A stretch of 64,000 bases of DNA, taken from IMG/VR virus record IMGVR_UViG_3300005264_000040, positions 96,001 through 160,000 of that record; one strand, given 5' to 3'. The notes beneath the pieces are model-generated. The model made no database searches, was not told where the DNA came from, and saw only the letters and a list, made by a program, of their open reading frames with translations. Shown here piece by piece: positions 1 to 64,000 of this stretch. The translations under genes and the position numbers were made by a program. Each line of letters starts with the position of its first letter. Position 1 is the first letter of the stretch. The stretch comes from a virus.

Positions 1-103
1 ATTTCTTTTTATCAAGAATAGTTTCTGGTGTAATTTCGATATCGTATTCTACCAAGTGTTCAGAAGTCATTTTTTTTGCTGCAGTTTCTGAAAGCACTAT
101 AGC
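1..103 (-). CDS. rpoB: Out-of-frame continuation of RNAP beta (AIVLSETAAKKMTSEHLVEYDIEITPETILDKKK...), runs off the window
   Basis: Manual translation of 103..2 on the minus strand gives the RpoB segment that normally follows GYNFED. Not in the ORF track. Confidence 0.85.
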
Positions 104-2030
104 ATGCTGTTTTTAAATTTTTACCTGTTGTAAGCTGATTCTTTTTAGAATAATTACTTTCTGCCAAAACAGTTCCTGGAGATACTTTATCTCCTTTTTT
201 GATTTTAGGAGTATGTCTAATGAAACTCGTAGGACCCGTTTTCAAATATGAGGCCATATTAAAGGTCTTAATAGTACCGTCTGGCTGTTTTACTTTGATA
301 GAGTTTTCAGACACGTCAGAGACGACGCCAGACACATCTGAGACGATATTAGTTTCAGTTGCAAGTAATTTTCCTACATCTGTTTTTCCTTTTTGAGTAG
401 CTTGTACTAAAGGTATCTCAGCATCTTTTAATGGGATAGCTTGTGTCATCTGTTTTGCTGCCATAGCAGCCCTACCTCCCTGCAATGATTGTAAATAAGG
501 AATTTGCAAGGTGGTTGCATCAAATAATTGATCTACATCTGTAAAAATATGAGTTACATCTTTTCTATTTACAACATCAAGTTTTCCGTGATTTAATGCT
601 TTTACATCATTTTCTTTTGCTATCCATTTTATGTTTTTCACTTTGCCTTTATCATCTTTTTCTATTTTAGCTTCTCCATATAATGCAATAACATATTTAT
701 CATAGTCAATTGGTCTTACCAGTTCATAATCTTTCTTCTTAATATTATAAAGTTTAGCTGCCAAATCTTTCCCTTTTCCTTTTTTAACAACTTGAGTTTG
801 CATAGTTTTATACAATGTTACACCTAACTTATCCGATTCAGGTGTATGAACAGGATCTACAACTCCAAATTGATAATCGTTTAAAGACCTATCCATTGTA
901 GTAATTTGTTGTTCGTCTTCCAACCCGCCTTCACCTGTTAATATAACTTTATTATTGTGTGCTAAAACAGAGAGAGGGTTATAACCATCCACTACTTGAG
1001 ATAATGATGAAGTTTTAAAAAATTTGAATATTGTGTTTGAAAATGTTTTTTTCAAAAATTCCAAATCTTTTATAGAAGATATAGAATCAACTTTATCTTC
1101 TAACGATTTTTGTATATATTTCATTTGATTTGAAAGTTTTTCTCCTAGTATATCTTCTATTTCAACAACTTTTTTGTATTTAAAATTAGAAGTTTCTGTA
1201 GGTTCTTTTTTACCTCCAGCTAAATCTATTGCAGATTTTATTAAATCTACTATATAATCTAAAGAAACTTTTTCGTGGGGAACATCAATGTTTAATTGAT
1301 TAACTTCAGGATCCATTATAGTTCCATTGAAATAGTCTTTAATTTTATCTACCATATAAGAATGTTCCCTTTTTTCAGGGTCCTTAAATATAATCTTATA
1401 AAAAGTTTCTACTGCTTGCTGAGAAGCTGTATTCAAATCTCCTTTAACATGTTTCAATGCATCATCAACAACATCTTTTCCTAACTTCTTTTTTAAATTT
1501 TCTACGCTATATCCCATACCAATTAAGAATGGGATAGCATCCATTGTTTTTGACATAAATAATTTAATTGTGCCTTTAATTGGATTATAAATTATTTTAA
1601 AATTCAAACCTTTTTCAAGGAAAGCCCTTGCTTCGTATTCGTCTCTTGAAGTTAATTTGAGATAGGATCCAGCTTTAAGTCTTAATTGAGTTGGAACAGA
1701 ATACTGTGTTCCATCTACAATAAAAGTCCCATGAATTCCCATAATAGGAAATTCCATAAGCGTAATCGTATCTTCATCTATTATTTTATTATTCTTTTTT
1801 AATTGTAATTTTGTATTAAGTTTAGCAGTAAGACTTCTATCAGTATTAAAGATTTCTTCAAGTTCTTTATAGTCTTTATAAGCTTCAGCCATATCTATTT
1901 TATAATCAACTAAATCAATAATTTGTGTTTTACCTTTAATAGGGAAAACTTTTTTTAATAATTGTTCTGCAGTTCTGATTAAAGAATTATTGACTCTTTC
2001 AACTGTTTTTTTAAGACTATTTTCAGACAT
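60..2030 (-). CDS. rpoB: Multisubunit RNA polymerase beta subunit, N-terminal and central part; reading frame breaks at about position 104
   Basis: RpoB motif equivalents in the correct order: GTFIVDGTQYSVPTQL, LSQVVDGYNPLSVLAH..GEGGL, FGVVDPVHTPE, IPYL..GRAAMAAKQMTQAIPL, GKNLKTA. Compact phage-type version. Confidence 0.93.
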   Translation of the reverse strand: MSENSLKKTVERVNNSLIRTAEQLLKKVFPIKGKTQIIDLVDYKIDMAEAYKDYKELEEIFNTDRSLTAKLNTKLQLKKNNKIIDEDTITLMEFPIMGIHGTFIVDGTQYSVPTQLRLKAGSYLKLTSRDEYEARAFLEKGLNFKIIYNPIKGTIKLFMSKTMDAIPFLIGMGYSVENLKKKLGKDVVDDALKHVKGDLNTASQQAVETFYKIIFKDPEKREHSYMVDKIKDYFNGTIMDPEVNQLNIDVPHEKVSLDYIVDLIKSAIDLAGGKKEPTETSNFKYKKVVEIEDILGEKLSNQMKYIQKSLEDKVDSISSIKDLEFLKKTFSNTIFKFFKTSSLSQVVDGYNPLSVLAHNNKVILTGEGGLEDEQQITTMDRSLNDYQFGVVDPVHTPESDKLGVTLYKTMQTQVVKKGKGKDLAAKLYNIKKKDYELVRPIDYDKYVIALYGEAKIEKDDKGKVKNIKWIAKENDVKALNHGKLDVVNRKDVTHIFTDVDQLFDATTLQIPYLQSLQGGRAAMAAKQMTQAIPLKDAEIPLVQATQKGKTDVGKLLATETNIVSDVSGVVSDVSENSIKVKQPDGTIKTFNMASYLKTGPTSFIRHTPKIKKGDKVSPGTVLAESNYSKKNQLTTGKNLKTACYSAFRNCSKKNDF

Positions 2031-2071
2031 AGAAAATGCACCACCTTCTTAAAATTGTTTTCTTCAATGGT

Positions 2072-2080
2072 ATTATATCA
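2072..2080 (-). promoter_or_regulatory. Extended -10 promoter TGATATAAT for the RNAP beta gene
   Basis: Exact TGnTATAAT about 40 nt upstream of the start, with an AGGTGGTG-type Shine-Dalgarno in between. Confidence 0.7.
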
Positions 2081-2088
2081 TAAAAAGG

Positions 2089-2115
2089 AAAACAGTCGCT
2101 ACGTGCGACTGTTTT
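2089..2115 (-). terminator. Intrinsic terminator
   Basis: 11-bp stem AAAACAGTCGC/GCGACTGTTTT followed by a T-tract on the minus strand, just downstream of 2127..3026. Confidence 0.75.
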
Positions 2116-2126
2116 GTTATATTGAT

Positions 2127-3026
2127 TTAATAATCATAATCCTCATATTCTTGGTATGAATTATCATAATCATTGTATTCATCATAAATTGGCTCTTCGT
2201 TCTCTACAATAGGAGCATGTTGGCCTATAGTTATATCTCTGTCTTCACCTTTATACTCCTTACCACTAGAATATGTTTCTTGGGTACCACCTACAACTTC
2301 ATCAAAGGTTGCTATTTGCGAATCTTCCACTTGTTCTAATTGTAATTCAAGGAATTCAATAGGACTTTGTTCAGATTCTTTATCGTATCTATAAAGCAAT
2401 TCAATAGCTTTTAAAGCGAGAGAAGCATTTCTAGGATCTGACATATTAGCCTTTAATTGATCTTGAATAGCTTTCATTCCAGAAGCAATTAATAATTTCA
2501 TAAAATCTTTTGGAGCAACATCAGGAATTAAACCTAAAGAAAGTTCCGCATCCATTCTTCTTCCTGTATATACTAAATTTAATTTTTCTGCATATTGTGC
2601 TCCCATATGATTAATAATATCAAGAATTTTATCCATATCAACACCAGTTGTATCCCAAAACACTTTATGAAAAGCTTCAATAGCAGGTGCAGGATAAAAA
2701 CCATAACCTGCTTGAGATATTCTAGTGGATATTTTGTCATAATCTTCAGTTCCGTCTAATTCCATACTTCCTATCAAAACTGTTCTTAAATCTTTATTTA
2801 CCAAAAATCTATAAAACAAAATATCAAAATCTGGGTCAATTGCTTCATTCCTTAACCATTTCAAAAGACGATATACCCACTCATTTGGTGGGGTCTTTTC
2901 TAATACTATTTTAAATTCGTCTTTATTTATTGTAGGCAAACTCATTTTTTTTAATTCTCTATTAATTTCATTGAAATTCATACCGTAGAGGAAAAAGCCT
3001 TGTAACATTCTTAGGTATGGCACCAT
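2127..3026 (-). CDS. Hypothetical phage protein with acidic C-terminal tail
   Basis: 299-aa ORF with GGAGG SD and its own TGATATAAT at 3062..3070. No family recognised with confidence. Confidence 0.8.
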   Translation of the reverse strand: MVPYLRMLQGFFLYGMNFNEINRELKKMSLPTINKDEFKIVLEKTPPNEWVYRLLKWLRNEAIDPDFDILFYRFLVNKDLRTVLIGSMELDGTEDYDKISTRISQAGYGFYPAPAIEAFHKVFWDTTGVDMDKILDIINHMGAQYAEKLNLVYTGRRMDAELSLGLIPDVAPKDFMKLLIASGMKAIQDQLKANMSDPRNASLALKAIELLYRYDKESEQSPIEFLELQLEQVEDSQIATFDEVVGGTQETYSSGKEYKGEDRDITIGQHAPIVENEEPIYDEYNDYDNSYQEYEDYDY

Positions 3027-3105
3027 GTTAAAACCTCCGTTTTGACAAAACGCTCAATCCTATTATATCACATGTTTTGACGTTCTTGCCAAAAATACTA
3101 AAAAT

Positions 3106-3127
3106 AAAGGCCTTTTGACAGGCCTTT
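3106..3127 (-). terminator. Hairpin terminator
   Basis: AAAGGCCT/AGGCCTTT stem at the end of 3126..5126, followed by T-rich sequence on the minus strand. Confidence 0.55.
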
Positions 3128-5126
3128 AAAGTAATCTTTTGTACCCTTTTTGTTTTAACTCTTGATAATCACGTCTATCATTAATAAAAATATATCCCAG
3201 TTCAACCATTATATGAATTTTTTCATATGGATTTTCGGAGGTTATAACTATTTTGTTTCGTTTTGAAAAGAAAGAAATCAAATTTCTTTTTAAAAATTCT
3301 TCAATGAGCTCGTCAAAATAGCCTATGAAAGCTATACTTCTTTTAGGTTCCAAACGTTCGACAAAAGGTAAATTAGTGTATATAGAATTAGTATTATTAG
3401 TTATAATAGTGAAAAGTGCTTTTTGTTCGCGAGATATTTTTGCATCTATCGTATTTGAAGCTTTGTTTTTTAAAATGAAATATGAATTTTCAATAGGAAT
3501 AATATTTGTGCTTTGAACAAAAATTCTTGTGTCTATCATAATACTTGTTTCTTCACCTAAAGCTTTAACTTGGCAATCAATAGATAAAGGTCGCATACCA
3601 TTCTCATTAACTACAATCATTCCTATATCTTTTTTTAATCTTACATAATTTGTATAATCTCTATGAATAGAATTATAAACATCAAAAGAATTTTGTTGTT
3701 TTAAAATAGGGATTGAATATCCTGAGATAAACAAAGAATCGTTTTGCGGGGATGCAATTTGGGTTTCAATCGCGTTTTGTATATAAATTTGAATTTGCGA
3801 AACATTATTTATAATTATGTTTTTTTGAACCTGCGGTGGCATTTGACTTATATTTGTATAATGAAAAATATAAACATTGGAATCATTTGCCTCTCCCATT
3901 AAATATGTTTCATCGGAATTTATAAATACACCATATGTTTGTGTTGGATTTTTTGGATACAAAGAATCAATAGAAGTATTATATAAAGGAGCTTCAAATA
4001 TTTTCATTCCTTCAGAAAGATTTAATCGTACTACTGTTAAAGTTTCAGAATTAACATCTTTTTTTATAAAAGTTAAAATATAAGCATTTCCCGTATACTC
4101 CAATTCTCCCAACGATGTATGTGTGCCAAAATGTTTTGGAAAATTCACATAATCAAAAGCATCTTCAATATGGATAGTTCTTAACAACCCTGAATATATA
4201 GTGTTGTTTTGGTACGAAATATCAATTTTATATATATATATTTTTTTATTAATAGCATCTCTTGTATATATATATAAAGTTCTATTTTCATAAACACCAA
4301 CAAAATTAGCATCAATCAATGTTCCTGTTATGTGTATGTTTTTTGAAAAATCAACTTGTCCCGTAACGGTATTAATAGCTTCAACATACCAACCATTAGC
4401 ATCAGTTCTAATTATTATATAATATTTAGGCTCAGTTCCTCCTACAGGATCAAAAAAGAAAGCTCTAATTACATAAGATATGTTAAAGTGGTTCAAAAGA
4501 GAAACGTTATTGTTACTAATTTCAAAAACATATAATTGTTGATAAAAAACAAATAAAAATTTATCTTTCAATAAATAGTTAGGAGCTCGCCAATATTGGT
4601 AATGCTTTAATACCTGAGAGGAGATTGTGTATAGACTACTTAAAGTACCGTTAAGAGGATTATCTTTAACATAATCATATTTATATAAAACACTAGAATA
4701 AGAATCACTCGTTGCAAGGATTAAAAAACTTTGATTTATATCATCATATTGTGGGGTTATATTTCGTGTAAATAATATTTTTCCATCTATTATTAAGTTA
4801 TGAAATCTTTTTGTTGTAGGGTTTGTAGGATATATAAATTCATTCGCAATACCATCTGTTGTTATAAAAAAACCATTTGAAGATAAGTTTGTTAAATACA
4901 ATGCGTTATGATCTTTATCATACAAAAAACTATATTTTGGATCAAACGGAAATACAGTAGAGGAATTAAAGGCAATTCCATATATACTATGGAATTGCTT
5001 GGCATAATAAAAAGGAGGATAATCTCTCAATGCATCTGCATAATAAGAAGATAAAGATTGATAACCTGTAAACGAATAATAATCATTAATATTGAATAAA
5101 TATAAATATTTTGACAAAACAGCCAT
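3126..5126 (-). CDS. Modular virion-surface or adhesin-like protein: beta-rich (propeller-like) head, short stalk, shared C-terminal module
   Basis: Y/I/N-rich beta-strand pattern. C-terminus IAFIGYFDELIEEFLKRNL...YIFINDRRDYQEL is shared with paralogues. Confidence 0.6.
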   Translation of the reverse strand: MAVLSKYLYLFNINDYYSFTGYQSLSSYYADALRDYPPFYYAKQFHSIYGIAFNSSTVFPFDPKYSFLYDKDHNALYLTNLSSNGFFITTDGIANEFIYPTNPTTKRFHNLIIDGKILFTRNITPQYDDINQSFLILATSDSYSSVLYKYDYVKDNPLNGTLSSLYTISSQVLKHYQYWRAPNYLLKDKFLFVFYQQLYVFEISNNNVSLLNHFNISYVIRAFFFDPVGGTEPKYYIIIRTDANGWYVEAINTVTGQVDFSKNIHITGTLIDANFVGVYENRTLYIYTRDAINKKIYIYKIDISYQNNTIYSGLLRTIHIEDAFDYVNFPKHFGTHTSLGELEYTGNAYILTFIKKDVNSETLTVVRLNLSEGMKIFEAPLYNTSIDSLYPKNPTQTYGVFINSDETYLMGEANDSNVYIFHYTNISQMPPQVQKNIIINNVSQIQIYIQNAIETQIASPQNDSLFISGYSIPILKQQNSFDVYNSIHRDYTNYVRLKKDIGMIVVNENGMRPLSIDCQVKALGEETSIMIDTRIFVQSTNIIPIENSYFILKNKASNTIDAKISREQKALFTIITNNTNSIYTNLPFVERLEPKRSIAFIGYFDELIEEFLKRNLISFFSKRNKIVITSENPYEKIHIMVELGYIFINDRRDYQELKQKGYKRLL

Positions 5127-5142
5127 ATTATTACACCTCTTT

Positions 5143-6609
5143 TTATTCTATTTTTATATAAAGTTTTGAATACGGATCTGAATCGTTCTTTATTATTCTT
5201 CCATCGATTTTAAAGTAACTTACAAGATTTCTTTCTAAAAGAGCATAAGCAACTTTTTCTTGCCTCCCGGAAAGTGTAATTGTAGTATTAGATTCAATTT
5301 CATTTAAGATAGGAATGTTTTTATAAATAACATTTCTGTTATTTATAATAATGGTTTGATAATCATGTTTTTGTTTTAAATTTAAGTCTTCAACATTAAT
5401 ATCAGTTCTTATTCCATTTTGTATATTTTTTAAATGATATACAAAATTTTTATAAACTTCATTTACTGTTTCTCTTATTTGCAAAATTAATTCGTTTTCG
5501 TTTATAAACTTCGAAAATGAAAGAACTACATTTTTCCCCATTGAAACAGGCAAAACACTGATTTTTATTTCTTTTGTAGAAAAATCTATTATATATACAT
5601 GAAGTTGTTTTAATTTTATGTTGTATTTCAAAGCTAAAAGTTTTTTATTAGTTGGATTATAATAAAAGTCTTCTATAAAATCAGGATAAAAATTAGTTTT
5701 AGGTATTGGGTACATTTCTATTACAGTATTAGTTGTTTTATTTATATTCCAAAAGCAATATTCTGAAACTAAAATATTATTGGATACTATTTTCCCTTCA
5801 GTAATTAAATATAAATTAGAACCTTCTTCTTTAAAATTAACTACTTCTGAAATATCTATCTTATAATTTTGATAAACTTTTGGCACAATATTTGTTTGGT
5901 TAGTACCATTTTGTACTTTCCCTTTTTTTGTCAAATAGCGATTTTCTGACAATCTGTATATTATTTTGTCATCAACAAAAGTATTATTGGTTAAATCACT
6001 ATATCCATATACTACATTATTTTTATAATCTTTCAGCATATTCTTTTTATTTATTATTCTATAACGCAGTTTATCCTTGTATATCATAGTTTCTTTTTGA
6101 ATTACACTTGAATAAAATAGATAAGGTTCTATAAAAGGCAAAAAGAAGATTTTTCCTTTTGTGTTTTTGTATGTTGGATCTAATCCGAATCCTCTTACAA
6201 TACTTGTGATATCGACTTGAGAAGAATCATTAGGATTAACTAACACAACTTTATTTTCTTCTAAAATATTAGAATTTTTTGTATATACTATTTTTATTTC
6301 AGAATTATAATTTATAACACCACTCGGAATTAAATCATCGAAAGGTTGAAAAGTTTTTACTACATCACATGTATTAGGATCTAATTCAAAGATAAGAGAT
6401 TCACCTCTAATGTAATTTGTTCCTTTTACCTCATAGTAATTTCGAGAACTAGAAGGCAAAGTTGTTGTATTTACAACAAGATTGGAGCTAGTATCATATT
6501 TAATGATTTTATTGTCATAAAAAATACAAATTAGATTACCATTCATTTTCACCGCAATATTTTTTTCGGGTATTGTATTTTGAATTATTATATTACTTAA
6601 AACACTCAT
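5143..6609 (-). CDS. Paralogue of 3126..5126, with the shared C-terminal module truncated
   Basis: C-terminus TIIINNRNVIYKNIP..LLERNLVSYF..PYSKLYIKIE aligns with TIITNNTNSIYTNLP..FLKRNLISFF..PYEKIHIMVE. Confidence 0.6.
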   Translation of the reverse strand: MSVLSNIIIQNTIPEKNIAVKMNGNLICIFYDNKIIKYDTSSNLVVNTTTLPSSSRNYYEVKGTNYIRGESLIFELDPNTCDVVKTFQPFDDLIPSGVINYNSEIKIVYTKNSNILEENKVVLVNPNDSSQVDITSIVRGFGLDPTYKNTKGKIFFLPFIEPYLFYSSVIQKETMIYKDKLRYRIINKKNMLKDYKNNVVYGYSDLTNNTFVDDKIIYRLSENRYLTKKGKVQNGTNQTNIVPKVYQNYKIDISEVVNFKEEGSNLYLITEGKIVSNNILVSEYCFWNINKTTNTVIEMYPIPKTNFYPDFIEDFYYNPTNKKLLALKYNIKLKQLHVYIIDFSTKEIKISVLPVSMGKNVVLSFSKFINENELILQIRETVNEVYKNFVYHLKNIQNGIRTDINVEDLNLKQKHDYQTIIINNRNVIYKNIPILNEIESNTTITLSGRQEKVAYALLERNLVSYFKIDGRIIKNDSDPYSKLYIKIE

Positions 6610-6638
6610 ATTTAATTCCTCCCTTCATCATTTATTTT

Positions 6639-6697
6639 ATTATAACAGAAAAAAAAAGAAAATTGCTATTGGAAGAAGTCTCAAATTATGTTATAAT
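6639..6697. promoter_or_regulatory. Divergent promoter pair
   Basis: TGTTATAAT on minus (6639..6647) and on plus (6689..6697). The plus copy has TTGGAA (6669..6674) at a 17-bp spacing. Confidence 0.7.
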
Positions 6698-6709
6698 TAT
6701 AATGAATAA

Positions 6710-7351
6710 TTGAAAGGGGGGTACGTTGTGAAATTCATTGTTTTTGAAGGAATAGACGGCTCAGGCAAAAGTACTTTGTTAAATAAATTAGCAGAACATT
6801 TGACAACGAAAGGTTTTGATGTGGAGAAAATACAAAATCCTGGAACTTTCGAAATTAGTCAAGATATTAGAATGATTCTTGAAAAATATCCACGACTAGA
6901 AGAACAAGAAAAATTTTTATTATTCGCAACTAATCATTATTTAGTTTCAAAATATATTGCAGCTTTCCTTGATAATAAAAAGAAAATATTTCTTATGGAT
7001 AGATATATTTTCTCTACTTTTGTATATCAAAAAAACGAAACAAATGGTCTCACAATTGAATATATGAAATATGTATTCAAATACTTACCAATTATGCCTA
7101 CTTTAACAATTGTTGCGAAGGTGCATCCTCTCATTGCAAAAGAAAGAATACTTCAAAGATCTGAAAAGACTACTTTGGATGAGCATGCACTGAATAGACT
7201 TTTTGAACTGTATGACAGGTATGAAGAACTTCCTACTATTTTCCCAAATCAAAAATTTGAATTTATAAGTACAGCTAAAAGTGAAGAAGAAAGTTTTGAA
7301 AAACTGTTAGAAAAAGTAAAGCCTATTTTAGGTGATTTATATGTGGAATGA
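6710..7351 (+). CDS. tmk: Thymidylate (dTMP) kinase
   Basis: P-loop FEGIDGSGKST, DRY motif (MDRYIFSTFVYQ) and typical length. Confidence 0.92.
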   Translation: MKGGYVVKFIVFEGIDGSGKSTLLNKLAEHLTTKGFDVEKIQNPGTFEISQDIRMILEKYPRLEEQEKFLLFATNHYLVSKYIAAFLDNKKKIFLMDRYIFSTFVYQKNETNGLTIEYMKYVFKYLPIMPTLTIVAKVHPLIAKERILQRSEKTTLDEHALNRLFELYDRYEELPTIFPNQKFEFISTAKSEEESFEKLLEKVKPILGDLYVE

Positions 7352-7856
7352 GCTTTTTGCGGATAATATTTTTATATTAAGTGAAAGCTATGGTTTAATT
7401 TATTTTTATTACAAGAAAAACCCTTTAAAAAAAGCTTTGTATTATATTAATTACCCAGAAAAATGGTTTGACAAAATAATAGAATATGTTTCAAAAATAG
7501 AAATGCCTTTATCGGATGATATAAATAAAAAATTTTTAAAATTTACATTTTCTAAATTAGATAAGGCTTTAAGAGATATTCATTACACAAATAAAATTTC
7601 AGATCTTAAAAAGTTTTCAGGAAAAAAATTTTATGGTTCTTCGTTTATAATAGTTGATAAAGAAATAAATGTATTTAAAAACTTATATTTCCAATCTCCT
7701 TATTTTTCAACATATAATGTTGTTGTGCCTGTTTTAATAGATTCAATAAGAAAATTTAAAACTATTCAACCAGAATTATTAAAAGAAAGAGGTCTTTATG
7801 ATATTGATAATGCTGCACAATTATTTGAATTTATTGTAAGGAGGAATAATGCATGA
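7332..7856 (+). CDS. Hypothetical protein
   Basis: 174-aa ORF coupled to tmk, with AGGTGA SD. Confidence 0.7.
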   Translation: MIYMWNELFADNIFILSESYGLIYFYYKKNPLKKALYYINYPEKWFDKIIEYVSKIEMPLSDDINKKFLKFTFSKLDKALRDIHYTNKISDLKKFSGKKFYGSSFIIVDKEINVFKNLYFQSPYFSTYNVVVPVLIDSIRKFKTIQPELLKERGLYDIDNAAQLFEFIVRRNNA

Positions 7857-8074
7857 AAATGGTAATTAACAACAGTGGAAGTTGGTCCCGAAGGTCTCAA
7901 CCGATTTCTATTAGAATGGGAAACACACATTACACACACGAGGTGAAAATCGATGAAAAAACGTCCAATCCAGTGGTCAGATTTGGTTTCTATCATAAAA
8001 GAAGGATCGAAGAAGACGATTGCGATGTGTCCAAAATGTGGCAAGAAGACAGCGACGATTTCACACATTACTGA
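7853..8074 (+). CDS. Small hypothetical protein overlapping the next gene by 122 nt
   Basis: ATGA coupling to the previous stop and AGGAGG SD. Confidence 0.4.
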   Translation: MKMVINNSGSWSRRSQPISIRMGNTHYTHEVKIDEKTSNPVVRFGFYHKRRIEEDDCDVSKMWQEDSDDFTHY

Positions 8075-8228
8075 TATTCTATATTGCAAAAATTGTGGCT
8101 TTTATGGTACTATAGAAACAGTTTATCTTGTTAAAAATAAAACAGCAAAAAAAATAGGTTTAAAACCTCAAATGAAAGACCCAAGACCCAAAGAAGGGGA
8201 TACCTTACCCTTACCTTTGGATTTGTGA
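7953..8228 (+). CDS. Zinc-ribbon protein
   Basis: CPKC...CKNC and GAGGTG SD. Confidence 0.75.
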   Translation: MKKRPIQWSDLVSIIKEGSKKTIAMCPKCGKKTATISHITDILYCKNCGFYGTIETVYLVKNKTAKKIGLKPQMKDPRPKEGDTLPLPLDL

Positions 8229-8246
8229 AGGGAGGGAATTAGTTGC

Positions 8247-8726
8247 GTGTTCGCTTATTACGCTAATGACTATAACAAAGAATTCGTTAAAACGTGGTTT
8301 CTATACCAAAAACAAAATGTAGGAACCCTTTTAAGAGATTTAGGAGAAGAAGGATTTTTTACTAAATGGTCTATAGAACCTGTTGTATATATTCCGAGAC
8401 ACTTGTTTTTACCTATTTATAAAGATATGAACCATGTCTTGGAAAAATATAGTCAAATAAAAGTTTCTTCCATAAGTATTGAAAGAAAAAACTTAGGCAT
8501 TACAAGACCATTTATAATCAAATATAAAAAAACTTTTTATGCATTATCCCCTACAAAATGTATGTCATTATCAGTATTAACTCATCCGTTAGAACTTAAA
8601 ATTCAAGAAAGGTATTTTTACAATGCTTTCAAATGGTTTTTCAAATACATGGAGAAAGTTCTTAAAACAACCTCTGAAGATGTAAAAGATTTAGCAACTG
8701 TTTTTTATGTCAATCCAAACATTTAG
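8247..8726 (+). CDS. Hypothetical protein
   Basis: 159-aa ORF with GGAGGG SD. Confidence 0.7.
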   Translation: MFAYYANDYNKEFVKTWFLYQKQNVGTLLRDLGEEGFFTKWSIEPVVYIPRHLFLPIYKDMNHVLEKYSQIKVSSISIERKNLGITRPFIIKYKKTFYALSPTKCMSLSVLTHPLELKIQERYFYNAFKWFFKYMEKVLKTTSEDVKDLATVFYVNPNI

Positions 8727-8740
8727 AAAGGTGGAGAAAA

Positions 8741-9124
8741 ATGGCAGAATCTTACGAATTTATAATTGAACAAGTTCCTCCAAGTGTCAATCGAATTTAC
8801 AGATTTAATAGAAGATATGGTAATATGTACAAAACAAAAGAAGCAAAGGATTTCCAAGATAAATATATTTTACCTAAGTATAAAGGAAAATTTTTTAAGA
8901 CAGAAAAGGTAAAACTGAGCATTATTTTTGTGCATAATAGAGATAGAGATATTGACAACATTTTAAAAGTATTATTAGATTCATTTCAGAAAATTATTTA
9001 TGAAAATGACAAACAAGTATATGAGTTGAATATAAAGAAAGTTAAGAGGAAAGGTACATCTTTCGTAAAAGTAAAAGTAGAAGAATTGCCGCCAGAAGCA
9101 ATAGAGGGGGTGGGGTTAATTTGA
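8741..9124 (+). CDS. rusA: RusA-family Holliday junction resolvase
   Basis: PPSVN motif, RDRDIDNILKVLLDS and ENDKQV motifs. Confidence 0.88.
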   Translation: MAESYEFIIEQVPPSVNRIYRFNRRYGNMYKTKEAKDFQDKYILPKYKGKFFKTEKVKLSIIFVHNRDRDIDNILKVLLDSFQKIIYENDKQVYELNIKKVKRKGTSFVKVKVEELPPEAIEGVGLI

Positions 9125-9684
9125 AAAAAGATTCTGTTATTTATAGTATCCCTAGTAAATTAAACAAACTAAAAACAAGCGATTTACAAAGTTTAATTAT
9201 TTCATATGCAGAAGAAGTCGGCGTAAGTTCTCCTAGTTTTATCAGGACATTAATTGATTTTTTAATTACTTTTTTAAAAGAAATAATTCCTGAAGAAGAA
9301 TATGAGACTTGGCCCGAAAAAGATGAGTATGTCCAAATGGTAAAAGATTTACTTTCTTCTTTTGATGAAAACTTTACTACTTTACAAAAAATTACATTGA
9401 TAAAAGAAAGCAAAACTACTTTCAACCCAAATCTTTATGCTTCACAATCATGGGAATTAGATGATTTGTTAAACACTTGGTTTAAAGAAGCTATTTACGA
9501 CATGATTTTGGATTATTTCGATAAAGTAGATGAAGTTAATATAAACAGCCCTTTGTTATTGGATTATCTTGTAAAACAATTAAAAATTTCTAGCAATGAG
9601 AAAGCACATTCTGTTGTAGTAAAAATTTCTAATACAAAAACAATGACTGCAGATGTAATGATTATAAAAAATGGACCTCAATAA
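9121..9684 (+). CDS. Hypothetical protein
   Basis: 187-aa ORF coupled to rusA. Confidence 0.7.
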   Translation: MKKDSVIYSIPSKLNKLKTSDLQSLIISYAEEVGVSSPSFIRTLIDFLITFLKEIIPEEEYETWPEKDEYVQMVKDLLSSFDENFTTLQKITLIKESKTTFNPNLYASQSWELDDLLNTWFKEAIYDMILDYFDKVDEVNINSPLLLDYLVKQLKISSNEKAHSVVVKISNTKTMTADVMIIKNGPQ

Positions 9685-9699
9685 AGGTCCATTATTTTT

Positions 9700-9984
9700 T
9701 TAAAGATATTTTTTTAAATCAGAAGCTGGTCTGAACTTTACTACAATTCTATCTCTTGTTTGTACTTGTCTCTTTTCTGGTGTAAAACCAAGAGTATAAA
9801 GTTTTCCTTTCCTTTTTTCTGCTTTAAAGGCACCAAAACCTCTGAATTTTACAGAACCTTCCTTTTCTATAAGTTCTTCTTTCATTACGTCCAATGCGTA
9901 GTTAAGGACATCTTTTACCACTTTTTTGCTTGCTTCTCCACTCATCTTGTTTGCTACGATATTAATAAGTTCTCCTTTAGTCAT
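9700..9984 (-). CDS. hup: HU/IHF-family DNA-binding protein
   Basis: MTKGELIN start, GSVKFRGFGAF and VVKFRPASDLK motifs. Promoter TGCTATAAT at 10028..10036. Confidence 0.92.
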   Translation of the reverse strand: MTKGELINIVANKMSGEASKKVVKDVLNYALDVMKEELIEKEGSVKFRGFGAFKAEKRKGKLYTLGFTPEKRQVQTRDRIVVKFRPASDLKKYL

Positions 9985-10059
9985 TTATTAGACACCCCCA
10001 GTATATATAATATTTTGCAACATTTAAATTATAGCACGTTTTTTCGTGAAAATCAAGTC

Positions 10060-11865
10060 CTATGCGAGATAAACGGATTGGATAAAGTCATCGATTTTAA
10101 AAACTACCTCTTGGAGTAATTTGTCATTGATAAGTATATTGCCCAAATAGCTCATTAATAACAGTTTTAAAAGATATTGTTTTATTTCTTCCATTTCAGG
10201 AAGTTTTTCTTTCAAATTTTCTGCATCAACATCTCCAACTATTGCTAAAGTGATTAAAGTTTCTAATGCTAAATCTGGTATATCAGAATATTGTGTCAAA
10301 TCATTGGCTAATTTAAGGAATGAAGTTCTATCGTCATATGTCATAGATCTTATTTTAGAAGCAATCTTAACAACATATTTTTTAGTATTTTCAGCCCATT
10401 CTTTTTGCCAATCTGGTACTTTGCCTAAATCTGAATATTTTCCTCTAATTATGGTAATTAATTTTACTTTCATATTTTTTAAATTAGATCCTAATATTTT
10501 TTTTATTTCATTTTTATCTACTCCGAATGAAGCTAATTTTTCCATTATACCATATTTATCGTATATTTCTTTTGTATAACCATCTTCTACTTCAAACATG
10601 CCATTTGGTTTTTTCTTAATATACCATTCAATTGAATGGTCATTAGCCGTTTTTGTTTCTTCAACCTCATATAGTTTCCAATGCAAAGGAATATATATTG
10701 TATTATCCGATTTGAAAATTTGTTTTAATCCTGCTACTTTTTTAAATTCTAATTCTTTGTTAGACCACAACGTTTGAATTAATCCACTTTTACCGTTATC
10801 ATATATTCCTTCGATTACAAAAGGTTCTGTTGTATGATTCTTTTCTCCCAATAAACCTGAAAAAACGCATGGTCTTTCATATGCTAATATTTCTGGTTCA
10901 TAAAATTCTTTTAATGAAGCTGTTTTTCTAGTTTCAAAAGAAACTTCAGGACTATCTAAATTTGTATATTGATTTATAACATCAGGAGTAACTTGTGCTA
11001 CTGCTCCTGCTACTATAGGAAGTATATCTATATCCTTTTCAGGATTCCATTTGCTTACATCTACTCCTTTATACATTAACAATTGAACTACTTGTTCTTT
11101 TGCCAAACCAGGAGCTTTTTGAAGAGGTTCTGCTTTTGGTTCAGTTTTCACTTCTACAGTATAAATAGGTTCTCCATATGGTTGTGGAGTTTTCAATATT
11201 TTGACATATCTTGCTTGCTGCATCTCGTCATCTTCTTCTCTTTCTTGTTGCATTGGTGGTTGTTGTGTATCTTGAAGATTTGTATCTTGCATTTGCTTCT
11301 TTTGTATTATATTCATTAATTGATTAGAAGCTTTCTTTATTAATTGTCTAAATTTTGGGTTAGTTTGAAAATCATGTAATAAATCAGAATCCATTTTTAT
11401 AAAATATTCGATATCTTGCAATGCTTGTTCCGGATTCTTGAGAGAACCTACTTTTATTCCCATACCATTAACAGAGTGGGAAGGAATAAATGGCAAAGGT
11501 TTTTCTGCTGTAGGTGGCTTTTCTTTTATAGGTCTTCCTATAGTATTTGCATTTTGTGCCAAGTTATTAAAATGATTTTCATCAAGCACTTCTAAATTCC
11601 CATTATTATCAATAAATATTGTCAGAGGAGCTAACTTTTTGTTTTTTATAATAGCAGGAACTACAAATTGTATTTCTCCTAATTTAAATACTAAAGCAAA
11701 AACAGTTTTCATCATATCATCTTCTACTATTTTTACTTTAACAGAATCGTATTTTACATATGGATGCAAACTTTTAAACACTTTTATTATATAAAATGGC
11801 CACTCTGATTTTTGACTCGGCATTTTCTTTTCTTTTATTTTAGAAACATCAATCATGTTTGTCAC
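10060..11865 (-). CDS. Putative virion (head-associated) protein with repeated K-x-A-S motifs
   Basis: 601 aa with RKTAS, EKLAS, VKIAS, LKLAN and a Q-rich linker. Function inferred only. Confidence 0.55.
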   Translation of the reverse strand: MTNMIDVSKIKEKKMPSQKSEWPFYIIKVFKSLHPYVKYDSVKVKIVEDDMMKTVFALVFKLGEIQFVVPAIIKNKKLAPLTIFIDNNGNLEVLDENHFNNLAQNANTIGRPIKEKPPTAEKPLPFIPSHSVNGMGIKVGSLKNPEQALQDIEYFIKMDSDLLHDFQTNPKFRQLIKKASNQLMNIIQKKQMQDTNLQDTQQPPMQQEREEDDEMQQARYVKILKTPQPYGEPIYTVEVKTEPKAEPLQKAPGLAKEQVVQLLMYKGVDVSKWNPEKDIDILPIVAGAVAQVTPDVINQYTNLDSPEVSFETRKTASLKEFYEPEILAYERPCVFSGLLGEKNHTTEPFVIEGIYDNGKSGLIQTLWSNKELEFKKVAGLKQIFKSDNTIYIPLHWKLYEVEETKTANDHSIEWYIKKKPNGMFEVEDGYTKEIYDKYGIMEKLASFGVDKNEIKKILGSNLKNMKVKLITIIRGKYSDLGKVPDWQKEWAENTKKYVVKIASKIRSMTYDDRTSFLKLANDLTQYSDIPDLALETLITLAIVGDVDAENLKEKLPEMEEIKQYLLKLLLMSYLGNILINDKLLQEVVFKIDDFIQSVYLA

Positions 11866-11950
11866 TCCTTTTTATGGCTTTTTATTTTATTATAACATAT
11901 TTTTTTCGTGATTTCTTATTAAAAACTCACTTTTGATTATACCATAAAAT

Positions 11951-11982
11951 AAAAAGAGGTTGCCAAAACAGATTGGCAACCT
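11951..11982 (-). terminator. Intrinsic terminator
   Basis: 10-bp stem AGGTTGCCAA/TTGGCAACCT plus T-tract on minus, after the spike gene. Confidence 0.75.
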
Positions 11983-12005
11983 TACTCAATTCTAAAGGAG
12001 GGATA

Positions 12006-13631
12006 CTAAGATAGCGGTGGGGTCATTGGTGTGGTAGGAGCACCTGGTCCCGTACTTACATGCGTATGCGCATTTAAAGAGGTTTTTAGCGTTGTCAAAA
12101 TTTGTTCCATTTTGGTTTTATATTCTTCAAATTCTGTTTTTGTAATAACATTATCTCCGTTTCTTTTTAAATTACCGGTTATATCAAAATTCCCGTCTAT
12201 TAAAAAATCTCCTTTAATTGATATTTTATTTCCTGTAATATATACTTCCTTTCCTTTTATTACTACATCTTCTCCTGCTTCCAAACTTACACCTTTTTTA
12301 GAAGCGTAAGTCAAAGGCTCATCTGTAGAAAATTTAATTCCTTCATTAGTGACAAGAATAGAATGTTTCCCAGATTTTAATTCTATTTGATTTCTTTTTA
12401 TAGAAATAAAAGAGCGTTCTGTTTCTTCAGTTGATTGTGTTAAGTTAAGATCAGAATCAATCCTAAGATTAGATGCATTGGATTGTTCCTGTGAATTTTC
12501 TACCATTATTTTTATTTCACCGTCTTGGTTAGAATATATAAAAATACCATCTTGATTATAAATTGTTTTTACAATAGAATCTTTATTTTTATAATTTCCT
12601 ATTTCTATTAATTCAGGATTCATAGAAAACTTTGTTATAGGCAATCCTTTTTCTGGTATATCTTTTGGATCTTCAGGATCTCTTGGAGATGAAGTTAAAG
12701 TCATTTGATTTTCATCCATATAAATAAGATTTCTAAAAATATTGTAATTAAAAGAGAAAGGACCTAATGCTAATCCTGATGAAACAGCCCATTCGGGAGT
12801 TTCTTGTCCAACTTTTTTATTATAGCTCCATGTCATTTGAAGCTTTTGAGAAGGTTCTCCAAATGTTGTTAATAAATTAGTAGTTACTTCTTTCCCTAAA
12901 GGTCTATCGTAATAGTTGAACACAAAACTAGTACTTCTTTCTTTTAAGTCATACTGTACGTTCATTTCAGTATTTAATAATTTTATAGCTAATTGTGGTA
13001 ATTTCATTTTTAAAACAGGAATTATAAGAGGAACAGATTGAATATATTCTATCCTCAAAGGTGAAAAAAGTTCTGAAGAATAATCTTCCATTTCTTTATG
13101 GAATTCTTCTGATGTCTTAATGTCTAATGCATTAAGATGTTCTAACATTGGATAATTAAATATTCTAAAACTCATGTCTCCAGAACTTTTTATAATATAA
13201 CTATATGTATAAAAGAAACCATATTTATCTCCATAATCAGGAATTATATTAGAAAAAGAAGAACCAGCTTTTGATTCTTTTATTCCTTTGTTTTCAGGTA
13301 AAAACTTTTTGAAAGCTATCAAATTTTGTTGCTTGTCAAAGTTTTCATAAGTTGCTATTGTCCTTTGTAAAAGATATGCTTTATTAGTATCTTCATCCAC
13401 TAGTATTACAACATGTTCTCCAGGAGTTGGAATTTGAAATTGATAACCGTATATAGGATGTTGAACTCCTATTTCTTTTCCTTTTTTATTTTGAGTTCTC
13501 ATTTGAACATATTTTTGCATAGAATCAAAAACATATCTTGTAACGTATATTGAACCATCTTCTGCTAAAACTTCTATTGAATGTGTTTCTTTTATAACTT
13601 TTTTTATTATACCCTCTTTTATCGAAATCAT
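12006..13631 (-). CDS. Baseplate central spike (gpV/gp5-like)
   Basis: N-terminal OB-fold-like segment (IPTPGEHVVILV), beta-helix-like C-terminal repeats and terminal HxH tip NAHTHVSTGPGAPT. Confidence 0.8.
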   Translation of the reverse strand: MISIKEGIIKKVIKETHSIEVLAEDGSIYVTRYVFDSMQKYVQMRTQNKKGKEIGVQHPIYGYQFQIPTPGEHVVILVDEDTNKAYLLQRTIATYENFDKQQNLIAFKKFLPENKGIKESKAGSSFSNIIPDYGDKYGFFYTYSYIIKSSGDMSFRIFNYPMLEHLNALDIKTSEEFHKEMEDYSSELFSPLRIEYIQSVPLIIPVLKMKLPQLAIKLLNTEMNVQYDLKERSTSFVFNYYDRPLGKEVTTNLLTTFGEPSQKLQMTWSYNKKVGQETPEWAVSSGLALGPFSFNYNIFRNLIYMDENQMTLTSSPRDPEDPKDIPEKGLPITKFSMNPELIEIGNYKNKDSIVKTIYNQDGIFIYSNQDGEIKIMVENSQEQSNASNLRIDSDLNLTQSTEETERSFISIKRNQIELKSGKHSILVTNEGIKFSTDEPLTYASKKGVSLEAGEDVVIKGKEVYITGNKISIKGDFLIDGNFDITGNLKRNGDNVITKTEFEEYKTKMEQILTTLKTSLNAHTHVSTGPGAPTTPMTPPLS

Positions 13632-13643
13632 ACTTCCAACTCC

Positions 13644-13922
13644 TTAGAATGAATGGAATCCGTCATTTTCAACCTTTGCTTTTATTTCAGGGTCTGTTTT
13701 ATCTTTATCTAAAGAATAAGAAGGTTTTTCACTATAATTTGAGTAAGTTTTTATCCAACCTGTTTTATCCACTATTTTCAAAGCTGGTTTGCTTATCAAT
13801 CTTATCATAGGAGCACCACAAGTACTACATGTTTTTGGTTTATCTCTATCTTTTACAGATCTAAATTCTGTTTCTTCGTTAAAACATATTTCACAATAAT
13901 ATTTATACATTGGCATTATCAA
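13644..13922 (-). CDS. FmdB-family zinc-ribbon protein
   Basis: MPMYKYYC..C...PKTCSTCGAPMIRLIS. Confidence 0.85.
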   Translation of the reverse strand: MIMPMYKYYCEICFNEETEFRSVKDRDKPKTCSTCGAPMIRLISKPALKIVDKTGWIKTYSNYSEKPSYSLDKDKTDPEIKAKVENDGFHSF

Positions 13923-13934
13923 TCCACCCCTTTC

Positions 13935-15200
13935 TTATACTATAACTAAATTAAGATTTAAATTTATCACAGTAGGTCTCTGAGGGTCCTGCAATAAATT
14001 AAAACTTTGTATTGTACCTGTCAAAAACGAATCAGTTTCTGTTTTGGAATAATTCTTAAAAAATTCTTTTTCAAAAAAATAAGAACTTCTCAATGAAATA
14101 GTTGCGCCTGTTCTCATTATACCATTTAAAATACTTTCAAAAATGTTATATACTGCAAACGGGTTCTCATCTATTTTTAATTCTTCTACCAAATCAGCTA
14201 CATCAAACATAACATTTATATTCATAGAAGTGGTAGAAATATCATAATAAAACAAGGATATAGTTCTTACATATTCACGTAATGCACTTGAAGGATTTAA
14301 CGAAATACTTAAATTTGTCAAAATCCCAGGTAATATATATTTATGTTTTTCAGATAAATTTAAAATCAACTTTACTTCTGTTTCCTCTTCAGAATTCAAA
14401 TAATCCAAAAATGCATTATTCCATCTCATCTCTTGGATATCGCCTTTTATTTTTGTTATTATTTTTTCATCAGTTTGATGATGTAATACAGGAGTGTATA
14501 GTCTAAATTTACCTTTCGGATCTACTATAGGATCTTTTAATATATTAGTAGTAGGCATTTTACTTTCTTGTATGTAATCATACCATGCAGTTCTTTCTTT
14601 ATCTAAAGTATATCTATCAATAGAAGATAATAGAATGCCGGTCAAACCTCCTGTTATTGCTGGTGTATTTGCATCCCACATATAAGAAAACCCTACAGGA
14701 GCAAATAAATAAACTCCATTTTGTGAAGCGATGTAAGTTATATAATTGCCAGCAAAAAAACCAGTCCAAATATGTTTATAGAACCAATCCAAAAACGCAA
14801 AAGCATTTCTTAATTGTCTTTGTAAAATTTGTGCAGTTTCAGAAGCATACGGATTTGTATTTTGAATATTTAAAGCATAGTCTTTATCATGCACAGCAGG
14901 AAACATAAATCCCAAATTTATTCGTGGAAAACTTGGTGTAGAATATACAGGCTGTGCTTGTTTTAAAGTATATAAAGTTTGCATTCTTGAGTTTTGATTT
15001 ATTGTCAAAGAATTCATAAATGCATCTACAAAAAGAGGTTCTCTGACTATTTTAGGTTTATCATATCCGGAATCCTCAGTAATTTCTTGATAAACAATTC
15101 CAAACTCTACTTCGCTTACATCGTCATATTCATACCCTGCTTTATTCAATATTTCTTCATAAATTTGGAGTTTCGAAGTTTTATTTGCCATTTTTATCAC
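13935..15200 (-). CDS. Putative baseplate or tail-tube-related protein
   Basis: Position between hub and spike genes. C-terminal TGTIQSFNL..VINLNLNLV is a tube/hub-like strand pattern. Confidence 0.4.
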   Translation of the reverse strand: MIKMANKTSKLQIYEEILNKAGYEYDDVSEVEFGIVYQEITEDSGYDKPKIVREPLFVDAFMNSLTINQNSRMQTLYTLKQAQPVYSTPSFPRINLGFMFPAVHDKDYALNIQNTNPYASETAQILQRQLRNAFAFLDWFYKHIWTGFFAGNYITYIASQNGVYLFAPVGFSYMWDANTPAITGGLTGILLSSIDRYTLDKERTAWYDYIQESKMPTTNILKDPIVDPKGKFRLYTPVLHHQTDEKIITKIKGDIQEMRWNNAFLDYLNSEEETEVKLILNLSEKHKYILPGILTNLSISLNPSSALREYVRTISLFYYDISTTSMNINVMFDVADLVEELKIDENPFAVYNIFESILNGIMRTGATISLRSSYFFEKEFFKNYSKTETDSFLTGTIQSFNLLQDPQRPTVINLNLNLVIV

Positions 15201-15931
15201 CTATCAATTTTTATTTTGTCCAATTGCATTTTAGAAATCTTTGTAATTTGACTTTCAGCATTAAGATAATCTTGTAATATTTTTGTTGATTTGTTTTTGA
15301 TTTGAGAAACTCTTGCATTTGATATTTTGTATTTTTTACTAATCTCGTTTCCAGATTTTCCTTGAAGAATATCATTAAAAATTGGGATATGTTCTTGAGG
15401 AAGTTTTTGTTTGGCATAGTCAATAGCATTTTTATATTTTAAACTTGTGTCATCTTCGACTGGATCGAAACTAGTATAATCAACACTTACACCTGGCTTT
15501 AACATTTGCTGCATTTTATTCACCTTCGAAACTGGCCATTTTAATTCGTCAGCTAGTTGTTGTGGTGTTGGGTTTATTCCACCGTTTCTTGATTTGAGTT
15601 TTTCTCTTACTGACAAAAATGTACCTGCTTCCAATTTATAATTTTCTGGAAGCCTTACAGCTGTTTGATTATCATTTACAAATCTATATAATTTGTTTAA
15701 ATAACTTGACACTACAGCTTGTACAGGTACTCCTCTATTAGGATTATACACCTTTAATGCTTGTATAATCAATCTATCCGCTTCAGCTTCTATTACTGAA
15801 GGAGATACTCCACTTCCATAATATTTCTTTATGGCATTGACTTTTTGTCCTTCTAAATCATCAAGGATTTCATCTAATAACATTGGATCTTTTGTTTGTT
15901 GCCATTTAACTACTTTTTCTTTAAGTGTCAT
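15197..15931 (-). CDS. Sigma-70-family (FliA/WhiG-like) RNA polymerase sigma factor
   Basis: Region 2 (LIIQALKVYNPNRGV), region 3 (PTPQQLADELKWPVSKV) and region 4 HTH (GKSGNEISKKYKISNARVSQIK). Confidence 0.85.
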   Translation of the reverse strand: MTLKEKVVKWQQTKDPMLLDEILDDLEGQKVNAIKKYYGSGVSPSVIEAEADRLIIQALKVYNPNRGVPVQAVVSSYLNKLYRFVNDNQTAVRLPENYKLEAGTFLSVREKLKSRNGGINPTPQQLADELKWPVSKVNKMQQMLKPGVSVDYTSFDPVEDDTSLKYKNAIDYAKQKLPQEHIPIFNDILQGKSGNEISKKYKISNARVSQIKNKSTKILQDYLNAESQITKISKMQLDKIKIDR

Positions 15932-15951
15932 TTTTCAACACCATCCTTTTT

Positions 15952-18342
15952 TTACTCATCAAGTATAATATTTGTCATAACTTGCCATGCGCCTGGTAAT
16001 AAACTTTTTAAGTTATTATCAATTTTATGTACTTGTTCCCAATCTTTTCTTACTGATGTAACTTGATTAGTAATCATAAAATTCTTTATATCTCTAACGA
16101 TTACTTTGTTAGGATAAAGTTCCTTTGCTTTATTTAAAAGAAAAGCTGTTGCAGTATTCTCGGCTGGTTTATAAGTTTCCTGATTAATTCTTACATGTAG
16201 CCCTAAATCTGATTTATAAGGTAAATTCCTTTTTCTTATTTTATATATTTTTTCTAATTGTTCATAAGTAGGATTAAAGAATTTAATTCCTTCTTCGTTT
16301 TCTAAATCTATATGATTGAATGCATTCTTATCTTCAGGATTTAAATTGGCTAACACATATTTAAACATTTCAGAATTTACTATTTTAGGTGTATTAAAAC
16401 CTTCAAACCATTCTTTAGAAACCCATGGCAATGGAACTCCGTATTTTTCGCTCCAACTTGCGCCTGTTAAATCGTTTTCTATACTATTAGGCTCAATCCA
16501 ATTTTGAGTGCCATATTCTGCTTCTGCAGTTATTGGTAAAGGTTGTATGATTGTCAAATTAGTAATTGCAGTTCCTGAATTTGCATCTATAGTATGAGTT
16601 AAACCTTCTAAAGTAGCAATAATAAATAAACCATTTAAATCTATCAAAACAGGCATTCCTACTATTAAATAAGGATTAAATTTAACTGTAATAGAAGTTT
16701 GAGCAGCTTGAGTAACGTGTTGATAATAAACAGCAGCTGCATAACTAGCTCCATAGTTGTCATATAAGTTTCTTACCACATCATTTACTTTAACTTCAGA
16801 ATCAGCCATAGCTTTTTGAATATCTTGTATTTCTACTGTAGCAGGATTTTCATATTGTTGTTTTTCTATATCCAATCTTTCTTTACTATATTGCTCTGTT
16901 TTTCCTTTCAATCCCGGTATTAATTGAAACAACAATAGAGAGGTTGCATCTGAACCTACTTCTGAAGTTGTAGTTTTACTGTCACCATCCACATAAGATA
17001 TTTGTGATAAACCATTGAATACCATATTTAATAAAGGATAACTATCCTGCACCATTTTAATTGGTTTATAATATTCAGCAGCTAAAAATGGATCTTTTAT
17101 AGGTGTGTTTTGGGTATAAGCATTTTCCCATAATCCACCTCCTACATAATCAAAATAACCTAATAACATATTTTTCGAGACAACTTCCAAAAGAGTAGTA
17201 GAATTTTCATATATAGATTTTGCGCTCGAAGCAATGTCATTTAAAAAGTCATTTGTTTTTAAAGACAGGTAATTATTATCGTCTCCTCCAAAATCATTAC
17301 TTAGGTTTCTAGCTATTTTATTATTAGGAAAGAAAGATAACATAGGAATTTGCCCACCATTTGTGCCAGAAGGATAAACCATAACTCTAGTAGGCATAGC
17401 AAAATAATCTTGCCCAACATTTACATTAATTATATCTTCTGGAATTAATACATTGCACAAAGGTACTCTTCTTCCTGCAATCCAAACTGGATTAGCTGTC
17501 ATTCTAATAACTTGCATACTAAGTTCTTTGTTTTTCCCTACTTTTTTCAGATAAGGAGCTTGACAATACATCTTACTTGACACTGCTCCTATAATATTAT
17601 AAAAAGCCCCGCCTATTGTTCCGGAACGCATATAATTTGTTGTAGAATAACTTTGCAACTCAACTAATTTAGCCGCACCCATTCCGGCGGATAAACTTCC
17701 TATCCCTTTTATACTTTCGTATAATCCATATTTCATATCAATATATTTACTATATAAAGTCAATTGCCCAAACAATTCTTTTAAGAATTTAGTTAATTCA
17801 TTTAACGGGATTTCACCATTTCTGTTGAAAAAATCCAAAAGTTCAAGTACTATATAAGTTCCCGCTTCTCGCCTTGTAGTAGTGAGCATAGCTTCATACA
17901 TCGATGAATTTAAATTAATGACATCTGCACCATTATTTAAAATAGCATAAGGGATTCTAAACATTAAGTTCGGAATCCCTTCTACATTTATCGAGACACT
18001 ATGGGATATAGCAGTTTTATTATATGCATAACCAGATACTACTCCATCTGCAATAAGTACTTCTTTTCCCGTTTCGTCTTCAAAAGTTACTTGTACCCAT
18101 GACATTGGTGGAATTCTAGTCATCACCATATAAGGGGGAAATGAAATTTGAATGGTAATATTATTTTCGCCTGCAACTATATTTATATTAGAAAAGTCAA
18201 ATTCTATGCCTTCTATATAAACATGGAAGCGTTCTACTGGATTGGGAACCATTCTTATATCATATTTATTGTTTTCCTTTATTATTTTGTTGAATTTATC
18301 GAAATCGGTTAATTCGGTGAGTTGGTTGAATTTTTCATCCAT
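15952..18342 (-). CDS. Baseplate hub (gp27/gpD-like) tail protein
   Basis: N-terminal HVYIEGIEFDF, C-terminal SITVKFNPYLIVGMPVLI..LEGLTHTID typical of hub proteins, and gene context. Confidence 0.6.
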   Translation of the reverse strand: MDEKFNQLTELTDFDKFNKIIKENNKYDIRMVPNPVERFHVYIEGIEFDFSNINIVAGENNITIQISFPPYMVMTRIPPMSWVQVTFEDETGKEVLIADGVVSGYAYNKTAISHSVSINVEGIPNLMFRIPYAILNNGADVINLNSSMYEAMLTTTRREAGTYIVLELLDFFNRNGEIPLNELTKFLKELFGQLTLYSKYIDMKYGLYESIKGIGSLSAGMGAAKLVELQSYSTTNYMRSGTIGGAFYNIIGAVSSKMYCQAPYLKKVGKNKELSMQVIRMTANPVWIAGRRVPLCNVLIPEDIINVNVGQDYFAMPTRVMVYPSGTNGGQIPMLSFFPNNKIARNLSNDFGGDDNNYLSLKTNDFLNDIASSAKSIYENSTTLLEVVSKNMLLGYFDYVGGGLWENAYTQNTPIKDPFLAAEYYKPIKMVQDSYPLLNMVFNGLSQISYVDGDSKTTTSEVGSDATSLLLFQLIPGLKGKTEQYSKERLDIEKQQYENPATVEIQDIQKAMADSEVKVNDVVRNLYDNYGASYAAAVYYQHVTQAAQTSITVKFNPYLIVGMPVLIDLNGLFIIATLEGLTHTIDANSGTAITNLTIIQPLPITAEAEYGTQNWIEPNSIENDLTGASWSEKYGVPLPWVSKEWFEGFNTPKIVNSEMFKYVLANLNPEDKNAFNHIDLENEEGIKFFNPTYEQLEKIYKIRKRNLPYKSDLGLHVRINQETYKPAENTATAFLLNKAKELYPNKVIVRDIKNFMITNQVTSVRKDWEQVHKIDNNLKSLLPGAWQVMTNIILDE

Positions 18343-18354
18343 TTAAAATCCCCC

Positions 18355-19137
18355 TTATTCCTCAAGTCCAAAAAATTTTCTATATTTATAAGATGTTTTA
18401 GGCCCAAAAATGCCATCTGGCTGAGCTCCTACCATTTGTTGTATATTTTTTATCAAAGTTTTTAACGGAGGATGTACGTTATATAATTTATAAACCTTAT
18501 AACATTTTTTAGCGTAATCTGGATCAGTTGCATATCTATGTTCTTGTAGTTGCTGATAGAAATATTCTACTTTTAATTTTCTTCTATAAACAATAGTTGT
18601 CCAATCAAAATACCTTGAAATAAACTGTACATAAGTTTCAAAAAAATCTTCAGGATTTCTAAAAACTGCAAAAGTTTCTAAGGACAACACTTTGTTTCTA
18701 TATTTTGTTGATTTAGTACCACCTTTTATCAATTTGTATTGTTTTAACCTTGATAAATGTCTAGAACCATAATACTCAACAACTTCCACTTCAACTTTTT
18801 CTGCTTTTTCCATCCAATCACGATACTTTAAATTACCGAAATTATATCCATAAACTCTTCCGTTTATAACAGCGCTTTTGACATTAGTGAACCATTCAGT
18901 CTCCAAAGCAAACTGTCCTAATATTGCATCATGTACTAGTTTTCTTCTTTTGTTATTAACTTGGTCAAAAGTTTTTAACCATTCCATTATTATAGGTGAC
19001 AAAATTCTTTCTGCCGTAAGTTTAGCAAGATATACTTTTTCGCTCAAATTTAAATCTTCGGTAATCACTCCCGGTACAAGAAATCCTTCATACAAATTAC
19101 TCATATTGTTCAACTCCTTTCTTTTTAAAATATTCAT
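18355..19137 (-). CDS. GH73 glucosaminidase/muramidase with C-terminal peptidoglycan-binding motif
   Basis: GQFALET, YNFGNLK, YATDPDY catalytic-domain motifs and QQMVGAQPDGIFGPKT. Confidence 0.85.
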   Translation of the reverse strand: MNILKRKELNNMSNLYEGFLVPGVITEDLNLSEKVYLAKLTAERILSPIIMEWLKTFDQVNNKRRKLVHDAILGQFALETEWFTNVKSAVINGRVYGYNFGNLKYRDWMEKAEKVEVEVVEYYGSRHLSRLKQYKLIKGGTKSTKYRNKVLSLETFAVFRNPEDFFETYVQFISRYFDWTTIVYRRKLKVEYFYQQLQEHRYATDPDYAKKCYKVYKLYNVHPPLKTLIKNIQQMVGAQPDGIFGPKTSYKYRKFFGLEE

Positions 19138-19651
19138 CCAGCTGCACCTTTATATTTTCATATAAAATTTGTTTAACTGTTTCCCTCAAAGTTTCGAATA
19201 ATGGTTGCAATTTTTCATTTTCTTCATCAAATAAAACAATTTCTTTTTCGCTCATTTCTGTTGCTTTTAACCATACCGTCTCAAAAGCAATTCTATCTAT
19301 TTTTATTCCTTTTTTTCTTATATCTATTTTATCCATAAGAAAATTAGATATAGAAAAATCATCCATATAGTCTTGCGCCTCAATAAAAAGCGGGTCTGTT
19401 TTCAGCATTTCAAATTCTTTTTCAAATATTTTTTCTTCCGCCATTCTTTTAATAGCTTCTTCAAAAAACTCTTTGTAATTAAACAACTTCAAACCAGCTT
19501 TTATTATTTTAGTATCTGATGTATTTTTTATCAAAAAATATACATATAATTCTTCTGACATATTTATAGGAGTTGTTATATCTACTTCTAAAATCTTTGT
19601 TGTATTAACAAATACACTATGATTAAATTCTTTAAAATGTATCCATCCCAT
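19097..19651 (-). CDS. Hypothetical protein (start uncertain, alternative ATG at 19561)
   Basis: 184-aa ORF in operon. Confidence 0.6.
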   Translation of the reverse strand: MGWIHFKEFNHSVFVNTTKILEVDITTPINMSEELYVYFLIKNTSDTKIIKAGLKLFNYKEFFEEAIKRMAEEKIFEKEFEMLKTDPLFIEAQDYMDDFSISNFLMDKIDIRKKGIKIDRIAFETVWLKATEMSEKEIVLFDEENEKLQPLFETLRETVKQILYENIKVQLDEYFKKKGVEQYE

Positions 19652-21572
19652 TGCAACCAGGACTTCTTGGCGGCCTTACTTCCGGATTAGATTTTATTTG
19701 CTGGGGATTCTGAGGCTGTTGCGGTTGTTGTGGTTGTTGTGGTTGTTGCCCCCCACTTGTATATTGCTGTAATGCGGCAATTACATCATCTGTTAAATAA
19801 GGCATAATTTGGTCTAAGAAACCTTGGTTAGATTGATCTAATTGTTGTAATTGGCTCAATATTTGTTGTAAATGAGCTGGAGGTTGTGGGCCTCCAGCCT
19901 GTTCGGGTGGTTGTTGAGGTGGTTGCACTTCTGCTGCATTTGGCAAACCATTAATAAGTAATTCTTTTATCTCAAGAGGTGTATAGGTTTTATCTAGTGA
20001 TATAGAAGGTGTAGCCTCAAATGCTTGAGCATTTGTTTGAGCTTCTTCTACAACCTTCTGTGCTCTATATTGTGATAAAGATTGTGTTTCTGCCATTGTT
20101 AATTCTTCCTGTTTTATGTTATTCATTTCTTCTTCGTAATCTAATCCAAAGTTTTCTAACAATGTCTTTCCAGAAACTAATTTCATCTGATTTAAATTCA
20201 TCAATGATTGTTTAAACTGAACGTCATCTGCCATTTTAAATGGTGCAAAATCCACTTTTACTCGTGGTAATTTATGATAATTTGCAATATATTTTACTAT
20301 TTTTCTTAAAACTTCTTTTATTCTATTTCTGTAGTTTATGTATTGATTTTCTAACATTCTCATTGAAACAGAACTTCCACTCCAGGTTAAACCCCCATAA
20401 ACAAATTCTCTTGGAACTCCCATCCCAGCTATAACTTCTTCAGCTAATTGTTGGATTTCAGGTTGCAAAAGATACATTTTACCGTCTCCTGCAAGTTTCC
20501 CTTGACCTACTGGAATAGGGAAAATTCCTACATAAGAAGGGTCTAATTCATATCTTTTTAATTGCATCCTAATTTTGCTTTCTAATTTTTGAAGATTCAT
20601 ATTATTCATATAAGGTGAAGTTGGATCCACGTTTTGTGGAAATAAATAATTCCTTGGAATTACCTGATTAAAAGCAATGTATTCATTAGCTCTTCTTAAC
20701 ATTTGCATATAAAACAAAGTTTTCATTACAGGAGTTATTGCTGGTAATCCCCACCCATTCATATAGTCAGAAGCTGTTCTAGTCTCTTTTATATGAATGA
20801 TTTCGTTAAATTCTACTGCAGGATACCCTTTTAATACTGCGTCTATAAAAGGTTTTGGTGTTGTATAAAGGTACCAGGGTTTTGTTAAAATATTATGTCT
20901 TAAAGAATTTTTTATAAAATACAAATATCGATAAGAATCTGAAGTTTCATTATGTTCTATCATCATATTATTAGGTTGCCATGAAATTATCCTTAATTTC
21001 CCATCTCTTTTTATTTCATCTTTTGATTTCAATGGTTGCATTTTACCGCATTTGTCACAATATCCGTATATTTTGTGATTTCTAATATACCAATTGGGTT
21101 TTGATTTATCTGAACCTGTATTATAAATTGTCTCATTTGTAGAATTAGTATTATCTTTTTTTAATGTAATTTCATGGTCACATACACTACATTTATATGT
21201 TCTTGTAAATGGAGGTAATACAGTTAAAAATACATTTCCATACACTTTTAAATCAATCCCGATTTTTATTAAAGTGTGTTTTATATTCATCTGTTCAAAT
21301 ATATCTTCATATGCTTCTTTTATCTTTTCATCAGTAGTATCAAGTTCTATTGTAGTAATAGGATATTCTGCTGATTTTGATATTATAGCATGTACTAACG
21401 GATTTGTTTCGTAAAAATATTCTGACCATGAAAACAATTCTTTTATATTTTTAGGAAAAAACAAACTTGAAACATCAAAGAAAGGAGAAATAGGTGCATA
21501 CCAAAATAAACTAGCAGCAGTTCCTGTTTTCCTTGTTTCCTTTCTCATTTCTGGATTATTAGTTATACCCAT
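19632..21572 (-). CDS. Portal protein with zinc-ribbon insertion and Q/P-rich tail
   Basis: YETNPLVHAII..EYPIT, GWGLPAI..MKTLFYMQMLRRA, EEVIAGMGVPREFVYGG and VDFAPFKMADD are portal-like motifs. CSVC/CDKC insertion. Confidence 0.75.
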   Translation of the reverse strand: MGITNNPEMRKETRKTGTAASLFWYAPISPFFDVSSLFFPKNIKELFSWSEYFYETNPLVHAIISKSAEYPITTIELDTTDEKIKEAYEDIFEQMNIKHTLIKIGIDLKVYGNVFLTVLPPFTRTYKCSVCDHEITLKKDNTNSTNETIYNTGSDKSKPNWYIRNHKIYGYCDKCGKMQPLKSKDEIKRDGKLRIISWQPNNMMIEHNETSDSYRYLYFIKNSLRHNILTKPWYLYTTPKPFIDAVLKGYPAVEFNEIIHIKETRTASDYMNGWGLPAITPVMKTLFYMQMLRRANEYIAFNQVIPRNYLFPQNVDPTSPYMNNMNLQKLESKIRMQLKRYELDPSYVGIFPIPVGQGKLAGDGKMYLLQPEIQQLAEEVIAGMGVPREFVYGGLTWSGSSVSMRMLENQYINYRNRIKEVLRKIVKYIANYHKLPRVKVDFAPFKMADDVQFKQSLMNLNQMKLVSGKTLLENFGLDYEEEMNNIKQEELTMAETQSLSQYRAQKVVEEAQTNAQAFEATPSISLDKTYTPLEIKELLINGLPNAAEVQPPQQPPEQAGGPQPPAHLQQILSQLQQLDQSNQGFLDQIMPYLTDDVIAALQQYTSGGQQPQQPQQPQQPQNPQQIKSNPEVRPPRSPGCNGMDTF

Positions 21573-21585
21573 ATTTACACCCCTT

Positions 21586-22272
21586 TTAAATGAAATCAGG
21601 TAATTCTTCAGCTTTTACAAAATGTTTGGTAGCCATATTAACATTTAATATTTTTTGTATTTGAACATTTAAAACTGCATCTTCTTTTCCTAAAATAGAA
21701 GGTAAATCTTTTTTATCTAAAGTTGGTATAATTCGTTCCAATGCTTTAAAACGTTTCTTATTTTGATTGTCTAAGTTTTTATACAGTTTTTCTTTTGCGA
21801 ATTCCAGATATGTTGGAGGATATAAAAAACCTCTTTCTAATAAAACACCTACTACAAAATCTATTACTTTTTCTTTTTTTACTTTATTATGAATAGTAGG
21901 AAATTCTTTCTTAAAAATACTTTCTGCACAAGTAAGTTCTAAAACTTGAGGTGGTATTATAACACCTTCCTCTGGACCTATGCCATCTATAATCACACTT
22001 ACAACTTTATAATAAGCATACCAATTACCTAATATTAATTCCGGTTTTTTCAAAAAAGTTCTATAAGCGTTTATTTTTTCAAAATTTGAAGGATGTACTT
22101 TACTAGGCAATTTTGATGCAAGTATTTTTATTACTCCTATATCATCTTCTTTTGACCAAGTATATTTTGTATTTATATGAGTTCTAATTGCCTGTTGAAT
22201 ACTATTTATTACAACTGCAGGATGATATGTATTTACATCCGTTAATTTATCCAACTCAACTATTTTGCTCAT
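21586..22272 (-). CDS. Hypothetical protein adjacent to portal
   Basis: 228-aa ORF coupled to neighbours. Confidence 0.7.
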   Translation of the reverse strand: MSKIVELDKLTDVNTYHPAVVINSIQQAIRTHINTKYTWSKEDDIGVIKILASKLPSKVHPSNFEKINAYRTFLKKPELILGNWYAYYKVVSVIIDGIGPEEGVIIPPQVLELTCAESIFKKEFPTIHNKVKKEKVIDFVVGVLLERGFLYPPTYLEFAKEKLYKNLDNQNKKRFKALERIIPTLDKKDLPSILGKEDAVLNVQIQKILNVNMATKHFVKAEELPDFI

Positions 22273-23143
22273 TGTTTTTCATCTCCTCGTACAATTCACT
22301 TATATCTTTCTTCGTATGTTCAAACCATTGCAATTCATCTATATCTTTCGTGTCATTTATATTATAACCCATTAACTCCACCGAAACGTTTAAATTTCCG
22401 TTAAATTTAAGTAACGGAGTATTATTAATATATAATGTTCCTAGTAAATCTTTGGCCATCATTTCTTTGATTAATTCCTTATCATAACCAATCAAAACAA
22501 TTGGATCATCTTTTTCTACCTTATATTGTACATCGTTAAGTTCAAATGAATAGATTGTATCTTCGTCTATGTCTTTTGCGTATATTCGCATTATGTCTAG
22601 GACCTTGTTGTATTGCAATAATTCTTTTGGATATACAAAACTCCACAATATAGCTTTTTTTGCAAGTGTGCTTTTTACTGTACCTTTTACAAATATACTT
22701 GCAAATCTGCTTCTTATTTTTGCTTCTATCGGCATTATGTGTAGAGAATATTGTAATACTCTTCTTAAATATACACTGATGCTTCTTTTAATTATCCTGC
22801 ATTCATGTATATCGAATGGTATTTCGTTGCTTATTTTTATTTGTTTCATTATAACTAATGCGATATATTTGGATGTCTTGTAGTATTGTACAAAATCTAA
22901 ATCAATCGGTATATCTTCTTCTAGTTTTGTATATTGCATAAAAATATTCATAGGTCGTGAAATGAAAATATTTTGTTTTAAATAACCATTGTAAAAGAGC
23001 CAATCTTCACTATGATCTTTTGACATGTTTTCTATTTGTTTTTGGGTCTTTAAATTAATATGTTGAATATGGCAAAGCATTTCTTTCTTTTTGCATTGTT
23101 TTTGAATATTTATTCCATTGTAAATTAGAACTATATAATACAA
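22256..23143 (-). CDS. C-terminal part of a split modular stalk protein (Q-repeats plus shared C-terminal module)
   Basis: MQYTKLEEDIPIDLDFV QYYK.. repeats and IVLIGYDKELIKEM...YNINDTKDIDELQ. No SD found; +1 frame relative to 23055..25718. Confidence 0.65.
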   Translation of the reverse strand: MYYIVLIYNGINIQKQCKKKEMLCHIQHINLKTQKQIENMSKDHSEDWLFYNGYLKQNIFISRPMNIFMQYTKLEEDIPIDLDFVQYYKTSKYIALVIMKQIKISNEIPFDIHECRIIKRSISVYLRRVLQYSLHIMPIEAKIRSRFASIFVKGTVKSTLAKKAILWSFVYPKELLQYNKVLDIMRIYAKDIDEDTIYSFELNDVQYKVEKDDPIVLIGYDKELIKEMMAKDLLGTLYINNTPLLKFNGNLNVSVELMGYNINDTKDIDELQWFEHTKKDISELYEEMKNNEQNS

Positions 23144-25718
23144 GTTGTTGTATCCAATATTGCCACATTTCTATGTAAATTCTTCTAATATGACTACTCC
23201 ATTGCGAAACTTTAATATCAAACCACTTTTGAATTCTCCAAAATTGTAATACATCTATTTCTATTTCTTTGGCGTAAATCGAATACTGCAGCATATTAAC
23301 ATAAAACAATAAATTGTACTTGCTTTCTTGTTGGACTTTTGTATCTATATAATATTTTAATTTTGTATATTGTAATGCGTATATATCTAAATCATAAGGT
23401 AAATTTGTATGTTGCAACATATATCCATATACCCGATATTGAATAAATTGATGTTGTATCAATAATAATTCTATAGGGTTTTGTAAAATTGTATGTTGTA
23501 GCATTTCAATATTCATTTCTTCTTTATATTTTGAATAAACAATGGCGGTTCCTGGTGTCAGAATTTCTACTGTACTGCTTTGTAATACCATTGCATCAAT
23601 CGTTATTTTTTTATGAGAACTCTGTAAAAGGTCTGATTTTACATCTGCTAAGTGCATTCCTATCTGCAATACGATATTTGCTACATTTAATTCTAATATT
23701 GTATATTGACTGATATTTATATCTAATTCTTCTTCTTTTTTTCTTTGGATTTTATTATATGCTTCTATTTGCTTTGATAACTCTGTTTCGTCCATTACAG
23801 AATTTTCTATAATCCTCTTTATAGTAATACCTCTATGGTACATTAATGATTTGAATTCTAAAAATAATTTAGTAACTGCTAAAATTTCCGTTTCAAATAT
23901 TGCCTTAGTTAATGAAAATTGAAGTGTTTTGTTATCTAAACTCTCGTACAAATTTGAATATTGTAGTATTTCTTCTGTTATTATTGCTTTTTCTTCTACA
24001 CTATGTTGGAAAACATAACATCCTATTTCAATTTTATTCTTAGCGTACTGAAGAATTTCATTTTTTATATCCTCAAAAAACACACTATATTGTAGGTTAT
24101 TCGTATTTAAAACTTTGTTTATAAAAGTATGTTGATACATTTCAGCGTATATTCTTCTTTTATCTTTTTTCCATAATATTAATCTCACTATACCAAAAAT
24201 TCTAAATAAAATTTTATACTGATATTCTTGCGCTATTACTTTAGCCTGCTTCTTACTTGTTTGTAAAATTGAATTATCTAATAGAAGGAACAAAACATTA
24301 CGTTGCAAATTATAAGTTTCAATATTTTGCGATAAAATATGATATTGTGAATTAGAACAAAAAATGCTTGTATTCCAATTTATATTTGCTATTTTATTTT
24401 GAGCATTAATAAATTGTCTAATATTATCTACTTCTAAAACATGAGCACTAATATCTTTTTTTTCGCGTAATTTGCTTATATATATTCTAGAAAACAGTTG
24501 ATTATATATTTCATTATAGCTTTTGATTTCAGAATATAATTCAAATTCAAATGAATAAGTTTGTGCATTATATATTTCAATTTCTAAAGTTTTTAAAGAA
24601 TTTGACAAATTTATAGTATATAGCCATCTAACTAAACCTCTCCCATTATAGGAATGAGCAGTTATTTCTTTTTGCTCTTTATTTTTAAACTGTAATTTTA
24701 ATGTTATCGGAGAGATTTTTTTTCTAACATGCAAAGTTTTGTTTTCTATATCTTTTTCTTGAGTTGAGAAATACGTTATTAAACTTTTTAAAGCAAAATT
24801 TATTCTATAATAGTATTCTATAAAAGTTCCAATATATTTATTTATTTCAGTTTCGCTTGTTACATGTGCAGTTATCTCATTTTGTTTATAAAAATATTGA
24901 AAAATACTTCCCCTTATATTTTGAAAGGAGTTTTGTATTAAGGTATTATATATATAAATGTTTCGTGCTTTCGTATTTATTAATAAGGAGTAATTTTGTA
25001 TTTTGTTTTCTTTATAAAGTTCATGTTTTGTATATAAATTTAAAAATAATTGCAAGTTAGAATCCGAAATCAAAGTTGTTTGTAAAAATCTGCATTTTCT
25101 TAATTTGGTATATTCAAAACTTTCAATAGTATTAATATCTAAAGCAATATTACTATTTTTCGAATACAAGGTATTAAAAATTGTGGATATTAATTGCAAA
25201 TGCAAAGGCATAACTTTCACTTTTGGAAAATCATGTCTTTTCATTTTTATATCTAAACCTTTTCTTCTACTGGAAATAATACTATTATAACTTTTAACAA
25301 ATCTTCCCCATTTCACTCCTGTAATATTTAAATCAGAAGTTATTTCTATATTTTCTTTCGACCTCAAAGCATATATACTATCAAAATGTTTTGAAATTAA
25401 AATAGTTTGTTGTTCGAACGGCCTTATATAAGAAATAATAGGTAATCCTACTACTCTAAATACATGATGAAAAAATTGATATTTCCTGTACCATTTTAAA
25501 ATATCTTCACAGTAGGGAGTATTACCATAATAGTAATAATAAAACACAAAATGAAAATAAAACACAACCCATGTATGATCATATCCTCTATATGGGTTTA
25601 TTGTGATGCACTTTTTACAGTGCTTTTTCTTTTTCTTATCTACACATTTATTGTAATCCTCTATCGTCTCACAAATAATAACATCCGTATTCGTACCAGG
25701 ACAACAACTTTTAGGCAT
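23055..25718 (-). CDS. Modular stalk protein, N-terminal part: Cys/aromatic head plus 14-aa Q-repeats
   Basis: GGAGGG SD, promoter TGTTATAAT at 25749..25757, and 14 consecutive exact 14-aa units at 23121..23708. Confidence 0.75.
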   Translation of the reverse strand: MPKSCCPGTNTDVIICETIEDYNKCVDKKKKKHCKKCITINPYRGYDHTWVVFYFHFVFYYYYYGNTPYCEDILKWYRKYQFFHHVFRVVGLPIISYIRPFEQQTILISKHFDSIYALRSKENIEITSDLNITGVKWGRFVKSYNSIISSRRKGLDIKMKRHDFPKVKVMPLHLQLISTIFNTLYSKNSNIALDINTIESFEYTKLRKCRFLQTTLISDSNLQLFLNLYTKHELYKENKIQNYSLLINTKARNIYIYNTLIQNSFQNIRGSIFQYFYKQNEITAHVTSETEINKYIGTFIEYYYRINFALKSLITYFSTQEKDIENKTLHVRKKISPITLKLQFKNKEQKEITAHSYNGRGLVRWLYTINLSNSLKTLEIEIYNAQTYSFEFELYSEIKSYNEIYNQLFSRIYISKLREKKDISAHVLEVDNIRQFINAQNKIANINWNTSIFCSNSQYHILSQNIETYNLQRNVLFLLLDNSILQTSKKQAKVIAQEYQYKILFRIFGIVRLILWKKDKRRIYAEMYQHTFINKVLNTNNLQYSVFFEDIKNEILQYAKNKIEIGCYVFQHSVEEKAIITEEILQYSNLYESLDNKTLQFSLTKAIFETEILAVTKLFLEFKSLMYHRGITIKRIIENSVMDETELSKQIEAYNKIQRKKEEELDINISQYTILELNVANIVLQIGMHLADVKSDLLQSSHKKITIDAMVLQSSTVEILTPGTAIVYSKYKEEMNIEMLQHTILQNPIELLLIQHQFIQYRVYGYMLQHTNLPYDLDIYALQYTKLKYYIDTKVQQESKYNLLFYVNMLQYSIYAKEIEIDVLQFWRIQKWFDIKVSQWSSHIRRIYIEMWQYWIQQLVLYSSNLQWNKYSKTMQKERNALPYSTY

Positions 25719-25845
25719 ATTTGTTCCCTCCAGTTTAATTCTGCCTTAATTATAACATAGTGTTTCTCTTAAATGCTAAGATTATTTTGTCGAACTATTC
25801 GTTTTTGAAATTATAACTGATTAAAATAATCACGTAACTTAAGCA

Positions 25846-25863
25846 TAATATGGCATACATATT
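25846..25863 (+). promoter_or_regulatory. Operator-like motif TAATATGGCATACATATT (AATATG-N5-CATATT)
   Basis: Recurs at 26089..26106 (minus) and 59800..59817 (plus). Confidence 0.6.
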
Positions 25864-26011
25864 TTAAGTGTGGTATCTCTGAAATGCACTATTTATAAGG
25901 TTTTGCTGCAATGTGCTTTCTCCGTTTTCTGGAATTTTTGGCTGAATTTCTAAAATCGTCCCATTTCGGAGTGCATTTCAGCACCCAAAAAGTACCTCAA
26001 ACTCACTATTC

Positions 26012-26092
26012 ATAGGGGTGCGTTTGACGTTCAACGGTCCTATTATATATATATAATAGAGTCGTTGCCCGTCATTTGCACCCCTTTGAATA
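26012..26092 (+). repeat. 81-bp element, copy 1, containing a 72-bp quasi-palindrome with a TA-rich core
   Basis: Exact reverse complement of 59940..60020, checked base by base. Confidence 0.95.
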
Positions 26093-26228
26093 TGTACGCC
26101 ATATTATGCTGACATTACAAAGATATTACGAACGTAAGGGTTTTCTAAGGTATGAAAAAGAGGAGAAATACCTTAATTTTCTGAAAAAAATTATGGTATA
26201 ATAATATCGAGAAAAGGAGGGTATAAGT

Positions 26229-29200
26229 ATGGCTGATGACTATGTAAATCAAATTTTTGAAAAACGAAAGGAAAATATATTATTAGATTTGCAAAATAAT
26301 ATAAATAATGTATGTAATCAATATAGCCAAATGTTGGAAGAAACAGTCTCGGGGAATTTGAATATAATAGAGGCTATGAAGAACAACGAAGACTTACAGA
26401 CATTTTTTAGGCAAACTGCTGCTGATTTGTATCACGTAGCATATGCTGCTGCTTTCGAATCCGGAGCTATTCCTTTCGTAGATAAAGTGAATCCTGAACC
26501 TGTAGGTGGAGCTTATAAATTATGGCAAGATTTTACTGCTAATTATGAAGTATTTAAAAGTCTTTGGGATGAAGACCCTAATAATTTTATAGACCTTGTA
26601 AAAAGCACATACTTAACTCCTTTAGTTGATTTTTATAATGATTTTTCAAAAGATATAAAAACTTTATGGGATTTGACTTTATATATATTAGATTGGATAA
26701 ACAAATTAAGTGATAAAATGCAAGCAGCTAATGATTTTGACCCTAAGGAAGTTAATAAAATTTTGAATAAGCACAGAACTTTGTTTTATAATGCTGCTTA
26801 TTATATGGATTATGGCGCAATTGATTTATATTATGGATTAAGCCCAAAAACATGGGAAGACTTTTTTAGTGAATTGAGAGAATATAATAATGAATTAAAT
26901 GATTTTCTAGAGCCTTATTTTATATCAACCAAACTAACGATAGGAGTTATGAACATTCCAGGTGATTTTTGTAAAGGAGGAGCTAGTGCTTCTGATATAA
27001 TTGGACTTTTGGAAGCAAAGACATCTTCTGTCAGCAATCTGACACAATATACTGCTGATGCTACAGGATTAGCAGAAGCTAATTTTACACTGAACGATAC
27101 TTTGTTTGGATTCCAATATTTTTTGTATTCAATGATGGATATGCTTTATAAAACAATAACAAATCAACCTGGAGGAAAAGCTTTCTTTTACGAATTTGTA
27201 GAAAAATATGAAGCTAAACTTCAAAACTCATACTACGAAACTATTGCAGATGATTTTAAAAGCACTTTGGACAATCAGATAAAGATAGAAGAAACAAAAA
27301 CACTTCCAGAAGATAATGAAAAACACTATTTTGAGCCTAATGAAGTACCAACAAGTAAAGTAAAAATATTGGGATATTATGATGAATCAAATAATTTTCA
27401 AACTTATGTGCTTGAAATTATACCTGCCGGAAAAAAAGTATATTTAAAACAACAAGATTGGGATGTATTAAAAGGAAGAACCATAAGTTATGTATATTCA
27501 TCTGTAGCAGGTTTATCAAAAGTATTTGAATATTTGGATTTTATCATAAATGCAGTGGCATATGCTACTGGCGATGAACAAACAAAATTAGATGTTGCTA
27601 GTACAAATGATTTTTTAGCAAAATGGTTAGAATATTCAGAAAAAAGGAAAGAAACATTCAATCAAAAAGGATTATCTGTTTTTAATACATTTGAATACAG
27701 GTTGCAATTTATGAATGAATTAGAAACATTAAAAAAAGAATTGAACGATTCTTATTACAAAGAAAACAAATATGAAAAATTTGATTCAGTTTTGCTTTTT
27801 TACAACGATTCTGTAGCTTTTTGGGAAGAGTGGAGTGCAAGGATAGAAGACCTTAGAGTTTTTTCTATTCCTGAAATTGTTGATGCTAACTCTTTGAGTT
27901 TAGAAGAAAGAGTAAAAATTTTATATAATTTTTTATTAGAAATACCTTATGTCGGATTTGTTGTGTATGTACTTGGAGTATCCACAACTTTTTATAAGGA
28001 GATGATGAAACAATTAAGGCAGGTTTTAACTCAATTTTGTAAAGATTTATTAAACCCAAGGATGTATGCATTTTTGGTAGAAAGAGCAGTACCTATACTC
28101 ACTAATTTTAAACTAGCACTAGAAACTTTTGTTGATTTTTATGAGCAGATGATAAAACCAATAATAGATTTTTTAACTAATATGGTTAATATGAATCTTT
28201 CTACAATGGAGAAAAAATTAAGAAGTTTTATTGATAACTTTCAAAAAAATGCTTTATATAGATTCGGCCTTGGAGAATATGTAGATAAATTACAAAATGT
28301 TCTAAAACTTGCAGACTGTGTTGTTAAAAATAAAGATTCAGAATTGGAATTGTTAAAAAAAGGATATGATGCTCTTATAGGAAAAAAAGTAGAAATGGCA
28401 CCTACACCTTTTTCAAATAGAGAAGAACCGGATAAAGTTGTAACTTCTAACAATAAAGTTTTAATGAGCAAAAAAGAGATAGAAACACGAACTCATATAA
28501 AGCCTCTTTCTATCACAGAAAAAGAAATGCAATTTTTATTTGGGACAGAAACAGAAGATGATTTTTTGCGTCAAATTTCAGAAATGAAAGAAATTAACAA
28601 AAAAACCACACAGAAGCAGAAACAATATGTGCCACCTGTAACGGTTTTATCTCCTGAAGTATATTTAAATGGAGATGCTGAGGAATTGCTAAGAAAAATA
28701 GAAGAAATAGATAATAGAACCGGTAATCAAGCAAGCCTTATATTAATGCAAATTGCAGCTGAAGGTTTAGATAATATACCAGACGAACCTATTAAAGATA
28801 TACCACCTGAAGCTTCTGAAGAAGAAAAACAACAAATAGAATTAGAAAATGCTAAAAGGGAATTAAAGAAAACAATAAAGAACTCACCTGATGCTGTAGA
28901 TTTTTTTGAATTTGAAGAAGAAGATTTTGATTTAGCTGCTTATTATAAAGAACAAAAAGAAAAAACTTTAGAAGAACAAAGGCAAAAAATGAAAACAGAA
29001 ATAGAAAAAGCAACCCTTCCTACAAATAAAAACGAAGTAAAAATAACAGCCGGAACTGTTATTGCTGCTAAATTAAAGAAATCAGAATTTAAACCCAAAA
29101 CAAATGTTATCATAAATAATAACAATGTACCCAAAAATGAAAATACAGAAACAAACGCAAATGACGTGTTACCTTTGGATCCTCAAGAAGTTAATGCTAT

Positions 29201-29552
29201 GGCTGGTATCAAAGAGAAGAAACAAGCTGAAGGCTTAGAATTTACTGAAGGAACTGATGAAGAATTAACAAAGACCTCTTTAACCAATACAACATTGATT
29301 ATCAATAATGTAAGTCCATCTGGTTATCCATCGCCTTCTATTGATGGAGCTACTCACCAAATGGAAGTACATCCAGCTGTAGCCCAACTAGTTAATTCTT
29401 CTTTTAACGGATTAGAATTAACTTCAGGGGTAGCAGGACAGGTATTAAGTGAAAAAAATAAAGTAGCAGCTGAAATAGTGAAAAAGACTAAAGCAATAAA
29501 AAATAATGAAGTAATAGACGTATTGGCAGCAATGAACTATTTTACTAAGTAA
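26229..29552 (+). CDS. Large helical hypothetical protein upstream of baseplate J
   Basis: 1107 aa, AAGGAGG SD, promoter TGGTATAAT at 26194..26202. No family recognised. Confidence 0.8.
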   Translation: MADDYVNQIFEKRKENILLDLQNNINNVCNQYSQMLEETVSGNLNIIEAMKNNEDLQTFFRQTAADLYHVAYAAAFESGAIPFVDKVNPEPVGGAYKLWQDFTANYEVFKSLWDEDPNNFIDLVKSTYLTPLVDFYNDFSKDIKTLWDLTLYILDWINKLSDKMQAANDFDPKEVNKILNKHRTLFYNAAYYMDYGAIDLYYGLSPKTWEDFFSELREYNNELNDFLEPYFISTKLTIGVMNIPGDFCKGGASASDIIGLLEAKTSSVSNLTQYTADATGLAEANFTLNDTLFGFQYFLYSMMDMLYKTITNQPGGKAFFYEFVEKYEAKLQNSYYETIADDFKSTLDNQIKIEETKTLPEDNEKHYFEPNEVPTSKVKILGYYDESNNFQTYVLEIIPAGKKVYLKQQDWDVLKGRTISYVYSSVAGLSKVFEYLDFIINAVAYATGDEQTKLDVASTNDFLAKWLEYSEKRKETFNQKGLSVFNTFEYRLQFMNELETLKKELNDSYYKENKYEKFDSVLLFYNDSVAFWEEWSARIEDLRVFSIPEIVDANSLSLEERVKILYNFLLEIPYVGFVVYVLGVSTTFYKEMMKQLRQVLTQFCKDLLNPRMYAFLVERAVPILTNFKLALETFVDFYEQMIKPIIDFLTNMVNMNLSTMEKKLRSFIDNFQKNALYRFGLGEYVDKLQNVLKLADCVVKNKDSELELLKKGYDALIGKKVEMAPTPFSNREEPDKVVTSNNKVLMSKKEIETRTHIKPLSITEKEMQFLFGTETEDDFLRQISEMKEINKKTTQKQKQYVPPVTVLSPEVYLNGDAEELLRKIEEIDNRTGNQASLILMQIAAEGLDNIPDEPIKDIPPEASEEEKQQIELENAKRELKKTIKNSPDAVDFFEFEEEDFDLAAYYKEQKEKTLEEQRQKMKTEIEKATLPTNKNEVKITAGTVIAAKLKKSEFKPKTNVIINNNNVPKNENTETNANDVLPLDPQEVNAMAGIKEKKQAEGLEFTEGTDEELTKTSLTNTTLIINNVSPSGYPSPSIDGATHQMEVHPAVAQLVNSSFNGLELTSGVAGQVLSEKNKVAAEIVKKTKAIKNNEVIDVLAAMNYFTK

Positions 29553-29569
29553 GAAAGGAGCGTAAAATA

Positions 29570-31150
29570 ATGTATCCTGTAGATTTTGATGTTTTTAAAA
29601 AGAATTTCTTTAATCAATTGACAATGATGTATCCTAATATCAATTGGAATGACGAAACCAGTGTTGTTAAGAATCAAATTTTAAATCCTTTACTTTCAGA
29701 ATTTGAAAAGGTTTATAAAGATTACACACAGATGTTTAATAATATAGAAAATTTGATGTATAACAATAACGATTATGCTTCAGGAGAAACTTTGGATTTC
29801 ATTGCTTCTTTATATGGATTAAAAAGAAATCCTGGTTCAAAAACCCGAGGCCTTTTAAGTGTATATATTCCTTTTGAATTTTACCCTAAAATAGAGGCAG
29901 AAGGTTCTTTGATTTTTTCTGATATTATAATTAACATTGAAGGAAAACAATATATAATTCCAAAATTACCTATGACAATATCTCATTTGAATACAGGTGT
30001 TGTACATGTTGAGTTTGAAGCTTTAGAAAACGGTTCTACAATTTTAGGAATAAACAAAAAAATAAAATTTGCTTTAAACCCTGGAGGGGCATTTCAAAAT
30101 ACAATAGAAGTCAATGCCCAAATATTAGATGTGACTTCTGGTGAAGACGAAGAAACAGATGAGAATTTTAGAAAAAGAATAAACAACATAAAAAATAATA
30201 TCTATTTAGTAAACAAGCATCAACTTATAGAATATTTTAAAGCAGAAGAGGCAATAAAAGCAGTAGATTTTATAGATAATAACAATATTTGGAATTTAAA
30301 AGGTATAATTTCACAATATAAAATAGACAGTACAACAGGTGAAATTTTATCCGAATCTGAAATAGTGAAAGTACCATATGGATATGAATTAAAAATACAA
30401 GGTCCGGTTATTACAAAATCGGAAACTAAAACTTTATCTGCAATGACAGCATCTTATTCTATAGATATAACTTCACGTTCAAAAACTGTAGTTTCTTACT
30501 TGAAAAACAATATCAGTAGATATACTAATTTTATAGATCCTTTTTATGCAGCAACATTTTTAGTATCTACAGATACCACAGTGCCTGTATTAACAAATCT
30601 TAAATATGTAGAAATAGAAGGGCCATTATTATTTCCTTTGAAAGTATTAAGACTTTTTGATAATAAAGAATTAGAATATGGCAAAGATTTTATAACTGTA
30701 GTATATGAACCTGCAAATGCATTTACCAAGCTTCAAAAAACTATTTTTATATTCAGAGAATCATTACAATCAGACATTCAAATAGAATATGTATCTGCAG
30801 ATTTTAATCGAATTGAAGAACTTTTAAAAAAATTACCATTTGTTGCAAATGCTACCTTAAGTTATTTTAATCCTATAATGGTTCAATATACTTTTAATTC
30901 AGAAAACATTCCAGATTTTTCCGAATTCCAAAGACCAGATTATACATTAACTCCAGGTATAGATATACCTTCTAATTACTTAGTACTACAAACAATGGTA
31001 TCTGCAATGTTACCTACAGGAGGTATTACTCCATTTAAACCAATACCTAATACTACCACTATCTCAGACGCTTTAAACACTTTAGGTATAGTAGATTATC
31101 CTCCTTATAAGTTTTACACCGTAGGGCAGCTTCTAGGAGGCGGAGAATGA
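29570..31150 (+). CDS. Baseplate J-like wedge protein
   Basis: ASGETLDFIASLYGLKRNPG and GEDEETDENFRKRI motifs. Confidence 0.85.
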   Translation: MYPVDFDVFKKNFFNQLTMMYPNINWNDETSVVKNQILNPLLSEFEKVYKDYTQMFNNIENLMYNNNDYASGETLDFIASLYGLKRNPGSKTRGLLSVYIPFEFYPKIEAEGSLIFSDIIINIEGKQYIIPKLPMTISHLNTGVVHVEFEALENGSTILGINKKIKFALNPGGAFQNTIEVNAQILDVTSGEDEETDENFRKRINNIKNNIYLVNKHQLIEYFKAEEAIKAVDFIDNNNIWNLKGIISQYKIDSTTGEILSESEIVKVPYGYELKIQGPVITKSETKTLSAMTASYSIDITSRSKTVVSYLKNNISRYTNFIDPFYAATFLVSTDTTVPVLTNLKYVEIEGPLLFPLKVLRLFDNKELEYGKDFITVVYEPANAFTKLQKTIFIFRESLQSDIQIEYVSADFNRIEELLKKLPFVANATLSYFNPIMVQYTFNSENIPDFSEFQRPDYTLTPGIDIPSNYLVLQTMVSAMLPTGGITPFKPIPNTTTISDALNTLGIVDYPPYKFYTVGQLLGGGE

Positions 31151-31172
31151 TGTTTTTTGATGCTCACAAATT

Positions 31173-31961
31173 TTGGGAAAAGTTATGTCTTACAACATCC
31201 GAAATATAAAAGATATGACAGAAGAATTATTTGAATTTGGGATTAATGCAAATATTAAAGTTACATTACCTGTATCTTTTTCTTATAATGCCGATACTAA
31301 AGAATATATTGGCATTGAATATGATAATGGAATAATAATTGAAAATGAAGATATTTTTGAAATTACTGAAGTTGATTTGTTTTTAGATGAGGAACTAGTA
31401 CAATCTTTTACAGAAACAACTAAACTTCCAGATAATAAATTCAAGCTCAATTTTGACGTAGAAAGCTTATTTGCTGAAGAAGAAAAAGGGATGAAATATT
31501 TTACTCTATTAGCAACAGGTCTTGTCTTTAATTTTGAAGGAGTAAAATCTTTATATGATGACTTGGATTATGTAGGTGCTAAAATATTACAAATACATAA
31601 TTTTGCTTCGATAGAAGAAGTAAGAAATGCACATCCTTTAAAAAGAGAAGATATAGCGTATAGACTTGCAACTGCAGCATTTGTGTTAAAAACAGGAATG
31701 TATTTTAAAAACAATTATTTAAATCTTTTGAGTATAATAAAAGGGATGCCTTATGCGCCAATAGGCGGAAAAATACTTGGTTATAAATATAACTCTTTAT
31801 ATGGATATACAGGAGTACAAATAGAAAGCAGAAATAATAAAAAATATTGGTTCTGGTTTTCGGGTGATTTCAGAAATAATTTATGGTATAATATTGATGA
31901 TGAAATAGAGAGGGGAGACCCACTTACTAATTTAATTGATATTGAAATTGTGAGGAGTTGA
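31173..31961 (+). CDS. Putative baseplate wedge protein (start uncertain, possibly ATG 31185)
   Basis: Follows baseplate J and precedes the fibre genes. Confidence 0.5.
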   Translation: MGKVMSYNIRNIKDMTEELFEFGINANIKVTLPVSFSYNADTKEYIGIEYDNGIIIENEDIFEITEVDLFLDEELVQSFTETTKLPDNKFKLNFDVESLFAEEEKGMKYFTLLATGLVFNFEGVKSLYDDLDYVGAKILQIHNFASIEEVRNAHPLKREDIAYRLATAAFVLKTGMYFKNNYLNLLSIIKGMPYAPIGGKILGYKYNSLYGYTGVQIESRNNKKYWFWFSGDFRNNLWYNIDDEIERGDPLTNLIDIEIVRS

Positions 31962-31966
31962 GGAAT

Positions 31967-34006
31967 ATGGATTTTTTTCCTTATGCAGTTACTTCAAATT
32001 CTACATTAAATAATTTGTTTTTGAAAGCTTATAAATATATAATGGTTCCAGCTAATTATAACGCAATAACTTCTGTTTCAGAAGTTTCTTCTTATATAGA
32101 TAAGATTTTTGATCAGAAACTTATAGTGTATAAAAATACTGAAACGCTTGATAATAAAGAAAAATTTTATAAATTTTTAGAAGAAAGTCTAGACTTGAAT
32201 ATAACTACTCTTACAACAAATTATAATATCAACAATGATACAAATATAACGGAAAATGAATATATAAACACTTTTATGAACACAGAAGAAAATAAAACTG
32301 TGTTAGGTATTTTAAGTTTAGTGTTATCAGAAGTTTCAATGTATCCGTGGTCTTATTATTCAAAAGTGGGAACAGTTTTGCTTTCGACTTATACAAATGT
32401 ATTCCCACCCAATTCCGACAATAAACATATTCAATATTTTAATAGTATGGAAGAACCTTCATGGACTGTGTTTAGTGATTTTATAAGAATTGCAGGAAGG
32501 TATATATGGAAAGAAGATACAAATGCAAATCCTGATGTTTCTGAAATAGAAGATTTTTTGAGTATTTTTGACATTTCATATACAAATAATATGATGAATG
32601 ATACTTATGAGGATGAAGGAGTATTAAATATTCTTGAGAATGCTTTGGATATCAGCAATAAAGAAATAATAGGGTTTATAATAGGTTGGAACTGGTTTTA
32701 TATGTATATATGGTGGCAGGGTTTAACTGCAATTGCAACTGCATACGGAAAAAGTCTTAACTCAACCGATAATGTGGAATTTGTATTTGACAAATGGAAA
32801 GAAATGATATTGGATGAAAAAAAATTAATAACAGTGTTTAAAAACAATTCCGAACTTCAAAATTATGTATATGTAGGAGGTTTTTTGCATAACTATGTTT
32901 TTAAAAGATTCGGAAAAATATACAAATTATACAAAAAATATTTTGATGAAAATGTAGAAGCTGAAATATTTGATAGATATCAAATAGATCAACTATATCA
33001 AGAAGGCTCTGATTTTAATGATATTTATATGGTTTTATCCTCTTTTAGAAGTGATATAAATAATTTCGTGGATTATTTTAGAACTTTAAGAACTTCTACT
33101 AATGTATTCTTAACAGAAAAATTAGGTGGATTGACAATAGATGACTATGCTGATTTTGTGCATGAACATCCAGAATATATGACAGCGCAAGATATAGCTC
33201 AAAATGCGTTATATCTTGTAGAAACTGATTCTGAAGGAAACATAAAGAAAATCTATACAAATACAGATTTTGCTTCTAAAAACCATACTCATACAGAATT
33301 TTATACAAAAAGTGATACAGTTGCTGATACTGAATATTTAATAGAGACAAAACAAGTAGAACAAAATGGTCAATTAGTTGATATATATGTACCACATTCA
33401 ATGTCAGAATTAGCTTTAGCTACACATACTCATCCTTATTTGCCAAAAGGGCAAGCAGCTTCAGGAACTTATGGTTTAATTATAGGGGATAAAATATATA
33501 GAGCAGAAGATTTCGCTTTATCAGATCACAGTCACCCTGAACTATTAAGGAAAGATCAGCCTGCAAAAGCTTCTTTGCGATTGAATGGTGTCCCTACTGA
33601 TAAATTCGCATTTTCAAATCACAACCATGATGATTTGTATTATACTAAAACAGAAGCATTAAATAATTTTTATGCTAAAAACACAACAATAAATAATTCA
33701 AATTACATTGCAGAAAATGCTGAAGGTATGAAAGGTGATTTTTATATCAACGATACATATCAAAAAGCAGAAAAAGTAAAATTTTTGTTTGGGACAGCAG
33801 CTTTAGCTGCAGGAGGCATAAATGAAATCAAAGTACCTAATCCTTTATTTTGTATCGTAAGTTTAGCCACTTCCAGTATAAGTACTACTTATCCTTCGTA
33901 TATGGTAGATAAATTTAATAATAAAATAGTACTCATGGAAGTAAGCGGAGTATCTCCAGTTGTTGTTAATTATTTGGTAGGATATATTCCAGAAGAAGAG
34001 GTGTAG
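31967..34006 (+). CDS. Tail fibre/baseplate protein with four H-x-H repeats in the C-terminal half
   Basis: NHTH, THTH, DHSH, NHNH units. ATG 31967 follows GAGGAG. Confidence 0.7.
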   Translation: MDFFPYAVTSNSTLNNLFLKAYKYIMVPANYNAITSVSEVSSYIDKIFDQKLIVYKNTETLDNKEKFYKFLEESLDLNITTLTTNYNINNDTNITENEYINTFMNTEENKTVLGILSLVLSEVSMYPWSYYSKVGTVLLSTYTNVFPPNSDNKHIQYFNSMEEPSWTVFSDFIRIAGRYIWKEDTNANPDVSEIEDFLSIFDISYTNNMMNDTYEDEGVLNILENALDISNKEIIGFIIGWNWFYMYIWWQGLTAIATAYGKSLNSTDNVEFVFDKWKEMILDEKKLITVFKNNSELQNYVYVGGFLHNYVFKRFGKIYKLYKKYFDENVEAEIFDRYQIDQLYQEGSDFNDIYMVLSSFRSDINNFVDYFRTLRTSTNVFLTEKLGGLTIDDYADFVHEHPEYMTAQDIAQNALYLVETDSEGNIKKIYTNTDFASKNHTHTEFYTKSDTVADTEYLIETKQVEQNGQLVDIYVPHSMSELALATHTHPYLPKGQAASGTYGLIIGDKIYRAEDFALSDHSHPELLRKDQPAKASLRLNGVPTDKFAFSNHNHDDLYYTKTEALNNFYAKNTTINNSNYIAENAEGMKGDFYINDTYQKAEKVKFLFGTAALAAGGINEIKVPNPLFCIVSLATSSISTTYPSYMVDKFNNKIVLMEVSGVSPVVVNYLVGYIPEEEV

Positions 34007-34010
34007 TTTT

Positions 34011-35240
34011 ATGATTTCTGAACCATTATCTGTAATAACAAGATTTTTCGTGAGATTTAAAAACAAATATATTTTAAAAACCATACCTTTTATTATAAAA
34101 AAAGCAAATTCTGTGTTTAAGACAGATAAAACGTTAGCTTCAAAACAGCATACTCATTCTCAATATATAAAAAAAGATTCGATTATAGAAAAAACAAAAG
34201 CAATACAAGATGAAGCCGAAAATACTTTTTCAAAAAAAAATCATGTTCATGAAGAGTATATATTAAAAGATACAGATAATGAAATCGCTTTTGATTCTTT
34301 TAAATTAAACGGGTTAGGGGCCAGTCAATATTCTTTAAAAAATCATTTTCATATGGAATATTCTACATATTTAACTAATCCTAATTTTAATAATTTGAAG
34401 ATTTTTGACAATTCTTTATTTTTAATAAATGCAGAACACAATTATATTTCTCCTTCTTTATTATCTTTAAAACAACATACTCATGAAGGATATTTAAGGA
34501 TAGGGGAACAAGCTATGTATACTAATGCTCTTTCTGTATATATGAACGGAGAAGAACTTTTTACTTCACCTTATGGCTTGAATATTGTTTTAGAAGAACA
34601 TAACCATGATGACCGGTATTTAAATAAAGAAAATACAAATACTATAGTAAAAAAAAGTGATGTTGTGCCTAAAAGTATGAAAATTAATGGACTTAAAATA
34701 ACATTGTTTAAAATAAAATATCCTTCTAATGATTTGAAGAAGTCCTTTACAGTTAATTTTTATCAACAATATTTATTTACAAGATTAAAAACAACTTATG
34801 CAGATTATGTTGGAAAAATTTCTAAAAGAGTTTATTATCATTTGTACCCTCACCACAAATCTATTAATATTGTTGCAGGGGCTTCTAAAGGTTCTCCTGC
34901 ATTATATGATTTGTATGATGATTTTAGTAATTATTGTGCGCCATCAGTAAAATTTGTAAAACCTAATAGTTTTGATAGCACTTCTGTAGTAATGGCTTTA
35001 GCAGTAATGGGACAAGAAAGCACTGCAACAAGTGCTGTTGGTATGTTTAATGAAATGAAAAATAATAGTGGGTATTTTAAAACTACAGAAGATTTTAAAT
35101 ATGCAAATATTCCTGCCTATAAAAGTATGTTGTTTCACAAGTGGTTAGGAGGGCCTGTATATCAGGGTATTATTGATAATCATTATATAAAAATGAATAC
35201 TGGATCAACTTCTAGTATTTTAATGCTTTTATCTGTATAA
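34011..35240 (+). CDS. Tail fibre with five H-x-H repeats
   Basis: QHTH, NHVH, NHFH, QHTH, EHNH. Confidence 0.7.
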   Translation: MISEPLSVITRFFVRFKNKYILKTIPFIIKKANSVFKTDKTLASKQHTHSQYIKKDSIIEKTKAIQDEAENTFSKKNHVHEEYILKDTDNEIAFDSFKLNGLGASQYSLKNHFHMEYSTYLTNPNFNNLKIFDNSLFLINAEHNYISPSLLSLKQHTHEGYLRIGEQAMYTNALSVYMNGEELFTSPYGLNIVLEEHNHDDRYLNKENTNTIVKKSDVVPKSMKINGLKITLFKIKYPSNDLKKSFTVNFYQQYLFTRLKTTYADYVGKISKRVYYHLYPHHKSINIVAGASKGSPALYDLYDDFSNYCAPSVKFVKPNSFDSTSVVMALAVMGQESTATSAVGMFNEMKNNSGYFKTTEDFKYANIPAYKSMLFHKWLGGPVYQGIIDNHYIKMNTGSTSSILMLLSV

Positions 35241-35248
35241 AAAGGGGA

Positions 35249-37201
35249 GTGCGTGATGTGAATATCATAAAAATTATTACTAATTTTTTTAAGAAAAGTC
35301 CATTACTGTCAAAAAAACACACAATACCGAAAACACAAAATGTCTCTGCTATTTACAAAACTTCCAGTATATTTTTAAATACTTTGCCCTTAGAAAGTCA
35401 TATACATTTGCAATATGTACCAAAACAAAGTATAGTAAAATACACTTTGCAACTTAACAAAAATAAAACTGACAATTTTTCAAAACGAGAACATTCTCAT
35501 TTAGAATATTTAGAAAAACCTACTACGCAAGTAGAAGATTTTTCAAATAGTATAGCATCAGATTCTTTTAAAATAAATAATTACGCAGCATCAATATTTG
35601 TAGATAAAACACATAATCATGATGCTCAATATCAAAAATACATACAAACTCCTTATAGCGATAAAGTTGTTGAAAACGCAAGTTTGTTTTATTCTTTAAA
35701 TAATACAGTAGTTTTCTTAGCTTCCCAAAATCATTCCCACGGAACTGAGTATGTCAAAAAAGGTGAAAGAGCAAATTCTACAAATGCTCTTTATAGTGTA
35801 AAAGAAGATGACGAATTGTCTTTTGAACAAATGTCCCTCAAAGACCACAACCACAATGCTACATATTATACAAAAAGTGGAGCTGAAAGTACTTTTGTTG
35901 AGAAAGAAGACACTGTAAAAAAAAGCAAAAAAATTCAATCTTTAGGAGTTACATTTGTAAAAAGTGTATATAATCCCAGTAAAAACTATAAATTCAATCT
36001 AACTTTAACGGGAATAAGTATAGAGAATCAATTTGCTATTAATGACACTTCAGATGTTTATACAACTATATTTAGCAATTACGCTTCTCATTGTTATATT
36101 TCAAGTTGGAATGGAGTTAGTGGAGCTTCTTATAGTGCTTCAGATGTAAAAGACACAGCTCCTAAATATATAAAGTATCAAGCTTCATCTGACAAAATAG
36201 AAAAAATGATGAATCTATTAAAGTTACGATATGTCAAGACCACGCGAGAATATAAACATTCTTCAGGGGCAACAATGTTATACAAGACACAAGATCCAAC
36301 AAGTGCAGGGACTACTTTTTATTCTCGTTATTTTTTAGCTAACCCTTCATATAAGCAACCTTCGATATACGAAGCTGGTTATTTTGTATATAAAGTAGCC
36401 AGTTCCAAGGATTCTAGTTTAATGGGAAAAACTGTAGGCTTTACTTTAAATTTATTGGATTTTATTTGGAATATTTCTGTAAATATTATAAATTCTATGT
36501 TTGCAACATATAATTCTTTTTTAGACAAAGTAGCTAGCGTAAGATTACCAGGAATTCCTTCGCTCAAATGGTGTAGTATAACAATAGCATTTGTTACTTT
36601 CTCCTATCCATGCGGTCTTAAGGCTAATTGGTGGTATCCTTTTGAATTTGTAAAAAATTTCAAAGTAAAATATATGCAGAAATTTATGTATTCTTACGGT
36701 TCAGGAGAAGATTATATTATTTTCAAACAAGTTGATGGTAGTGACATTCCTTTAAGTGGTTATGCTGATTCAAAACCAGGTTTATTGGATAAGTTTTTAT
36801 TTTTATTAATAGATGAACCTATTTATAAATATGCAGTAGTAGATAATGCATATAATATTGTCCCTACTACAAAAGTAAAAATTAATTCAACTTCAACCAA
36901 TTTAGAAAAAACAGCTTTTGCTTTTTCTTCCCCAGGAATAGAGAGTGAAATTTCAGATTTAGTATATACCCTTAAACAATTTAAAATACCTCAGGTTACA
37001 CCACAGGCACAATGGGGCGTTATTATTTCAGCAAATTCTTCAGATTCAGAAGCGAAAAAATTCTATGCTAATACTTATTCTTTTATACATATGGGTATGC
37101 TGGGGTTTGGTTTTCAACGTGCATTTATTAATAATAATAAAACCGAAATAACAATAAGAACTGGAGGACATCCTTTTGTTTGTTCTTTCTTCCATTTTTA
37201 A
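35249..37201 (+). CDS. Tail fibre with five H-x-H repeats and a large C-terminal domain
   Basis: SHIH, EHSH, THNH, NHSH, DHNH. Confidence 0.7.
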   Translation: MRDVNIIKIITNFFKKSPLLSKKHTIPKTQNVSAIYKTSSIFLNTLPLESHIHLQYVPKQSIVKYTLQLNKNKTDNFSKREHSHLEYLEKPTTQVEDFSNSIASDSFKINNYAASIFVDKTHNHDAQYQKYIQTPYSDKVVENASLFYSLNNTVVFLASQNHSHGTEYVKKGERANSTNALYSVKEDDELSFEQMSLKDHNHNATYYTKSGAESTFVEKEDTVKKSKKIQSLGVTFVKSVYNPSKNYKFNLTLTGISIENQFAINDTSDVYTTIFSNYASHCYISSWNGVSGASYSASDVKDTAPKYIKYQASSDKIEKMMNLLKLRYVKTTREYKHSSGATMLYKTQDPTSAGTTFYSRYFLANPSYKQPSIYEAGYFVYKVASSKDSSLMGKTVGFTLNLLDFIWNISVNIINSMFATYNSFLDKVASVRLPGIPSLKWCSITIAFVTFSYPCGLKANWWYPFEFVKNFKVKYMQKFMYSYGSGEDYIIFKQVDGSDIPLSGYADSKPGLLDKFLFLLIDEPIYKYAVVDNAYNIVPTTKVKINSTSTNLEKTAFAFSSPGIESEISDLVYTLKQFKIPQVTPQAQWGVIISANSSDSEAKKFYANTYSFIHMGMLGFGFQRAFINNNKTEITIRTGGHPFVCSFFHF

Positions 37202-37221
37202 TAGAAAGGAGATTTGAAGTT

Positions 37222-38409
37222 ATGAAAAAACAAACAGTTATATTTTTGAATAAAATGAAGTCTATCATGTATAGAGCTTTCAGAAGTTTAAAAAATATTT
37301 ATAACATAGAAATCACTCAACTTCAAGAAATTCCTAAAGATGAATCAAGGGAATTTACAACTATTTACAAATCAGAGGATGCTGAAAAACTTAATGGTAC
37401 TCCTTACACAGAATTTGCCTTAAAAAATCATAATCATGATGATTTATACTATAAGAAAACAGATACAGTACAATATGCTAAATATTTGATAGACGAAAAT
37501 GGGAATCCTATATCACCAACTTCTCTTGCTCCTGTTAATCATATTCACAATGAATATTATAAAAAAGGGGAAAAAGTAAAATTTTCTTTCAGATTAGGCG
37601 GGAAAAAGTTTGAAGATTATGCAACTGCAAGCCACGAACATGAAGGATATGTAGGAATGCAAGAAATAGTTGATGCTACTTATAAACTTGGAGGACAACC
37701 AGGAACAGATTTTGCATTAGCTGAACATTCTCATGCAGATATATATCATTCTGTAGATGACACGGTTATGGATGCTGCTGTTCTTGTAGATGCAACAGGG
37801 AAGAAATATACTGCAGATTTGTTAGCAAAGAAAGATCATGAGCATGATGATTTATATTATAGAAAAGAAGAATTTGACAAAATATTTTTGAAGAAAGGAA
37901 TGCCATTTGGATTCACAGAAAAAGTTAAAGTGACAGTATATGATGTAGATGTTTCTTCAGCATCTATACAATTAGAATCAGGTTCTTATGGAACAGATTC
38001 TTTGTCACATACATTTTTACAAATACCATCTTTTGCTCCATATGTAAGGCCAGAAGCAACTGCTGTGACATCTTCTGTTTCTGGTCCTCACACTTATGAT
38101 GCGAAAGTTATGTATCTAAAAATGTCTGTCACAGTAGGTAGTTATTCTAGTATTAATCTTCCTTCTTATGTATCTAAAATAGTAGGAATAATTGGTTCAA
38201 GACAAGGAGTTAATGTAGGTTCTAATAATATTACCGGGTTCCAAAATATAGATACAGGTTATACTCCAACTTCAGGAGGATATCAAGCACCTTTATTTAT
38301 TACATGGACAAATGTTTCTAACCCTAAAAAAGTATTAGTATATGCATATCCTTTTGGTTTAGATTCAGGTGGTGCATCCTTGGTAGATTTAATTATATTT
38401 TATATATAA
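37222..38409 (+). CDS. Tail fibre with five H-x-H repeats
   Basis: NHNH, NHIH, SHEH, EHSH, DHEH. ATG 37222 follows AAAGGAG. Confidence 0.7.
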   Translation: MKKQTVIFLNKMKSIMYRAFRSLKNIYNIEITQLQEIPKDESREFTTIYKSEDAEKLNGTPYTEFALKNHNHDDLYYKKTDTVQYAKYLIDENGNPISPTSLAPVNHIHNEYYKKGEKVKFSFRLGGKKFEDYATASHEHEGYVGMQEIVDATYKLGGQPGTDFALAEHSHADIYHSVDDTVMDAAVLVDATGKKYTADLLAKKDHEHDDLYYRKEEFDKIFLKKGMPFGFTEKVKVTVYDVDVSSASIQLESGSYGTDSLSHTFLQIPSFAPYVRPEATAVTSSVSGPHTYDAKVMYLKMSVTVGSYSSINLPSYVSKIVGIIGSRQGVNVGSNNITGFQNIDTGYTPTSGGYQAPLFITWTNVSNPKKVLVYAYPFGLDSGGASLVDLIIFYI

Positions 38410-38410
38410 A

Positions 38411-38439
38411 GTCTCCCTTACAAAGGGAGACCTTTTTTT
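38411..38439 (+). terminator. Intrinsic terminator at the convergent junction
   Basis: GTCTCCCTT/AAGGGAGAC stem plus T-tract. Confidence 0.8.
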
Positions 38440-38825
38440 AATCTATTACAATATCTAAATAAAGAGGCTTCTGCTATATTTGAAGTTAAAAATAATGTTT
38501 CTTCAAAAGCTCCATTAATTTTATTTAATATATTATCCTTATCTTCTATGTAATAGTCATCTCCAAAACTCTTTATATACTTTTCGTTTAATAAATCTAA
38601 AAATATCTTTTTTAAATCCGATTCGTATTTATCTATATCTTTATCTATTTTTTTTAATAATAATTCTTTTTCTTTTGCCGATAATTTAAAATGTTTTAAT
38701 TCATAAGTACTTCTTTCTAAAAGAATTCTTTTTATTATAGGTAATAAAATATCAATTCTTAATTTTCTATACGGGGTAGAAGAAAAACGAATAATATTTT
38801 TTCCAGCAAAAACTTGTTTCATCAT
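38418..38825 (-). CDS. Hypothetical protein
   Basis: 135 aa with GGAGGTG SD. Confidence 0.7.
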   Translation of the reverse strand: MMKQVFAGKNIIRFSSTPYRKLRIDILLPIIKRILLERSTYELKHFKLSAKEKELLLKKIDKDIDKYESDLKKIFLDLLNEKYIKSFGDDYYIEDKDNILNKINGAFEETLFLTSNIAEASLFRYCNRLKKGLPL

Positions 38826-38849
38826 ATTTAAAAGTCACCTCCATTAAAA

Positions 38850-38890
38850 TAAAACATCCCGATAAGCTGGCAGGTACTTATCGGGATGTT
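38850..38890 (-). terminator. Intrinsic terminator
   Basis: 14-bp stem AACATCCCGATAAG/CTTATCGGGATGTT plus T-tract on minus. Confidence 0.7.
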
Positions 38891-38934
38891 CTCACAAGAA
38901 AGGAGTGAATTAGGGGATAGGAAAAAGGCACATG

Positions 38935-39258
38935 CTATCTTCTAATTCCGTCACTGTTTTTGTCATTAACTTTTATATAAGGTACTCTATCTCTCATTTT
39001 ATCTTTTTGACTTTTACCTTTATTTCTTATAAACAAAGGTTTTTCAGTTGAATAGTTTTGGAAAGCGTGTGGTTGTACAATTGTTTTCTTTACAACATTC
39101 CCGAACCCAGGAGATGGTTTATCTTTGCCAGCTAATAAAGCTTCTGGTTTTTTCTTATCGTATGTTTGGCCATAATCATCGTTTAATTCTTCAGCTATTT
39201 TCATTAAAGGTGATTTTCTAGGAACAACCTTGCTAATTGCACTTGCTAATTTTTTCAT
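38935..39258 (-). CDS. Small basic protein with KLAS/KIAE motifs
   Basis: GGAGGTG SD and TGATATAAT at 39291..39299. Confidence 0.7.
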   Translation of the reverse strand: MKKLASAISKVVPRKSPLMKIAEELNDDYGQTYDKKKPEALLAGKDKPSPGFGNVVKKTIVQPHAFQNYSTEKPLFIRNKGKSQKDKMRDRVPYIKVNDKNSDGIRR

Positions 39259-39317
39259 ATGTTGAACACCTCCATATTTTCTTTAATATTATTATATCAT
39301 AAAAAAGTATAAATCTG

Positions 39318-40445
39318 CTAACGTTTTTTTGCTATTTTTAAAATCATACTTCTTGTATTATCATCAAGCGATTTAAACTTATCAAGAGTTAGCCTCTCGA
39401 CAAATTCATCTCCCATAAGGTTATTTAATGCAGCTTTCTTTTTCATAATTGCATCTCTATTTTCGTAATAAGCTCTTTCGATTGGATCAAATTGCCCTTC
39501 ATACATTCCATATACAACAGTTTCAGGATCTTTTATCATTTCTTTAGCATAGAATGGGTCTAATCCGAACTGTTGGTCAAGACTTGCTATTTTTACGACA
39601 ACATCTTCTGGATGTACTAAATTTCTATTATATACATCTTGGATTACACTTTCATATGCTTTCCATCTTTCTGGCTCAACAAAATCTTTTCTATCCATAA
39701 GATTTCTTTCAAAAGACGGACTAATTCTGTTTAAGTCAGAAGCATATTTTCTTAAAGGATTATCTTCAGAAATTTCAATACCATATTGAGATGCTTTTTG
39801 TTTTATTTTCCTTGCTAATTGAGAACGATATTGTGGTGGTATTTTATTACTGAACTGGGAAAATCTTACAATAGCGTTCCTAACATGAGCTTCGTCATTC
39901 AATGGGTATTTTCTTATTTTTGTTCCGTCTTTCTTTTTTATTACTAATCCGAATTCAGAATCTGGCAAAGCATTTCTTTGGTCTGTATTTAATACAGAAG
40001 CTGTCTTTTTGAAAGGTTCTAAATCCTCTTTTGTCAAATCTACAATAGGAGTTTCTAAAGGTGTTTCCTTTGCGTATTTATTAAAAAAACTTTTTATTAC
40101 TTTTGTGTTTTTATATACATTAGAAGCATATTTTTTCAAAGCCCAACCTAATCTTAAAGCAGCTGATTTTATGAAATCTTTTGGTAATTTTTCATAAGTA
40201 TTTTCAAAATAAAATGCAGATAATGATGCTGTATCAGCGTCATAAATAGGGAATCTTCCTACTACAGCTCCTTTCTCATCCATAAAGCCTATTGCGAAAT
40301 CATTAATATCATGTTTTTCTACTTCGGATAAAGGTGGAACGTAAGAAGCTGTCTTCTCTAAACTATTTACTCCTAATGCTGATTTTAATAATGTCAAACC
40401 TGGGTCATCATATTGATCTAAAATTAAGTTTGCTAATTTATACAT
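39318..40445 (-). CDS. Putative head-associated protein with a DUF6582-like domain and many K-x-A-S motifs
   Basis: LNTDQRNALPDSEFGL..RKYPLNDEAHVRNAIVRF resembles the DUF6582 pattern as recalled. Confidence 0.6.
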   Translation of the reverse strand: MYKLANLILDQYDDPGLTLLKSALGVNSLEKTASYVPPLSEVEKHDINDFAIGFMDEKGAVVGRFPIYDADTASLSAFYFENTYEKLPKDFIKSAALRLGWALKKYASNVYKNTKVIKSFFNKYAKETPLETPIVDLTKEDLEPFKKTASVLNTDQRNALPDSEFGLVIKKKDGTKIRKYPLNDEAHVRNAIVRFSQFSNKIPPQYRSQLARKIKQKASQYGIEISEDNPLRKYASDLNRISPSFERNLMDRKDFVEPERWKAYESVIQDVYNRNLVHPEDVVVKIASLDQQFGLDPFYAKEMIKDPETVVYGMYEGQFDPIERAYYENRDAIMKKKAALNNLMGDEFVERLTLDKFKSLDDNTRSMILKIAKKR

Positions 40446-40463
40446 AATATGTCAAACCTCCTC

Positions 40464-41123
40464 TTATATTTTTAATGGGATTACTTTTTCAAATGAACCT
40501 GAAACTTGTTCTACTATCATTAATGCTCCTACATTATATCCTGTGCTTATTGATTTTATTATTGCATTTGTATATGAAAACATTGATAATGGTTGTATCT
40601 TTGCGTTCTCTATGTCGTAATCAAATTTGATTTGTACTATAGAAAATGGTTTTGTGAAGATAGGATTTGCAAAATTAAAGTAATCGTCACCAGAACCTGC
40701 TGGAATCGCTCCATCATGCAATTCGTCATTATAGTTAGATTCATCCCCGTATATAGCGTGTAATATATTATAGGGTGTATATAATCTTGTCAATGAAAAA
40801 GAATTGTTTGTATATCCAAAAATTCTTTTTAATTTTGAACTTCCTAAACTTCTAAATTCTACAACATCTCTCATTTGAGGAGTGGAGAAACTCTGTACTA
40901 GACCCAAAAAATACAAATCAACATTTTCTGCTCCTGTATAATATTGTACTACTTTGTTATTATCAACATCACGTGGAATAAATAATGCTGTCATATTAGG
41001 ATTAGAAAGGAACAAATCACCTTTTACAGAACCAGTTAAGAATACCTGTTCAAAACTTTTAAGTTCATTACTCCCTCCTTCACGTTTTTGCCATACAATA
41101 GGAGGCAATTTAGAAACCATCAA
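40464..41123 (-). CDS. Tail tube-like protein
   Basis: GLVQSFSTPQMRDVVEFRSLGS..FSLTRLY and SISTGYNVGALMIVEQVSGSF resemble the tube fold. True ATG probably 41120. Confidence 0.55.
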   Translation of the reverse strand: MMVSKLPPIVWQKREGGSNELKSFEQVFLTGSVKGDLFLSNPNMTALFIPRDVDNNKVVQYYTGAENVDLYFLGLVQSFSTPQMRDVVEFRSLGSSKLKRIFGYTNNSFSLTRLYTPYNILHAIYGDESNYNDELHDGAIPAGSGDDYFNFANPIFTKPFSIVQIKFDYDIENAKIQPLSMFSYTNAIIKSISTGYNVGALMIVEQVSGSFEKVIPLKI

Positions 41124-41190
41124 AGTCCTCCACCTCCTTCCTGTAATCTATTATAACACAATTCTAAAAAAGTTTGCTAACAGTAAATCA

Positions 41191-41215
41191 AAAAAGCCTT
41201 CCATTTCTGGAAGGC
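41191..41215 (-). terminator. Intrinsic terminator
   Basis: GCCTTCCA/TGGAAGGC stem plus T-tract on minus. Confidence 0.7.
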
Positions 41216-41268
41216 AATGTAATAAGGGGAATGGAGATAAGGCAATGAAAAAGTCATTGGAATTGGTG

Positions 41269-41694
41269 TCAAATTTCATCTTTTAATGTTATTTGGATAA
41301 ACCCATCTTCATAAGATAAAACTACTGATGTCTGTATATTAAGTTGTTTTGTTAAATCTTTTAATTCTTCAAGGTTTAAATTCCAACCATTCAATGTGAT
41401 AGTTTGATTAGGTGGAACTACTATTTCTACGGTACCATCATTTAAAATTAAATTTTCATCAGTAAGATTAGTAATATCTAATTTTGAAAAACCACTTTCT
41501 TGCCCCTTTAATATTTTTATTAAATGATTGTTTTCAACTACATTTTTTGCTTTCGTATTATCGTTTCCTATTCTGTTTATTGCATAATCAAGCCTATTTA
41601 TAATTATATTGTTTTGTATAAGTTTTTCTTCTATGTTGATAGGTGGTTTTATTTTTACTACCTCTGTTTTTAATGTTTTTTCTGATAGTCCCAT
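41269..41694 (-). CDS. Minimal member of the modular family (short stalk plus C-terminal module)
   Basis: Start moved to ATG 41694 (AGGTGGAG SD, promoter at 41725..41733). ITNLTDENLILN..PNQTITLNGW resembles the C-terminus of the 2814-aa protein. Confidence 0.6.
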   Translation of the reverse strand: MGLSEKTLKTEVVKIKPPINIEEKLIQNNIIINRLDYAINRIGNDNTKAKNVVENNHLIKILKGQESGFSKLDITNLTDENLILNDGTVEIVVPPNQTITLNGWNLNLEELKDLTKQLNIQTSVVLSYEDGFIQITLKDEI

Positions 41695-41786
41695 AGAAGT
41701 ACTCCACCTTTCTGCTTTTTTTTTATTATAACATATTTTGAATATAAAAATCAATATAAGAGGGGATTTTTCATCCCCTCGTGTTA

Positions 41787-44700
41787 TTATCCTCTGTAAT
41801 AAGGAATAAGATTATCTCTCATATAAACAATTGTTTCGTTGTCAAAACTATCATTAATTGTTGTAAGGTCTTCTGTGAATTTAACTTCTAACCAACCAAA
41901 ATCTGAATGGAATAAATGATTATCATTCATATGGACATCTGTAATGATTGTACTATAATTTGTCATAACTTCTTTCCACCAACCATAAACTTTGACTGTT
42001 TGTCCAGCTTCTATAAGTAATTTTTTGCCATTGATTGTTAATTCCAATTGAGCGTTAGCGTTGTTCTTGAATATTGTAACAGATATTGCTGTGTTTGCAC
42101 CAGAAAGAATACTATCAATTGGTTTATCTGCTTGCATTAATTGTCTTAAGTTTGACATAAATTTGGCATTTGTATTTTGCTTATAGAATTGATTCATAAA
42201 TGCATCTAATCTATTTATCTTTGTATCATTTGTTGCTATGTATGTATCAAGATCCACATCAATTGATTTTTCTGGTAATTGCTGACATGTAATAAGTTTT
42301 TGATGATCTATATCTGCTAATGAATAACCTTCAATTAAAAGTTGTTTAAAACTATTTATATTATTATAAATATCTAAATCTAAACTGTACTGGCTATAAC
42401 TTAAAATATCTATGTCGAATATATTAGTATAAATAGAATTTTGTAAAGTTTTGTTGAGTATGATATTTTCTAATAATTCAAAAGAAAGATTATAAATATC
42501 TATATTTTGATGTTCTTCTAAGAAAATAGAATTAATAGAGCTGATAAATTTCGTTGATTCTTCTCCGAATACAAATACTTGTGTATCTAAGTACCTGGAA
42601 GAAGCTATTGCCAAATTAAATACTATTGATTCTATGTATTTCATTAAAGTGCCATATGATAAGAAGTAATTGAATATTGCTTTGTCATATACTGAAGTCT
42701 GCTTTATTATGTTGTCAATATCTATTTCCGATTTTAATCCTAAAATATAAGCAGTACTTTCTAATTCTATTTGTTTTGTAATGTCAAGTATCATTCCATA
42801 TACATCGAAATTATTGTTTATTGAAGATTTCTGGAACATTTCTGACACAATATCGGAAATTTTTGCTGGATTTATTACTATTATGTGAGATTCTATAATA
42901 TTTTCTGTTTTAGAATATTGTGTATTTTCTGTTTCTACATTTATTGAACTACTTAAACCATAAATGTAATTGAATACATCCAATGGATATTCAAGAACTT
43001 GTGTTGCTGCAACTATTTCAGCTTCAAATATGTTCGAAATTAATGTGTAATCTAATATATTTATATCAAATTGACTTTCTAATAAATGAGAAACATACAT
43101 TTCAGCTTCAGTGCTTAATGTGTATTTGCTCCATTGTAATTCTATTGTGTCAATATCTTGCGTTGTTTGAATTCCGTAAATATAATGTACTGAATCAAAT
43201 TCGATGTTTGTTCCCATAAGATGTACTGGTATTGCTTCTATATCAAATTTTTGTCCTATGTAACTGTAAAGCTCAGATGTTATATCTTGACTTTCTTTAC
43301 TCCAAATAGAATTATAAATATCACCCGAAATAGAACTCAATATTCCTGCTTGTACTAATTGAAGATTAATTCTTACACTTTCATTTGTTTCTGCTTCAAT
43401 ATTTGTATCAAATATTGTTGAATATAAGAGACTTGCATATTCAGTAGATTCAATTGAATTAGTTAATTCAGTAAATTGAAGCATTTCTGTCTCTATTGTT
43501 TTTTCCAAAAGTGAGAATACTGAGTTTGTAACTTCTAAATCCATAGCATCTAATGCTGTATGTATTAAATTTTGTACATTAAAAGGAGTTTCTAAACTGT
43601 GGGATACATATTCCTTGGCAACTATATCTTTTATTGATGTAATAGCTTGCATGGTAGCATTTTCTATTTGATTTTTCAAGAGTGTGACATAATAGGATTC
43701 AATAAGATTTTGTTGTAATACATATCCATTTATAATAGATTCAAGAATATTGTCAGTATCAGAACTAATAAGGTTATTAGCTATTAAATGAACACTTCTT
43801 CTAAGATTTTGATACATTTCCAATTCCATGATTTGTTCTGTAATTGTATATTGCAAGAAATCTACATATATATCTTTAGTATCTGATAATCCTGTAATTT
43901 TAGATTTTGTATCGATAAAGAGATTAAATAATTCATATGAAGTAACTGTTGCATTAAAGAAAATACTATATTCAATATTTTGATGCCACAAATCACTACT
44001 TTCTATATTTGTTTGTGCTAAAGAATGTTGCAATATTTCATTATCTAACAACAACGAACTGCTTAACCCAGATACCATTACTGAATTATCTATATTTATA
44101 TCAGTGTGACTATAAGTTTTCATTTCCGAATATACGCTAAGCAAATATTCTGAGAATTGTTTTGTCAAAGATTCAAAGTCTAACTTTTCTAAAGTATGCT
44201 GCAAAGTTTCTGCTGCTACTTGTAAATCATAAATTGAATATTGTGAATTAAATACATCTACATCTATTTCAGAACTTAATCCTACATGTAATGTGTAATT
44301 TCCAATATAAAGAGAATATTGTTCTGTTGGCATCATCATTACATCAAAAAATTTCGTGTATTCAGAACGTTGAAGTGTATTACTATCTTCAACAGTTAAA
44401 GGAACATGACCTACCTGCAATGAAATTGTGTCCAGATCATTTTTAAGCTGATTGTATTGGTTCATTACCACATCAAAATCTACAAATTCTGAAGAATATA
44501 ATTTAAGCAATAATGCTACTTCACTAGATTTCATCGAATGTTGTAAAGTATATTCCGTTAATTGATTTAAAATCTTGGTATATTGGAGCATATCTGCTAA
44601 ATCTATATTTGAATTTAATAATGAATATTGCAAAGCATTAGTTTGTACTGCTTCTGATAATACTGTTGTTTGAAGAACTGCAGATTCTGCTAAATTATTA

Positions 44701-47700
44701 GTTGCGGAATATTGTAATAAAATAACATCTGTATTGAGTTCTTTTATTGATTTTAACCATGTATAATATTCTGTTTCTTTTGTAAGCCATGTAGGATCTC
44801 CTACTATTTCTCCAGTAACATCATTTACACCGTCATAAACTTTATAACCATAACCTTCATTAAAGACATACGATGCTATTAAGTTAGTTGCATCTGCTGA
44901 AGCTGGTTCTACATCTGCTTCCCAAATTTTTAAATCATAAATTTTATCTAAGAAATAGTTATCAGGCACATATCCTATTAAGTTGATACTTACAGGTACA
45001 TCTGTTTCTGCTGTTGTTATATCTATTTCTGTGCCATCAATATATAAATGATATTCTCCATTAATTCTTTTTACTACTATATCATGCAATCCTACAGCTG
45101 GTGCATCATTCAATTGAATAAAGTCATTTTCTTGTGATTGATACTCTTCAGAAGGTGCTGCAGCTTCATTCTTTATAGATATTAAACCAGCAGCATTAGC
45201 CACAGAATTCCAATAAGCTTTTGCGTAAATTGTGTAATCTTTATTTGTTTTATCAATATTTTCTAAAGGAACTGTCAAAATATAATCAGAATTAAATTGA
45301 ATACCTTTGAAAGGTTGGAATGCTTGTACATATGGTCTAATAGCAATTGGCCCGTTATCTGTTGTAGAATAAACGGCGTTAATTATTTTAACTGCAGTTG
45401 CGTTTTGCGTAATTGCATCCGTTGTAAATATCAATTCATTATTTATATAAAAATTTGTTGAGCCATCAATTCTTTGTATTTTAAAAGAAGCCGATTTGTT
45501 TATATTAATATCATCATCTGGGAATATATCTACATTTGCTACTACAACGCCATCTGGATTAGTTGAAGTTACTTTATATACTTTTAATGAATCATAATTT
45601 CCATCATTAGAAGCATTATCTTCTGCTACCAGCAAATATTCTGTTCCATCTTTTAGTACAACTCCCAAACCTCTTACTGCATCAATTGAATCTGCCCATT
45701 CCATTTTAGGTAAATCTAATACAAAATCTTCAGTAAATTCATTGTCAAACTCATATATAATTCCTGCATTTGATAAATCGTTATAAGAAGCAGGTTTTTC
45801 ATCTATTTCTAAGAATGTATTATGATAAATAAGTTTTGCATTTGGCAATTCTTTGAAATATGTATTAAGAATAGTATCGTAAGCCCAATAATCAATATGC
45901 CTTTCATAAGTTGTAAAGGATTTATTTGTGTTAGGTTGAATCCAAAATTCATTTAATCCTGTTGTTAAATTTACTGGTCCTATATAAGTAGCATTATCTG
46001 TTACAACAGCAGGTACTACTGAACCGTCTGGTTTGACAACTGATATATTTGTCATATCATTAAGATTAAACCCAAATCTTTCTACGAAGAATTGTTCCGG
46101 TATTTTCAACATAACGCTTTCTCTATTAACAGGTGATTCTATTAAATATTTAGCTTTTAAAGGAGTTTGGATATCTTTGATTTTTCTATCATATTTCAAA
46201 GGATAATTTAAAGATTGAACATAAGCATCAATTGGTATTTCTTTGTTGTTATATTGTTTTGTCTGTCCTTCAACAAAAATAGAGGTTCCTAAATCTGTTG
46301 TATTTACAACAATATCAAAGAACTGTCTTGCATTAACTAATGGATAATAGGATAAAGAAATATTATTTTCTCTAACAGGCATTTGTATTAAATCTGAGAA
46401 ATCTGTACTGATTTCCAATGATACCGGAACATAAACCCTAACATCAAAAGGCTTTTTTGTATCTGTTGAAATATTAGTATCTATTCCGTTTAGTTTCATT
46501 TTATATTGAGAATAAGTACCATATGCATCATTTTCATAATACAACCAATCGAGAGTGTAATCTTTTGGATTTGTTATTGTTTCACTTAAATCATATTTAA
46601 ACACATATTCGTTGGTATCTGCATCTTTCATTACAAAATACAATATGCCATTTTCTTTTTCAAGACCCCATAGTAAATCAGTAGCAGTTTCAAATATTTC
46701 TATATTTACTGTATCCTCTATTATTTCATCGTTTAGATATATTACAGAAGTATCAATATTACCTCCATGACCCGAAGCAAAAAACCATCTAAGACGTTTA
46801 GGACTTGCAACTATATTCGTATTTTCTTCATTAGAAAAGGCGAGACCCGCTGCTATACTTAAATATTTTAATTCAACTAAACTATCTGCTTTATGATGAT
46901 GTTTGAAATAAAAATAATCTCCATTTTTAAAAGAAACTAAATTTAATTTATTTGAACCTTCGAATTTAAATGCAGCAGAAATATATTTATCTTCGTCAGA
47001 ATATATATAATTATTCCATACTGGATGTTCCATTTCAAAAATAGGTTCGTTTTTCCCATTAAACCCTATTTCAGTTATTAAAGGTTCAGCATTAGAATTG
47101 AAATCTGTTTTCCAATATCCTTCAGTGAAATTAACAAAAGTTTTGTTATGCACTAATAGTGGAGCAACTTCCGAAATTTCTTTAGATGTTGATGAATACC
47201 CATTCACATTAACATCTAAATTTTGGGTTGTTTGCATTCCTAAAGTATTAATCATTATATCAAAATATGGCTCACTTACATGTCTGGTAACTTTTAATGA
47301 TTGTATTTGATATCTATATAAATAAAAACCATAAGCTAAACGATTAAATCTTAAACCAATATGAGTAAGTTCAGAAACGCCTTCTGGAATTGTTTGCGTG
47401 TGAATCAAAACATCATAAATATAATAATAAGCAATTCTGTTTTCTATTTTTATTTTGAGTTTTAAATGTTGCCCTGATGGTATTACCGGTAAAGGTTCTC
47501 CTGTTTCAGGATTATCTATTTGTCTAAAATCAATTGTTTTAACAACACTATTACCAACAAAAGCTGCATAATCGAAACGTCCGTTATACATATAAGGTGA
47601 ATAAATACCAACACCAATACTTTTATCAAAGTTAAAATTATGATCGTCAGTTTGGTCGAAATATAGCTGTAACCCATCTTTGAAATAATAAAGGTAGCAG

Positions 47701-50231
47701 TATGTTCCTTCGTTTTTGAATAAAAGATCTAATTCAATTTCAGTAGAACCATATCTTCTTAAAGATATAGGTTCTTGAAGTTTAGTAATAGCAGCTTGTT
47801 CAGGCAAATCTCCTACTTGACTTATATTTTTCCCGGTTACATCATATTCTGTTTCGCCTACTTGTTCTACAAGCAAATGTCCATCATATGAATACCAATC
47901 TTTAGAAGCTTCAAAAACTTCTACTGTTTCATTTATACAATGTTGGTACATATTTGCTATTTCAAATGATTTATCAATTTCGCTTACAATTGAATTAATT
48001 GCATCTATGTTTATTTTCTTATTTATTCCGTAAATAGCTACAAAACACTCTATATTTTTAGTTTTTTCTGAAAATTGTGATAAATCATCCAATGATATAA
48101 ACATTGTATTACCATCACAACTATTAATTTGAGTTTCAATATTTTGTTGTTTTTTCCATGTTCCTATAAATTCTGAATCTATAGAAATATTCGAAAAATG
48201 TTTTATATAAGATTCAAAAAATAAACTTGTTTCTGAATACATTATATTTGTCAAATTTATAGGCAATTCATAAAGACCTCGGACTGTATGTAAAAAAACA
48301 TCTAATTCATTTTCTGTTTGACCTTTTTTTGTTGCAAAAGAATCAAGAGTTATATCCTGCACTGTAACACTTTTTATTGTTTCATATATATTTGTAGGAT
48401 AAGTTAAAAAGTTTTCATCAAATTCTTTAATTTCAAATCCATATTCGGAAACGGTTATAGGATGAACAGATGCCCCTCTTCCAGTATAAACATTTCTTCC
48501 AAAAGAAATTGCTGCCAAAAATTGGGTATTAGCAACATACGAAGTTAAATCTAAATCAAACACATAATCATCAACATACATTCTCCATTTATTTTCTTCA
48601 TCTAATTTTAACCCTATTTCTAAAGTATCTCCTTCTTTTTTTGACAATAAATGATTTATCAAAGGATGCGGACCGGACGCGTGAGCATCATATCCATATA
48701 TTTCATTGTTATTATAACTTACTCTAATTGAATCTAATTCATCACCATGTCCAGCCATCCACCAAAAATAAAGTCTAGGATATCCTGCGTAATTTGTAGT
48801 TCCGTCTGGAGCATCAAATGAAAATCCTATTCTTTCTTGATTGTCAAAGAAATTGTCTCTTGAAAAATCTTTATCTAAATATAATTTTACATAAACTTTC
48901 TTTAAATTAGAAACTAATAATTGATTATCGTTATGAGGACGAAAAGCAAAATTCCATCTTTCATCGTTCCACGCAAAATAAGTACTAGAAGCAAGTTGCA
49001 AATCTTCTTTTGCTAATTTGTTTTCTTTGAAAGTTTTTACAGTTCCAATAGTTGATTTAGTAAAAGTTGCTCCATTAAAAGTTTCAAGTTTATTTCTGAA
49101 GTCTGGCACTTTCTCTGTATGATGATAAATTTTCAAATAGCCATCTGAGTAAAATAATAATGTATCGTTATTTTCATCTATTGCTTGAAAATAAAAAGCT
49201 GAATTGTCCTCATTGCTATTAATAAAAGAAATATCCGAAAATGAAAATTCGGTAGGAGAAAACGTATTATTTACAGCGTCATATTTGTAAAGAGTATTAT
49301 CTAATCCGTAGTACAAAGTGTTATTTATAAAGGTTCCATGTTGAACTTCGCCAGTAAGGCTACGAGCCAACCAAACGCTTAAATCACTGTAATTAAGTAT
49401 CAAATATCCTTCGTTTAATAGAATAACTATTCTGTCATTTACTGTTTCTTGAAAAAGAATTTTATATACATAATTATTGCCTACAGTTTCTGTAGTAGGA
49501 TTATATTTTATAACTGTTATTTTTTCGTCACTAGTATAATTTAAAATTATAAATTCTCCTGTTTTAGTTTTTATCAATTCTCTACGGGGACTAGTAACAT
49601 TTGTAGAAGGATAATTTTGAGAAAATTTTTCTGTTACTGTCCCTGAACTATAATCAATTTTTAAAAGTTTTACACTCTTCGAAACTTCATCAGAAAAAGC
49701 AAAATAAGCTATATTGTTTTCTAAAACCGGAGTTCTATAAGATATACGATAAACTGAATTTATATTGTATGGAACGGTAATCTTCGAACTTTCATCTATT
49801 GTATGGTCTGATAACAAATCATACAATTCAAATCCATTTTCAGTTATAGCAATACCTTTGTTATTTAATTTGTCAATAGTAAAAAAAGTGGAAGAATTAA
49901 AACTCAAAGTTTGTATTACATTTACCTGAGAATTATTCCAGTCATACTCCAAAATAAATACTTCATAAAATTTATTAGAAGAATCATCTTTTTCATATAC
50001 AAATGCTAAAAATCTTGAATCTCCTAAACTTATAGCGTTTTGAAGATATAAAGCAGTTAAATTAGTTGCTTGAAGCGGCAGAGAAAAGGTTATTTTATTG
50101 TTCGTTAAAGGATCTACTAAATAAAACTCATTTGTAGTTCCAAGGTAATTTCGAACTAATATATACGAATCAATTTGGAAAATATAAGTGTTCGAAAGGT
50201 TCGAATCATAATATTTGGCAATCATACACAA
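41787..50231 (-). CDS. Giant (2814 aa) modular fibre/adhesin: propeller-like head, several lectin/LamG-like domains, long Q-repeat stalk, C-terminal module
   Basis: LamG-like GLHDIVVKRINGEYHLYIDG..IYDLKIW and Q-repeats over about 42130..44716. Promoter at 50266..50274. Confidence 0.65.
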   Translation of the reverse strand: MCMIAKYYDSNLSNTYIFQIDSYILVRNYLGTTNEFYLVDPLTNNKITFSLPLQATNLTALYLQNAISLGDSRFLAFVYEKDDSSNKFYEVFILEYDWNNSQVNVIQTLSFNSSTFFTIDKLNNKGIAITENGFELYDLLSDHTIDESSKITVPYNINSVYRISYRTPVLENNIAYFAFSDEVSKSVKLLKIDYSSGTVTEKFSQNYPSTNVTSPRRELIKTKTGEFIILNYTSDEKITVIKYNPTTETVGNNYVYKILFQETVNDRIVILLNEGYLILNYSDLSVWLARSLTGEVQHGTFINNTLYYGLDNTLYKYDAVNNTFSPTEFSFSDISFINSNEDNSAFYFQAIDENNDTLLFYSDGYLKIYHHTEKVPDFRNKLETFNGATFTKSTIGTVKTFKENKLAKEDLQLASSTYFAWNDERWNFAFRPHNDNQLLVSNLKKVYVKLYLDKDFSRDNFFDNQERIGFSFDAPDGTTNYAGYPRLYFWWMAGHGDELDSIRVSYNNNEIYGYDAHASGPHPLINHLLSKKEGDTLEIGLKLDEENKWRMYVDDYVFDLDLTSYVANTQFLAAISFGRNVYTGRGASVHPITVSEYGFEIKEFDENFLTYPTNIYETIKSVTVQDITLDSFATKKGQTENELDVFLHTVRGLYELPINLTNIMYSETSLFFESYIKHFSNISIDSEFIGTWKKQQNIETQINSCDGNTMFISLDDLSQFSEKTKNIECFVAIYGINKKINIDAINSIVSEIDKSFEIANMYQHCINETVEVFEASKDWYSYDGHLLVEQVGETEYDVTGKNISQVGDLPEQAAITKLQEPISLRRYGSTEIELDLLFKNEGTYCYLYYFKDGLQLYFDQTDDHNFNFDKSIGVGIYSPYMYNGRFDYAAFVGNSVVKTIDFRQIDNPETGEPLPVIPSGQHLKLKIKIENRIAYYYIYDVLIHTQTIPEGVSELTHIGLRFNRLAYGFYLYRYQIQSLKVTRHVSEPYFDIMINTLGMQTTQNLDVNVNGYSSTSKEISEVAPLLVHNKTFVNFTEGYWKTDFNSNAEPLITEIGFNGKNEPIFEMEHPVWNNYIYSDEDKYISAAFKFEGSNKLNLVSFKNGDYFYFKHHHKADSLVELKYLSIAAGLAFSNEENTNIVASPKRLRWFFASGHGGNIDTSVIYLNDEIIEDTVNIEIFETATDLLWGLEKENGILYFVMKDADTNEYVFKYDLSETITNPKDYTLDWLYYENDAYGTYSQYKMKLNGIDTNISTDTKKPFDVRVYVPVSLEISTDFSDLIQMPVRENNISLSYYPLVNARQFFDIVVNTTDLGTSIFVEGQTKQYNNKEIPIDAYVQSLNYPLKYDRKIKDIQTPLKAKYLIESPVNRESVMLKIPEQFFVERFGFNLNDMTNISVVKPDGSVVPAVVTDNATYIGPVNLTTGLNEFWIQPNTNKSFTTYERHIDYWAYDTILNTYFKELPNAKLIYHNTFLEIDEKPASYNDLSNAGIIYEFDNEFTEDFVLDLPKMEWADSIDAVRGLGVVLKDGTEYLLVAEDNASNDGNYDSLKVYKVTSTNPDGVVVANVDIFPDDDININKSASFKIQRIDGSTNFYINNELIFTTDAITQNATAVKIINAVYSTTDNGPIAIRPYVQAFQPFKGIQFNSDYILTVPLENIDKTNKDYTIYAKAYWNSVANAAGLISIKNEAAAPSEEYQSQENDFIQLNDAPAVGLHDIVVKRINGEYHLYIDGTEIDITTAETDVPVSINLIGYVPDNYFLDKIYDLKIWEADVEPASADATNLIASYVFNEGYGYKVYDGVNDVTGEIVGDPTWLTKETEYYTWLKSIKELNTDVILLQYSATNNLAESAVLQTTVLSEAVQTNALQYSLLNSNIDLADMLQYTKILNQLTEYTLQHSMKSSEVALLLKLYSSEFVDFDVVMNQYNQLKNDLDTISLQVGHVPLTVEDSNTLQRSEYTKFFDVMMMPTEQYSLYIGNYTLHVGLSSEIDVDVFNSQYSIYDLQVAAETLQHTLEKLDFESLTKQFSEYLLSVYSEMKTYSHTDINIDNSVMVSGLSSSLLLDNEILQHSLAQTNIESSDLWHQNIEYSIFFNATVTSYELFNLFIDTKSKITGLSDTKDIYVDFLQYTITEQIMELEMYQNLRRSVHLIANNLISSDTDNILESIINGYVLQQNLIESYYVTLLKNQIENATMQAITSIKDIVAKEYVSHSLETPFNVQNLIHTALDAMDLEVTNSVFSLLEKTIETEMLQFTELTNSIESTEYASLLYSTIFDTNIEAETNESVRINLQLVQAGILSSISGDIYNSIWSKESQDITSELYSYIGQKFDIEAIPVHLMGTNIEFDSVHYIYGIQTTQDIDTIELQWSKYTLSTEAEMYVSHLLESQFDINILDYTLISNIFEAEIVAATQVLEYPLDVFNYIYGLSSSINVETENTQYSKTENIIESHIIVINPAKISDIVSEMFQKSSINNNFDVYGMILDITKQIELESTAYILGLKSEIDIDNIIKQTSVYDKAIFNYFLSYGTLMKYIESIVFNLAIASSRYLDTQVFVFGEESTKFISSINSIFLEEHQNIDIYNLSFELLENIILNKTLQNSIYTNIFDIDILSYSQYSLDLDIYNNINSFKQLLIEGYSLADIDHQKLITCQQLPEKSIDVDLDTYIATNDTKINRLDAFMNQFYKQNTNAKFMSNLRQLMQADKPIDSILSGANTAISVTIFKNNANAQLELTINGKKLLIEAGQTVKVYGWWKEVMTNYSTIITDVHMNDNHLFHSDFGWLEVKFTEDLTTINDSFDNETIVYMRDNLIPYYRG

Positions 50232-50300
50232 AACCCCCTTGTAGATTTTAATATTTCATATGGTTATTATATCATAAATCAAGTTATCGATGTTAATAAC

Positions 50301-50327
50301 AAAAAACCGGGAGCATATCAGCTCCCG
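50301..50327 (-). terminator. Intrinsic terminator
   Basis: CGGGAGC/GCTCCCG stem plus T-tract on minus. Confidence 0.7.
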
Positions 50328-50333
50328 AATATA

Positions 50334-53300
50334 TTACCACATAGTTCCTTCTTTTATTTCATTGATATAATCAGAATAATCAAGTTCTCTTGTGTCTCTT
50401 TCATCGTTTATTATAGTTGTGACATACCCATAAATAACATCTATTTTCGCATATTTATTAATATAAATTTCTTTTCCGTTATCTACATATTTTATTTTTC
50501 TTATATATTGTCTTACGTTAGGATATGCTAAGAAGAAATCTTCCCATTTCAACATAGAAGATACTCCCCAACGCGGAACTCCTATTACATATTTTCCAGC
50601 AACCATTCTTACATCTTTAGAACTGTGATTGAGGAATAGAGTAGCTTTTTTCTTTATAACTTTTACTACAGTCACATTAATTCCTTTCATTATTCTATGG
50701 TGAGTTAAAATGTTTGCTAATTCCATTGGATGTTCTTTTTTACTATGATGCATTTCCATTCCTTCAATGAGATTTTCGGTTTTTATACCACAATGCTTAG
50801 GAACACTTTCTATACTATTTTCAGAAACAGAAGTTTGGAAAATGCTATTTTCTAAAACATTAGAATGAGTTACAATTATCATTAATGGTGCATTTTCGCT
50901 TAATTCAATATTTTGTTTTACGTAGGCAGATATCAAAGAATATTCAATAGGATGTTTTGCATTCCTTATTAACCATAATTGCCATTCAAAATCTTTTTCG
51001 TCTTCAGAGTGCTGTAATACATATCCATCAAAAGTTTTAGATAAATGTCCAGCCATTACAACTCTTGAACTTAACCAATTTGCAGTTTGAATATCATCCC
51101 AAAGTACTACACTTTCAATGTTTCTTTCAGAAGAAATACCTTGCCAATACAATGGAGCATTTAGAATATTCCTTTTTCTAATTGCATATTGAGTTGCAAT
51201 AGGTAAATCTATATCTATTTGCGTACTGAAATGTGACCATATTATCATATCAATTGGAATGTCTGCTTTTATGTAAGTATTGAGGTTTGAAATAGTTAAA
51301 TATGCATTATTAGGATTATTAGGCCCTGAATCGGTTATAGTTATTTCTACACCTTTTAAATCCATAATTTTATATTCTGGTTTGTTGTATTCTATTAGTT
51401 GTGCATGCGTTATAGAATTACTATTTTCATCCCTTAAAGTGTAATTAAATATTACCCCATTGCTTAAATGTTTCAAAGTTAGTTTTACATGTATGTTTTG
51501 AGAAGTGGAAGCAAATCCATTCAAATTAGTTGTAGTTCTGTTTTTGGATAATTGGTCGTATTCTAGGATTGGTTTATAGGAAGTTCCAAAAGGAATAAAG
51601 TAACGCAAAATCCCATCAAACCAACTTATAATTTGATTTATACTATAATCAATATTTAAATCAGCACTTACAAGAGGAACTTCCTTATTCCAGGATAACC
51701 TTGTAATCATATGGAATGGAGCATCCAATTGTCCAAATGGCACTTCAGAATGTATATCAAATTCTAATGTAAATTGCAAATTCTTTAATGGACCGCTTAA
51801 TGGAGTTTCTTTATATAATGTCAAATCTTCTCTATCAGTAAAATCTAGAGAAATCGCATTTCCATTTATTATTACAGGTCCAGTAGCATTCCAGTTTTCA
51901 TAATCATTTAGTTTGTGTATTGTAAAATAATTGCAAACTACATGTTGATACAGATCAGCAAACTCAAATGTGTTTTCTTTCGAAACAGGAATAACTCGTA
52001 TTAAATCTAACCATGGTTGTGGTTCTGGTTTTATATCTGTAATCTTCACCATACAGTCAATCATATTTGCATTTGAAGAAACACGTTGGATTAAATTAGC
52101 AAACTCCATATTTTTTTCTTTATGTTGCAGCCAAGACACATGAGATATTATAGTAATTTCGTTCGATAATCCAAAGTGTTTTGGAGTTGAATCAAGTTTT
52201 GTCATTTGGGTTGAACGTTGCAATTGATTAGCTAATATAACATATAAAAATCTTTCAACTAAATCAGCTGCATAAATATCCATATCTATTTTTCTTTCAA
52301 TATTTGGCCACAAACGATTTGCTTCAAATGACAATTCTTTTTTGTGTAAGTGCCAAATATCCGAAGAAACAATGTTTAAATCCCGTGTCATAAAGTATGT
52401 TCTAACAGCATCTATTATTGGTGGTTTATTATAACCTGCGTAAAAATTCATATTTTTTAAATAAATAGGTTGTAGGCTTGTTAGATTTTTTGCGTCAAAT
52501 TCTATTCCAAATTCTACTATATCTATAAATTTCTTTTTAAAGAAATTATCAGTTGATAAATCGGTTCCTACACTGTTTGATGTATTTAAAGAATCATCAA
52601 TTCTATATCTATAACCAACAATATTTTTTAATCTGAAATCAGTTTTTATACCTATAGTATGCGAATAATTAGTAGTACCCCATGTTCTAATCCTATTACC
52701 ATTAGGATCATCAATATACATACTTGCTCCATAATAAGTACTTAAACTGTTTATACCATATTTATAAACATAACCTTCTGAATCTTTAAAATAAACATAC
52801 ATAGCTGAAGCGTCAGTAAAAGGCATATAATAAGTAACATCAAACATTATCCTGTGAAATTTAAGAATAGAAAATCTTTTATACATAGGAAATTTGATAT
52901 ACCCTTTTGTAAAACCATTTTCCAAATCTACTTTTATTTCTAAACCATCTTCGGTATAATTATAAATTAATCCTTCAATTGTAGAACTGGAAGGTAGTTG
53001 TTGCTGTATCAAATCCAAATTCATTTCTTCGTAATCATTTGGTTTTACTGAATATAAAACCTCTAAATAACAATCAATAGGTACCTGTTGTGTTAGTGCT
53101 TGGTATGTTTTTATTAGCCCCGTAGGGATATCAATAGAACGTATGATTGAAGGTCTTTGAATCATGACATCTATTGTGTTTGGGTTTTGGATTTGAATGG
53201 AAAATTCTTTTAACCATATAGTATCTCTATCAATATGACTAATCCAAATCTGTACATTTTTTAAATTCGCGCTTCCTATTACTTCATAAGGCATTTCTCC

Positions 53301-56300
53301 TATCTTTATTCCATTTACATATGCTTCATATATTTTGTTGGAATATTTTACTAAAAATACTAATTCCTCTGAATTTTGATCATTTATAACCATATCTAAT
53401 TCTGGTAATTGTGTTGGGAGATTATAATCAGTTCTCCAACCTACAATACCAATTTCGTTAGGTGGATAACTCCATTGAAATGATGTACGAGCAATATTTA
53501 ACCCCATTTTTTTTATTGAAATATTATGTAGATCTGGTTCAAATCCAACATAGAAAGCTGTATCATTTGAAAAACCTAAGAAAACTCCAAATTCAAAATC
53601 AGGATTATTCATTAATTTCTCTTTATCGATTCTGAAAACAGTTACGTATTTTATTTCAGAATCAAAATCATTCATTGGATTTATCTGTGCAGAAACTGGC
53701 AAGTTATATTTCCATGAACCTCTAAAATTAAAATAATACCAAACTAACATATAGTCCCCATGGGATACATGCTTTATTTTTTCAAAAGTATTTAATGTTG
53801 GATCTATATTAAAAATACAGATAGAACCATCACTTTCGTCCTTATAATAATTAATATTTGGAGTTAATTTACTCCATGGATAAAAAGCAAATGAATCTAT
53901 AGGAGTTCCAAAATATATTTCAGCATCAAAAAAAGGTGCCCCATTTACAATATTCAAATATATTGGATGACAATAAAACATATCTAAAGAATGTGTTCCT
54001 ACTTGGCTAACATAAGCTTCCATTACATTTTCAGTTTTAGAATATTGAGAAACATCTATATCAAGGACTTCAAGGTTCAGCCATGCTACTATATTTTCCA
54101 TAGTTTTTAAAATAATGCCTATAACAGCAAATGTAGATATGTAACCAGCAAAAGAGAAAGATTGAACTTTTATATTTGTAAGTTCATTAAATTGATAAAA
54201 ACCATCAGTTAAATCTCCTTCAATTCTAAGATTATTTACATACATAAATATACGGCCATCTTCTTCTTTTTTTAAATGGAGATAAATAGAATCTCCGTCT
54301 TTTAAAAAATTTAAATAATCAAGCACATCTTGCGCATTCGTTATTTCAATGTCTGTATATACTCCATCTTTCCTATAATATAAACGTTGATTTACTATAA
54401 GAGGATTCCCATCTTGCACATTAGTAGTTTCAAAAGTATATACAATAATATTGTCATAATAAAGCATATAAGTTCCATTAGGTTTCCAATTTGGATTATC
54501 AAATTCATATATTATACCTATTTTTTTTATATCGTTATTTTTATAATTTTTCAATTGATAAACAAAACCGAATTCTTTGAATTTTTCAACTGTTAATTTT
54601 TTTGGCAATGTATAATTATTATTGCTATAATAATCGTATGTCCATGAAATAATATTTGGATACATATAAATCTTTTCGAATAAAGCATTTTCATTAAAAT
54701 ATGTTCCATAATAATGATTTTCAATTGGGGCATGACCCCACATAAAGAAATGAGTTTCATTTACTTTAGGGAATTCTGTTAATCTTTGTTTCAAATTAGA
54801 ATTTTTTGTCTCGTTTTGTGTAAAATGCACTACTTTACAATCAATTGGTATTTCTTCTTTGTTTCCTGAAATCATTATCGAACTTTCAAAATATATATCG
54901 TTTATTTCAAGTTTAACTCCAAATTTATAATCGGCAGAACGTGAATACCTTACTGAAGTATATGCTATACCATAAATTCTATCTGTATCATCTACATAAG
55001 TAGTAATATCAAAAGATGCATACTCATTTTGTTCATCTATTGATAAAATTTTGAAATAATATTTTTCGTTTATTTTTGATATTTTCATTACTACTTGCTC
55101 GTCGTACAAAGGATCGAACCAAAAAGTTTCATCTCCTATTGATATAAATCTTCCCGAAAAATAAGGTTTGTTATAAGAATTTCCATTGTTCAATGTAAAT
55201 GCAATGTGCTTTCCTTCCCATGGATTATCAAAATTATCACTTAGCAAAAACCATAACCTTATATAAGTATATGTGTTTGAATTATAATTTTCATGATTGT
55301 AATAAATTTTAAAGTTTTCTAGTGGTATCAAAAAATTAAATTTATGGGCAAATATAATTTTATTTTTAGACCAAGAATAAGGCCATGCAGCTGGTCTTAT
55401 ATTTGAAAATTGGACTTCATATTCATTGTAATAATCAATGTAATTTTCATAATCACTCCTGTAATCGGTTTTTGGAGTAGCTGCCATTTTTCCTACAGTT
55501 GTTTGTTGGAACATTTCAGGTAATATAAATGTATTGCTCATCCTTGGCATAACGATACTTTTTAAGGAACCTCTATCTTTAAATTTTACATACAATTTTG
55601 TTGTTTGTGCGGAAAAATCATAACGTGATTCATATCCTATTGTAGTTATGTAATTATATTGTTCTAAAGCATCATGAATTTCAAATTCTTTGAAAAATAT
55701 TCCATCTACATGATAATACCATCTTTCATATTCATCTCTTTTTATACCTATTCTGAACGTATCCCCTGCATGCAATGACATTAAATGCTGATTAATAGGA
55801 TGATCCGGATTATCATAAAAAATAGAATCAGTATAAACATTTCTAGTTGCAATTATCCTATCTACAGGTTTTTCCTGGTTGTTGTTTGTAGTACCAATTT
55901 CAAATTCAAAATATTGTGGTGGAACGCTATCTGTATATTTATTAAAATTATCGCAATCAAATGTAATTCCTAGCAAACTCATTTGCCAATTTTCATAAGT
56001 GAAATCTTCATTGATTTGAATTTCTAAACTTACTTCTTCTAAATCTTTTAATATTAATGGAGTATGATTCCAACCATCTTGCCATGTTCTTAACATAAAA
56101 TCATACCATGACCAAAGACTTCTATCCCCATCTTTTTCTATTATTAATGTTTGAACAAACTCCGAATTACTTATTCTACTCCATGTAGGGGCTAACTCAA
56201 AATAATGCACTGTACCGTTATAATATCCTCCATAATCTCTATAATCTCCCGCAAAAAAACTTGTAGCTATAGGAGTATATACATTAGCTAAATTTGGCAT
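50334..56300 (-). CDS. Giant (1988 aa) modular fibre/adhesin with lectin-like domains separated by stalk segments
   Basis: Domains homologous to those in the 2814-aa protein. C-terminus YVTTIINDERDTREL. Confidence 0.65.
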   Translation of the reverse strand: MPNLANVYTPIATSFFAGDYRDYGGYYNGTVHYFELAPTWSRISNSEFVQTLIIEKDGDRSLWSWYDFMLRTWQDGWNHTPLILKDLEEVSLEIQINEDFTYENWQMSLLGITFDCDNFNKYTDSVPPQYFEFEIGTTNNNQEKPVDRIIATRNVYTDSIFYDNPDHPINQHLMSLHAGDTFRIGIKRDEYERWYYHVDGIFFKEFEIHDALEQYNYITTIGYESRYDFSAQTTKLYVKFKDRGSLKSIVMPRMSNTFILPEMFQQTTVGKMAATPKTDYRSDYENYIDYYNEYEVQFSNIRPAAWPYSWSKNKIIFAHKFNFLIPLENFKIYYNHENYNSNTYTYIRLWFLLSDNFDNPWEGKHIAFTLNNGNSYNKPYFSGRFISIGDETFWFDPLYDEQVVMKISKINEKYYFKILSIDEQNEYASFDITTYVDDTDRIYGIAYTSVRYSRSADYKFGVKLEINDIYFESSIMISGNKEEIPIDCKVVHFTQNETKNSNLKQRLTEFPKVNETHFFMWGHAPIENHYYGTYFNENALFEKIYMYPNIISWTYDYYSNNNYTLPKKLTVEKFKEFGFVYQLKNYKNNDIKKIGIIYEFDNPNWKPNGTYMLYYDNIIVYTFETTNVQDGNPLIVNQRLYYRKDGVYTDIEITNAQDVLDYLNFLKDGDSIYLHLKKEEDGRIFMYVNNLRIEGDLTDGFYQFNELTNIKVQSFSFAGYISTFAVIGIILKTMENIVAWLNLEVLDIDVSQYSKTENVMEAYVSQVGTHSLDMFYCHPIYLNIVNGAPFFDAEIYFGTPIDSFAFYPWSKLTPNINYYKDESDGSICIFNIDPTLNTFEKIKHVSHGDYMLVWYYFNFRGSWKYNLPVSAQINPMNDFDSEIKYVTVFRIDKEKLMNNPDFEFGVFLGFSNDTAFYVGFEPDLHNISIKKMGLNIARTSFQWSYPPNEIGIVGWRTDYNLPTQLPELDMVINDQNSEELVFLVKYSNKIYEAYVNGIKIGEMPYEVIGSANLKNVQIWISHIDRDTIWLKEFSIQIQNPNTIDVMIQRPSIIRSIDIPTGLIKTYQALTQQVPIDCYLEVLYSVKPNDYEEMNLDLIQQQLPSSSTIEGLIYNYTEDGLEIKVDLENGFTKGYIKFPMYKRFSILKFHRIMFDVTYYMPFTDASAMYVYFKDSEGYVYKYGINSLSTYYGASMYIDDPNGNRIRTWGTTNYSHTIGIKTDFRLKNIVGYRYRIDDSLNTSNSVGTDLSTDNFFKKKFIDIVEFGIEFDAKNLTSLQPIYLKNMNFYAGYNKPPIIDAVRTYFMTRDLNIVSSDIWHLHKKELSFEANRLWPNIERKIDMDIYAADLVERFLYVILANQLQRSTQMTKLDSTPKHFGLSNEITIISHVSWLQHKEKNMEFANLIQRVSSNANMIDCMVKITDIKPEPQPWLDLIRVIPVSKENTFEFADLYQHVVCNYFTIHKLNDYENWNATGPVIINGNAISLDFTDREDLTLYKETPLSGPLKNLQFTLEFDIHSEVPFGQLDAPFHMITRLSWNKEVPLVSADLNIDYSINQIISWFDGILRYFIPFGTSYKPILEYDQLSKNRTTTNLNGFASTSQNIHVKLTLKHLSNGVIFNYTLRDENSNSITHAQLIEYNKPEYKIMDLKGVEITITDSGPNNPNNAYLTISNLNTYIKADIPIDMIIWSHFSTQIDIDLPIATQYAIRKRNILNAPLYWQGISSERNIESVVLWDDIQTANWLSSRVVMAGHLSKTFDGYVLQHSEDEKDFEWQLWLIRNAKHPIEYSLISAYVKQNIELSENAPLMIIVTHSNVLENSIFQTSVSENSIESVPKHCGIKTENLIEGMEMHHSKKEHPMELANILTHHRIMKGINVTVVKVIKKKATLFLNHSSKDVRMVAGKYVIGVPRWGVSSMLKWEDFFLAYPNVRQYIRKIKYVDNGKEIYINKYAKIDVIYGYVTTIINDERDTRELDYSDYINEIKEGTMW

Positions 56301-56306
56301 ATTCTA

Positions 56307-59300
56307 TCACTCCCAATGTAAAGAATTATCATTTTGAATTTCATCTAAATCTCTTGGATCATTAATTACAACTTTTGCATAAGTATAATAAATATCTAAT
56401 ACACCTTCTGCGTTTTGATATGTTACATTGCCATTTTTAACAATACGTCTTACTATATCTTTATCTAATAAATTTTGTACAAGTTTTTCATCTATTTTGT
56501 ACAAATAAGCCATACTATAAGAATCTAAATTTTCTTCCATTCCAGGTAATGTAATGATTTTATCTGAATAATTCACAAATTTTAAAGCTTCTACTTCTAA
56601 TACCAAAACGACTTGTGAATCTATTTCATTTTTTTCTCTGTAGAAAATATGAACATCAGAATAAAGTTTCCTATAACTCATTGTAATTGGAATTGTTGTA
56701 CTTATTATTTCATTTTGCAATTCTTTCTGAATCGCATATTTTGCATCTATAATTTGAGGTAATTTGTGACTAAGTATAAGTTGTAATTCTACATTGTTTT
56801 GCAATATTCCATAATTACTGTTAAATGTGTTTATGTTTATATCATCAATTATCTGAGATTTAGAATAAACACTTAATAATTTCATTTTTGGATTATCGTT
56901 TATAATCTGAGAATTTATTGTGATTGTTTTTTTGATTTCATATTGAAGTTCCATTAATATATTTTTACTTTTGTTTATAGTTTTTAATATTGTTAAAGCT
57001 TTAATTTGGTTATTCCTAAACAAATGATAAATAGGTCTTTCTACAACTGTAGTATAAACATTTTTTTCTACGAGAGTTACTATTTTATTATGTGCTTCCA
57101 AAATTATACTTCTTAATTTTGAAGTTGCATATATTGCGTTTATTGTGTTTGATTTCATAATTTCTTTTAAATATAAATCCATTTGCAGATTGATCATCTT
57201 TCTCATATTCAAAATAATATCTGAGCAAAATTCAACTGCTGTTTTTGAATAAATAGAATTATTTGTTCCTATTCCTTTTGTGTCTAGGATTCCTAACAAT
57301 TTAGAATAAGAACCAACTAACATTGTATCTTTCGCTATATATTGAGTTTCCAAATAAAGCTTTTTTCTTTCACTATGATAAATTGTGCATTCTATGTTTT
57401 TTTCATGTTTGACGATTTGTTTCACTCTGCTATTAAAACTTAAAAATTTGGTTTTTAAGAAGAATAGATATAATTGATAATACTTAGGTAATTCCTTCAA
57501 AGGAGTTGTTCTTATTAAGAATTCCGGATAATCTCTAACATCGTTATAAATAGCCCACATTGAACCATGTATAAAATAAATTTCCTTATTTGGATTATAA
57601 CGAGAAAATTCAAACCAAGCTGGAGTTTCTACTCCATATACAAAAGAATTTGTTGTGTATTCTTGCTCAAAAAGCACATCAGTTCCTTCAAATTGCAAAA
57701 CATGATAAGCTGGAATAGCAACTTTCTTTCCTCTTAAATTTACAGTTATCGTTGAAGAAGTTGGATTTACAACGTTTGTTGAAGGAATATATTGAATTTC
57801 ATAGGCTACAGCCCCTATTTCTATTTTATTCACAAAAGTAGATTTAGCTATTGCTTTTACATTTTTATAACTAACAGTGTTAAATAGCAAATGTGTATTT
57901 AAATTATTATTTGATGAAAAGGTACCACACAAAATCCCATTAAGTTCTAAATTCCATTTTGCTGTAATATTTTCATATATATCCATGCCTAATTCTTGTG
58001 AAACTACTTTAAAAATATCAGCTAATATAGGAGCTTTTGGTCGTGGTAATATTATCATATCAGATTCAAAATAATTAGATATTTTAGATACTATAGAAGT
58101 ATAGTAAATATCAATAAACGCTTTTTGTAAAGGTGAAACTTTTTTTAACCAAGAATAAATTCCTCTATAATTATGATCGTCATAAAAAGCTACTTCAGAT
58201 ACTATCGTTTTCTTTTTTAAGAAAGTTAATGAAGTAGCAACATCCAAGTTGTTTTCTTGGGTTATTATCCTTGCTATTTTAATATCTAAAAATTTCTGCA
58301 TTCTATAAAACTTTGATATTATTGCTCCAATAAAAATAGAAACATCTTCTATTTTAGAAACTCCAACTTTTAAATCTTTTTTTGTTGATAAATTAGGCCA
58401 CAAAACATATGCTGTGAAATCTATATTTGGTATGTATTTAGGAGCAAAAATATAAACACTAGCTGGATGTGCTTTGTCTGTATCTGTTCCTACAGGTATG
58501 ATTGCATTAGGATAGAAAATTTGATACCCTTTTAAAAATACAATATTTCCCCAAGTATCACCATGTCCTAAATAAATCAAACCTTCCATAAACTTGCTAT
58601 ATGAATGCAAAGAGTCATAAATTTCAAAAGAATCATACCCAGAAAAAGCTAATAATTTATAAGGATCAAACCATGTTCCGTAAAAATAAGAATAATTATA
58701 TTTAAATGGTTCGGATATAGGAACTATTCTTTCTCCATCATCTGACGGTTTTACATATATTGTAGAACGTCTTGTTCCGGATTTTGCAAAAACAGGCAGA
58801 AAATTCGGATTATATTGTACTATTGCTGGTTGTGGGAAAAAACCTTGCATGTAATCAGGCAAGAAACCAAATAAATCAGTCATTGATTTTTTATCTTTTA
58901 CTGTTATTTCCTTTGTGCTTAAATCTATATTCAAAAGATATACAAATCTATCTGAAGTTAAAATTAACCTTGTATTACCTACCCAAGCACCTACATAAGG
59001 TGTATTTAAAATTAAAGCAAAACCGTAATCATCTATTACGGTTGCAGGTCCCATATCATATCCAGTAACATGCCAATCATTAAAGTCTTGCCCAAAACTT
59101 ATATATCTTATTTCTTTTGAAGTATAGATAGAGTTAGATGTTGCATTTATAATCAACATCTTATTATTAGGAGAAAAAACTATAGGAGAACTTACCATGT
59201 AAGGTGGAAACCCACCTATTAACCTTACTTCTCCTGTTCCATTATTAATTTCTATCAAATAAGTTTCTGGAGCTAACCTGTTGAAAAAATACATATACCT

Positions 59301-59702
59301 TTCGTTAGAAAAGAAAGGCACAGGGATTAAACCATTTGGAATATCTATCTCAAATGGAAAGTCAAATCTGTAAGGAGTAAAAGATGTTAATGTTGGATCT
59401 TGAATTTCATCAAGTCTCAACAACGTAATATGATCAGAAGCTATTTCTAAAGTACCAGATACATTATTTCCTGAAACTTGTCCAGGAAAGTTTCCAATTC
59501 TATAAAAGTTTAAGTTCCTATCTTTTATGTAATCATATAATAAAGCATTAGGTTGTATCTCAATTTGGAATGTTCCAGTGCCAGCATATGGATACAACCA
59601 CATTTTATTTAAATCATCACTGCTTCTAACTATACCTATATTTTCTTTCCCGGATACAAAATGGATACGGTATCCACCAAAATTATATATCATATCCGCC
59701 AC
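56307..59702 (-). CDS. Modular fibre/adhesin (1131 aa): propeller-like head, stalk, C-terminal module
   Basis: C-terminus YAKVVINDPRDLDEIQ. Promoter TGATATAAT at 59725..59733. Confidence 0.65.
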   Translation of the reverse strand: MADMIYNFGGYRIHFVSGKENIGIVRSSDDLNKMWLYPYAGTGTFQIEIQPNALLYDYIKDRNLNFYRIGNFPGQVSGNNVSGTLEIASDHITLLRLDEIQDPTLTSFTPYRFDFPFEIDIPNGLIPVPFFSNERYMYFFNRLAPETYLIEINNGTGEVRLIGGFPPYMVSSPIVFSPNNKMLIINATSNSIYTSKEIRYISFGQDFNDWHVTGYDMGPATVIDDYGFALILNTPYVGAWVGNTRLILTSDRFVYLLNIDLSTKEITVKDKKSMTDLFGFLPDYMQGFFPQPAIVQYNPNFLPVFAKSGTRRSTIYVKPSDDGERIVPISEPFKYNYSYFYGTWFDPYKLLAFSGYDSFEIYDSLHSYSKFMEGLIYLGHGDTWGNIVFLKGYQIFYPNAIIPVGTDTDKAHPASVYIFAPKYIPNIDFTAYVLWPNLSTKKDLKVGVSKIEDVSIFIGAIISKFYRMQKFLDIKIARIITQENNLDVATSLTFLKKKTIVSEVAFYDDHNYRGIYSWLKKVSPLQKAFIDIYYTSIVSKISNYFESDMIILPRPKAPILADIFKVVSQELGMDIYENITAKWNLELNGILCGTFSSNNNLNTHLLFNTVSYKNVKAIAKSTFVNKIEIGAVAYEIQYIPSTNVVNPTSSTITVNLRGKKVAIPAYHVLQFEGTDVLFEQEYTTNSFVYGVETPAWFEFSRYNPNKEIYFIHGSMWAIYNDVRDYPEFLIRTTPLKELPKYYQLYLFFLKTKFLSFNSRVKQIVKHEKNIECTIYHSERKKLYLETQYIAKDTMLVGSYSKLLGILDTKGIGTNNSIYSKTAVEFCSDIILNMRKMINLQMDLYLKEIMKSNTINAIYATSKLRSIILEAHNKIVTLVEKNVYTTVVERPIYHLFRNNQIKALTILKTINKSKNILMELQYEIKKTITINSQIINDNPKMKLLSVYSKSQIIDDININTFNSNYGILQNNVELQLILSHKLPQIIDAKYAIQKELQNEIISTTIPITMSYRKLYSDVHIFYREKNEIDSQVVLVLEVEALKFVNYSDKIITLPGMEENLDSYSMAYLYKIDEKLVQNLLDKDIVRRIVKNGNVTYQNAEGVLDIYYTYAKVVINDPRDLDEIQNDNSLHWE

Positions 59703-59799
59703 CTCGTTCTTTTCTTTTCACATTATTATATCACACAAAAAAGTTAATATGCTAATAACAGTTTTCGGATACTTTCTTAACAAAGAGGACATATGTACT

Positions 59800-59817
59800 T
59801 AATATGGCGTACATATT
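59800..59817 (+). promoter_or_regulatory. Operator-like motif TAATATGGCGTACATATT
   Basis: Identical to the minus-strand copy at 26089..26106. Confidence 0.6.
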
Positions 59818-59939
59818 TCAATGGAAATATCACTGTAATGTGCATAAACAGTACTTTTAAACGTATGGTCTTGACATTTACATACCACTCTTAGAAAGGC
59901 ATTTCTATACTGTTTATTATACGATCGTCGCAAATCCGC

Positions 59940-60020
59940 TATTCAAAGGGGTGCAAATGACGGGCAACGACTCTATTATATATATATAATAGGACCGTTG
60001 AACGTCAAACGCACCCCTAT
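59940..60020 (-). repeat. 81-bp element, copy 2 (inverted)
   Basis: Exact reverse complement of 26012..26092. Confidence 0.95.
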
Positions 60021-60172
60021 TACGTGTTTATTAAACAGGGTAGATAAAGCAAAGATATGAATACGAAAAAAAATAACGTAAGCCTTATATTTATCGAATT
60101 TATGTTTGATTTTTGTTGTTAAATATGGTAAAATTAAAAAGAGAATTCATAAATAAGGAAGGAGAGGTAGCT

Positions 60173-60772
60173 GTGTTTGAGGAGACTATACGATTAGTAA
60201 ATGTAAATATTCCAGATTATGAAATTGCAAAATTAGCAAGAATTAGCCATGGGGGGAATTTTTACGAATTCAGTACAGAAGATGATGTGCAACTTTTAAA
60301 AAGGTTATGGAAAATGGGACACTATACGCCATTTGAATTCCAACAATTTATATTTTATGTGAAAGTACCTATTTATACACAAAGGCAGCTTATGAGACAT
60401 AGAACGTCTTCTTATATTGAACGTTCTTTGAGATATGTAAAATTAAACAAGAATAAAAATTATTTTTATTTTGAACCTGAATGGGATGAAAGTGTAAAAG
60501 AATTTTACGAAGAAGCTTATAAAAAATATACTGAACTGTTAGAAAAAGGGTATAAAGCTGAAGAGGCACGTGTAGTTTTACCACTAGGACTTATGACTGA
60601 ATTTTATTGGAGAATTGATGCAAGAAACTTATTCAATTTTTTGAAACTCAGATTAGATAATCATGCTCAGAAAAATATAAGAGTAGTTGCTAATGAGATT
60701 ATGGAGATTCTAAAAAACAATAAAAACACAAAAAATTTATATGAGATATATAAAGAAGCGTTAAAAATCTGA
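60173..60772 (+). CDS. thyX: Flavin-dependent thymidylate synthase
   Basis: GHYTPFE, RQLMRHR..S..ERSLRY, EEARVVLP and DARNLFNFLKLRLDNHAQ motifs. Start moved to GTG 60173 (GGAGAGG SD; TGGTAAAAT at 60126). Confidence 0.95.
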   Translation: MFEETIRLVNVNIPDYEIAKLARISHGGNFYEFSTEDDVQLLKRLWKMGHYTPFEFQQFIFYVKVPIYTQRQLMRHRTSSYIERSLRYVKLNKNKNYFYFEPEWDESVKEFYEEAYKKYTELLEKGYKAEEARVVLPLGLMTEFYWRIDARNLFNFLKLRLDNHAQKNIRVVANEIMEILKNNKNTKNLYEIYKEALKI

Positions 60773-60788
60773 AGGTGGTGAAACTATT

Positions 60789-61253
60789 GTGCTGAAATAT
60801 ACTATATTGTCTTTAAAGGTACAAGATATCAACGAGTTGTACATAGAAAACATTCTAGTGCAAAAATCAAGGATAGCGTACGCAAATATTAGAAAATATG
60901 ATAATCTTTTAATACCTAAAAGTGCTCAATTTGTATCTACTCCAAATTGGGAAATAGGAACTGAAGTAAAAGCATTATATAAAATGAAAGTGTATAAATC
61001 ATATCCCGCAGATAATTCAAAAGTTTCAGCAGGTGTAGTGATTGGAATGAGCCAATATTTTCCTTATTATTTTGCAACAGTATATGTAGGAGAACAACCG
61101 TTTAATAAAGTAGAAAAGCATTTAGCTCAAAAAATAATATCTTTAAGTTTCGAAAAAAATATAGTAATAAGCGAATTCGTTTCAAATTCAATTACAGCAA
61201 AAGGGCCAGATATGGTTGGACTAATGGCGGGGGTGTTTTTGTGGGAGGAATAA
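60789..61253 (+). CDS. Degenerate homologue of pyruvoyl-dependent arginine decarboxylase (PdaD-like fold), lacking the Ser-Ser site
   Basis: By-eye alignment across the whole length, see findings. Confidence 0.5.
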   Translation: MLKYTILSLKVQDINELYIENILVQKSRIAYANIRKYDNLLIPKSAQFVSTPNWEIGTEVKALYKMKVYKSYPADNSKVSAGVVIGMSQYFPYYFATVYVGEQPFNKVEKHLAQKIISLSFEKNIVISEFVSNSITAKGPDMVGLMAGVFLWEE

Positions 61254-61837
61254 ATAAATTTTGGTCAGGTAATAAAAATTCAGTTTTTAAAACATTGGGA
61301 GCAAGTAATCATGTGGATGCTGAAAGAGAACAACATGATTATTACGCAACAGAACCACGAGCTACTGAATTGTTGATGGAATTAGAAACGTTTAATGAAA
61401 ATATAATGGAACCAGCGTGTGGTGAGGGGCATATGGCTGAAGTTTTAAAGAAACATGGATATAATGTAGTTGCTTTTGATTTAATAGATAGAGGATATGG
61501 AAAAGTAATGGATTTTTTTCAGGTCAAAGAATGGGAAGGAGATATTATAACAAATCCACCTTATAAATATGCACAAAAATTCGTAGAACATGCTCTAGAA
61601 ATCATTCCTGAAGGAAATAAAATCGCATTCTTTTTAAAGATTTTATTTTTAGAAGGGAAAGCAAGAAGGAAGCTATTCGAAAAGAATCCTCCAAAATATG
61701 TATATGTTTCTTCATCACGATTAAAATGTGCTAAAAATGGAGATTTTGAAAACTTTGGTAGTAGTGCGGTTGCTTATGCATGGTTTGTATGGACAAAAGG
61801 ATATAAAGGCGAAACCATTTTAAAATGGTTCAATTAA
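61241..61837 (+). CDS. Phage amino-DNA methyltransferase (probably N6-adenine)
   Basis: DYYATEP, motif I EPACGEGH and motif IV IITNPPY. Confidence 0.85.
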   Translation: MGGINKFWSGNKNSVFKTLGASNHVDAEREQHDYYATEPRATELLMELETFNENIMEPACGEGHMAEVLKKHGYNVVAFDLIDRGYGKVMDFFQVKEWEGDIITNPPYKYAQKFVEHALEIIPEGNKIAFFLKILFLEGKARRKLFEKNPPKYVYVSSSRLKCAKNGDFENFGSSAVAYAWFVWTKGYKGETILKWFN

Positions 61838-61851
61838 GGAGTTGAGAAAAT

Positions 61852-62643
61852 ATGAAGTTAATTGCAAAGTCTTTAGGAAAATTGCAAGAACCTACTGATA
61901 ATGTTACAAGAATTTCGTTTAATACGGTTTCAGGAAAAATATATGCAGCATGGCCTATTGATGACGAAATATCTGTAAAAACCACACCCGGAGATGATTC
62001 CGATTACTTAGATTTTGATATACCTTTTGAATTTTATTTGACAGAAGCAAATAGGGGTTTATATGTAAGAGACAATATATTAGCAAGAGGTTGGCCTCCT
62101 TCTTTGCAAAGTCTTTTTGATTATACAATAGGAGAAGAAAAAGAAATACACGCTGTAATACCAAGTGATTCAAATTTGGAAAGCAAATATGCAGAAGTTA
62201 GATTATATAAAGTTGAGGATTTTGATGAAACGGGTACTTTAGTTAAAACGATAATGGAGGATTTAAACGATAATACTTTTGATATTAAATTTCAAGATTT
62301 AATTGTAGAACCTGGGTTATACAAGCTTAGAATCTTTAATTACGACTTAGGAAAACTTACAATAGATATTACTGCAAGAGAGAAAACAAAAGAAGAAGAA
62401 ACAGAAGCTACTTTAGGGATGGGACAAAAATTAATGTCAGATGCAGATAATGCACAAAAAGTTATGGAACTATTCAACAAAGCTGGATTAAACATGCAAG
62501 AAATAGGAGGCTTAACTCCTACACAAGCTGCAAAATTTGCTGACTGGATTAATCAAGTTAATAGTTTTTATAACGATACTACGAACTATAATCCGGAAGA
62601 TGAATTAGATTTAATTAATAAATTAAAAAATATTATGAATTAA
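61852..62643 (+). CDS. Hypothetical protein
   Basis: 263 aa with AAGGAG SD. Confidence 0.75.
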   Translation: MKLIAKSLGKLQEPTDNVTRISFNTVSGKIYAAWPIDDEISVKTTPGDDSDYLDFDIPFEFYLTEANRGLYVRDNILARGWPPSLQSLFDYTIGEEKEIHAVIPSDSNLESKYAEVRLYKVEDFDETGTLVKTIMEDLNDNTFDIKFQDLIVEPGLYKLRIFNYDLGKLTIDITAREKTKEEETEATLGMGQKLMSDADNAQKVMELFNKAGLNMQEIGGLTPTQAAKFADWINQVNSFYNDTTNYNPEDELDLINKLKNIMN

Positions 62644-62712
62644 GACTTAGCATTTTATTTTTTGATATGGTATAATAAATTAAGAAAAATATTTTATGGA
62701 GGTGTATGAAAT

Positions 62713-63192
62713 ATGTTATCATGGAAAGTAGTAGATATAGAAGGAAATGAATATGAAAATGTAACTCCAAGTACTTATTATTCAAAAACATCTTCACCTA
62801 TATCTAAAATTATAATAGATTCAGGTGTTACTCCAGATGTTTTAGATCAAGTAGTTGTTGATTTAGAAAACAAAAATTATACAATAGGTGAAAAATTAGA
62901 AACAGTAGTAGGACCAGATTACACAGTATCTTTCTCACCTTCTGAACCAATAGAAATGGTATGGTTTGCCAAAAGTATTTTAGATATACCTACATTTTCA
63001 GCTGCTTCAACAACTGAAAAGAAAGGTTTATTCTTATGTGTAAGAAGTCAAAGCGAGCCTTCCAAGCAATTAATTTTAGTTGTTAATGGAGCTGGATTTG
63101 TAATAGAAAACGTAGATTCTTCTATTTTAGGAATAGATTGGGATTCTAAGTTTTCAATGTTGCAATCAATAAAAAGCAAATATTCAGGCTGA
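62713..63192 (+). CDS. Hypothetical protein
   Basis: 159 aa, GGAGGTG SD and TGGTATAAT at 62668..62676. Confidence 0.75.
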   Translation: MLSWKVVDIEGNEYENVTPSTYYSKTSSPISKIIIDSGVTPDVLDQVVVDLENKNYTIGEKLETVVGPDYTVSFSPSEPIEMVWFAKSILDIPTFSAASTTEKKGLFLCVRSQSEPSKQLILVVNGAGFVIENVDSSILGIDWDSKFSMLQSIKSKYSG

Positions 63193-63237
63193 GGGTTTTA
63201 AACCCTCGCTTTTTCCTTAAAGGAGAGTGATTAAGAA

Positions 63238-64000
63238 ATGACAAAGTTGCAATTTATAAAAAAATATGCGGCTGCAGGCACTATTCCTATAGATGATGAT
63301 TTTGACTGGGATAATTTTAGTTGGAAGAAGAAAGACTCCAATAATTTTAATACAAAGGCCTGGAATTTAGCCGATGAATATAATCTCATAACAAAAGAAA
63401 AGAGCAAATCATTTAAAAGAGGATTAGGAATAGGAGCAGGAAGTACTGCAGCTTTAGGGTTAGGTGCTGCATATTTGTTATCGAAAAGCAAAAAGAAAAA
63501 GAAACAACAAGAATTGGTTACCGACGAAAAACAAAAAAACACACCTGCAGATTCGATTTTTGATTTTCAAATAGAACCTGAAAAAGAAAATAAGAAAATG
63601 GCTTCATTAATGGACTCAAATACAAAATTAGACAAAAAATTAGAAAAAGAGTTTGAAAAAACAGCGGGTATAACTACCGTTTTCAGACCTACTTTTTGGA
63701 AAAATCTGAAAAAACTCAAAACCATAAGAGGTGCTGCAGATGTAACAAAAGCCACAGTCAAAAGAAAAAAAGCAGATAAATTATTAAAGGTAATGCAAGA
63801 AAGGCTAAAACAAGATCCAGCAGATGAAGAAGCATTAAAATATTTGAATGCATACAAAAAACGTTTTAGACCAGAACCACCAGAACCGCCACGCGCACCG
63901 GAAACACCAGAAGTACCACAACAACCACAACAAAAGAATAATTATTCTCATAGAATAGCTGCGGGTTTAGGAGCAGCTGCAGGCTTTGCTGGAGGTACTT
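63238..64000 (+). CDS. Partial ORF (runs off the window): glycine-zipper protein with K-x-A motifs
   Basis: Manual translation MTKLQFIKKYAAAG..GLGIGAGSTAALGLGAAYLL..KKMAS..EKTAG..IAAGLGAAAGFAGG. AAGGAG SD. Absent from the ORF track because there is no stop codon in the window. Confidence 0.8.
   Translation, partial: MTKLQFIKKYAAAGTIPIDDDFDWDNFSWKKKDSNNFNTKAWNLADEYNLITKEKSKSFKRGLGIGAGSTAALGLGAAYLLSKSKKKKKQQELVTDEKQKNTPADSIFDFQIEPEKENKKMASLMDSNTKLDKKLEKEFEKTAGITTVFRPTFWKNLKKLKTIRGAADVTKATVKRKKADKLLKVMQERLKQDPADEEALKYLNAYKKRFRPEPPEPPRAPETPEVPQQPQQKNNYSHRIAAGLGAAAGFAGGT

Follow-up and report, generated by a model that had tools for sequence, protein, structure and literature searches.

The active-site gap in an RNA polymerase gene of an uncultured phage is a local lesion of one IMG/VR contig

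Can a phage RNA polymerase work without the E/D pair of its β subunit, or does a new way exist of restoring the coding sequence for it? One of the two would have to hold if the gap described here were biological. It lies at the start of the window, by which we mean the whole stretch of 64,000 nucleotides that was analysed (G000:C1:96001–160000 of a single IMG/VR virus record of 177,768 bp, classed as linear, with a CheckV completeness of 83%, a G+C content of 29.6% and 0 N). The gene at this end of the window, on the minus strand, is an rpoB–rpoC fusion of an uncultured phage of ~180 kb, and its reading frame is broken at the active-site segment. We show below that neither an RNA polymerase without the E/D pair nor a new restoration of coding sequence applies: the gap is a local lesion of the IMG contig, and not RNA polymerase biology.

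The interrupted polymerase gene

Two open reading frames cover the gene. ORF A (P0001, 656 aa; window 60..2030, minus strand, taken from the list of open reading frames and its translation) encodes in its residues 1–642 an RpoB-like β subunit without the C-terminal third, and its residues 643–656 are out of frame. Fragment B (P0003, 1475 residues) starts with 34 codons inside the window (1..103, minus strand), and its frame runs on to G000:C1:91676, with most of the protein beyond the window edge. It corresponds to the C-terminal part of RpoB (Rpb2 domain 6) fused to a complete β′. Rpb2 domains 3 and 6, as expected of an RpoB, are both found across the two proteins: the Pfam family RNA_pol_Rpb2_3 (PF04565, Rpb2 domain 3) matches P0001 (E = 1.2e-7) and PF00562 matches P0003 (E = 6.5e-46), but starting only at profile position 87. 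Moreover, P0003 holds TGRHGNKGT, with the GRHGNKG motif of RpoB, and carries the Mg-binding motif NADFDGD in the same chain as the C-terminal part of β. The Rpb1 domains PF04997, PF00623, PF05000 and PF04998 all match P0003, in keeping with a fused RpoC. A profile search of the contig returned a single locus each for Rpb2_6 and Rpb1_2, and hence no second polymerase.

From position 125 to position 60 of the window, the minus strand reads GGT AAA AAT TTA AAA ACA GCA T GCT ATA GTG CTT TCA GAA ..., which translates as GKNLKTA, one stray T (window 104) and AIVLSE in the +1 frame. The junction itself, GCA-T-GCT (window 101..107, minus strand), was placed by comparing this sequence with an intact protein, P0128 (see below): Ala642 is encoded at 107–105 and Ala654 of P0128 at 103–101, with the stray T (104) between them. 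From 103 downwards the +1 frame reads AIVLSETAAKKMTSEH..., and the 14-residue out-of-frame tail of ORF A, CYSAFRNCSKKNDF (window 60..104, minus strand, with a TGA stop at 62..60), is the coding sequence of AIVLSETAAKKMTSE read in the wrong frame. Eleven codons, i.e. 33 nt, are expected between the two alanines and 1 nt is present, so 32 nt are absent; T104 could be either the start of a Tyr codon (TAY) or the end of an Asp codon (GAT). Besides shifting the frame, this loss removes YLAYKGMNFED, the counterpart of the stretch at about residues 803–814 of Escherichia coli β that includes E813/D814. The window allele is thereby without the active-site segment of RpoB, xMPxxGxN[FY]ED. An earlier note on this DNA had described this situation, namely about 32 nt and the active-site motif apparently absent with an extra base at position 104, and direct reading of the sequence bears it out to the base. 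The note had also failed to find the missing piece in the window by eye; our six-frame search of the whole contig with N[YFW]ED, P..G.N[YFW][ED]D and similar patterns extends this result, with no copy of the piece and nothing in an RNA polymerase context.

Relatives of the enzyme keep the segment. In three IMG/VR relatives with 37–49% identity, the whole enzyme is one open reading frame (2139–2489 aa) with ...NLK[IV]A-Y[MV]P[FY][EK]G[LF]NYED-GIVIS[ED]... at the site, and the pattern between the two flanking blocks in relatives is AY[MLV]P[FY][KE]G.N[FY]ED. Aligning relatives had been suggested in the earlier note as a check on its own reading, and a BLAST survey now gives a uniform answer: the 11-residue segment is found, at constant length, in 120 of 120 database relatives. 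None of the 120 has an insertion at the site over 43 aligned columns, although a survey of proteins would miss any intron that breaks up a gene call. The segment can also be aligned without gaps to bacterial β subunits of solved structure (AFMPWKGYNFED and, in the Thermus thermophilus form of the active-site segment, AIMPFDGYNFED; E = 5e-22 to 3e-20). The segment is present in bacterial RpoB, whereas the window allele is without it entirely. The nearest cultured relatives are Salmonella phage Arash and Vibrio phages D69, D148 and D181 (tblastn identity of 32–35%, genomes of ~180–187 kb), and here the homologous segment is AYMPFKGFNHED in Arash (gp206) and GYMAYKGFNNED in D69, with its length unchanged in both.

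The same phage in other assemblies

A single protein cluster at 90% identity groups P0001, the called form of fragment B (P0008) and P0128, a protein of 2128 aa known from Logan and ENA sources on a contig of 184,070 bp. P0128 consists of residues 1–642 of P0001, YLAYKGMNFED and residues 1–1475 of P0003, with 0 mismatches in the 2117 flanking residues. The product of the whole gene is therefore a single-chain β–β′ RNA polymerase of 2128 aa in which the GMNFED motif is normal. All records of the broken forms come from JGI/IMG, on one contig. As the intact allele is known as protein, breakpoints were placed at codon level. Its DNA gave no match in viral_contigs and metagenome_contigs, either in an exact search with a 26-nt flank or with a fully degenerate 60-nt back-translation, and blastn of the phage collection gave no match.

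To examine the identity of the phage, we looked up 20 more proteins from various parts of the contig in JGI/IMG, Logan and ENA. Fifteen of them (542–3202 aa) are letter-identical between JGI/IMG and Logan and/or ENA, 14 in both Logan and ENA and one, a repeat protein of 1110 aa, in ENA only. Across ~22,300 compared residues (~38% of the contig), we counted 0 substitutions and three deletions, and open reading frames of 3202, 2812 and 1988 aa are uninterrupted in the IMG contig. Since the gene is intact where the same phage has been assembled elsewhere, the phage itself is not built with the gap. The 1110-aa protein (P0005; L001:143–3475, minus strand) is encoded just outside the window and contains many QYATEDEDSCPPID repeats; its JGI/IMG and ENA versions are the same, and the lack of a Logan record fits a Logan assembly that breaks in tandem repeats.

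These look-ups also revealed two genes that differ, both of them shorter in the IMG contig. Some 6.1 kb of the length difference between the IMG and the 184,070-bp contig is left over beyond the three deletions. The second private deletion is an in-frame loss of 33 nt (window 49479..49481, minus strand; IMG against Logan/ENA protein) in a gene for 2812 aa (window 41787..50225, minus strand) that encodes 2823 aa in Logan/ENA (P0136). P0136 reads TTETV-EQSVVYSYTLYS-NNYVYK and the IMG version TTETV-G-NNYVYK, the junction codon being GGC (Gly249, window 49481–49479). The third, of 145 nt, lies outside the window (G000:C1:59260–59275, plus strand; again IMG against Logan/ENA protein). At this point two plus-strand open reading frames, of 1406 aa (55049–59269) and 556 aa (59269–60939), together make up one protein of 2011 aa in Logan/ENA (P0141), with a DNA_pol_A domain at residues 1609–2008; the 1406-aa part is primase/helicase-like and the 556-aa part is PolA. 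The loss corresponds to 49 residues (IDLFDIDL...FGFKPL) and leaves ACA TAA TG at G000:C1:59264–59271. Pfam detects no exonuclease domain in these 49 residues, and the PDB alignments begin downstream of them, at residue 1579. The apparent split between primase and PolA, and any 'missing part of a proofreading domain', are private to this contig. Judging from the back-translated missing peptides, the three junctions would share 0–2 nt of homology, and no sequence feature common to the three was seen. Finally, it should be noted that two minus-strand open reading frames of 887 and 295 aa (window 22256–25718) have 89 nt in common, read in different frames, which could be another private lesion of the IMG contig.

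Origin of the lesion

What, then, produced the gap? An assembly or consensus artefact has, in our estimate, a probability of about 65%; for example, short stretches without coverage would have been bridged by joining the pieces on either side directly, or a gap would have been wrongly closed. Three deletions, two of them out of frame in genes of transcription and replication, with 0 point differences fit an error better than descent, and so little junction homology (0–2 nt) is more readily explained by blunt joining than by replication slippage. The invariant length of the segment in the 120 relatives, Arash and D69, and a contig without adaptation to the break, support the same reading. On the other hand, the three long open reading frames mentioned above are whole, and the contig is not riddled with errors, which speaks against an artefact. 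These intact frames, and a deletion cleanly set in otherwise perfect sequence, would also suit a real defective variant, abundant in the sampled population and either a dead end or dependent on a helper. It would obtain its RNA and DNA polymerases from a co-infecting intact phage, or the polymerase would come packed in the virion. Indeed, the β and β′ proteins are abundant in the virion of Arash (PMC10585845), and with a polymerase carried in this way a null genome could start one infection after phenotypic mixing. We regard such a variant as distinctly the less probable origin. Three independent deletions with no substitution would be an unlikely mutation spectrum, and two of them disable large essential-looking genes (the RNA polymerase and the PolA fusion). 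A consensus assembler would also need the dead alleles to be in the majority at all three sites, and the sparse microhomology estimated for the junctions counts against this origin as well. It is doubtful, too, that a derivative of this phage with several deletions, defective in replication and transcription, made up most of the IMG sample and persisted as a helper-dependent genome of the defective-interfering type by means of a virion-carried polymerase. We infer a technical origin of the lesion, and not a genuine but dead variant. The earlier note had listed mis-assembly and a defective variant among its options, and both gain from the intact Logan/ENA allele and from at least two more private deletions; the part of its proposal that involved a polymorphic element at an intron or intein insertion site found no support.

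A programmed feature would have to make sense of the break as it stands, by frameshifting, by transcriptional slippage on an A8 run, by reinitiation to give two subunits, or by trans-splicing or templated repair. Some features of the site invite this idea: the junction has a TTTAAAA heptamer 8 nt upstream of it, the A8 run precedes the ATG at 70–68, and the stop of ORF A overlaps the region of this ATG. Yet T TTA AAA, the only slippery heptamer, would lead on a −1 slip to a TAG after six codons, while the shift needed is +1, and the products of +1 or A-run slippage would still be without the 11 residues. The local fold at the junction is no better than that of shuffled sequences (z = −0.63), so no stimulatory structure was detected there, and a search of Rfam found no intron, ribozyme or other RNA element at the site. 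With a slip site in the wrong direction, no structure and unbroken relatives, programmed frameshifting or recoding was rejected. Reinitiation fares no better. The open frame of fragment B opens just five codons upstream of the GTG at 97–95, and neither this codon nor the ATG at 70–68, the two candidate restarts, has a Shine–Dalgarno sequence; all six neighbouring genes have GGAGG-like ribosome-binding sites. A natural split into two subunits was discarded on account of this lack, of the lost motif and of a break confined to the JGI/IMG contig. Restoration by trans-splicing or templated repair, which the earlier note had entertained, found no support: no copy of the piece exists in the contig, and the intact allele has it in place. 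As the identical phage has an uninterrupted gene and no relative is split or shortened at the site, we consider a programmed feature of any kind extremely improbable. The site of the motif might instead have been cut by an intron or intein endonuclease of a co-infecting relative and repaired imprecisely, leaving a scar. Inteins and LAGLIDADG domains are indeed frequent in relatives of this RNA polymerase (PF14890, PF14528, PF03161), and one relative has an insert of ~350 aa after NADFDGD (see below). However, none of the 120 relatives carries an insert at the NFED site, the other two deletions sit in unrelated genes, and no endonuclease or intron remnant is found nearby, which makes a scar very improbable too; even taken together, the programmed and scar explanations claim only a marginal share of the probability. 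An intron or intein insertion site at the motif was likewise rejected, with insertions in 0 of 120 relatives and no Rfam intron. The palindrome at the junction, AGCATGCT, is not special either (2 occurrences in the genome against 1.3 expected; 10 against 10.4 for GCATGC).

The practical consequence of the artefact reading concerns the contig as a whole. At least three internal deletions are private to this IMG/VR record (one each in the RNA polymerase gene, the PolA fusion and the gene for the 2823-aa protein), and its 'split', 'truncated' or 'motif-less' genes should be compared with the 184,070-bp Logan/ENA version before they are interpreted.

Comparison with known polymerases and known errors

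The acidic pair is not invariant in phage enzymes, as variants of the motif show: it is NHED in Arash and NNED in D69, and a large clade of phage relatives (P0023, P0025, P0035, P0037 and others, of the 1450–1600-aa type) has G[LAKM]NSND instead of the bacterial GYNFED. In this clade, an Asn stands at the counterpart of E. coli β E813 and a Ser at that of the aromatic residue. A PDB match to a 665-aa chain named DNA-directed RNA polymerase (7s00_C) is weak (E = 4e-5).

The closest IMG/VR relative (L004; IMGVR_UViG_3300025618_000005, 3966–11435) has its ~350-aa insert directly after the NADFDGD of β′. The insert spans approximately residues 1270–1620 of P0007 (NADFDGD-STINSVYC...VIQD-TMAVHIPV), and the precomputed Pfam matches of P0012, equal in length to P0007, include PF14890 (intein splicing). 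The insert looks like an intein interrupting the Mg-binding catalytic loop; we saw no C-terminal His-Asn of the usual kind in it.

In Arash, the RNA polymerase is encoded as gp206, a fusion of β with the N-terminal part of β′, and gp216, the C-terminal part of β′ (PMC10585845). The enzymes of Arash and D69 are split within β′ (1525–1527 aa plus a second gene), whereas the phage studied here and its nearest metagenomic relatives have one chain of 2086–2549 aa. Neither Arash and D69 nor the metagenomic relatives show a break at the NFED motif. We place the gene among the single- or two-chain β–β′ polymerases of ~180-kb Arash/D69-like phages.

Naturally split β and β′ genes are found in jumbo phages of the phiKZ and AR9 types, and there, as in the window, a multisubunit RNA polymerase is covered by two adjacent open reading frames. 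However, where such a split is natural, no catalytic motif is lost, the parts start from signals of their own and relatives share the arrangement, whereas the break in the window has lost the motif, has no Shine–Dalgarno sequence and is unique to one contig. A closer parallel is offered by the frame breaks that arise from assembly or consensus errors, a general class in metagenome-assembled viral contigs. With this class, the break shares an isolated frame-breaking lesion in an essential and otherwise perfect gene, its absence from other assemblies and the company of more private lesions; it is unlike the usual single-base homopolymer errors of the class in that the lesions here measure 32, 33 and 145 nt.

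Follow-up and report, generated by a model that had tools for sequence, protein, structure and literature searches.

A C-terminal module common to otherwise unrelated large proteins of an uncultured phage

The 64,000-nucleotide stretch analysed here (the window) covers positions 96,001 to 160,000 of IMG/VR record IMGVR_UViG_3300005264_000040, which represents an uncultured phage with a genome of ~180 kb. Seven open reading frames (ORFs), named A to G by increasing coordinate, had been grouped in an original prediction as one modular protein family sharing a C-terminal module, and all seven are present on the minus strand with the coordinates as listed. B (5143..6609, 488 aa, identical in a second assembly of the phage) opens a long operon on the minus strand, in which it precedes A (3126..5126, 666 aa), the gene of a 299-aa protein, the gene of a single-chain RNA polymerase (RNAP), the genes of proteins of 680, 1110, 513, 1298 and 343 aa, and the terminase gene TerL. 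The module lies at 3129-3476 in A and at 5146-5430 in B. E (41787..50225, 2812 aa, 2823 aa in the other assembly) carries the module at 41802-42140, a repeat stalk at about 42360-44714, an N-terminal region and three copies of a putative beta-sandwich domain of ~170 aa (48402-48959, 47277-47789 and 46512-47039). Four copies of a domain of the same type are found in F (50334..56300, 1988 aa) at 55551-56078, 54891-55403, 54081-54608 and 53151-53648, upstream of its module at 50337-50699; the domain common to E and F was detected at 6e-8. Finally, G (56307..59693, 1128 aa) holds a C-terminal module at 56310-56651 (E 4e-15) and a weaker internal copy at 57483-57830 (E 2e-4 with both G copies omitted from the profile).

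C (22256..23143) does not represent a separate gene but the 3' part of a 1191-aa gene, with stalk units and the module at 22268-22600. The 5' part is the 887-aa ORF at 23055..25718 on the same strand, whose N-terminus is rich in Cys and aromatic residues and whose 14-residue Q-[Y/H/W]-[S/T] repeats extend from about 24416 to lower coordinates. The second assembly (184,070 bp), which was compared through its proteins by cluster look-ups, encodes the intact 1191-aa protein (P0017); the gene is split in the present contig only, by a deletion of ~115 nt within the repeat stalk, which may be a collapse of the assembly or a genuine variant. It is followed by the gene of a 228-aa protein and the portal gene. 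A promoter-like motif, TGTTATAAT, precedes B (together with a Shine-Dalgarno sequence, SD), the 1191-aa gene, D and the gene of a 171-aa protein described below. Since TGTTATAAT is also found before a thymidylate kinase gene, it is not a specific mark of late genes. An 81-bp palindromic element was considered as a family-specific regulator and rejected, with five copies genome-wide.

Leave-one-out profiles of the module were searched against the complete six-frame ORF set of the genome (755 ORFs). Each omitted member was regained at its extreme C-terminus, with E-values of 6e-20 for A, 7e-6 for B, 8e-7 for C, 1e-6 for E, 2e-10 for F and 2e-17 for G, and of 7e-6 to 1e-25 over the whole family, whereas the best hits among reversed-ORF controls reached only 0.04-0.3. 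A module profile built without E found E at 2.4e-6. When the last 150 aa were compared pairwise by BLASTP, five of the seven listed ORFs were connected (A-B 5e-13, A-C 5e-5, F-G 1e-6, A-G 1e-3, C-G 2e-3). The module lies close to the stop codon in every member, with no more than about 30 residues after it. The family comprises 11 proteins (12 if D is included), and the module occurs in them 12 times; the 11 sum to 12,045 aa, that is ~20% of the genome (36 kb of coding capacity). Four members are encoded upstream of the window, at genome positions 80683-91609, and one downstream, a headless, monocistronic 171-aa protein with little beyond the module (174470-174984). The RNAP itself is without the module (E 0.11). 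The initial count of seven members at three loci therefore has to be revised: five members had been missed, C is a gene fragment, and the family extends on both sides of the window.

D (41269..41694, minus strand, 141 aa) is the one listed ORF whose membership is unconfirmed. It looks like a real, separate gene, with a terminator after E, its own TGTTATAAT and an SD. Its similarity to the family stays at noise level (E 6.8 against the family profile, 0.03 by BLASTP against the module of E), and hhalign gave it a probability of 11% and an E-value of 0.0027 over 32 columns in the correct register. The proposed alignment of seven C-termini is upheld by the leave-one-out profiles for A, B, C, E, F and G, and stays unconfirmed for D. 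D lies directly downstream of E, at the position expected of a Tfa-type tail fibre assembly chaperone, and searches of Pfam and PHROGs gave no chaperone-family match for it.

In an alignment of 11 module sequences, the best conserved stretch is the terminal I-N-D-x-[R]-D-x-x-E-[L/I] motif that the original prediction had quoted. Its N and D are invariant, and the invariant or near-invariant columns of the whole alignment are N, N, D and D only; identity to the module of A is 16-31% across the other modules. The motif is missing from B, from the 171-aa protein and from D, if D is related at all. B carries a short form of the module that stops just after strand beta-7, without the helix that bears the motif; that its upstream part nevertheless matches was borne out (7e-6), in contrast to the same claim for D. 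The AlphaFold2 (AF2) monomer model of the module of A (pLDDT 82.6, pTM 0.70, core >90) predicts a compact alpha/beta domain of 110-140 residues with seven strands, of which beta-1 and beta-7 are 12 residues long each, and two helices. The best conserved residues (N99, D100, R102, D103 and E106, A's module numbering) are polar or charged, and N99-E106 would open the last helix at the beta-7/alpha-2 junction. Residues of this kind are more in keeping with a site of interaction or ion binding than with a hydrophobic core.

The model suggests that the module folds as an independent alpha/beta domain, for which neither a relative nor a match to a known fold was detected. The best Foldseek hits against the PDB (E 0.15) and BFVD (E 0.067), as well as the best VIA hits (Z 3.9, PII-like/CutA folds), were treated as noise, and the ESM Atlas returned unnamed viral clusters only (0.91), with few shared features. 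At the sequence level, no member had a credible match in Pfam or PHROGs, and the module profile found nothing below E 0.03 among PDB sequences, in agreement with the view that the module lies outside the named families. A profile of the 12 modules searched against 1.84 billion (1.84e9) representative proteins recovered only the phage's own proteins, among which G gave two matching stretches. Word-indexed searches with A and with residues 60-1060 of F returned self only, and a tblastn search with G against cultured phages gave no match. A search of IMG/VR with TerL returned no relative, and its nearest cultured relative is that of Salmonella phage Arash, with 30% identity. A six-frame search of Arash for the module, run without a positive control, found nothing, and the virion proteomics of Arash are not transferable, given that synteny around its RNAP genes is too loose. 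So far the module family has been seen in a single phage lineage, where it provides a defined, confidently modelled domain in an otherwise unannotated orphan 180-kb genome.

Upstream of the module, the N-termini of the members have nothing in common, as had been noticed at the outset; the propeller-like and lectin-like characters then assigned to them stand as leads only. In A, the region from about residue 5 to 430 appears beta-propeller-like: in the ESM Atlas model, PQQ-type propellers (PQQ/BamB-like) aligned over about 300 residues with a TM of 0.64-0.70 depending on the target, at a model pLDDT of only 0.39, and Pfam gave no match for this head. The putative beta-sandwich domain that E and F share (AF2 pLDDT 59.5, pTM 0.64) was compared with jelly-roll beta-sandwich structures of galectin, LamG and GH16 type. 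Nearly all matches listed were galectin/ConA-like (best Foldseek E 0.027, VIA Z 4.7); Pfam gave no match, and the domain profile found nothing below E 0.03 among PDB sequences. The 14-residue repeat stalk occurs in two to four members only, so that the uniform head-stalk-anchor plan first envisaged is not supported. Only the 1191-aa protein and E show it clearly; F and the 1298-aa protein have a few units, and the 1110-aa protein has a variant one. By inspection, the stalk does not look like a heptad coiled coil, and its last P-[I/L]-x-[L/M] unit continues into the predicted strand beta-1 of the module. A longer shared region before the module was considered and rejected: some pairs align over 270-390 residues with 22-23% identity, and no common domain emerged from the 11-sequence alignment.

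We tentatively propose that the module is, quite possibly, a constant assembly and docking module of virion appendages. The family would then consist of lineage-specific, late paralogs, probably virion-surface appendage proteins, each combining a variable N-terminal binding part (beta-propeller-like, lectin-like beta-sandwich array or Cys/aromatic-rich, sometimes followed by the repeat stalk) with a single C-terminal alpha/beta domain, constant throughout the family and about 110-140 residues long. This domain would gather the chains and, with the conserved N-D-x-R-D-x-x-E stripe where beta-7 meets alpha-2, dock them onto a partner common to all, either a protein of the virion or a further module copy. 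Compared with classical tail fibres, polarity would be inverted: the C-terminal, constant end would be proximal and the N-terminal, variable end distal. The family with its extent and orphan status, the domain model and the operon context are established here, and from them we infer virion location, oligomerisation, docking and polarity. Docking is favoured by the consistent C-terminal position of the module, by its predicted independent fold and its polar or charged conserved residues, by the lack of an N-terminal adaptor among N-termini that share nothing, the propeller-like region of A beginning as early as about residue 5, by the operon context with RNAP, TerL and portal, by the leads to beta-propeller and galectin/ConA-like folds in the heads, and by the precedent of the large virion paralog families of SPN3US (PMC5694885). 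Conversely, 16-31% identity is low for a common docking surface, and the absence of the conserved motif from B and the 171-aa protein weakens this reading. To our knowledge, the virion-proximal end is the N-terminal one in almost all fibres, and where a conserved C-terminal domain adjoins a repeat shaft, it usually serves to nucleate folding or oligomerisation; both points count against docking.

The main alternative, possible albeit rather unlikely, is that the module is such a folding and oligomerisation nucleus (foldon-, knob- or chaperone-like) with no part in virion attachment, which would register the chains, nucleate the folding of what lies upstream and perhaps be cleaved off later. 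In several members, stalk-type units run straight up to the module, mixed oligomers would be barred by the low identity between paralogous modules, and the long strands beta-1 and beta-7 of the model could form inter-subunit sheets. The succession of propeller head, stalk and shared C-terminal domain also mirrors the endosialidase tailspikes, which reportedly consist of a propeller head, a stalk and a C-terminal chaperone domain. However, the endosialidase-type chaperone domain has a mainly helical core, whereas the modelled module is beta-rich. None of the 11 proteins matches Peptidase_S74 (PF13884) in Pfam at E <= 0.1 or 0.01, and the module alignment has no conserved Ser or Lys that could provide the invariant Ser-Lys pair of self-cleavage. 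The chaperone-domain fold is missing from the Foldseek and VIA match lists of the module, an absence that does not amount to exclusion. Moreover, a repeat stalk is not recognisable in most members, and the unrelated N-termini appear to begin with globular heads, so that no attachment domain would be left. The 171-aa member offers nothing to fold; headless and preceded by TGTTATAAT, it is easier to explain as a docking or assembly unit than as a stalk-folding nucleus.

A reading that we consider unlikely would make the module a universal self-binding plug, by which eleven adhesins that differ in head and reach would enter shared sockets of the particle C-terminus first. The internal copy in G would then create a branch point, and the 171-aa protein, B and perhaps D would be caps or competitors that set the number and choice of displayed adhesins. 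The fibre system as a whole would be combinatorial and of reverse polarity, and would rest on a fold not seen before.

We find it improbable that the proteins are internal head components or ejected cargo, with the module as a prohead-incorporation signal, by analogy with the head-protein paralogs of phiKZ-like and SPN3US-like phages, which likewise package an RNAP. Six members flank the RNAP gene in the operon that ends with the terminase gene, another adjoins the portal gene, and in SPN3US, which has a 20-member head paralog family, a C-terminal prohead-targeting region was inferred for the protease (PMC5694885). The conserved Glu followed by variable tails also recalls prohead-protease cleavage after Glu, but D-x-x-E was rejected as a cleavage site, the P3 position before the Glu not being conserved. 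Furthermore, the RNAP lacks the module, beta-rich propeller- or lectin-like heads and long repeat stalks are atypical of ejected proteins, no member matches PF12699 (the phiKZ/SPN3US inner-head paralog family A), and no prohead protease was detected.

About as improbable, in our judgment, is that the proteins act outside the virion, as released adhesins or as host-envelope or intracellular proteins in which the module serves oligomerisation or localisation. The virion location is something that we infer, the gene of the 171-aa member is surrounded by small genes, not far from one for a candidate anti-CRISPR ring nuclease, and TGTTATAAT is not late-specific. Nevertheless, ten of the 11 family genes share their operons with terminase, portal and other genes of structural type, and so much coding capacity would be unusual for a non-structural family. 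Lastly, chance similarity or the compositional bias of an AT-rich genome, which the richness of the family proteins in N, I, K and Y and the noise-level similarity of D could suggest, has a negligible likelihood and is refuted for the 11 proteins and remains only for D, in view of the gap between the leave-one-out profiles (7e-6 to 1e-25) and the reversed ORFs (at least 0.04), the consistent C-terminal position and the confident AF2 model obtained from the paralog alignment alone.

Shared C-terminal domains on unrelated phage fibre and spike proteins are represented by Peptidase_S74, found in endosialidase tailspikes and T5 L-shaped fibres; unlike that domain, the module also occurs in stalkless members and in the headless 171-aa protein. 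The foldon of T4 fibritin is a beta-hairpin trimerisation unit of ~27 residues at the C-terminus of a coiled coil, and fibre knobs are receptor-binding beta-sandwiches. Like the foldon and the knobs of adenovirus and reovirus fibres, the module directly follows a repeat shaft and could set chain register, but it is a far larger predicted alpha/beta domain without a fold match above Z 3.9, after a stalk of another kind; identity with the foldon is ruled out by its length and its predicted seven strands and two helices. T4 Hoc reportedly binds the capsid through a C-terminal domain with a conserved short motif. Here, too, a constant C-terminal part would anchor projecting variable N-terminal domains, with a short polar motif near the C-terminus. 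Hoc, however, is a single gene without sequence relation to this family of 11 proteins of up to 2812 aa, in which Pfam finds no Ig-like domains and Pfam and PHROGs give no Hoc-type match, and whose motif is I-N-D-x-R-D-x-x-E.

The virion paralog families A, B and C of SPN3US have up to 20 members of largely unknown function, in a phage that packages its RNAP (PMC5694885). The present family is likewise large and lineage-specific and coexists with an RNAP gene; it has no sequence relation to those of SPN3US. If the docking and assembly reading is true, the module would also offer a compact scaffold candidate for the display of foreign binding domains on phage. Multi-receptor-binding-protein systems with shared anchor domains, such as tailspikes 1-4 of CBA120 and the 11 depolymerases of the Klebsiella jumbo phage PhiK64-1, have an N-terminal constant docking part of known families (T4 gp10-like), and an internal docking domain can create a branch. 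The likeness lies in the many paralogous or modular appendage proteins of a single large myovirus, with interchangeable binding parts, and the internal copy in G could branch similarly; the difference lies in the constant part, which is C-terminal here and without a known-fold match. Docking or assembly through such a module would represent a second way to build multi-adhesin phage particles, with a polarity opposite to that of N-terminal anchors.

The C-terminal module on which this protein family was proposed recurs well beyond chance in 11 proteins of the phage, since leave-one-out profiles regained every one of them at E-values from 7e-6 to 1e-25, compared with 0.04 at best in reversed-ORF controls. 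The seven ORFs of the original prediction (A to G, at 3126, 5143, 22256, 41269, 41787, 50334 and 56307) were all found on the minus strand, and the claimed likeness of their C-termini held for each of them except D. BLASTP of the last 150 residues linked A to B (5e-13), C (5e-5) and G (1e-3), F to G (1e-6) and C to G (2e-3), and connected E and D to each other alone (2e-4). Six-frame translation of the genome yields 755 ORFs, and screening all of them with a profile built from A, B, C, F and G recovered four new members upstream of the window, of 513 (3e-14), 680 (6e-11), 1110 (6e-6) and 1298 aa (6e-6), matched each time at the extreme C-terminus. With a nine-member profile, three untrained matches emerged: E (2.4e-6), a short ORF close to the right genome end (5.6e-6; 171 aa counted from its ATG) and an internal copy in G, detected at 2e-4 by a profile built without both G copies. 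Membership by profile search thus rises from seven to 11 proteins, of 1298, 513, 1110, 680, 666, 488, 1191, 2812, 1988, 1128 and 171 aa, totaling 12,045 aa (36.1 kb, ~20% of the genome).

Two of the original ORFs required reassessment. C had been taken for a separate gene and is a fragment: cluster look-up found, in another assembly of this phage (184,070 bp), an intact 1191-aa protein composed of residues 1-876 of the 887-aa ORF at 23055-25718, 41 extra stalk-repeat residues and the 274-residue C ORF. We infer from this intact protein that the gene is broken in the 177,768-bp contig by the loss of roughly 115 nt, which shifts the frame at 23055-23143 within a region of 14-residue repeats. In E (41787-50231), this contig also lacks 33 nt, in frame, at about residue 248 in the head (2812 vs. 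2823 aa); the other members are identical between both assemblies. D was not counted as a member, given its family-profile E-value of 6.8, its hhalign probability of 11% (32 columns, in the correct register) and its BLASTP value of 0.03 against the E module. It looks like a real gene, with an identical sequence in the second assembly, a terminator after E, the promoter-like nonamer TGTTATAAT and a Shine-Dalgarno site. Right behind the E stop codon (41745-41786, minus strand), a G+C-rich hairpin that runs into T-rich sequence resembles an intrinsic terminator. Adjoining the D-G cluster, a 375-aa protein (39318-40445, minus strand) carries a DUF6582 domain (Pfam, 3.4e-7).

The contig derives from an uncultured phage of ~28% G+C, and the window spans contig bases 96001-160000. 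Its large terminase gene (TerL; phrog_675, 3e-66) lies just upstream of the window, and the top match of TerL among cultured phages, by E-value and bit score, is Salmonella phage Arash (30% identity, 4e-60), in which no module copy was detectable. Family genes share operons with packaging and structural genes. On the minus strand, B and A are followed by a 299-aa gene, a putative RNA polymerase gene, the 680-, 1110-, 513- and 1298-aa members, a 343-aa gene and TerL; the 1191-aa gene is followed by a 228-aa gene and a portal gene (19632-21572, a weak match); and G, F and E precede the terminator and D. The 171-aa gene stands isolated on the plus strand, where it has its own terminator as well as TGTTATAAT and a strong ribosome-binding site. 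Other annotated genes encode a sigma factor (15197-15931), a glucosaminidase (18355-19137), a Baseplate_J/gp6-like protein (29570-31150) and, in or beside the window, thymidylate kinase. Another giant orphan protein, of 3202 aa (genome 163864-173472, minus strand), has neither a Pfam match nor a module copy.

The extended -10-like nonamer TGTTATAAT occurs 18 times genome-wide (about 12 expected) and is likely a phage promoter element, since in 12 cases a Shine-Dalgarno site and start codon follow 24-45 nt downstream. Within the window it precedes 6609(-), 6710(+), 11865(-), 25718(-), 41123(-) and 41694(-), and the genes with a copy at that spacing include B, the 1191-aa gene, D, the 1110-aa gene and the thymidylate kinase gene; because of the latter, it is no marker of a timing class. 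The two divergent intergenic regions heading the 1191-aa-gene and G-F-E operons contain an identical 81-bp quasi-palindrome built around a (TA)n core (26012-26092 and 59940-60020). BLASTN located three further copies near genome positions 3298, 43484 and 62234, which makes it a dispersed element and rules it out as family-specific.

The module is a constant, independently folding C-terminal domain of a large family of orphan paralogs. Its 12 aligned copies display T-[I/L]-x-x-N-x-[S/T], one conserved Gly residue, a turn of the form N-P/x-x-G and, as a refined version of the terminal motif noted originally, I-N-D-x-R-D-x-x-E-[L/I], whose N and D are invariant in an 11-sequence alignment. AlphaFold2 modeled this alignment (pLDDT 82.6, pTM 0.70, core >90) as seven strands and two helices, beta-1 and beta-7 having 12 residues each. 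The motif falls at the end of beta-7 and in the opening turns of the final helix; D100, D103 and E106 would therefore share one helix face. It is degenerate in the 171-aa protein and, as noted originally, missing from B, which ends directly after beta-7; this short ending is genuine, as B is identical in both assemblies. In agreement with the original prediction, the module belongs to no named family: Pfam, PHROGs and a PDB sequence search returned no match, ESM Atlas no named neighbor, and a library of 1.84 billion proteins only the phage's own. The proposed fold comparison gave best E-values of 0.15 (PDB) and 0.067 (BFVD) with Foldseek and a best Z of 3.9 with VIA-align, matching no known fold, although weak or absent fold matches do not prove novelty.

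The N-terminal parts are generally unrelated by BLASTP, as claimed, except for a ~170-residue domain common to E and F (6e-8), with three copies in E and four in F (the same copies being the training sequences). Its model is weak (pLDDT 59.5, pTM 0.64) and its fold searches were not significant (Foldseek E-values of at least 0.027, VIA Z of at most 4.7), yet both lists comprise nearly only galectins, LamG/neurexin domains, GH16 enzymes, legume lectins and SPRY domains, all of concanavalin A-like fold, a consistent lead for the proposed lectin-like heads rather than a demonstration. A low-confidence ESM Atlas model of A, which aligns with PQQ-type beta-propellers across residues about 5-430, is a lead for the suggested propeller. 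A position matrix for the 14-residue repeat Q-[Y/H/W]-[S/T]...[I/M]-[E/D]...[M/L] confirmed that it is real: shuffled sequence gives 5 units per 50,000 residues, whereas the 1191-aa protein has 29 and E has 17 to 27. Only a few units occur in F and in the 1298-aa member, and none in A, B and the 513-, 680- and 171-aa members; because most members lack them, the proposed head, stalk and anchor plan suits two to four members rather than the family at large. Just ahead of its module, the 1110-aa member bears a 19-residue variant containing Cys-Pro-Pro, Q-[Y/H]-A-T-E-[D/E]-x-C-P-P-[I/V] (genome 86146-86600, minus strand).

We tentatively favor particle appendages, which would be assembled and docked through the constant domain. 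This reading is preferred because there is no common or adaptor-like N-terminus, the putative propeller of A starts at the first residues, conservation concentrates in the polar and acidic motif outside the core, and both an almost headless 171-aa member and the internal G copy exist. A module that served solely to nucleate folding of an upstream shaft would hardly account for the latter two; such a role in folding or oligomerization, rather less probable, is the main rival. Stalk units that join the module directly, the endosialidase precedent as an analogy, and the general rule that fibers attach by their N-termini argue for that role, which is compatible with docking and not exclusive of it. 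It is unlikely that the family comprises internal-head or ejected-cargo proteins: its genes flank the polymerase gene, and the head paralog families of SPN3US (PMC5694885) offer a possible analogy, but the polymerase itself lacks the module and the heads resemble binding domains. A non-virion role seems about as unlikely.

As an observation the family is solid and confined to one lineage, and its function is what we infer. Paralogous families of virion proteins and terminal modules common to fibers are kinds already known; new here are a domain family without detectable relatives, a constant end that is C-terminal, and the unusual fraction of the genome devoted to it.

Follow-up and report, generated by a model that had tools for sequence, protein, structure and literature searches.

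Palindromes that are scattered over the genome and act as both origins and enhancers are well known from baculoviruses and herpesviruses; in tailed phages, to our knowledge, no such feature is established. The hrs of granuloviruses, imperfect palindromes found at several places in the genome and having an AT-rich centre between conserved ends, serve as origins in infection-dependent assays and also as enhancers (PMC3496565). The phage element described here resembles baculovirus hrs, especially those of the granuloviruses CpGV and EpapGV, each a single imperfect palindrome, in that several such palindromes are dispersed over the intergenic regions of a large dsDNA virus genome. The hrs measure ~60–130 bp, with conserved ends, an AT-rich centre and a tendency to form cruciforms, and these features are shared as well; as here, hr copies resemble one another closely within a genome but show no relationship from species to species (PMC3496565). 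However, hrs have no sequence homology to the element, and host domain and replication machinery differ. Unlike hrs, the element has only five copies, which occur at operon heads in association with an oriented second motif. Hrs have been shown to act as origins and enhancers, whereas for the element these activities are putative.

The herpes simplex virus origins oriL and oriS share with the element an AT-rich core with flanking inverted GC-rich boxes and the presence of several copies per genome. They lie between divergently transcribed genes, which is the case for two of the five copies of the element but not for the other three, and no UL9-like origin-binding protein was recognised. The best match of the element in Rfam was mir-H11, a hairpin that lies wholly within the herpes simplex viral origins (PMC7191008). 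This match scored 30.1 bits against a gathering threshold of 70 bits, and unrelated hairpin families scored similarly.

Two phage systems are also comparable. The Campylobacter group II phages CP21 and CP220 have genomes of ~180 kb with repeats at module borders in direct and inverted orientation, and in CP21 two modules are inverted between the repeat regions (PMC4546147). The CP21 regions, however, are 1–2.9 kb arrays of 72–86-bp units with a 13-nt core and not nested single palindromes with a TA core. In T4-type phages, PeSLs are likewise short repeated intergenic regulatory cassettes, which promote recombination and modular shuffling (PMC2839356, PMC4122927). In a PeSL, an early promoter is combined with a terminator-like stem-loop, and the cassettes border numerous small genes of hyperplastic regions, whereas a canonical promoter and a U-tract are lacking inside the element, which is found only at five major operon heads.

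Copy number, placement and anatomy of the palindrome

The window analysed here comprises 64,000 nt (positions 96,001–160,000) of the virus record IMGVR_UViG_3300005264_000040, which has 177,768 bp and is ~83% complete. The phage is an uncultured orphan from marine sediment, myovirus-like and AT-rich (29.6% GC), with a genome of ~180 kb. By portal protein and RNA polymerase beta, its distant relatives are Vibrio phage D69 and Salmonella phage Arash (23–33% amino-acid identity). We compared the record with two assemblies from the same sample, ENA scaffold_15 of ERZ23491059 (184,070 bp) and a Logan contig (34,045 nt).

The first-pass annotation had described the palindrome as a pair. Both copies are real, but the family has five members genome-wide, all of them non-coding, and these occupy five of the six longest intergenic regions of the record. 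Three copies follow a stop codon within co-directional gene runs. The other two, R4 and R5, are located between divergent operons. As had been stated, both are at divergent switch points and in the two long non-coding stretches of the window, which measure 510 and 410 bp. They flank two convergent operons, a tail-fibre and a giant-protein operon. The copy at 62.3 kb of the genome is preceded by a canonical intrinsic terminator and followed by the next extended −10 promoter, and the copy at 43.5 kb has a perfect TTGACA-17-TATAAT promoter 228 nt downstream. These terminator and promoter positions, together with the two copies between divergent promoters, place the element outside the predicted transcription units.

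R4 occupies positions 26012–26092 of the window (genome 122012–122092) and R5 positions 59940–60020 (genome 155940–156020), neither being assigned to a strand. Over these 81 nt the two are exact reverse complements (100%), in agreement with the earlier description, and the gap-free 72-bp dyad at 26014–26085 was also confirmed, with its symmetric boxes of 8, 5 and 5 bp around a perfect 20-bp TA palindrome. In R4 the dyad extends to 86 bp (26007–26092). The boxes are separated by spacers of 3, 2 and 3 nt. Across the five copies the spacer pairs are non-complementary in 15 of 15 cases while the boxes are symmetric, which argues for recognition of the boxes as duplex DNA over selection for a perfect hairpin. 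The 8-mer of the outer box occurs ten times in the 178-kb genome, each time within a copy of the element. With ~0.5 occurrences expected from composition, the element is far beyond chance. Folded as single-stranded DNA, the copies gave −20 to −31 kcal/mol (z −5.4 to −8.7).

Further modules adjoin the dyads. Left of R4, a Y module plus partial outer arm (25971–26011, + strand) contains a mini-palindrome with a 5-bp stem; the copy at genome 43.5 kb shares this stretch at ~95%, as does the right side of R5 in the ENA assembly. The A outer arm beside R5 (59921–59939, + strand) is common to the copies at genome 3.3, 43.5 and 62.3 kb. An A arm on both sides of a copy lengthens the dyad to ~110–120 bp. 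Scans reported neither an intrinsic terminator nor a promoter inside the element. A sigma-70 promoter within it was rejected, as the −35-like hexamer lies 22 nt from the nearest TATAAT.

Control regions around R4 and R5

In the ENA assembly, the R4 and R5 regions are inverted paralogues of a two-way control region of ~640 bp, in which the dyad takes a near-central position, at 52% and 56% of the gap. A second motif (motif 2) is found in both at −187 and +167 from the dyad. Motif 2 is oriented and ~20–35 nt long, and it faces the gene in every case, at 162–188 nt from the dyad; the 62.3-kb copy has none. Left of R4, motif 2 (25843–25862, − strand) faces the leftward operon starting at 25718 and is 187 nt from the dyad centre. 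Its counterpart at 26090–26109 (+ strand) faces the rightward baseplate/fibre operon starting at 26229; it adjoins the palindrome in the record, whereas in the ENA scaffold 167 nt separate it from the centre. At R5, motif 2 (59797–59816, − strand) faces the giant-protein operon starting at 59702.

Promoter-like sites of the extended −10 type (TGnTATAAT) are present just upstream of the leftward gene (25749–25757, − strand), upstream of the gene for a 1107-aa protein (26194–26202, + strand) and upstream of the gene for a 1131-aa protein (59725–59733, − strand). No palindrome accompanies some 29 further extended −10 promoters in intergenic DNA, among them a divergent pair at genome 102.6 kb, so the element is not generic promoter furniture. 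Small ORFs over the control regions were dismissed as genes, having TTG starts and no mutual similarity.

The idea that the copies exchange sequence was supported. The exact inverted block shared by R4 and R5 in the ENA scaffold is 129 nt long, within ~270 nt of 85–100% identity, and the paralogous flanks around the block are 55–92% identical. The copies are mosaics with variably truncated outer borders, in which spacer segments are reciprocally flipped, giving three isomers relative to the A arm. These reciprocal flips indicate sequence exchange between the copies. The identity of R4 and R5 including the spacers could reflect recent conversion rather than constraint.

Possible functions of the element

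At somewhat less than even confidence, we read the element as a DNA-level protein-binding site with a meltable core, origin-like or enhancing, comparable to a baculovirus hr or a herpesvirus ori. Its most likely job would be origin-like unwinding, possibly together with enhancement of the adjacent promoters, and an origin-like or cruciform-prone anatomy, as first proposed, is still a live reading. The imperfect palindromes, 72 bp long and reaching up to ~120 bp where outer arms are present, would then be the core of non-transcribed control regions at major operon heads. The symmetric GC-rich boxes would be recognised by a sequence-specific protein, dimeric or multimeric, while melting or extrusion would take place in the 20-bp TA core that they enclose. 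Outward transcription from the flanking promoters may favour this opening, because it leaves negative supercoils behind. On this reading, a phage whose five elements each head a major operon, paired with an oriented second motif, would allow the coupling of replication start, transcription units and module exchange in large phage genomes to be studied in a compact system.

Skew, which had been suggested as an origin signal, did not provide one. GC and AT skew change only at changes of coding strand, and neither shifts at the three copies inside co-directional runs. A leftward fork starting at these three copies would meet transcription head-on, which counts against an origin. No initiator or origin-binding protein was recognised, and the small proteins encoded nearby had no family matches.

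The origin reading can be taken further, although we think this extension improbable: the phage would use several palindromic origins of the kind found in large DNA viruses of eukaryotes, and the nested, strictly reciprocal spacer flips would be footprints of hairpin- or cruciform-mediated strand exchange. The TA core, lying between or upstream of outward promoters, would be opened by transcription supercoiling and a phage box-binding protein.

A purely transcriptional element, that is an operator, upstream activating site or boundary without a role in replication, is a possibility that we hold to be doubtful but worth weighing. Such an element would serve the motif-2/extended −10 promoters, perhaps as the binding site of a phage regulator or as a sink for transcription-driven supercoils. 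This would account for its constant position at operon heads and for the gene-facing motif 2 at 162–188 nt from the dyad. Moreover, the phage encodes its own RNA polymerase, relatives of which are virion-packaged (PMC10585845), and an unusual promoter architecture is therefore plausible. However, a distance of 200–300 bp from the dyad down to the −10 boxes is large for bacterial-type operators, and motif 2 is missing at the 62.3-kb copy. Nor is a single temporal class marked, as the operons headed by the element carry replication, structural, fibre and nucleotide-metabolism genes.

We consider it unlikely that the palindrome is a repeat with no function of its own, either a recombination linker or a selfish palindrome, kept uniform by gene conversion. 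PeSL cassettes of T4-type phages (PMC2839356) and the CP21 repeat regions (PMC4546147) are precedents for such repeats, and the copies do delimit functional modules. Their mosaic, variably truncated borders, the flipped spacers and the 129-nt exact block within diverged flanks fit this reading as well. Consistent termini, target duplications and transposase-like matches, on the other hand, were all not found, and the strict keeping of the symmetric boxes and of the position at operon heads suggests constraint. Viral, metagenome, genome, phage and plasmid collections yielded no copy beyond this genome, which also speaks against a selfish repeat.

In these searches, exact-pattern scans of viral contigs gave a single match, in a high-GC phage, that we attribute to chance, and two matches among genome contigs were ordinary terminator hairpins. 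The scan of metagenome contigs and blastn against phage and plasmid records gave no matches. The flanking 1107-aa and 887-aa proteins had no relatives in IMG/VR, and a search of 5.8 billion proteins gave no close relatives of the 1107-aa protein or the helicase. In the first 100 kb of phage D69, a strict scan that recovers only one of the five copies of our own phage showed no loop-less palindrome. A mobile element of the MITE, REP or IS200 type was rejected in view of the heterogeneous homology borders, the lack of copies in other genomes and the lack of a match to PF01797 (Y1 transposase) in the record.

That the element acts as RNA, its long hairpin being a terminator, a processing site or a small-RNA precursor, appears very unlikely. 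The hairpin potential is strong, and two copies begin 3–25 nt past the upstream stop codon without another terminator in between. Yet no copy is followed by a U-tract, two copies lie between divergent promoters and one after a canonical terminator, and orientation relative to transcription varies. The spacers are mismatched in every copy, and all Rfam families stayed below threshold. An intrinsic terminator or PeSL cassette was also rejected, since there is no terminator or promoter within the element and the 62.3-kb copy is preceded by a separate terminator.

The first-pass annotation had further proposed that R4 and R5 are the crossover sites of a two-site switch, which would invert the 34-kb segment between them and exchange the fibre operon that follows each control region. 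The two are indeed inverted and identical (81 nt in the window, 129 nt in the ENA scaffold) and flank the two convergent tail-fibre and giant-protein operons, and CP21-type phages provide documented cases of evolutionary inversion between repeats (PMC4546147). In the same way, inverted repeats flank the tail-fibre genes in the Hin/Gin/Cin-type segments (Mu G, P1 C). In those segments, however, the repeats lie inside the fibre genes and not upstream of promoters, and the phage studied here differs from them in having three further copies elsewhere in the genome, in other contexts, and no detectable invertase gene. The −10 sites and motif 2 are located between palindrome and operon, inside the would-be invertible segment. 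They would travel with their own operons, so that inversion re-wires nothing in cis. The segment also has one and the same orientation in two independent assemblies. We therefore regard this switch as highly improbable.

Searches of the record for an invertase, integrase or protelomerase were negative. Profile searches of its 177,768 bp (~83% complete) gave no match to serine or tyrosine recombinases (PF00239, PF00589), with positive controls detected, and none to protelomerase (PF16684), which agrees with the earlier failure to recognise a recombinase. The RusA gene reported at position 8741 was verified (PF05866, E 1.8e-11). A telRL-type protelomerase target was rejected, given five internal copies, scaffold ends that lie elsewhere and the missing PF16684 match.

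Edges of the palindrome in independent assemblies

The record and the other assemblies disagree at the edges of R4 and R5. The junction 26092/26093 of the window is absent from the ENA scaffold and the Logan contig, which hold 122 more bases at this point, consisting of the A arm and a spacer of ~100 nt. The junction 60020/60021 is absent from the ENA scaffold, which holds 174 more bases, made up of an outer arm, a Y module and a copy of motif 2 belonging to the ThyX operon. Both are the right-hand (+ strand, higher-coordinate) edges of the 81-nt copies. The description of the repeat as exactly 81 bp with diverging flanks is thus specific to this record.

The repeat itself is almost certainly not an assembly artefact: although these right-hand edges are unmatched, palindromes joined to unique flanks were recovered in the ENA scaffold (five of five sites) and in the Logan contigs examined (four of the five sites; k=31, contigs broken at the repeat), the depth of ~218 in the element against ~30 in its flanks fits a multi-copy element, and the bases added at R4 in the ENA scaffold match their R5 paralogue at only 92.8% and are hence not a copy-paste product. 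Internal differences of more than 100 bp between the record and the ENA scaffold number two, and both are exactly at palindrome edges. Palindromes of this kind can therefore cause assembly errors, or else they may be sites where deletions really occur often.

Five copies of the palindromic element

The window spans bases 96001–160000 of an IMG/VR virus record (177,768 bp, 29.6% GC, estimated completeness 83%) from a marine-sediment metagenome. The isolates closest to this virus, Vibrio phage D69 and Salmonella phage Arash, show 23–33% amino-acid identity. The palindromic element is present in this record in five copies (R1–R5), not two. The exact inverted pair described in the first-pass annotation was confirmed at window 26012–26092 (R4; genome 122012–122092) and 59940–60020 (R5; genome 155940–156020), with 81 fully complementary nt in each copy. 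Also confirmed were the 72-bp dyad in each copy, in which symmetric boxes of 8, 5 and 5 bp and non-complementary spacers of 3, 2 and 3 nt surround a perfect 20-bp TA palindrome, the position of both copies between divergent operons, at switch points in the two long non-coding stretches of the window, and RusA at window 8741.

The three further copies lie within + strand gene runs. R1 (genome 3298–3369) and R2 (genome 43484–43562) begin 3–25 nt past the upstream stop codon and R3 (genome 62229–62314) begins ~60 nt past one. R3 is flanked by a canonical intrinsic terminator upstream and the next extended −10 promoter downstream, and a perfect TTGACA-17-TATAAT promoter is located 228 nt downstream of R2. 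All five copies are intergenic, and of the six longest non-coding gaps only one lacks the element; it is confined to seven operon heads, and the operons concerned carry replication, structural, fibre, giant-protein and nucleotide-metabolism genes. The genome contains 10 matches to the outer 8-mer box (~0.5 expected), all of them within elements. Folding of the copies as single-stranded DNA gave −20 to −31 kcal/mol (z −5.4 to −8.7), and the dyad reaches ~110–120 bp where outer arms (A arms) flank both sides, as in R3.

Control regions around R4 and R5

We compared the record with scaffold_15 of ERZ23491059 (184,070 bp), an ENA assembly of the same sample that is 99.6–100% identical elsewhere over the loci compared. 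This scaffold carries 122 additional bases after window 26092 and 174 after window 60020, while R1, R2 and R3 do not differ between the two assemblies. A Logan contig of the source run (34,045 nt) contains the identical added sequence adjoining the unique right flank of R4. The added R4 sequence differs from its R5 paralogue (92.8% identity), from which we conclude that it is genuine to the R4 locus. The window's deletion junctions have microhomology of just a few bases, and the two missing stretches reflect either deletion variants associated with the palindromes or errors of assembly. The only internal indels >100 bp seen between record and scaffold are these two, at window 26092/26093 and 60020/60021, exactly at the palindrome edges. 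The 5.3 kb added by the longer scaffold contains no further copy of the element.

With the added bases restored, R4 (636 nt) could be aligned with the reverse complement of R5 (654 nt) across the whole gap, including a 129-nt exact block and ~270 nt at 85–100% identity. The order of parts is identical: an extended −10 promoter of the leftward operon, motif 2 (an oriented motif whose end lies 187 nt from the dyad centre), the Y spacer, the palindrome, the A arm with a further spacer, a second motif 2 that starts at +167, and an extended −10 promoter of the rightward operon. A one-sided form of this control unit is found at R2, and R1 is comparable; at R3 the palindrome carries both A arms but motif 2 is absent.

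Motif 2 (~20–35 nt, including a 5-bp inverted repeat around a 5-nt spacer) was found at window 25843–25862 (−), 26090–26109 (+) and 59797–59816 (−) and at genome 3512 (+) and 43712 (+), and the ENA form of R5 adds a sixth copy. The motif is present only in palindrome-bearing control regions and is always oriented to the downstream operon, 95–140 nt ahead of the start codon. Motif 2 is a candidate promoter for the phage RNA polymerase, or a candidate regulator site. Virions of Arash contain abundant RNA polymerase subunits (PMC10585845). Host-type promoters seem to serve much of the genome, since ~29 intergenic extended −10 sites (TGnTATAAT) were seen 20–40 nt upstream of gene starts (e.g. window 6639–6647 and 6689–6697).

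Sequence exchange and possible function

Read inward, each arm carries one of two spacer sets, alpha and beta. Alpha faces beta at all 15 spacer positions (three in each of five copies), and no copy is therefore perfectly palindromic. With the A arm as reference, the entire 56-nt interior of R1 is inverted relative to R2 and R5, and in R3 the inversion is limited to the inner stretch enclosed by the 5-bp boxes. These flips are reciprocal across both arms. One variant departs from them: the inner right box has the same + strand base change in R1–R3 regardless of spacer orientation. The reciprocal flips and the 129-nt exact block within diverged flanks show that sequence was exchanged, either among copies and in both orientations or from arm to arm within one copy.

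Of the recombination or gene conversion between copies proposed earlier, sequence exchange stands, but the accompanying 34-kb inversion, which was to swap control regions, does not. The promoters and motif 2 lie on the gene side of each palindrome; inversion would therefore leave each operon its own control sequences, with nothing altered in cis. Searches of the 177,768-bp record (estimated completeness 83%) for domains of tyrosine and serine recombinases, Y1 transposases and protelomerases found none, with positive controls.

We tentatively read the element as an hr/ori-type nucleoprotein site, which could act as an origin-like unwinding element and possibly also as an enhancer. The element, predicted to lie outside transcription units, combines symmetric duplex boxes and deliberately unpaired spacers with a core that should melt easily. 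Granulovirus palindromes are origins in infection-dependent assays and also enhancers (PMC3496565), and herpes simplex origin palindromes provide a further precedent (PMC7191008); the likeness of both to the phage element is one of analogy, not homology. GC and AT skew track the coding strand throughout, with no shift at R1–R3, and speak neither for nor against origins.

The main rival, a purely transcriptional role, is less likely than this reading. Less probable still is a repeat without function, either a recombination linker or a selfish element, for which PeSL cassettes (PMC2839356) and the repeat regions of CP21, between which modules were inverted during evolution (PMC4546147), are precedents. 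The element is not a terminator (a U-tract follows none of the five copies, and orientation to transcription varies), a known RNA (no Rfam family at threshold) or generic promoter furniture (~29 intergenic extended −10 sites elsewhere have no palindrome, among them a divergent pair at genome 102.6 kb).

Other features of the record

Directly upstream of R1 are genes for a MoxR-type AAA ATPase and then a DUF2201 (VWA-associated) protein (locus L022:5566–8724; genome ~290–3274); the PHROGs label of the latter, HNH endonuclease, conflicts with its Pfam hits. The early region contains a reverse transcriptase (RVT_1) gene (locus L020:2517–3512), and the replication module between R2 and R3 encodes a 2011-aa protein that ends with a DNA polymerase A domain (L020:20935 onward). 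At window 22256–25718 (−), the ENA scaffold has a single 1191-aa gene in place of ORFs of 887 and 295 aa, which suggests a frameshift difference near window 23055–23143. GC-rich structured units of similar sequence in the record tail (genome 177570–177768) and the ENA 5.3-kb extension (L022:90–260) could represent an RNA-like repeat dispersed close to the assembly ends. Three fibre-region genes contain a 41-nt direct repeat of ~80% identity (window 33614–33654, 37423–37463 and 37831–37871), which probably encodes a common protein motif.
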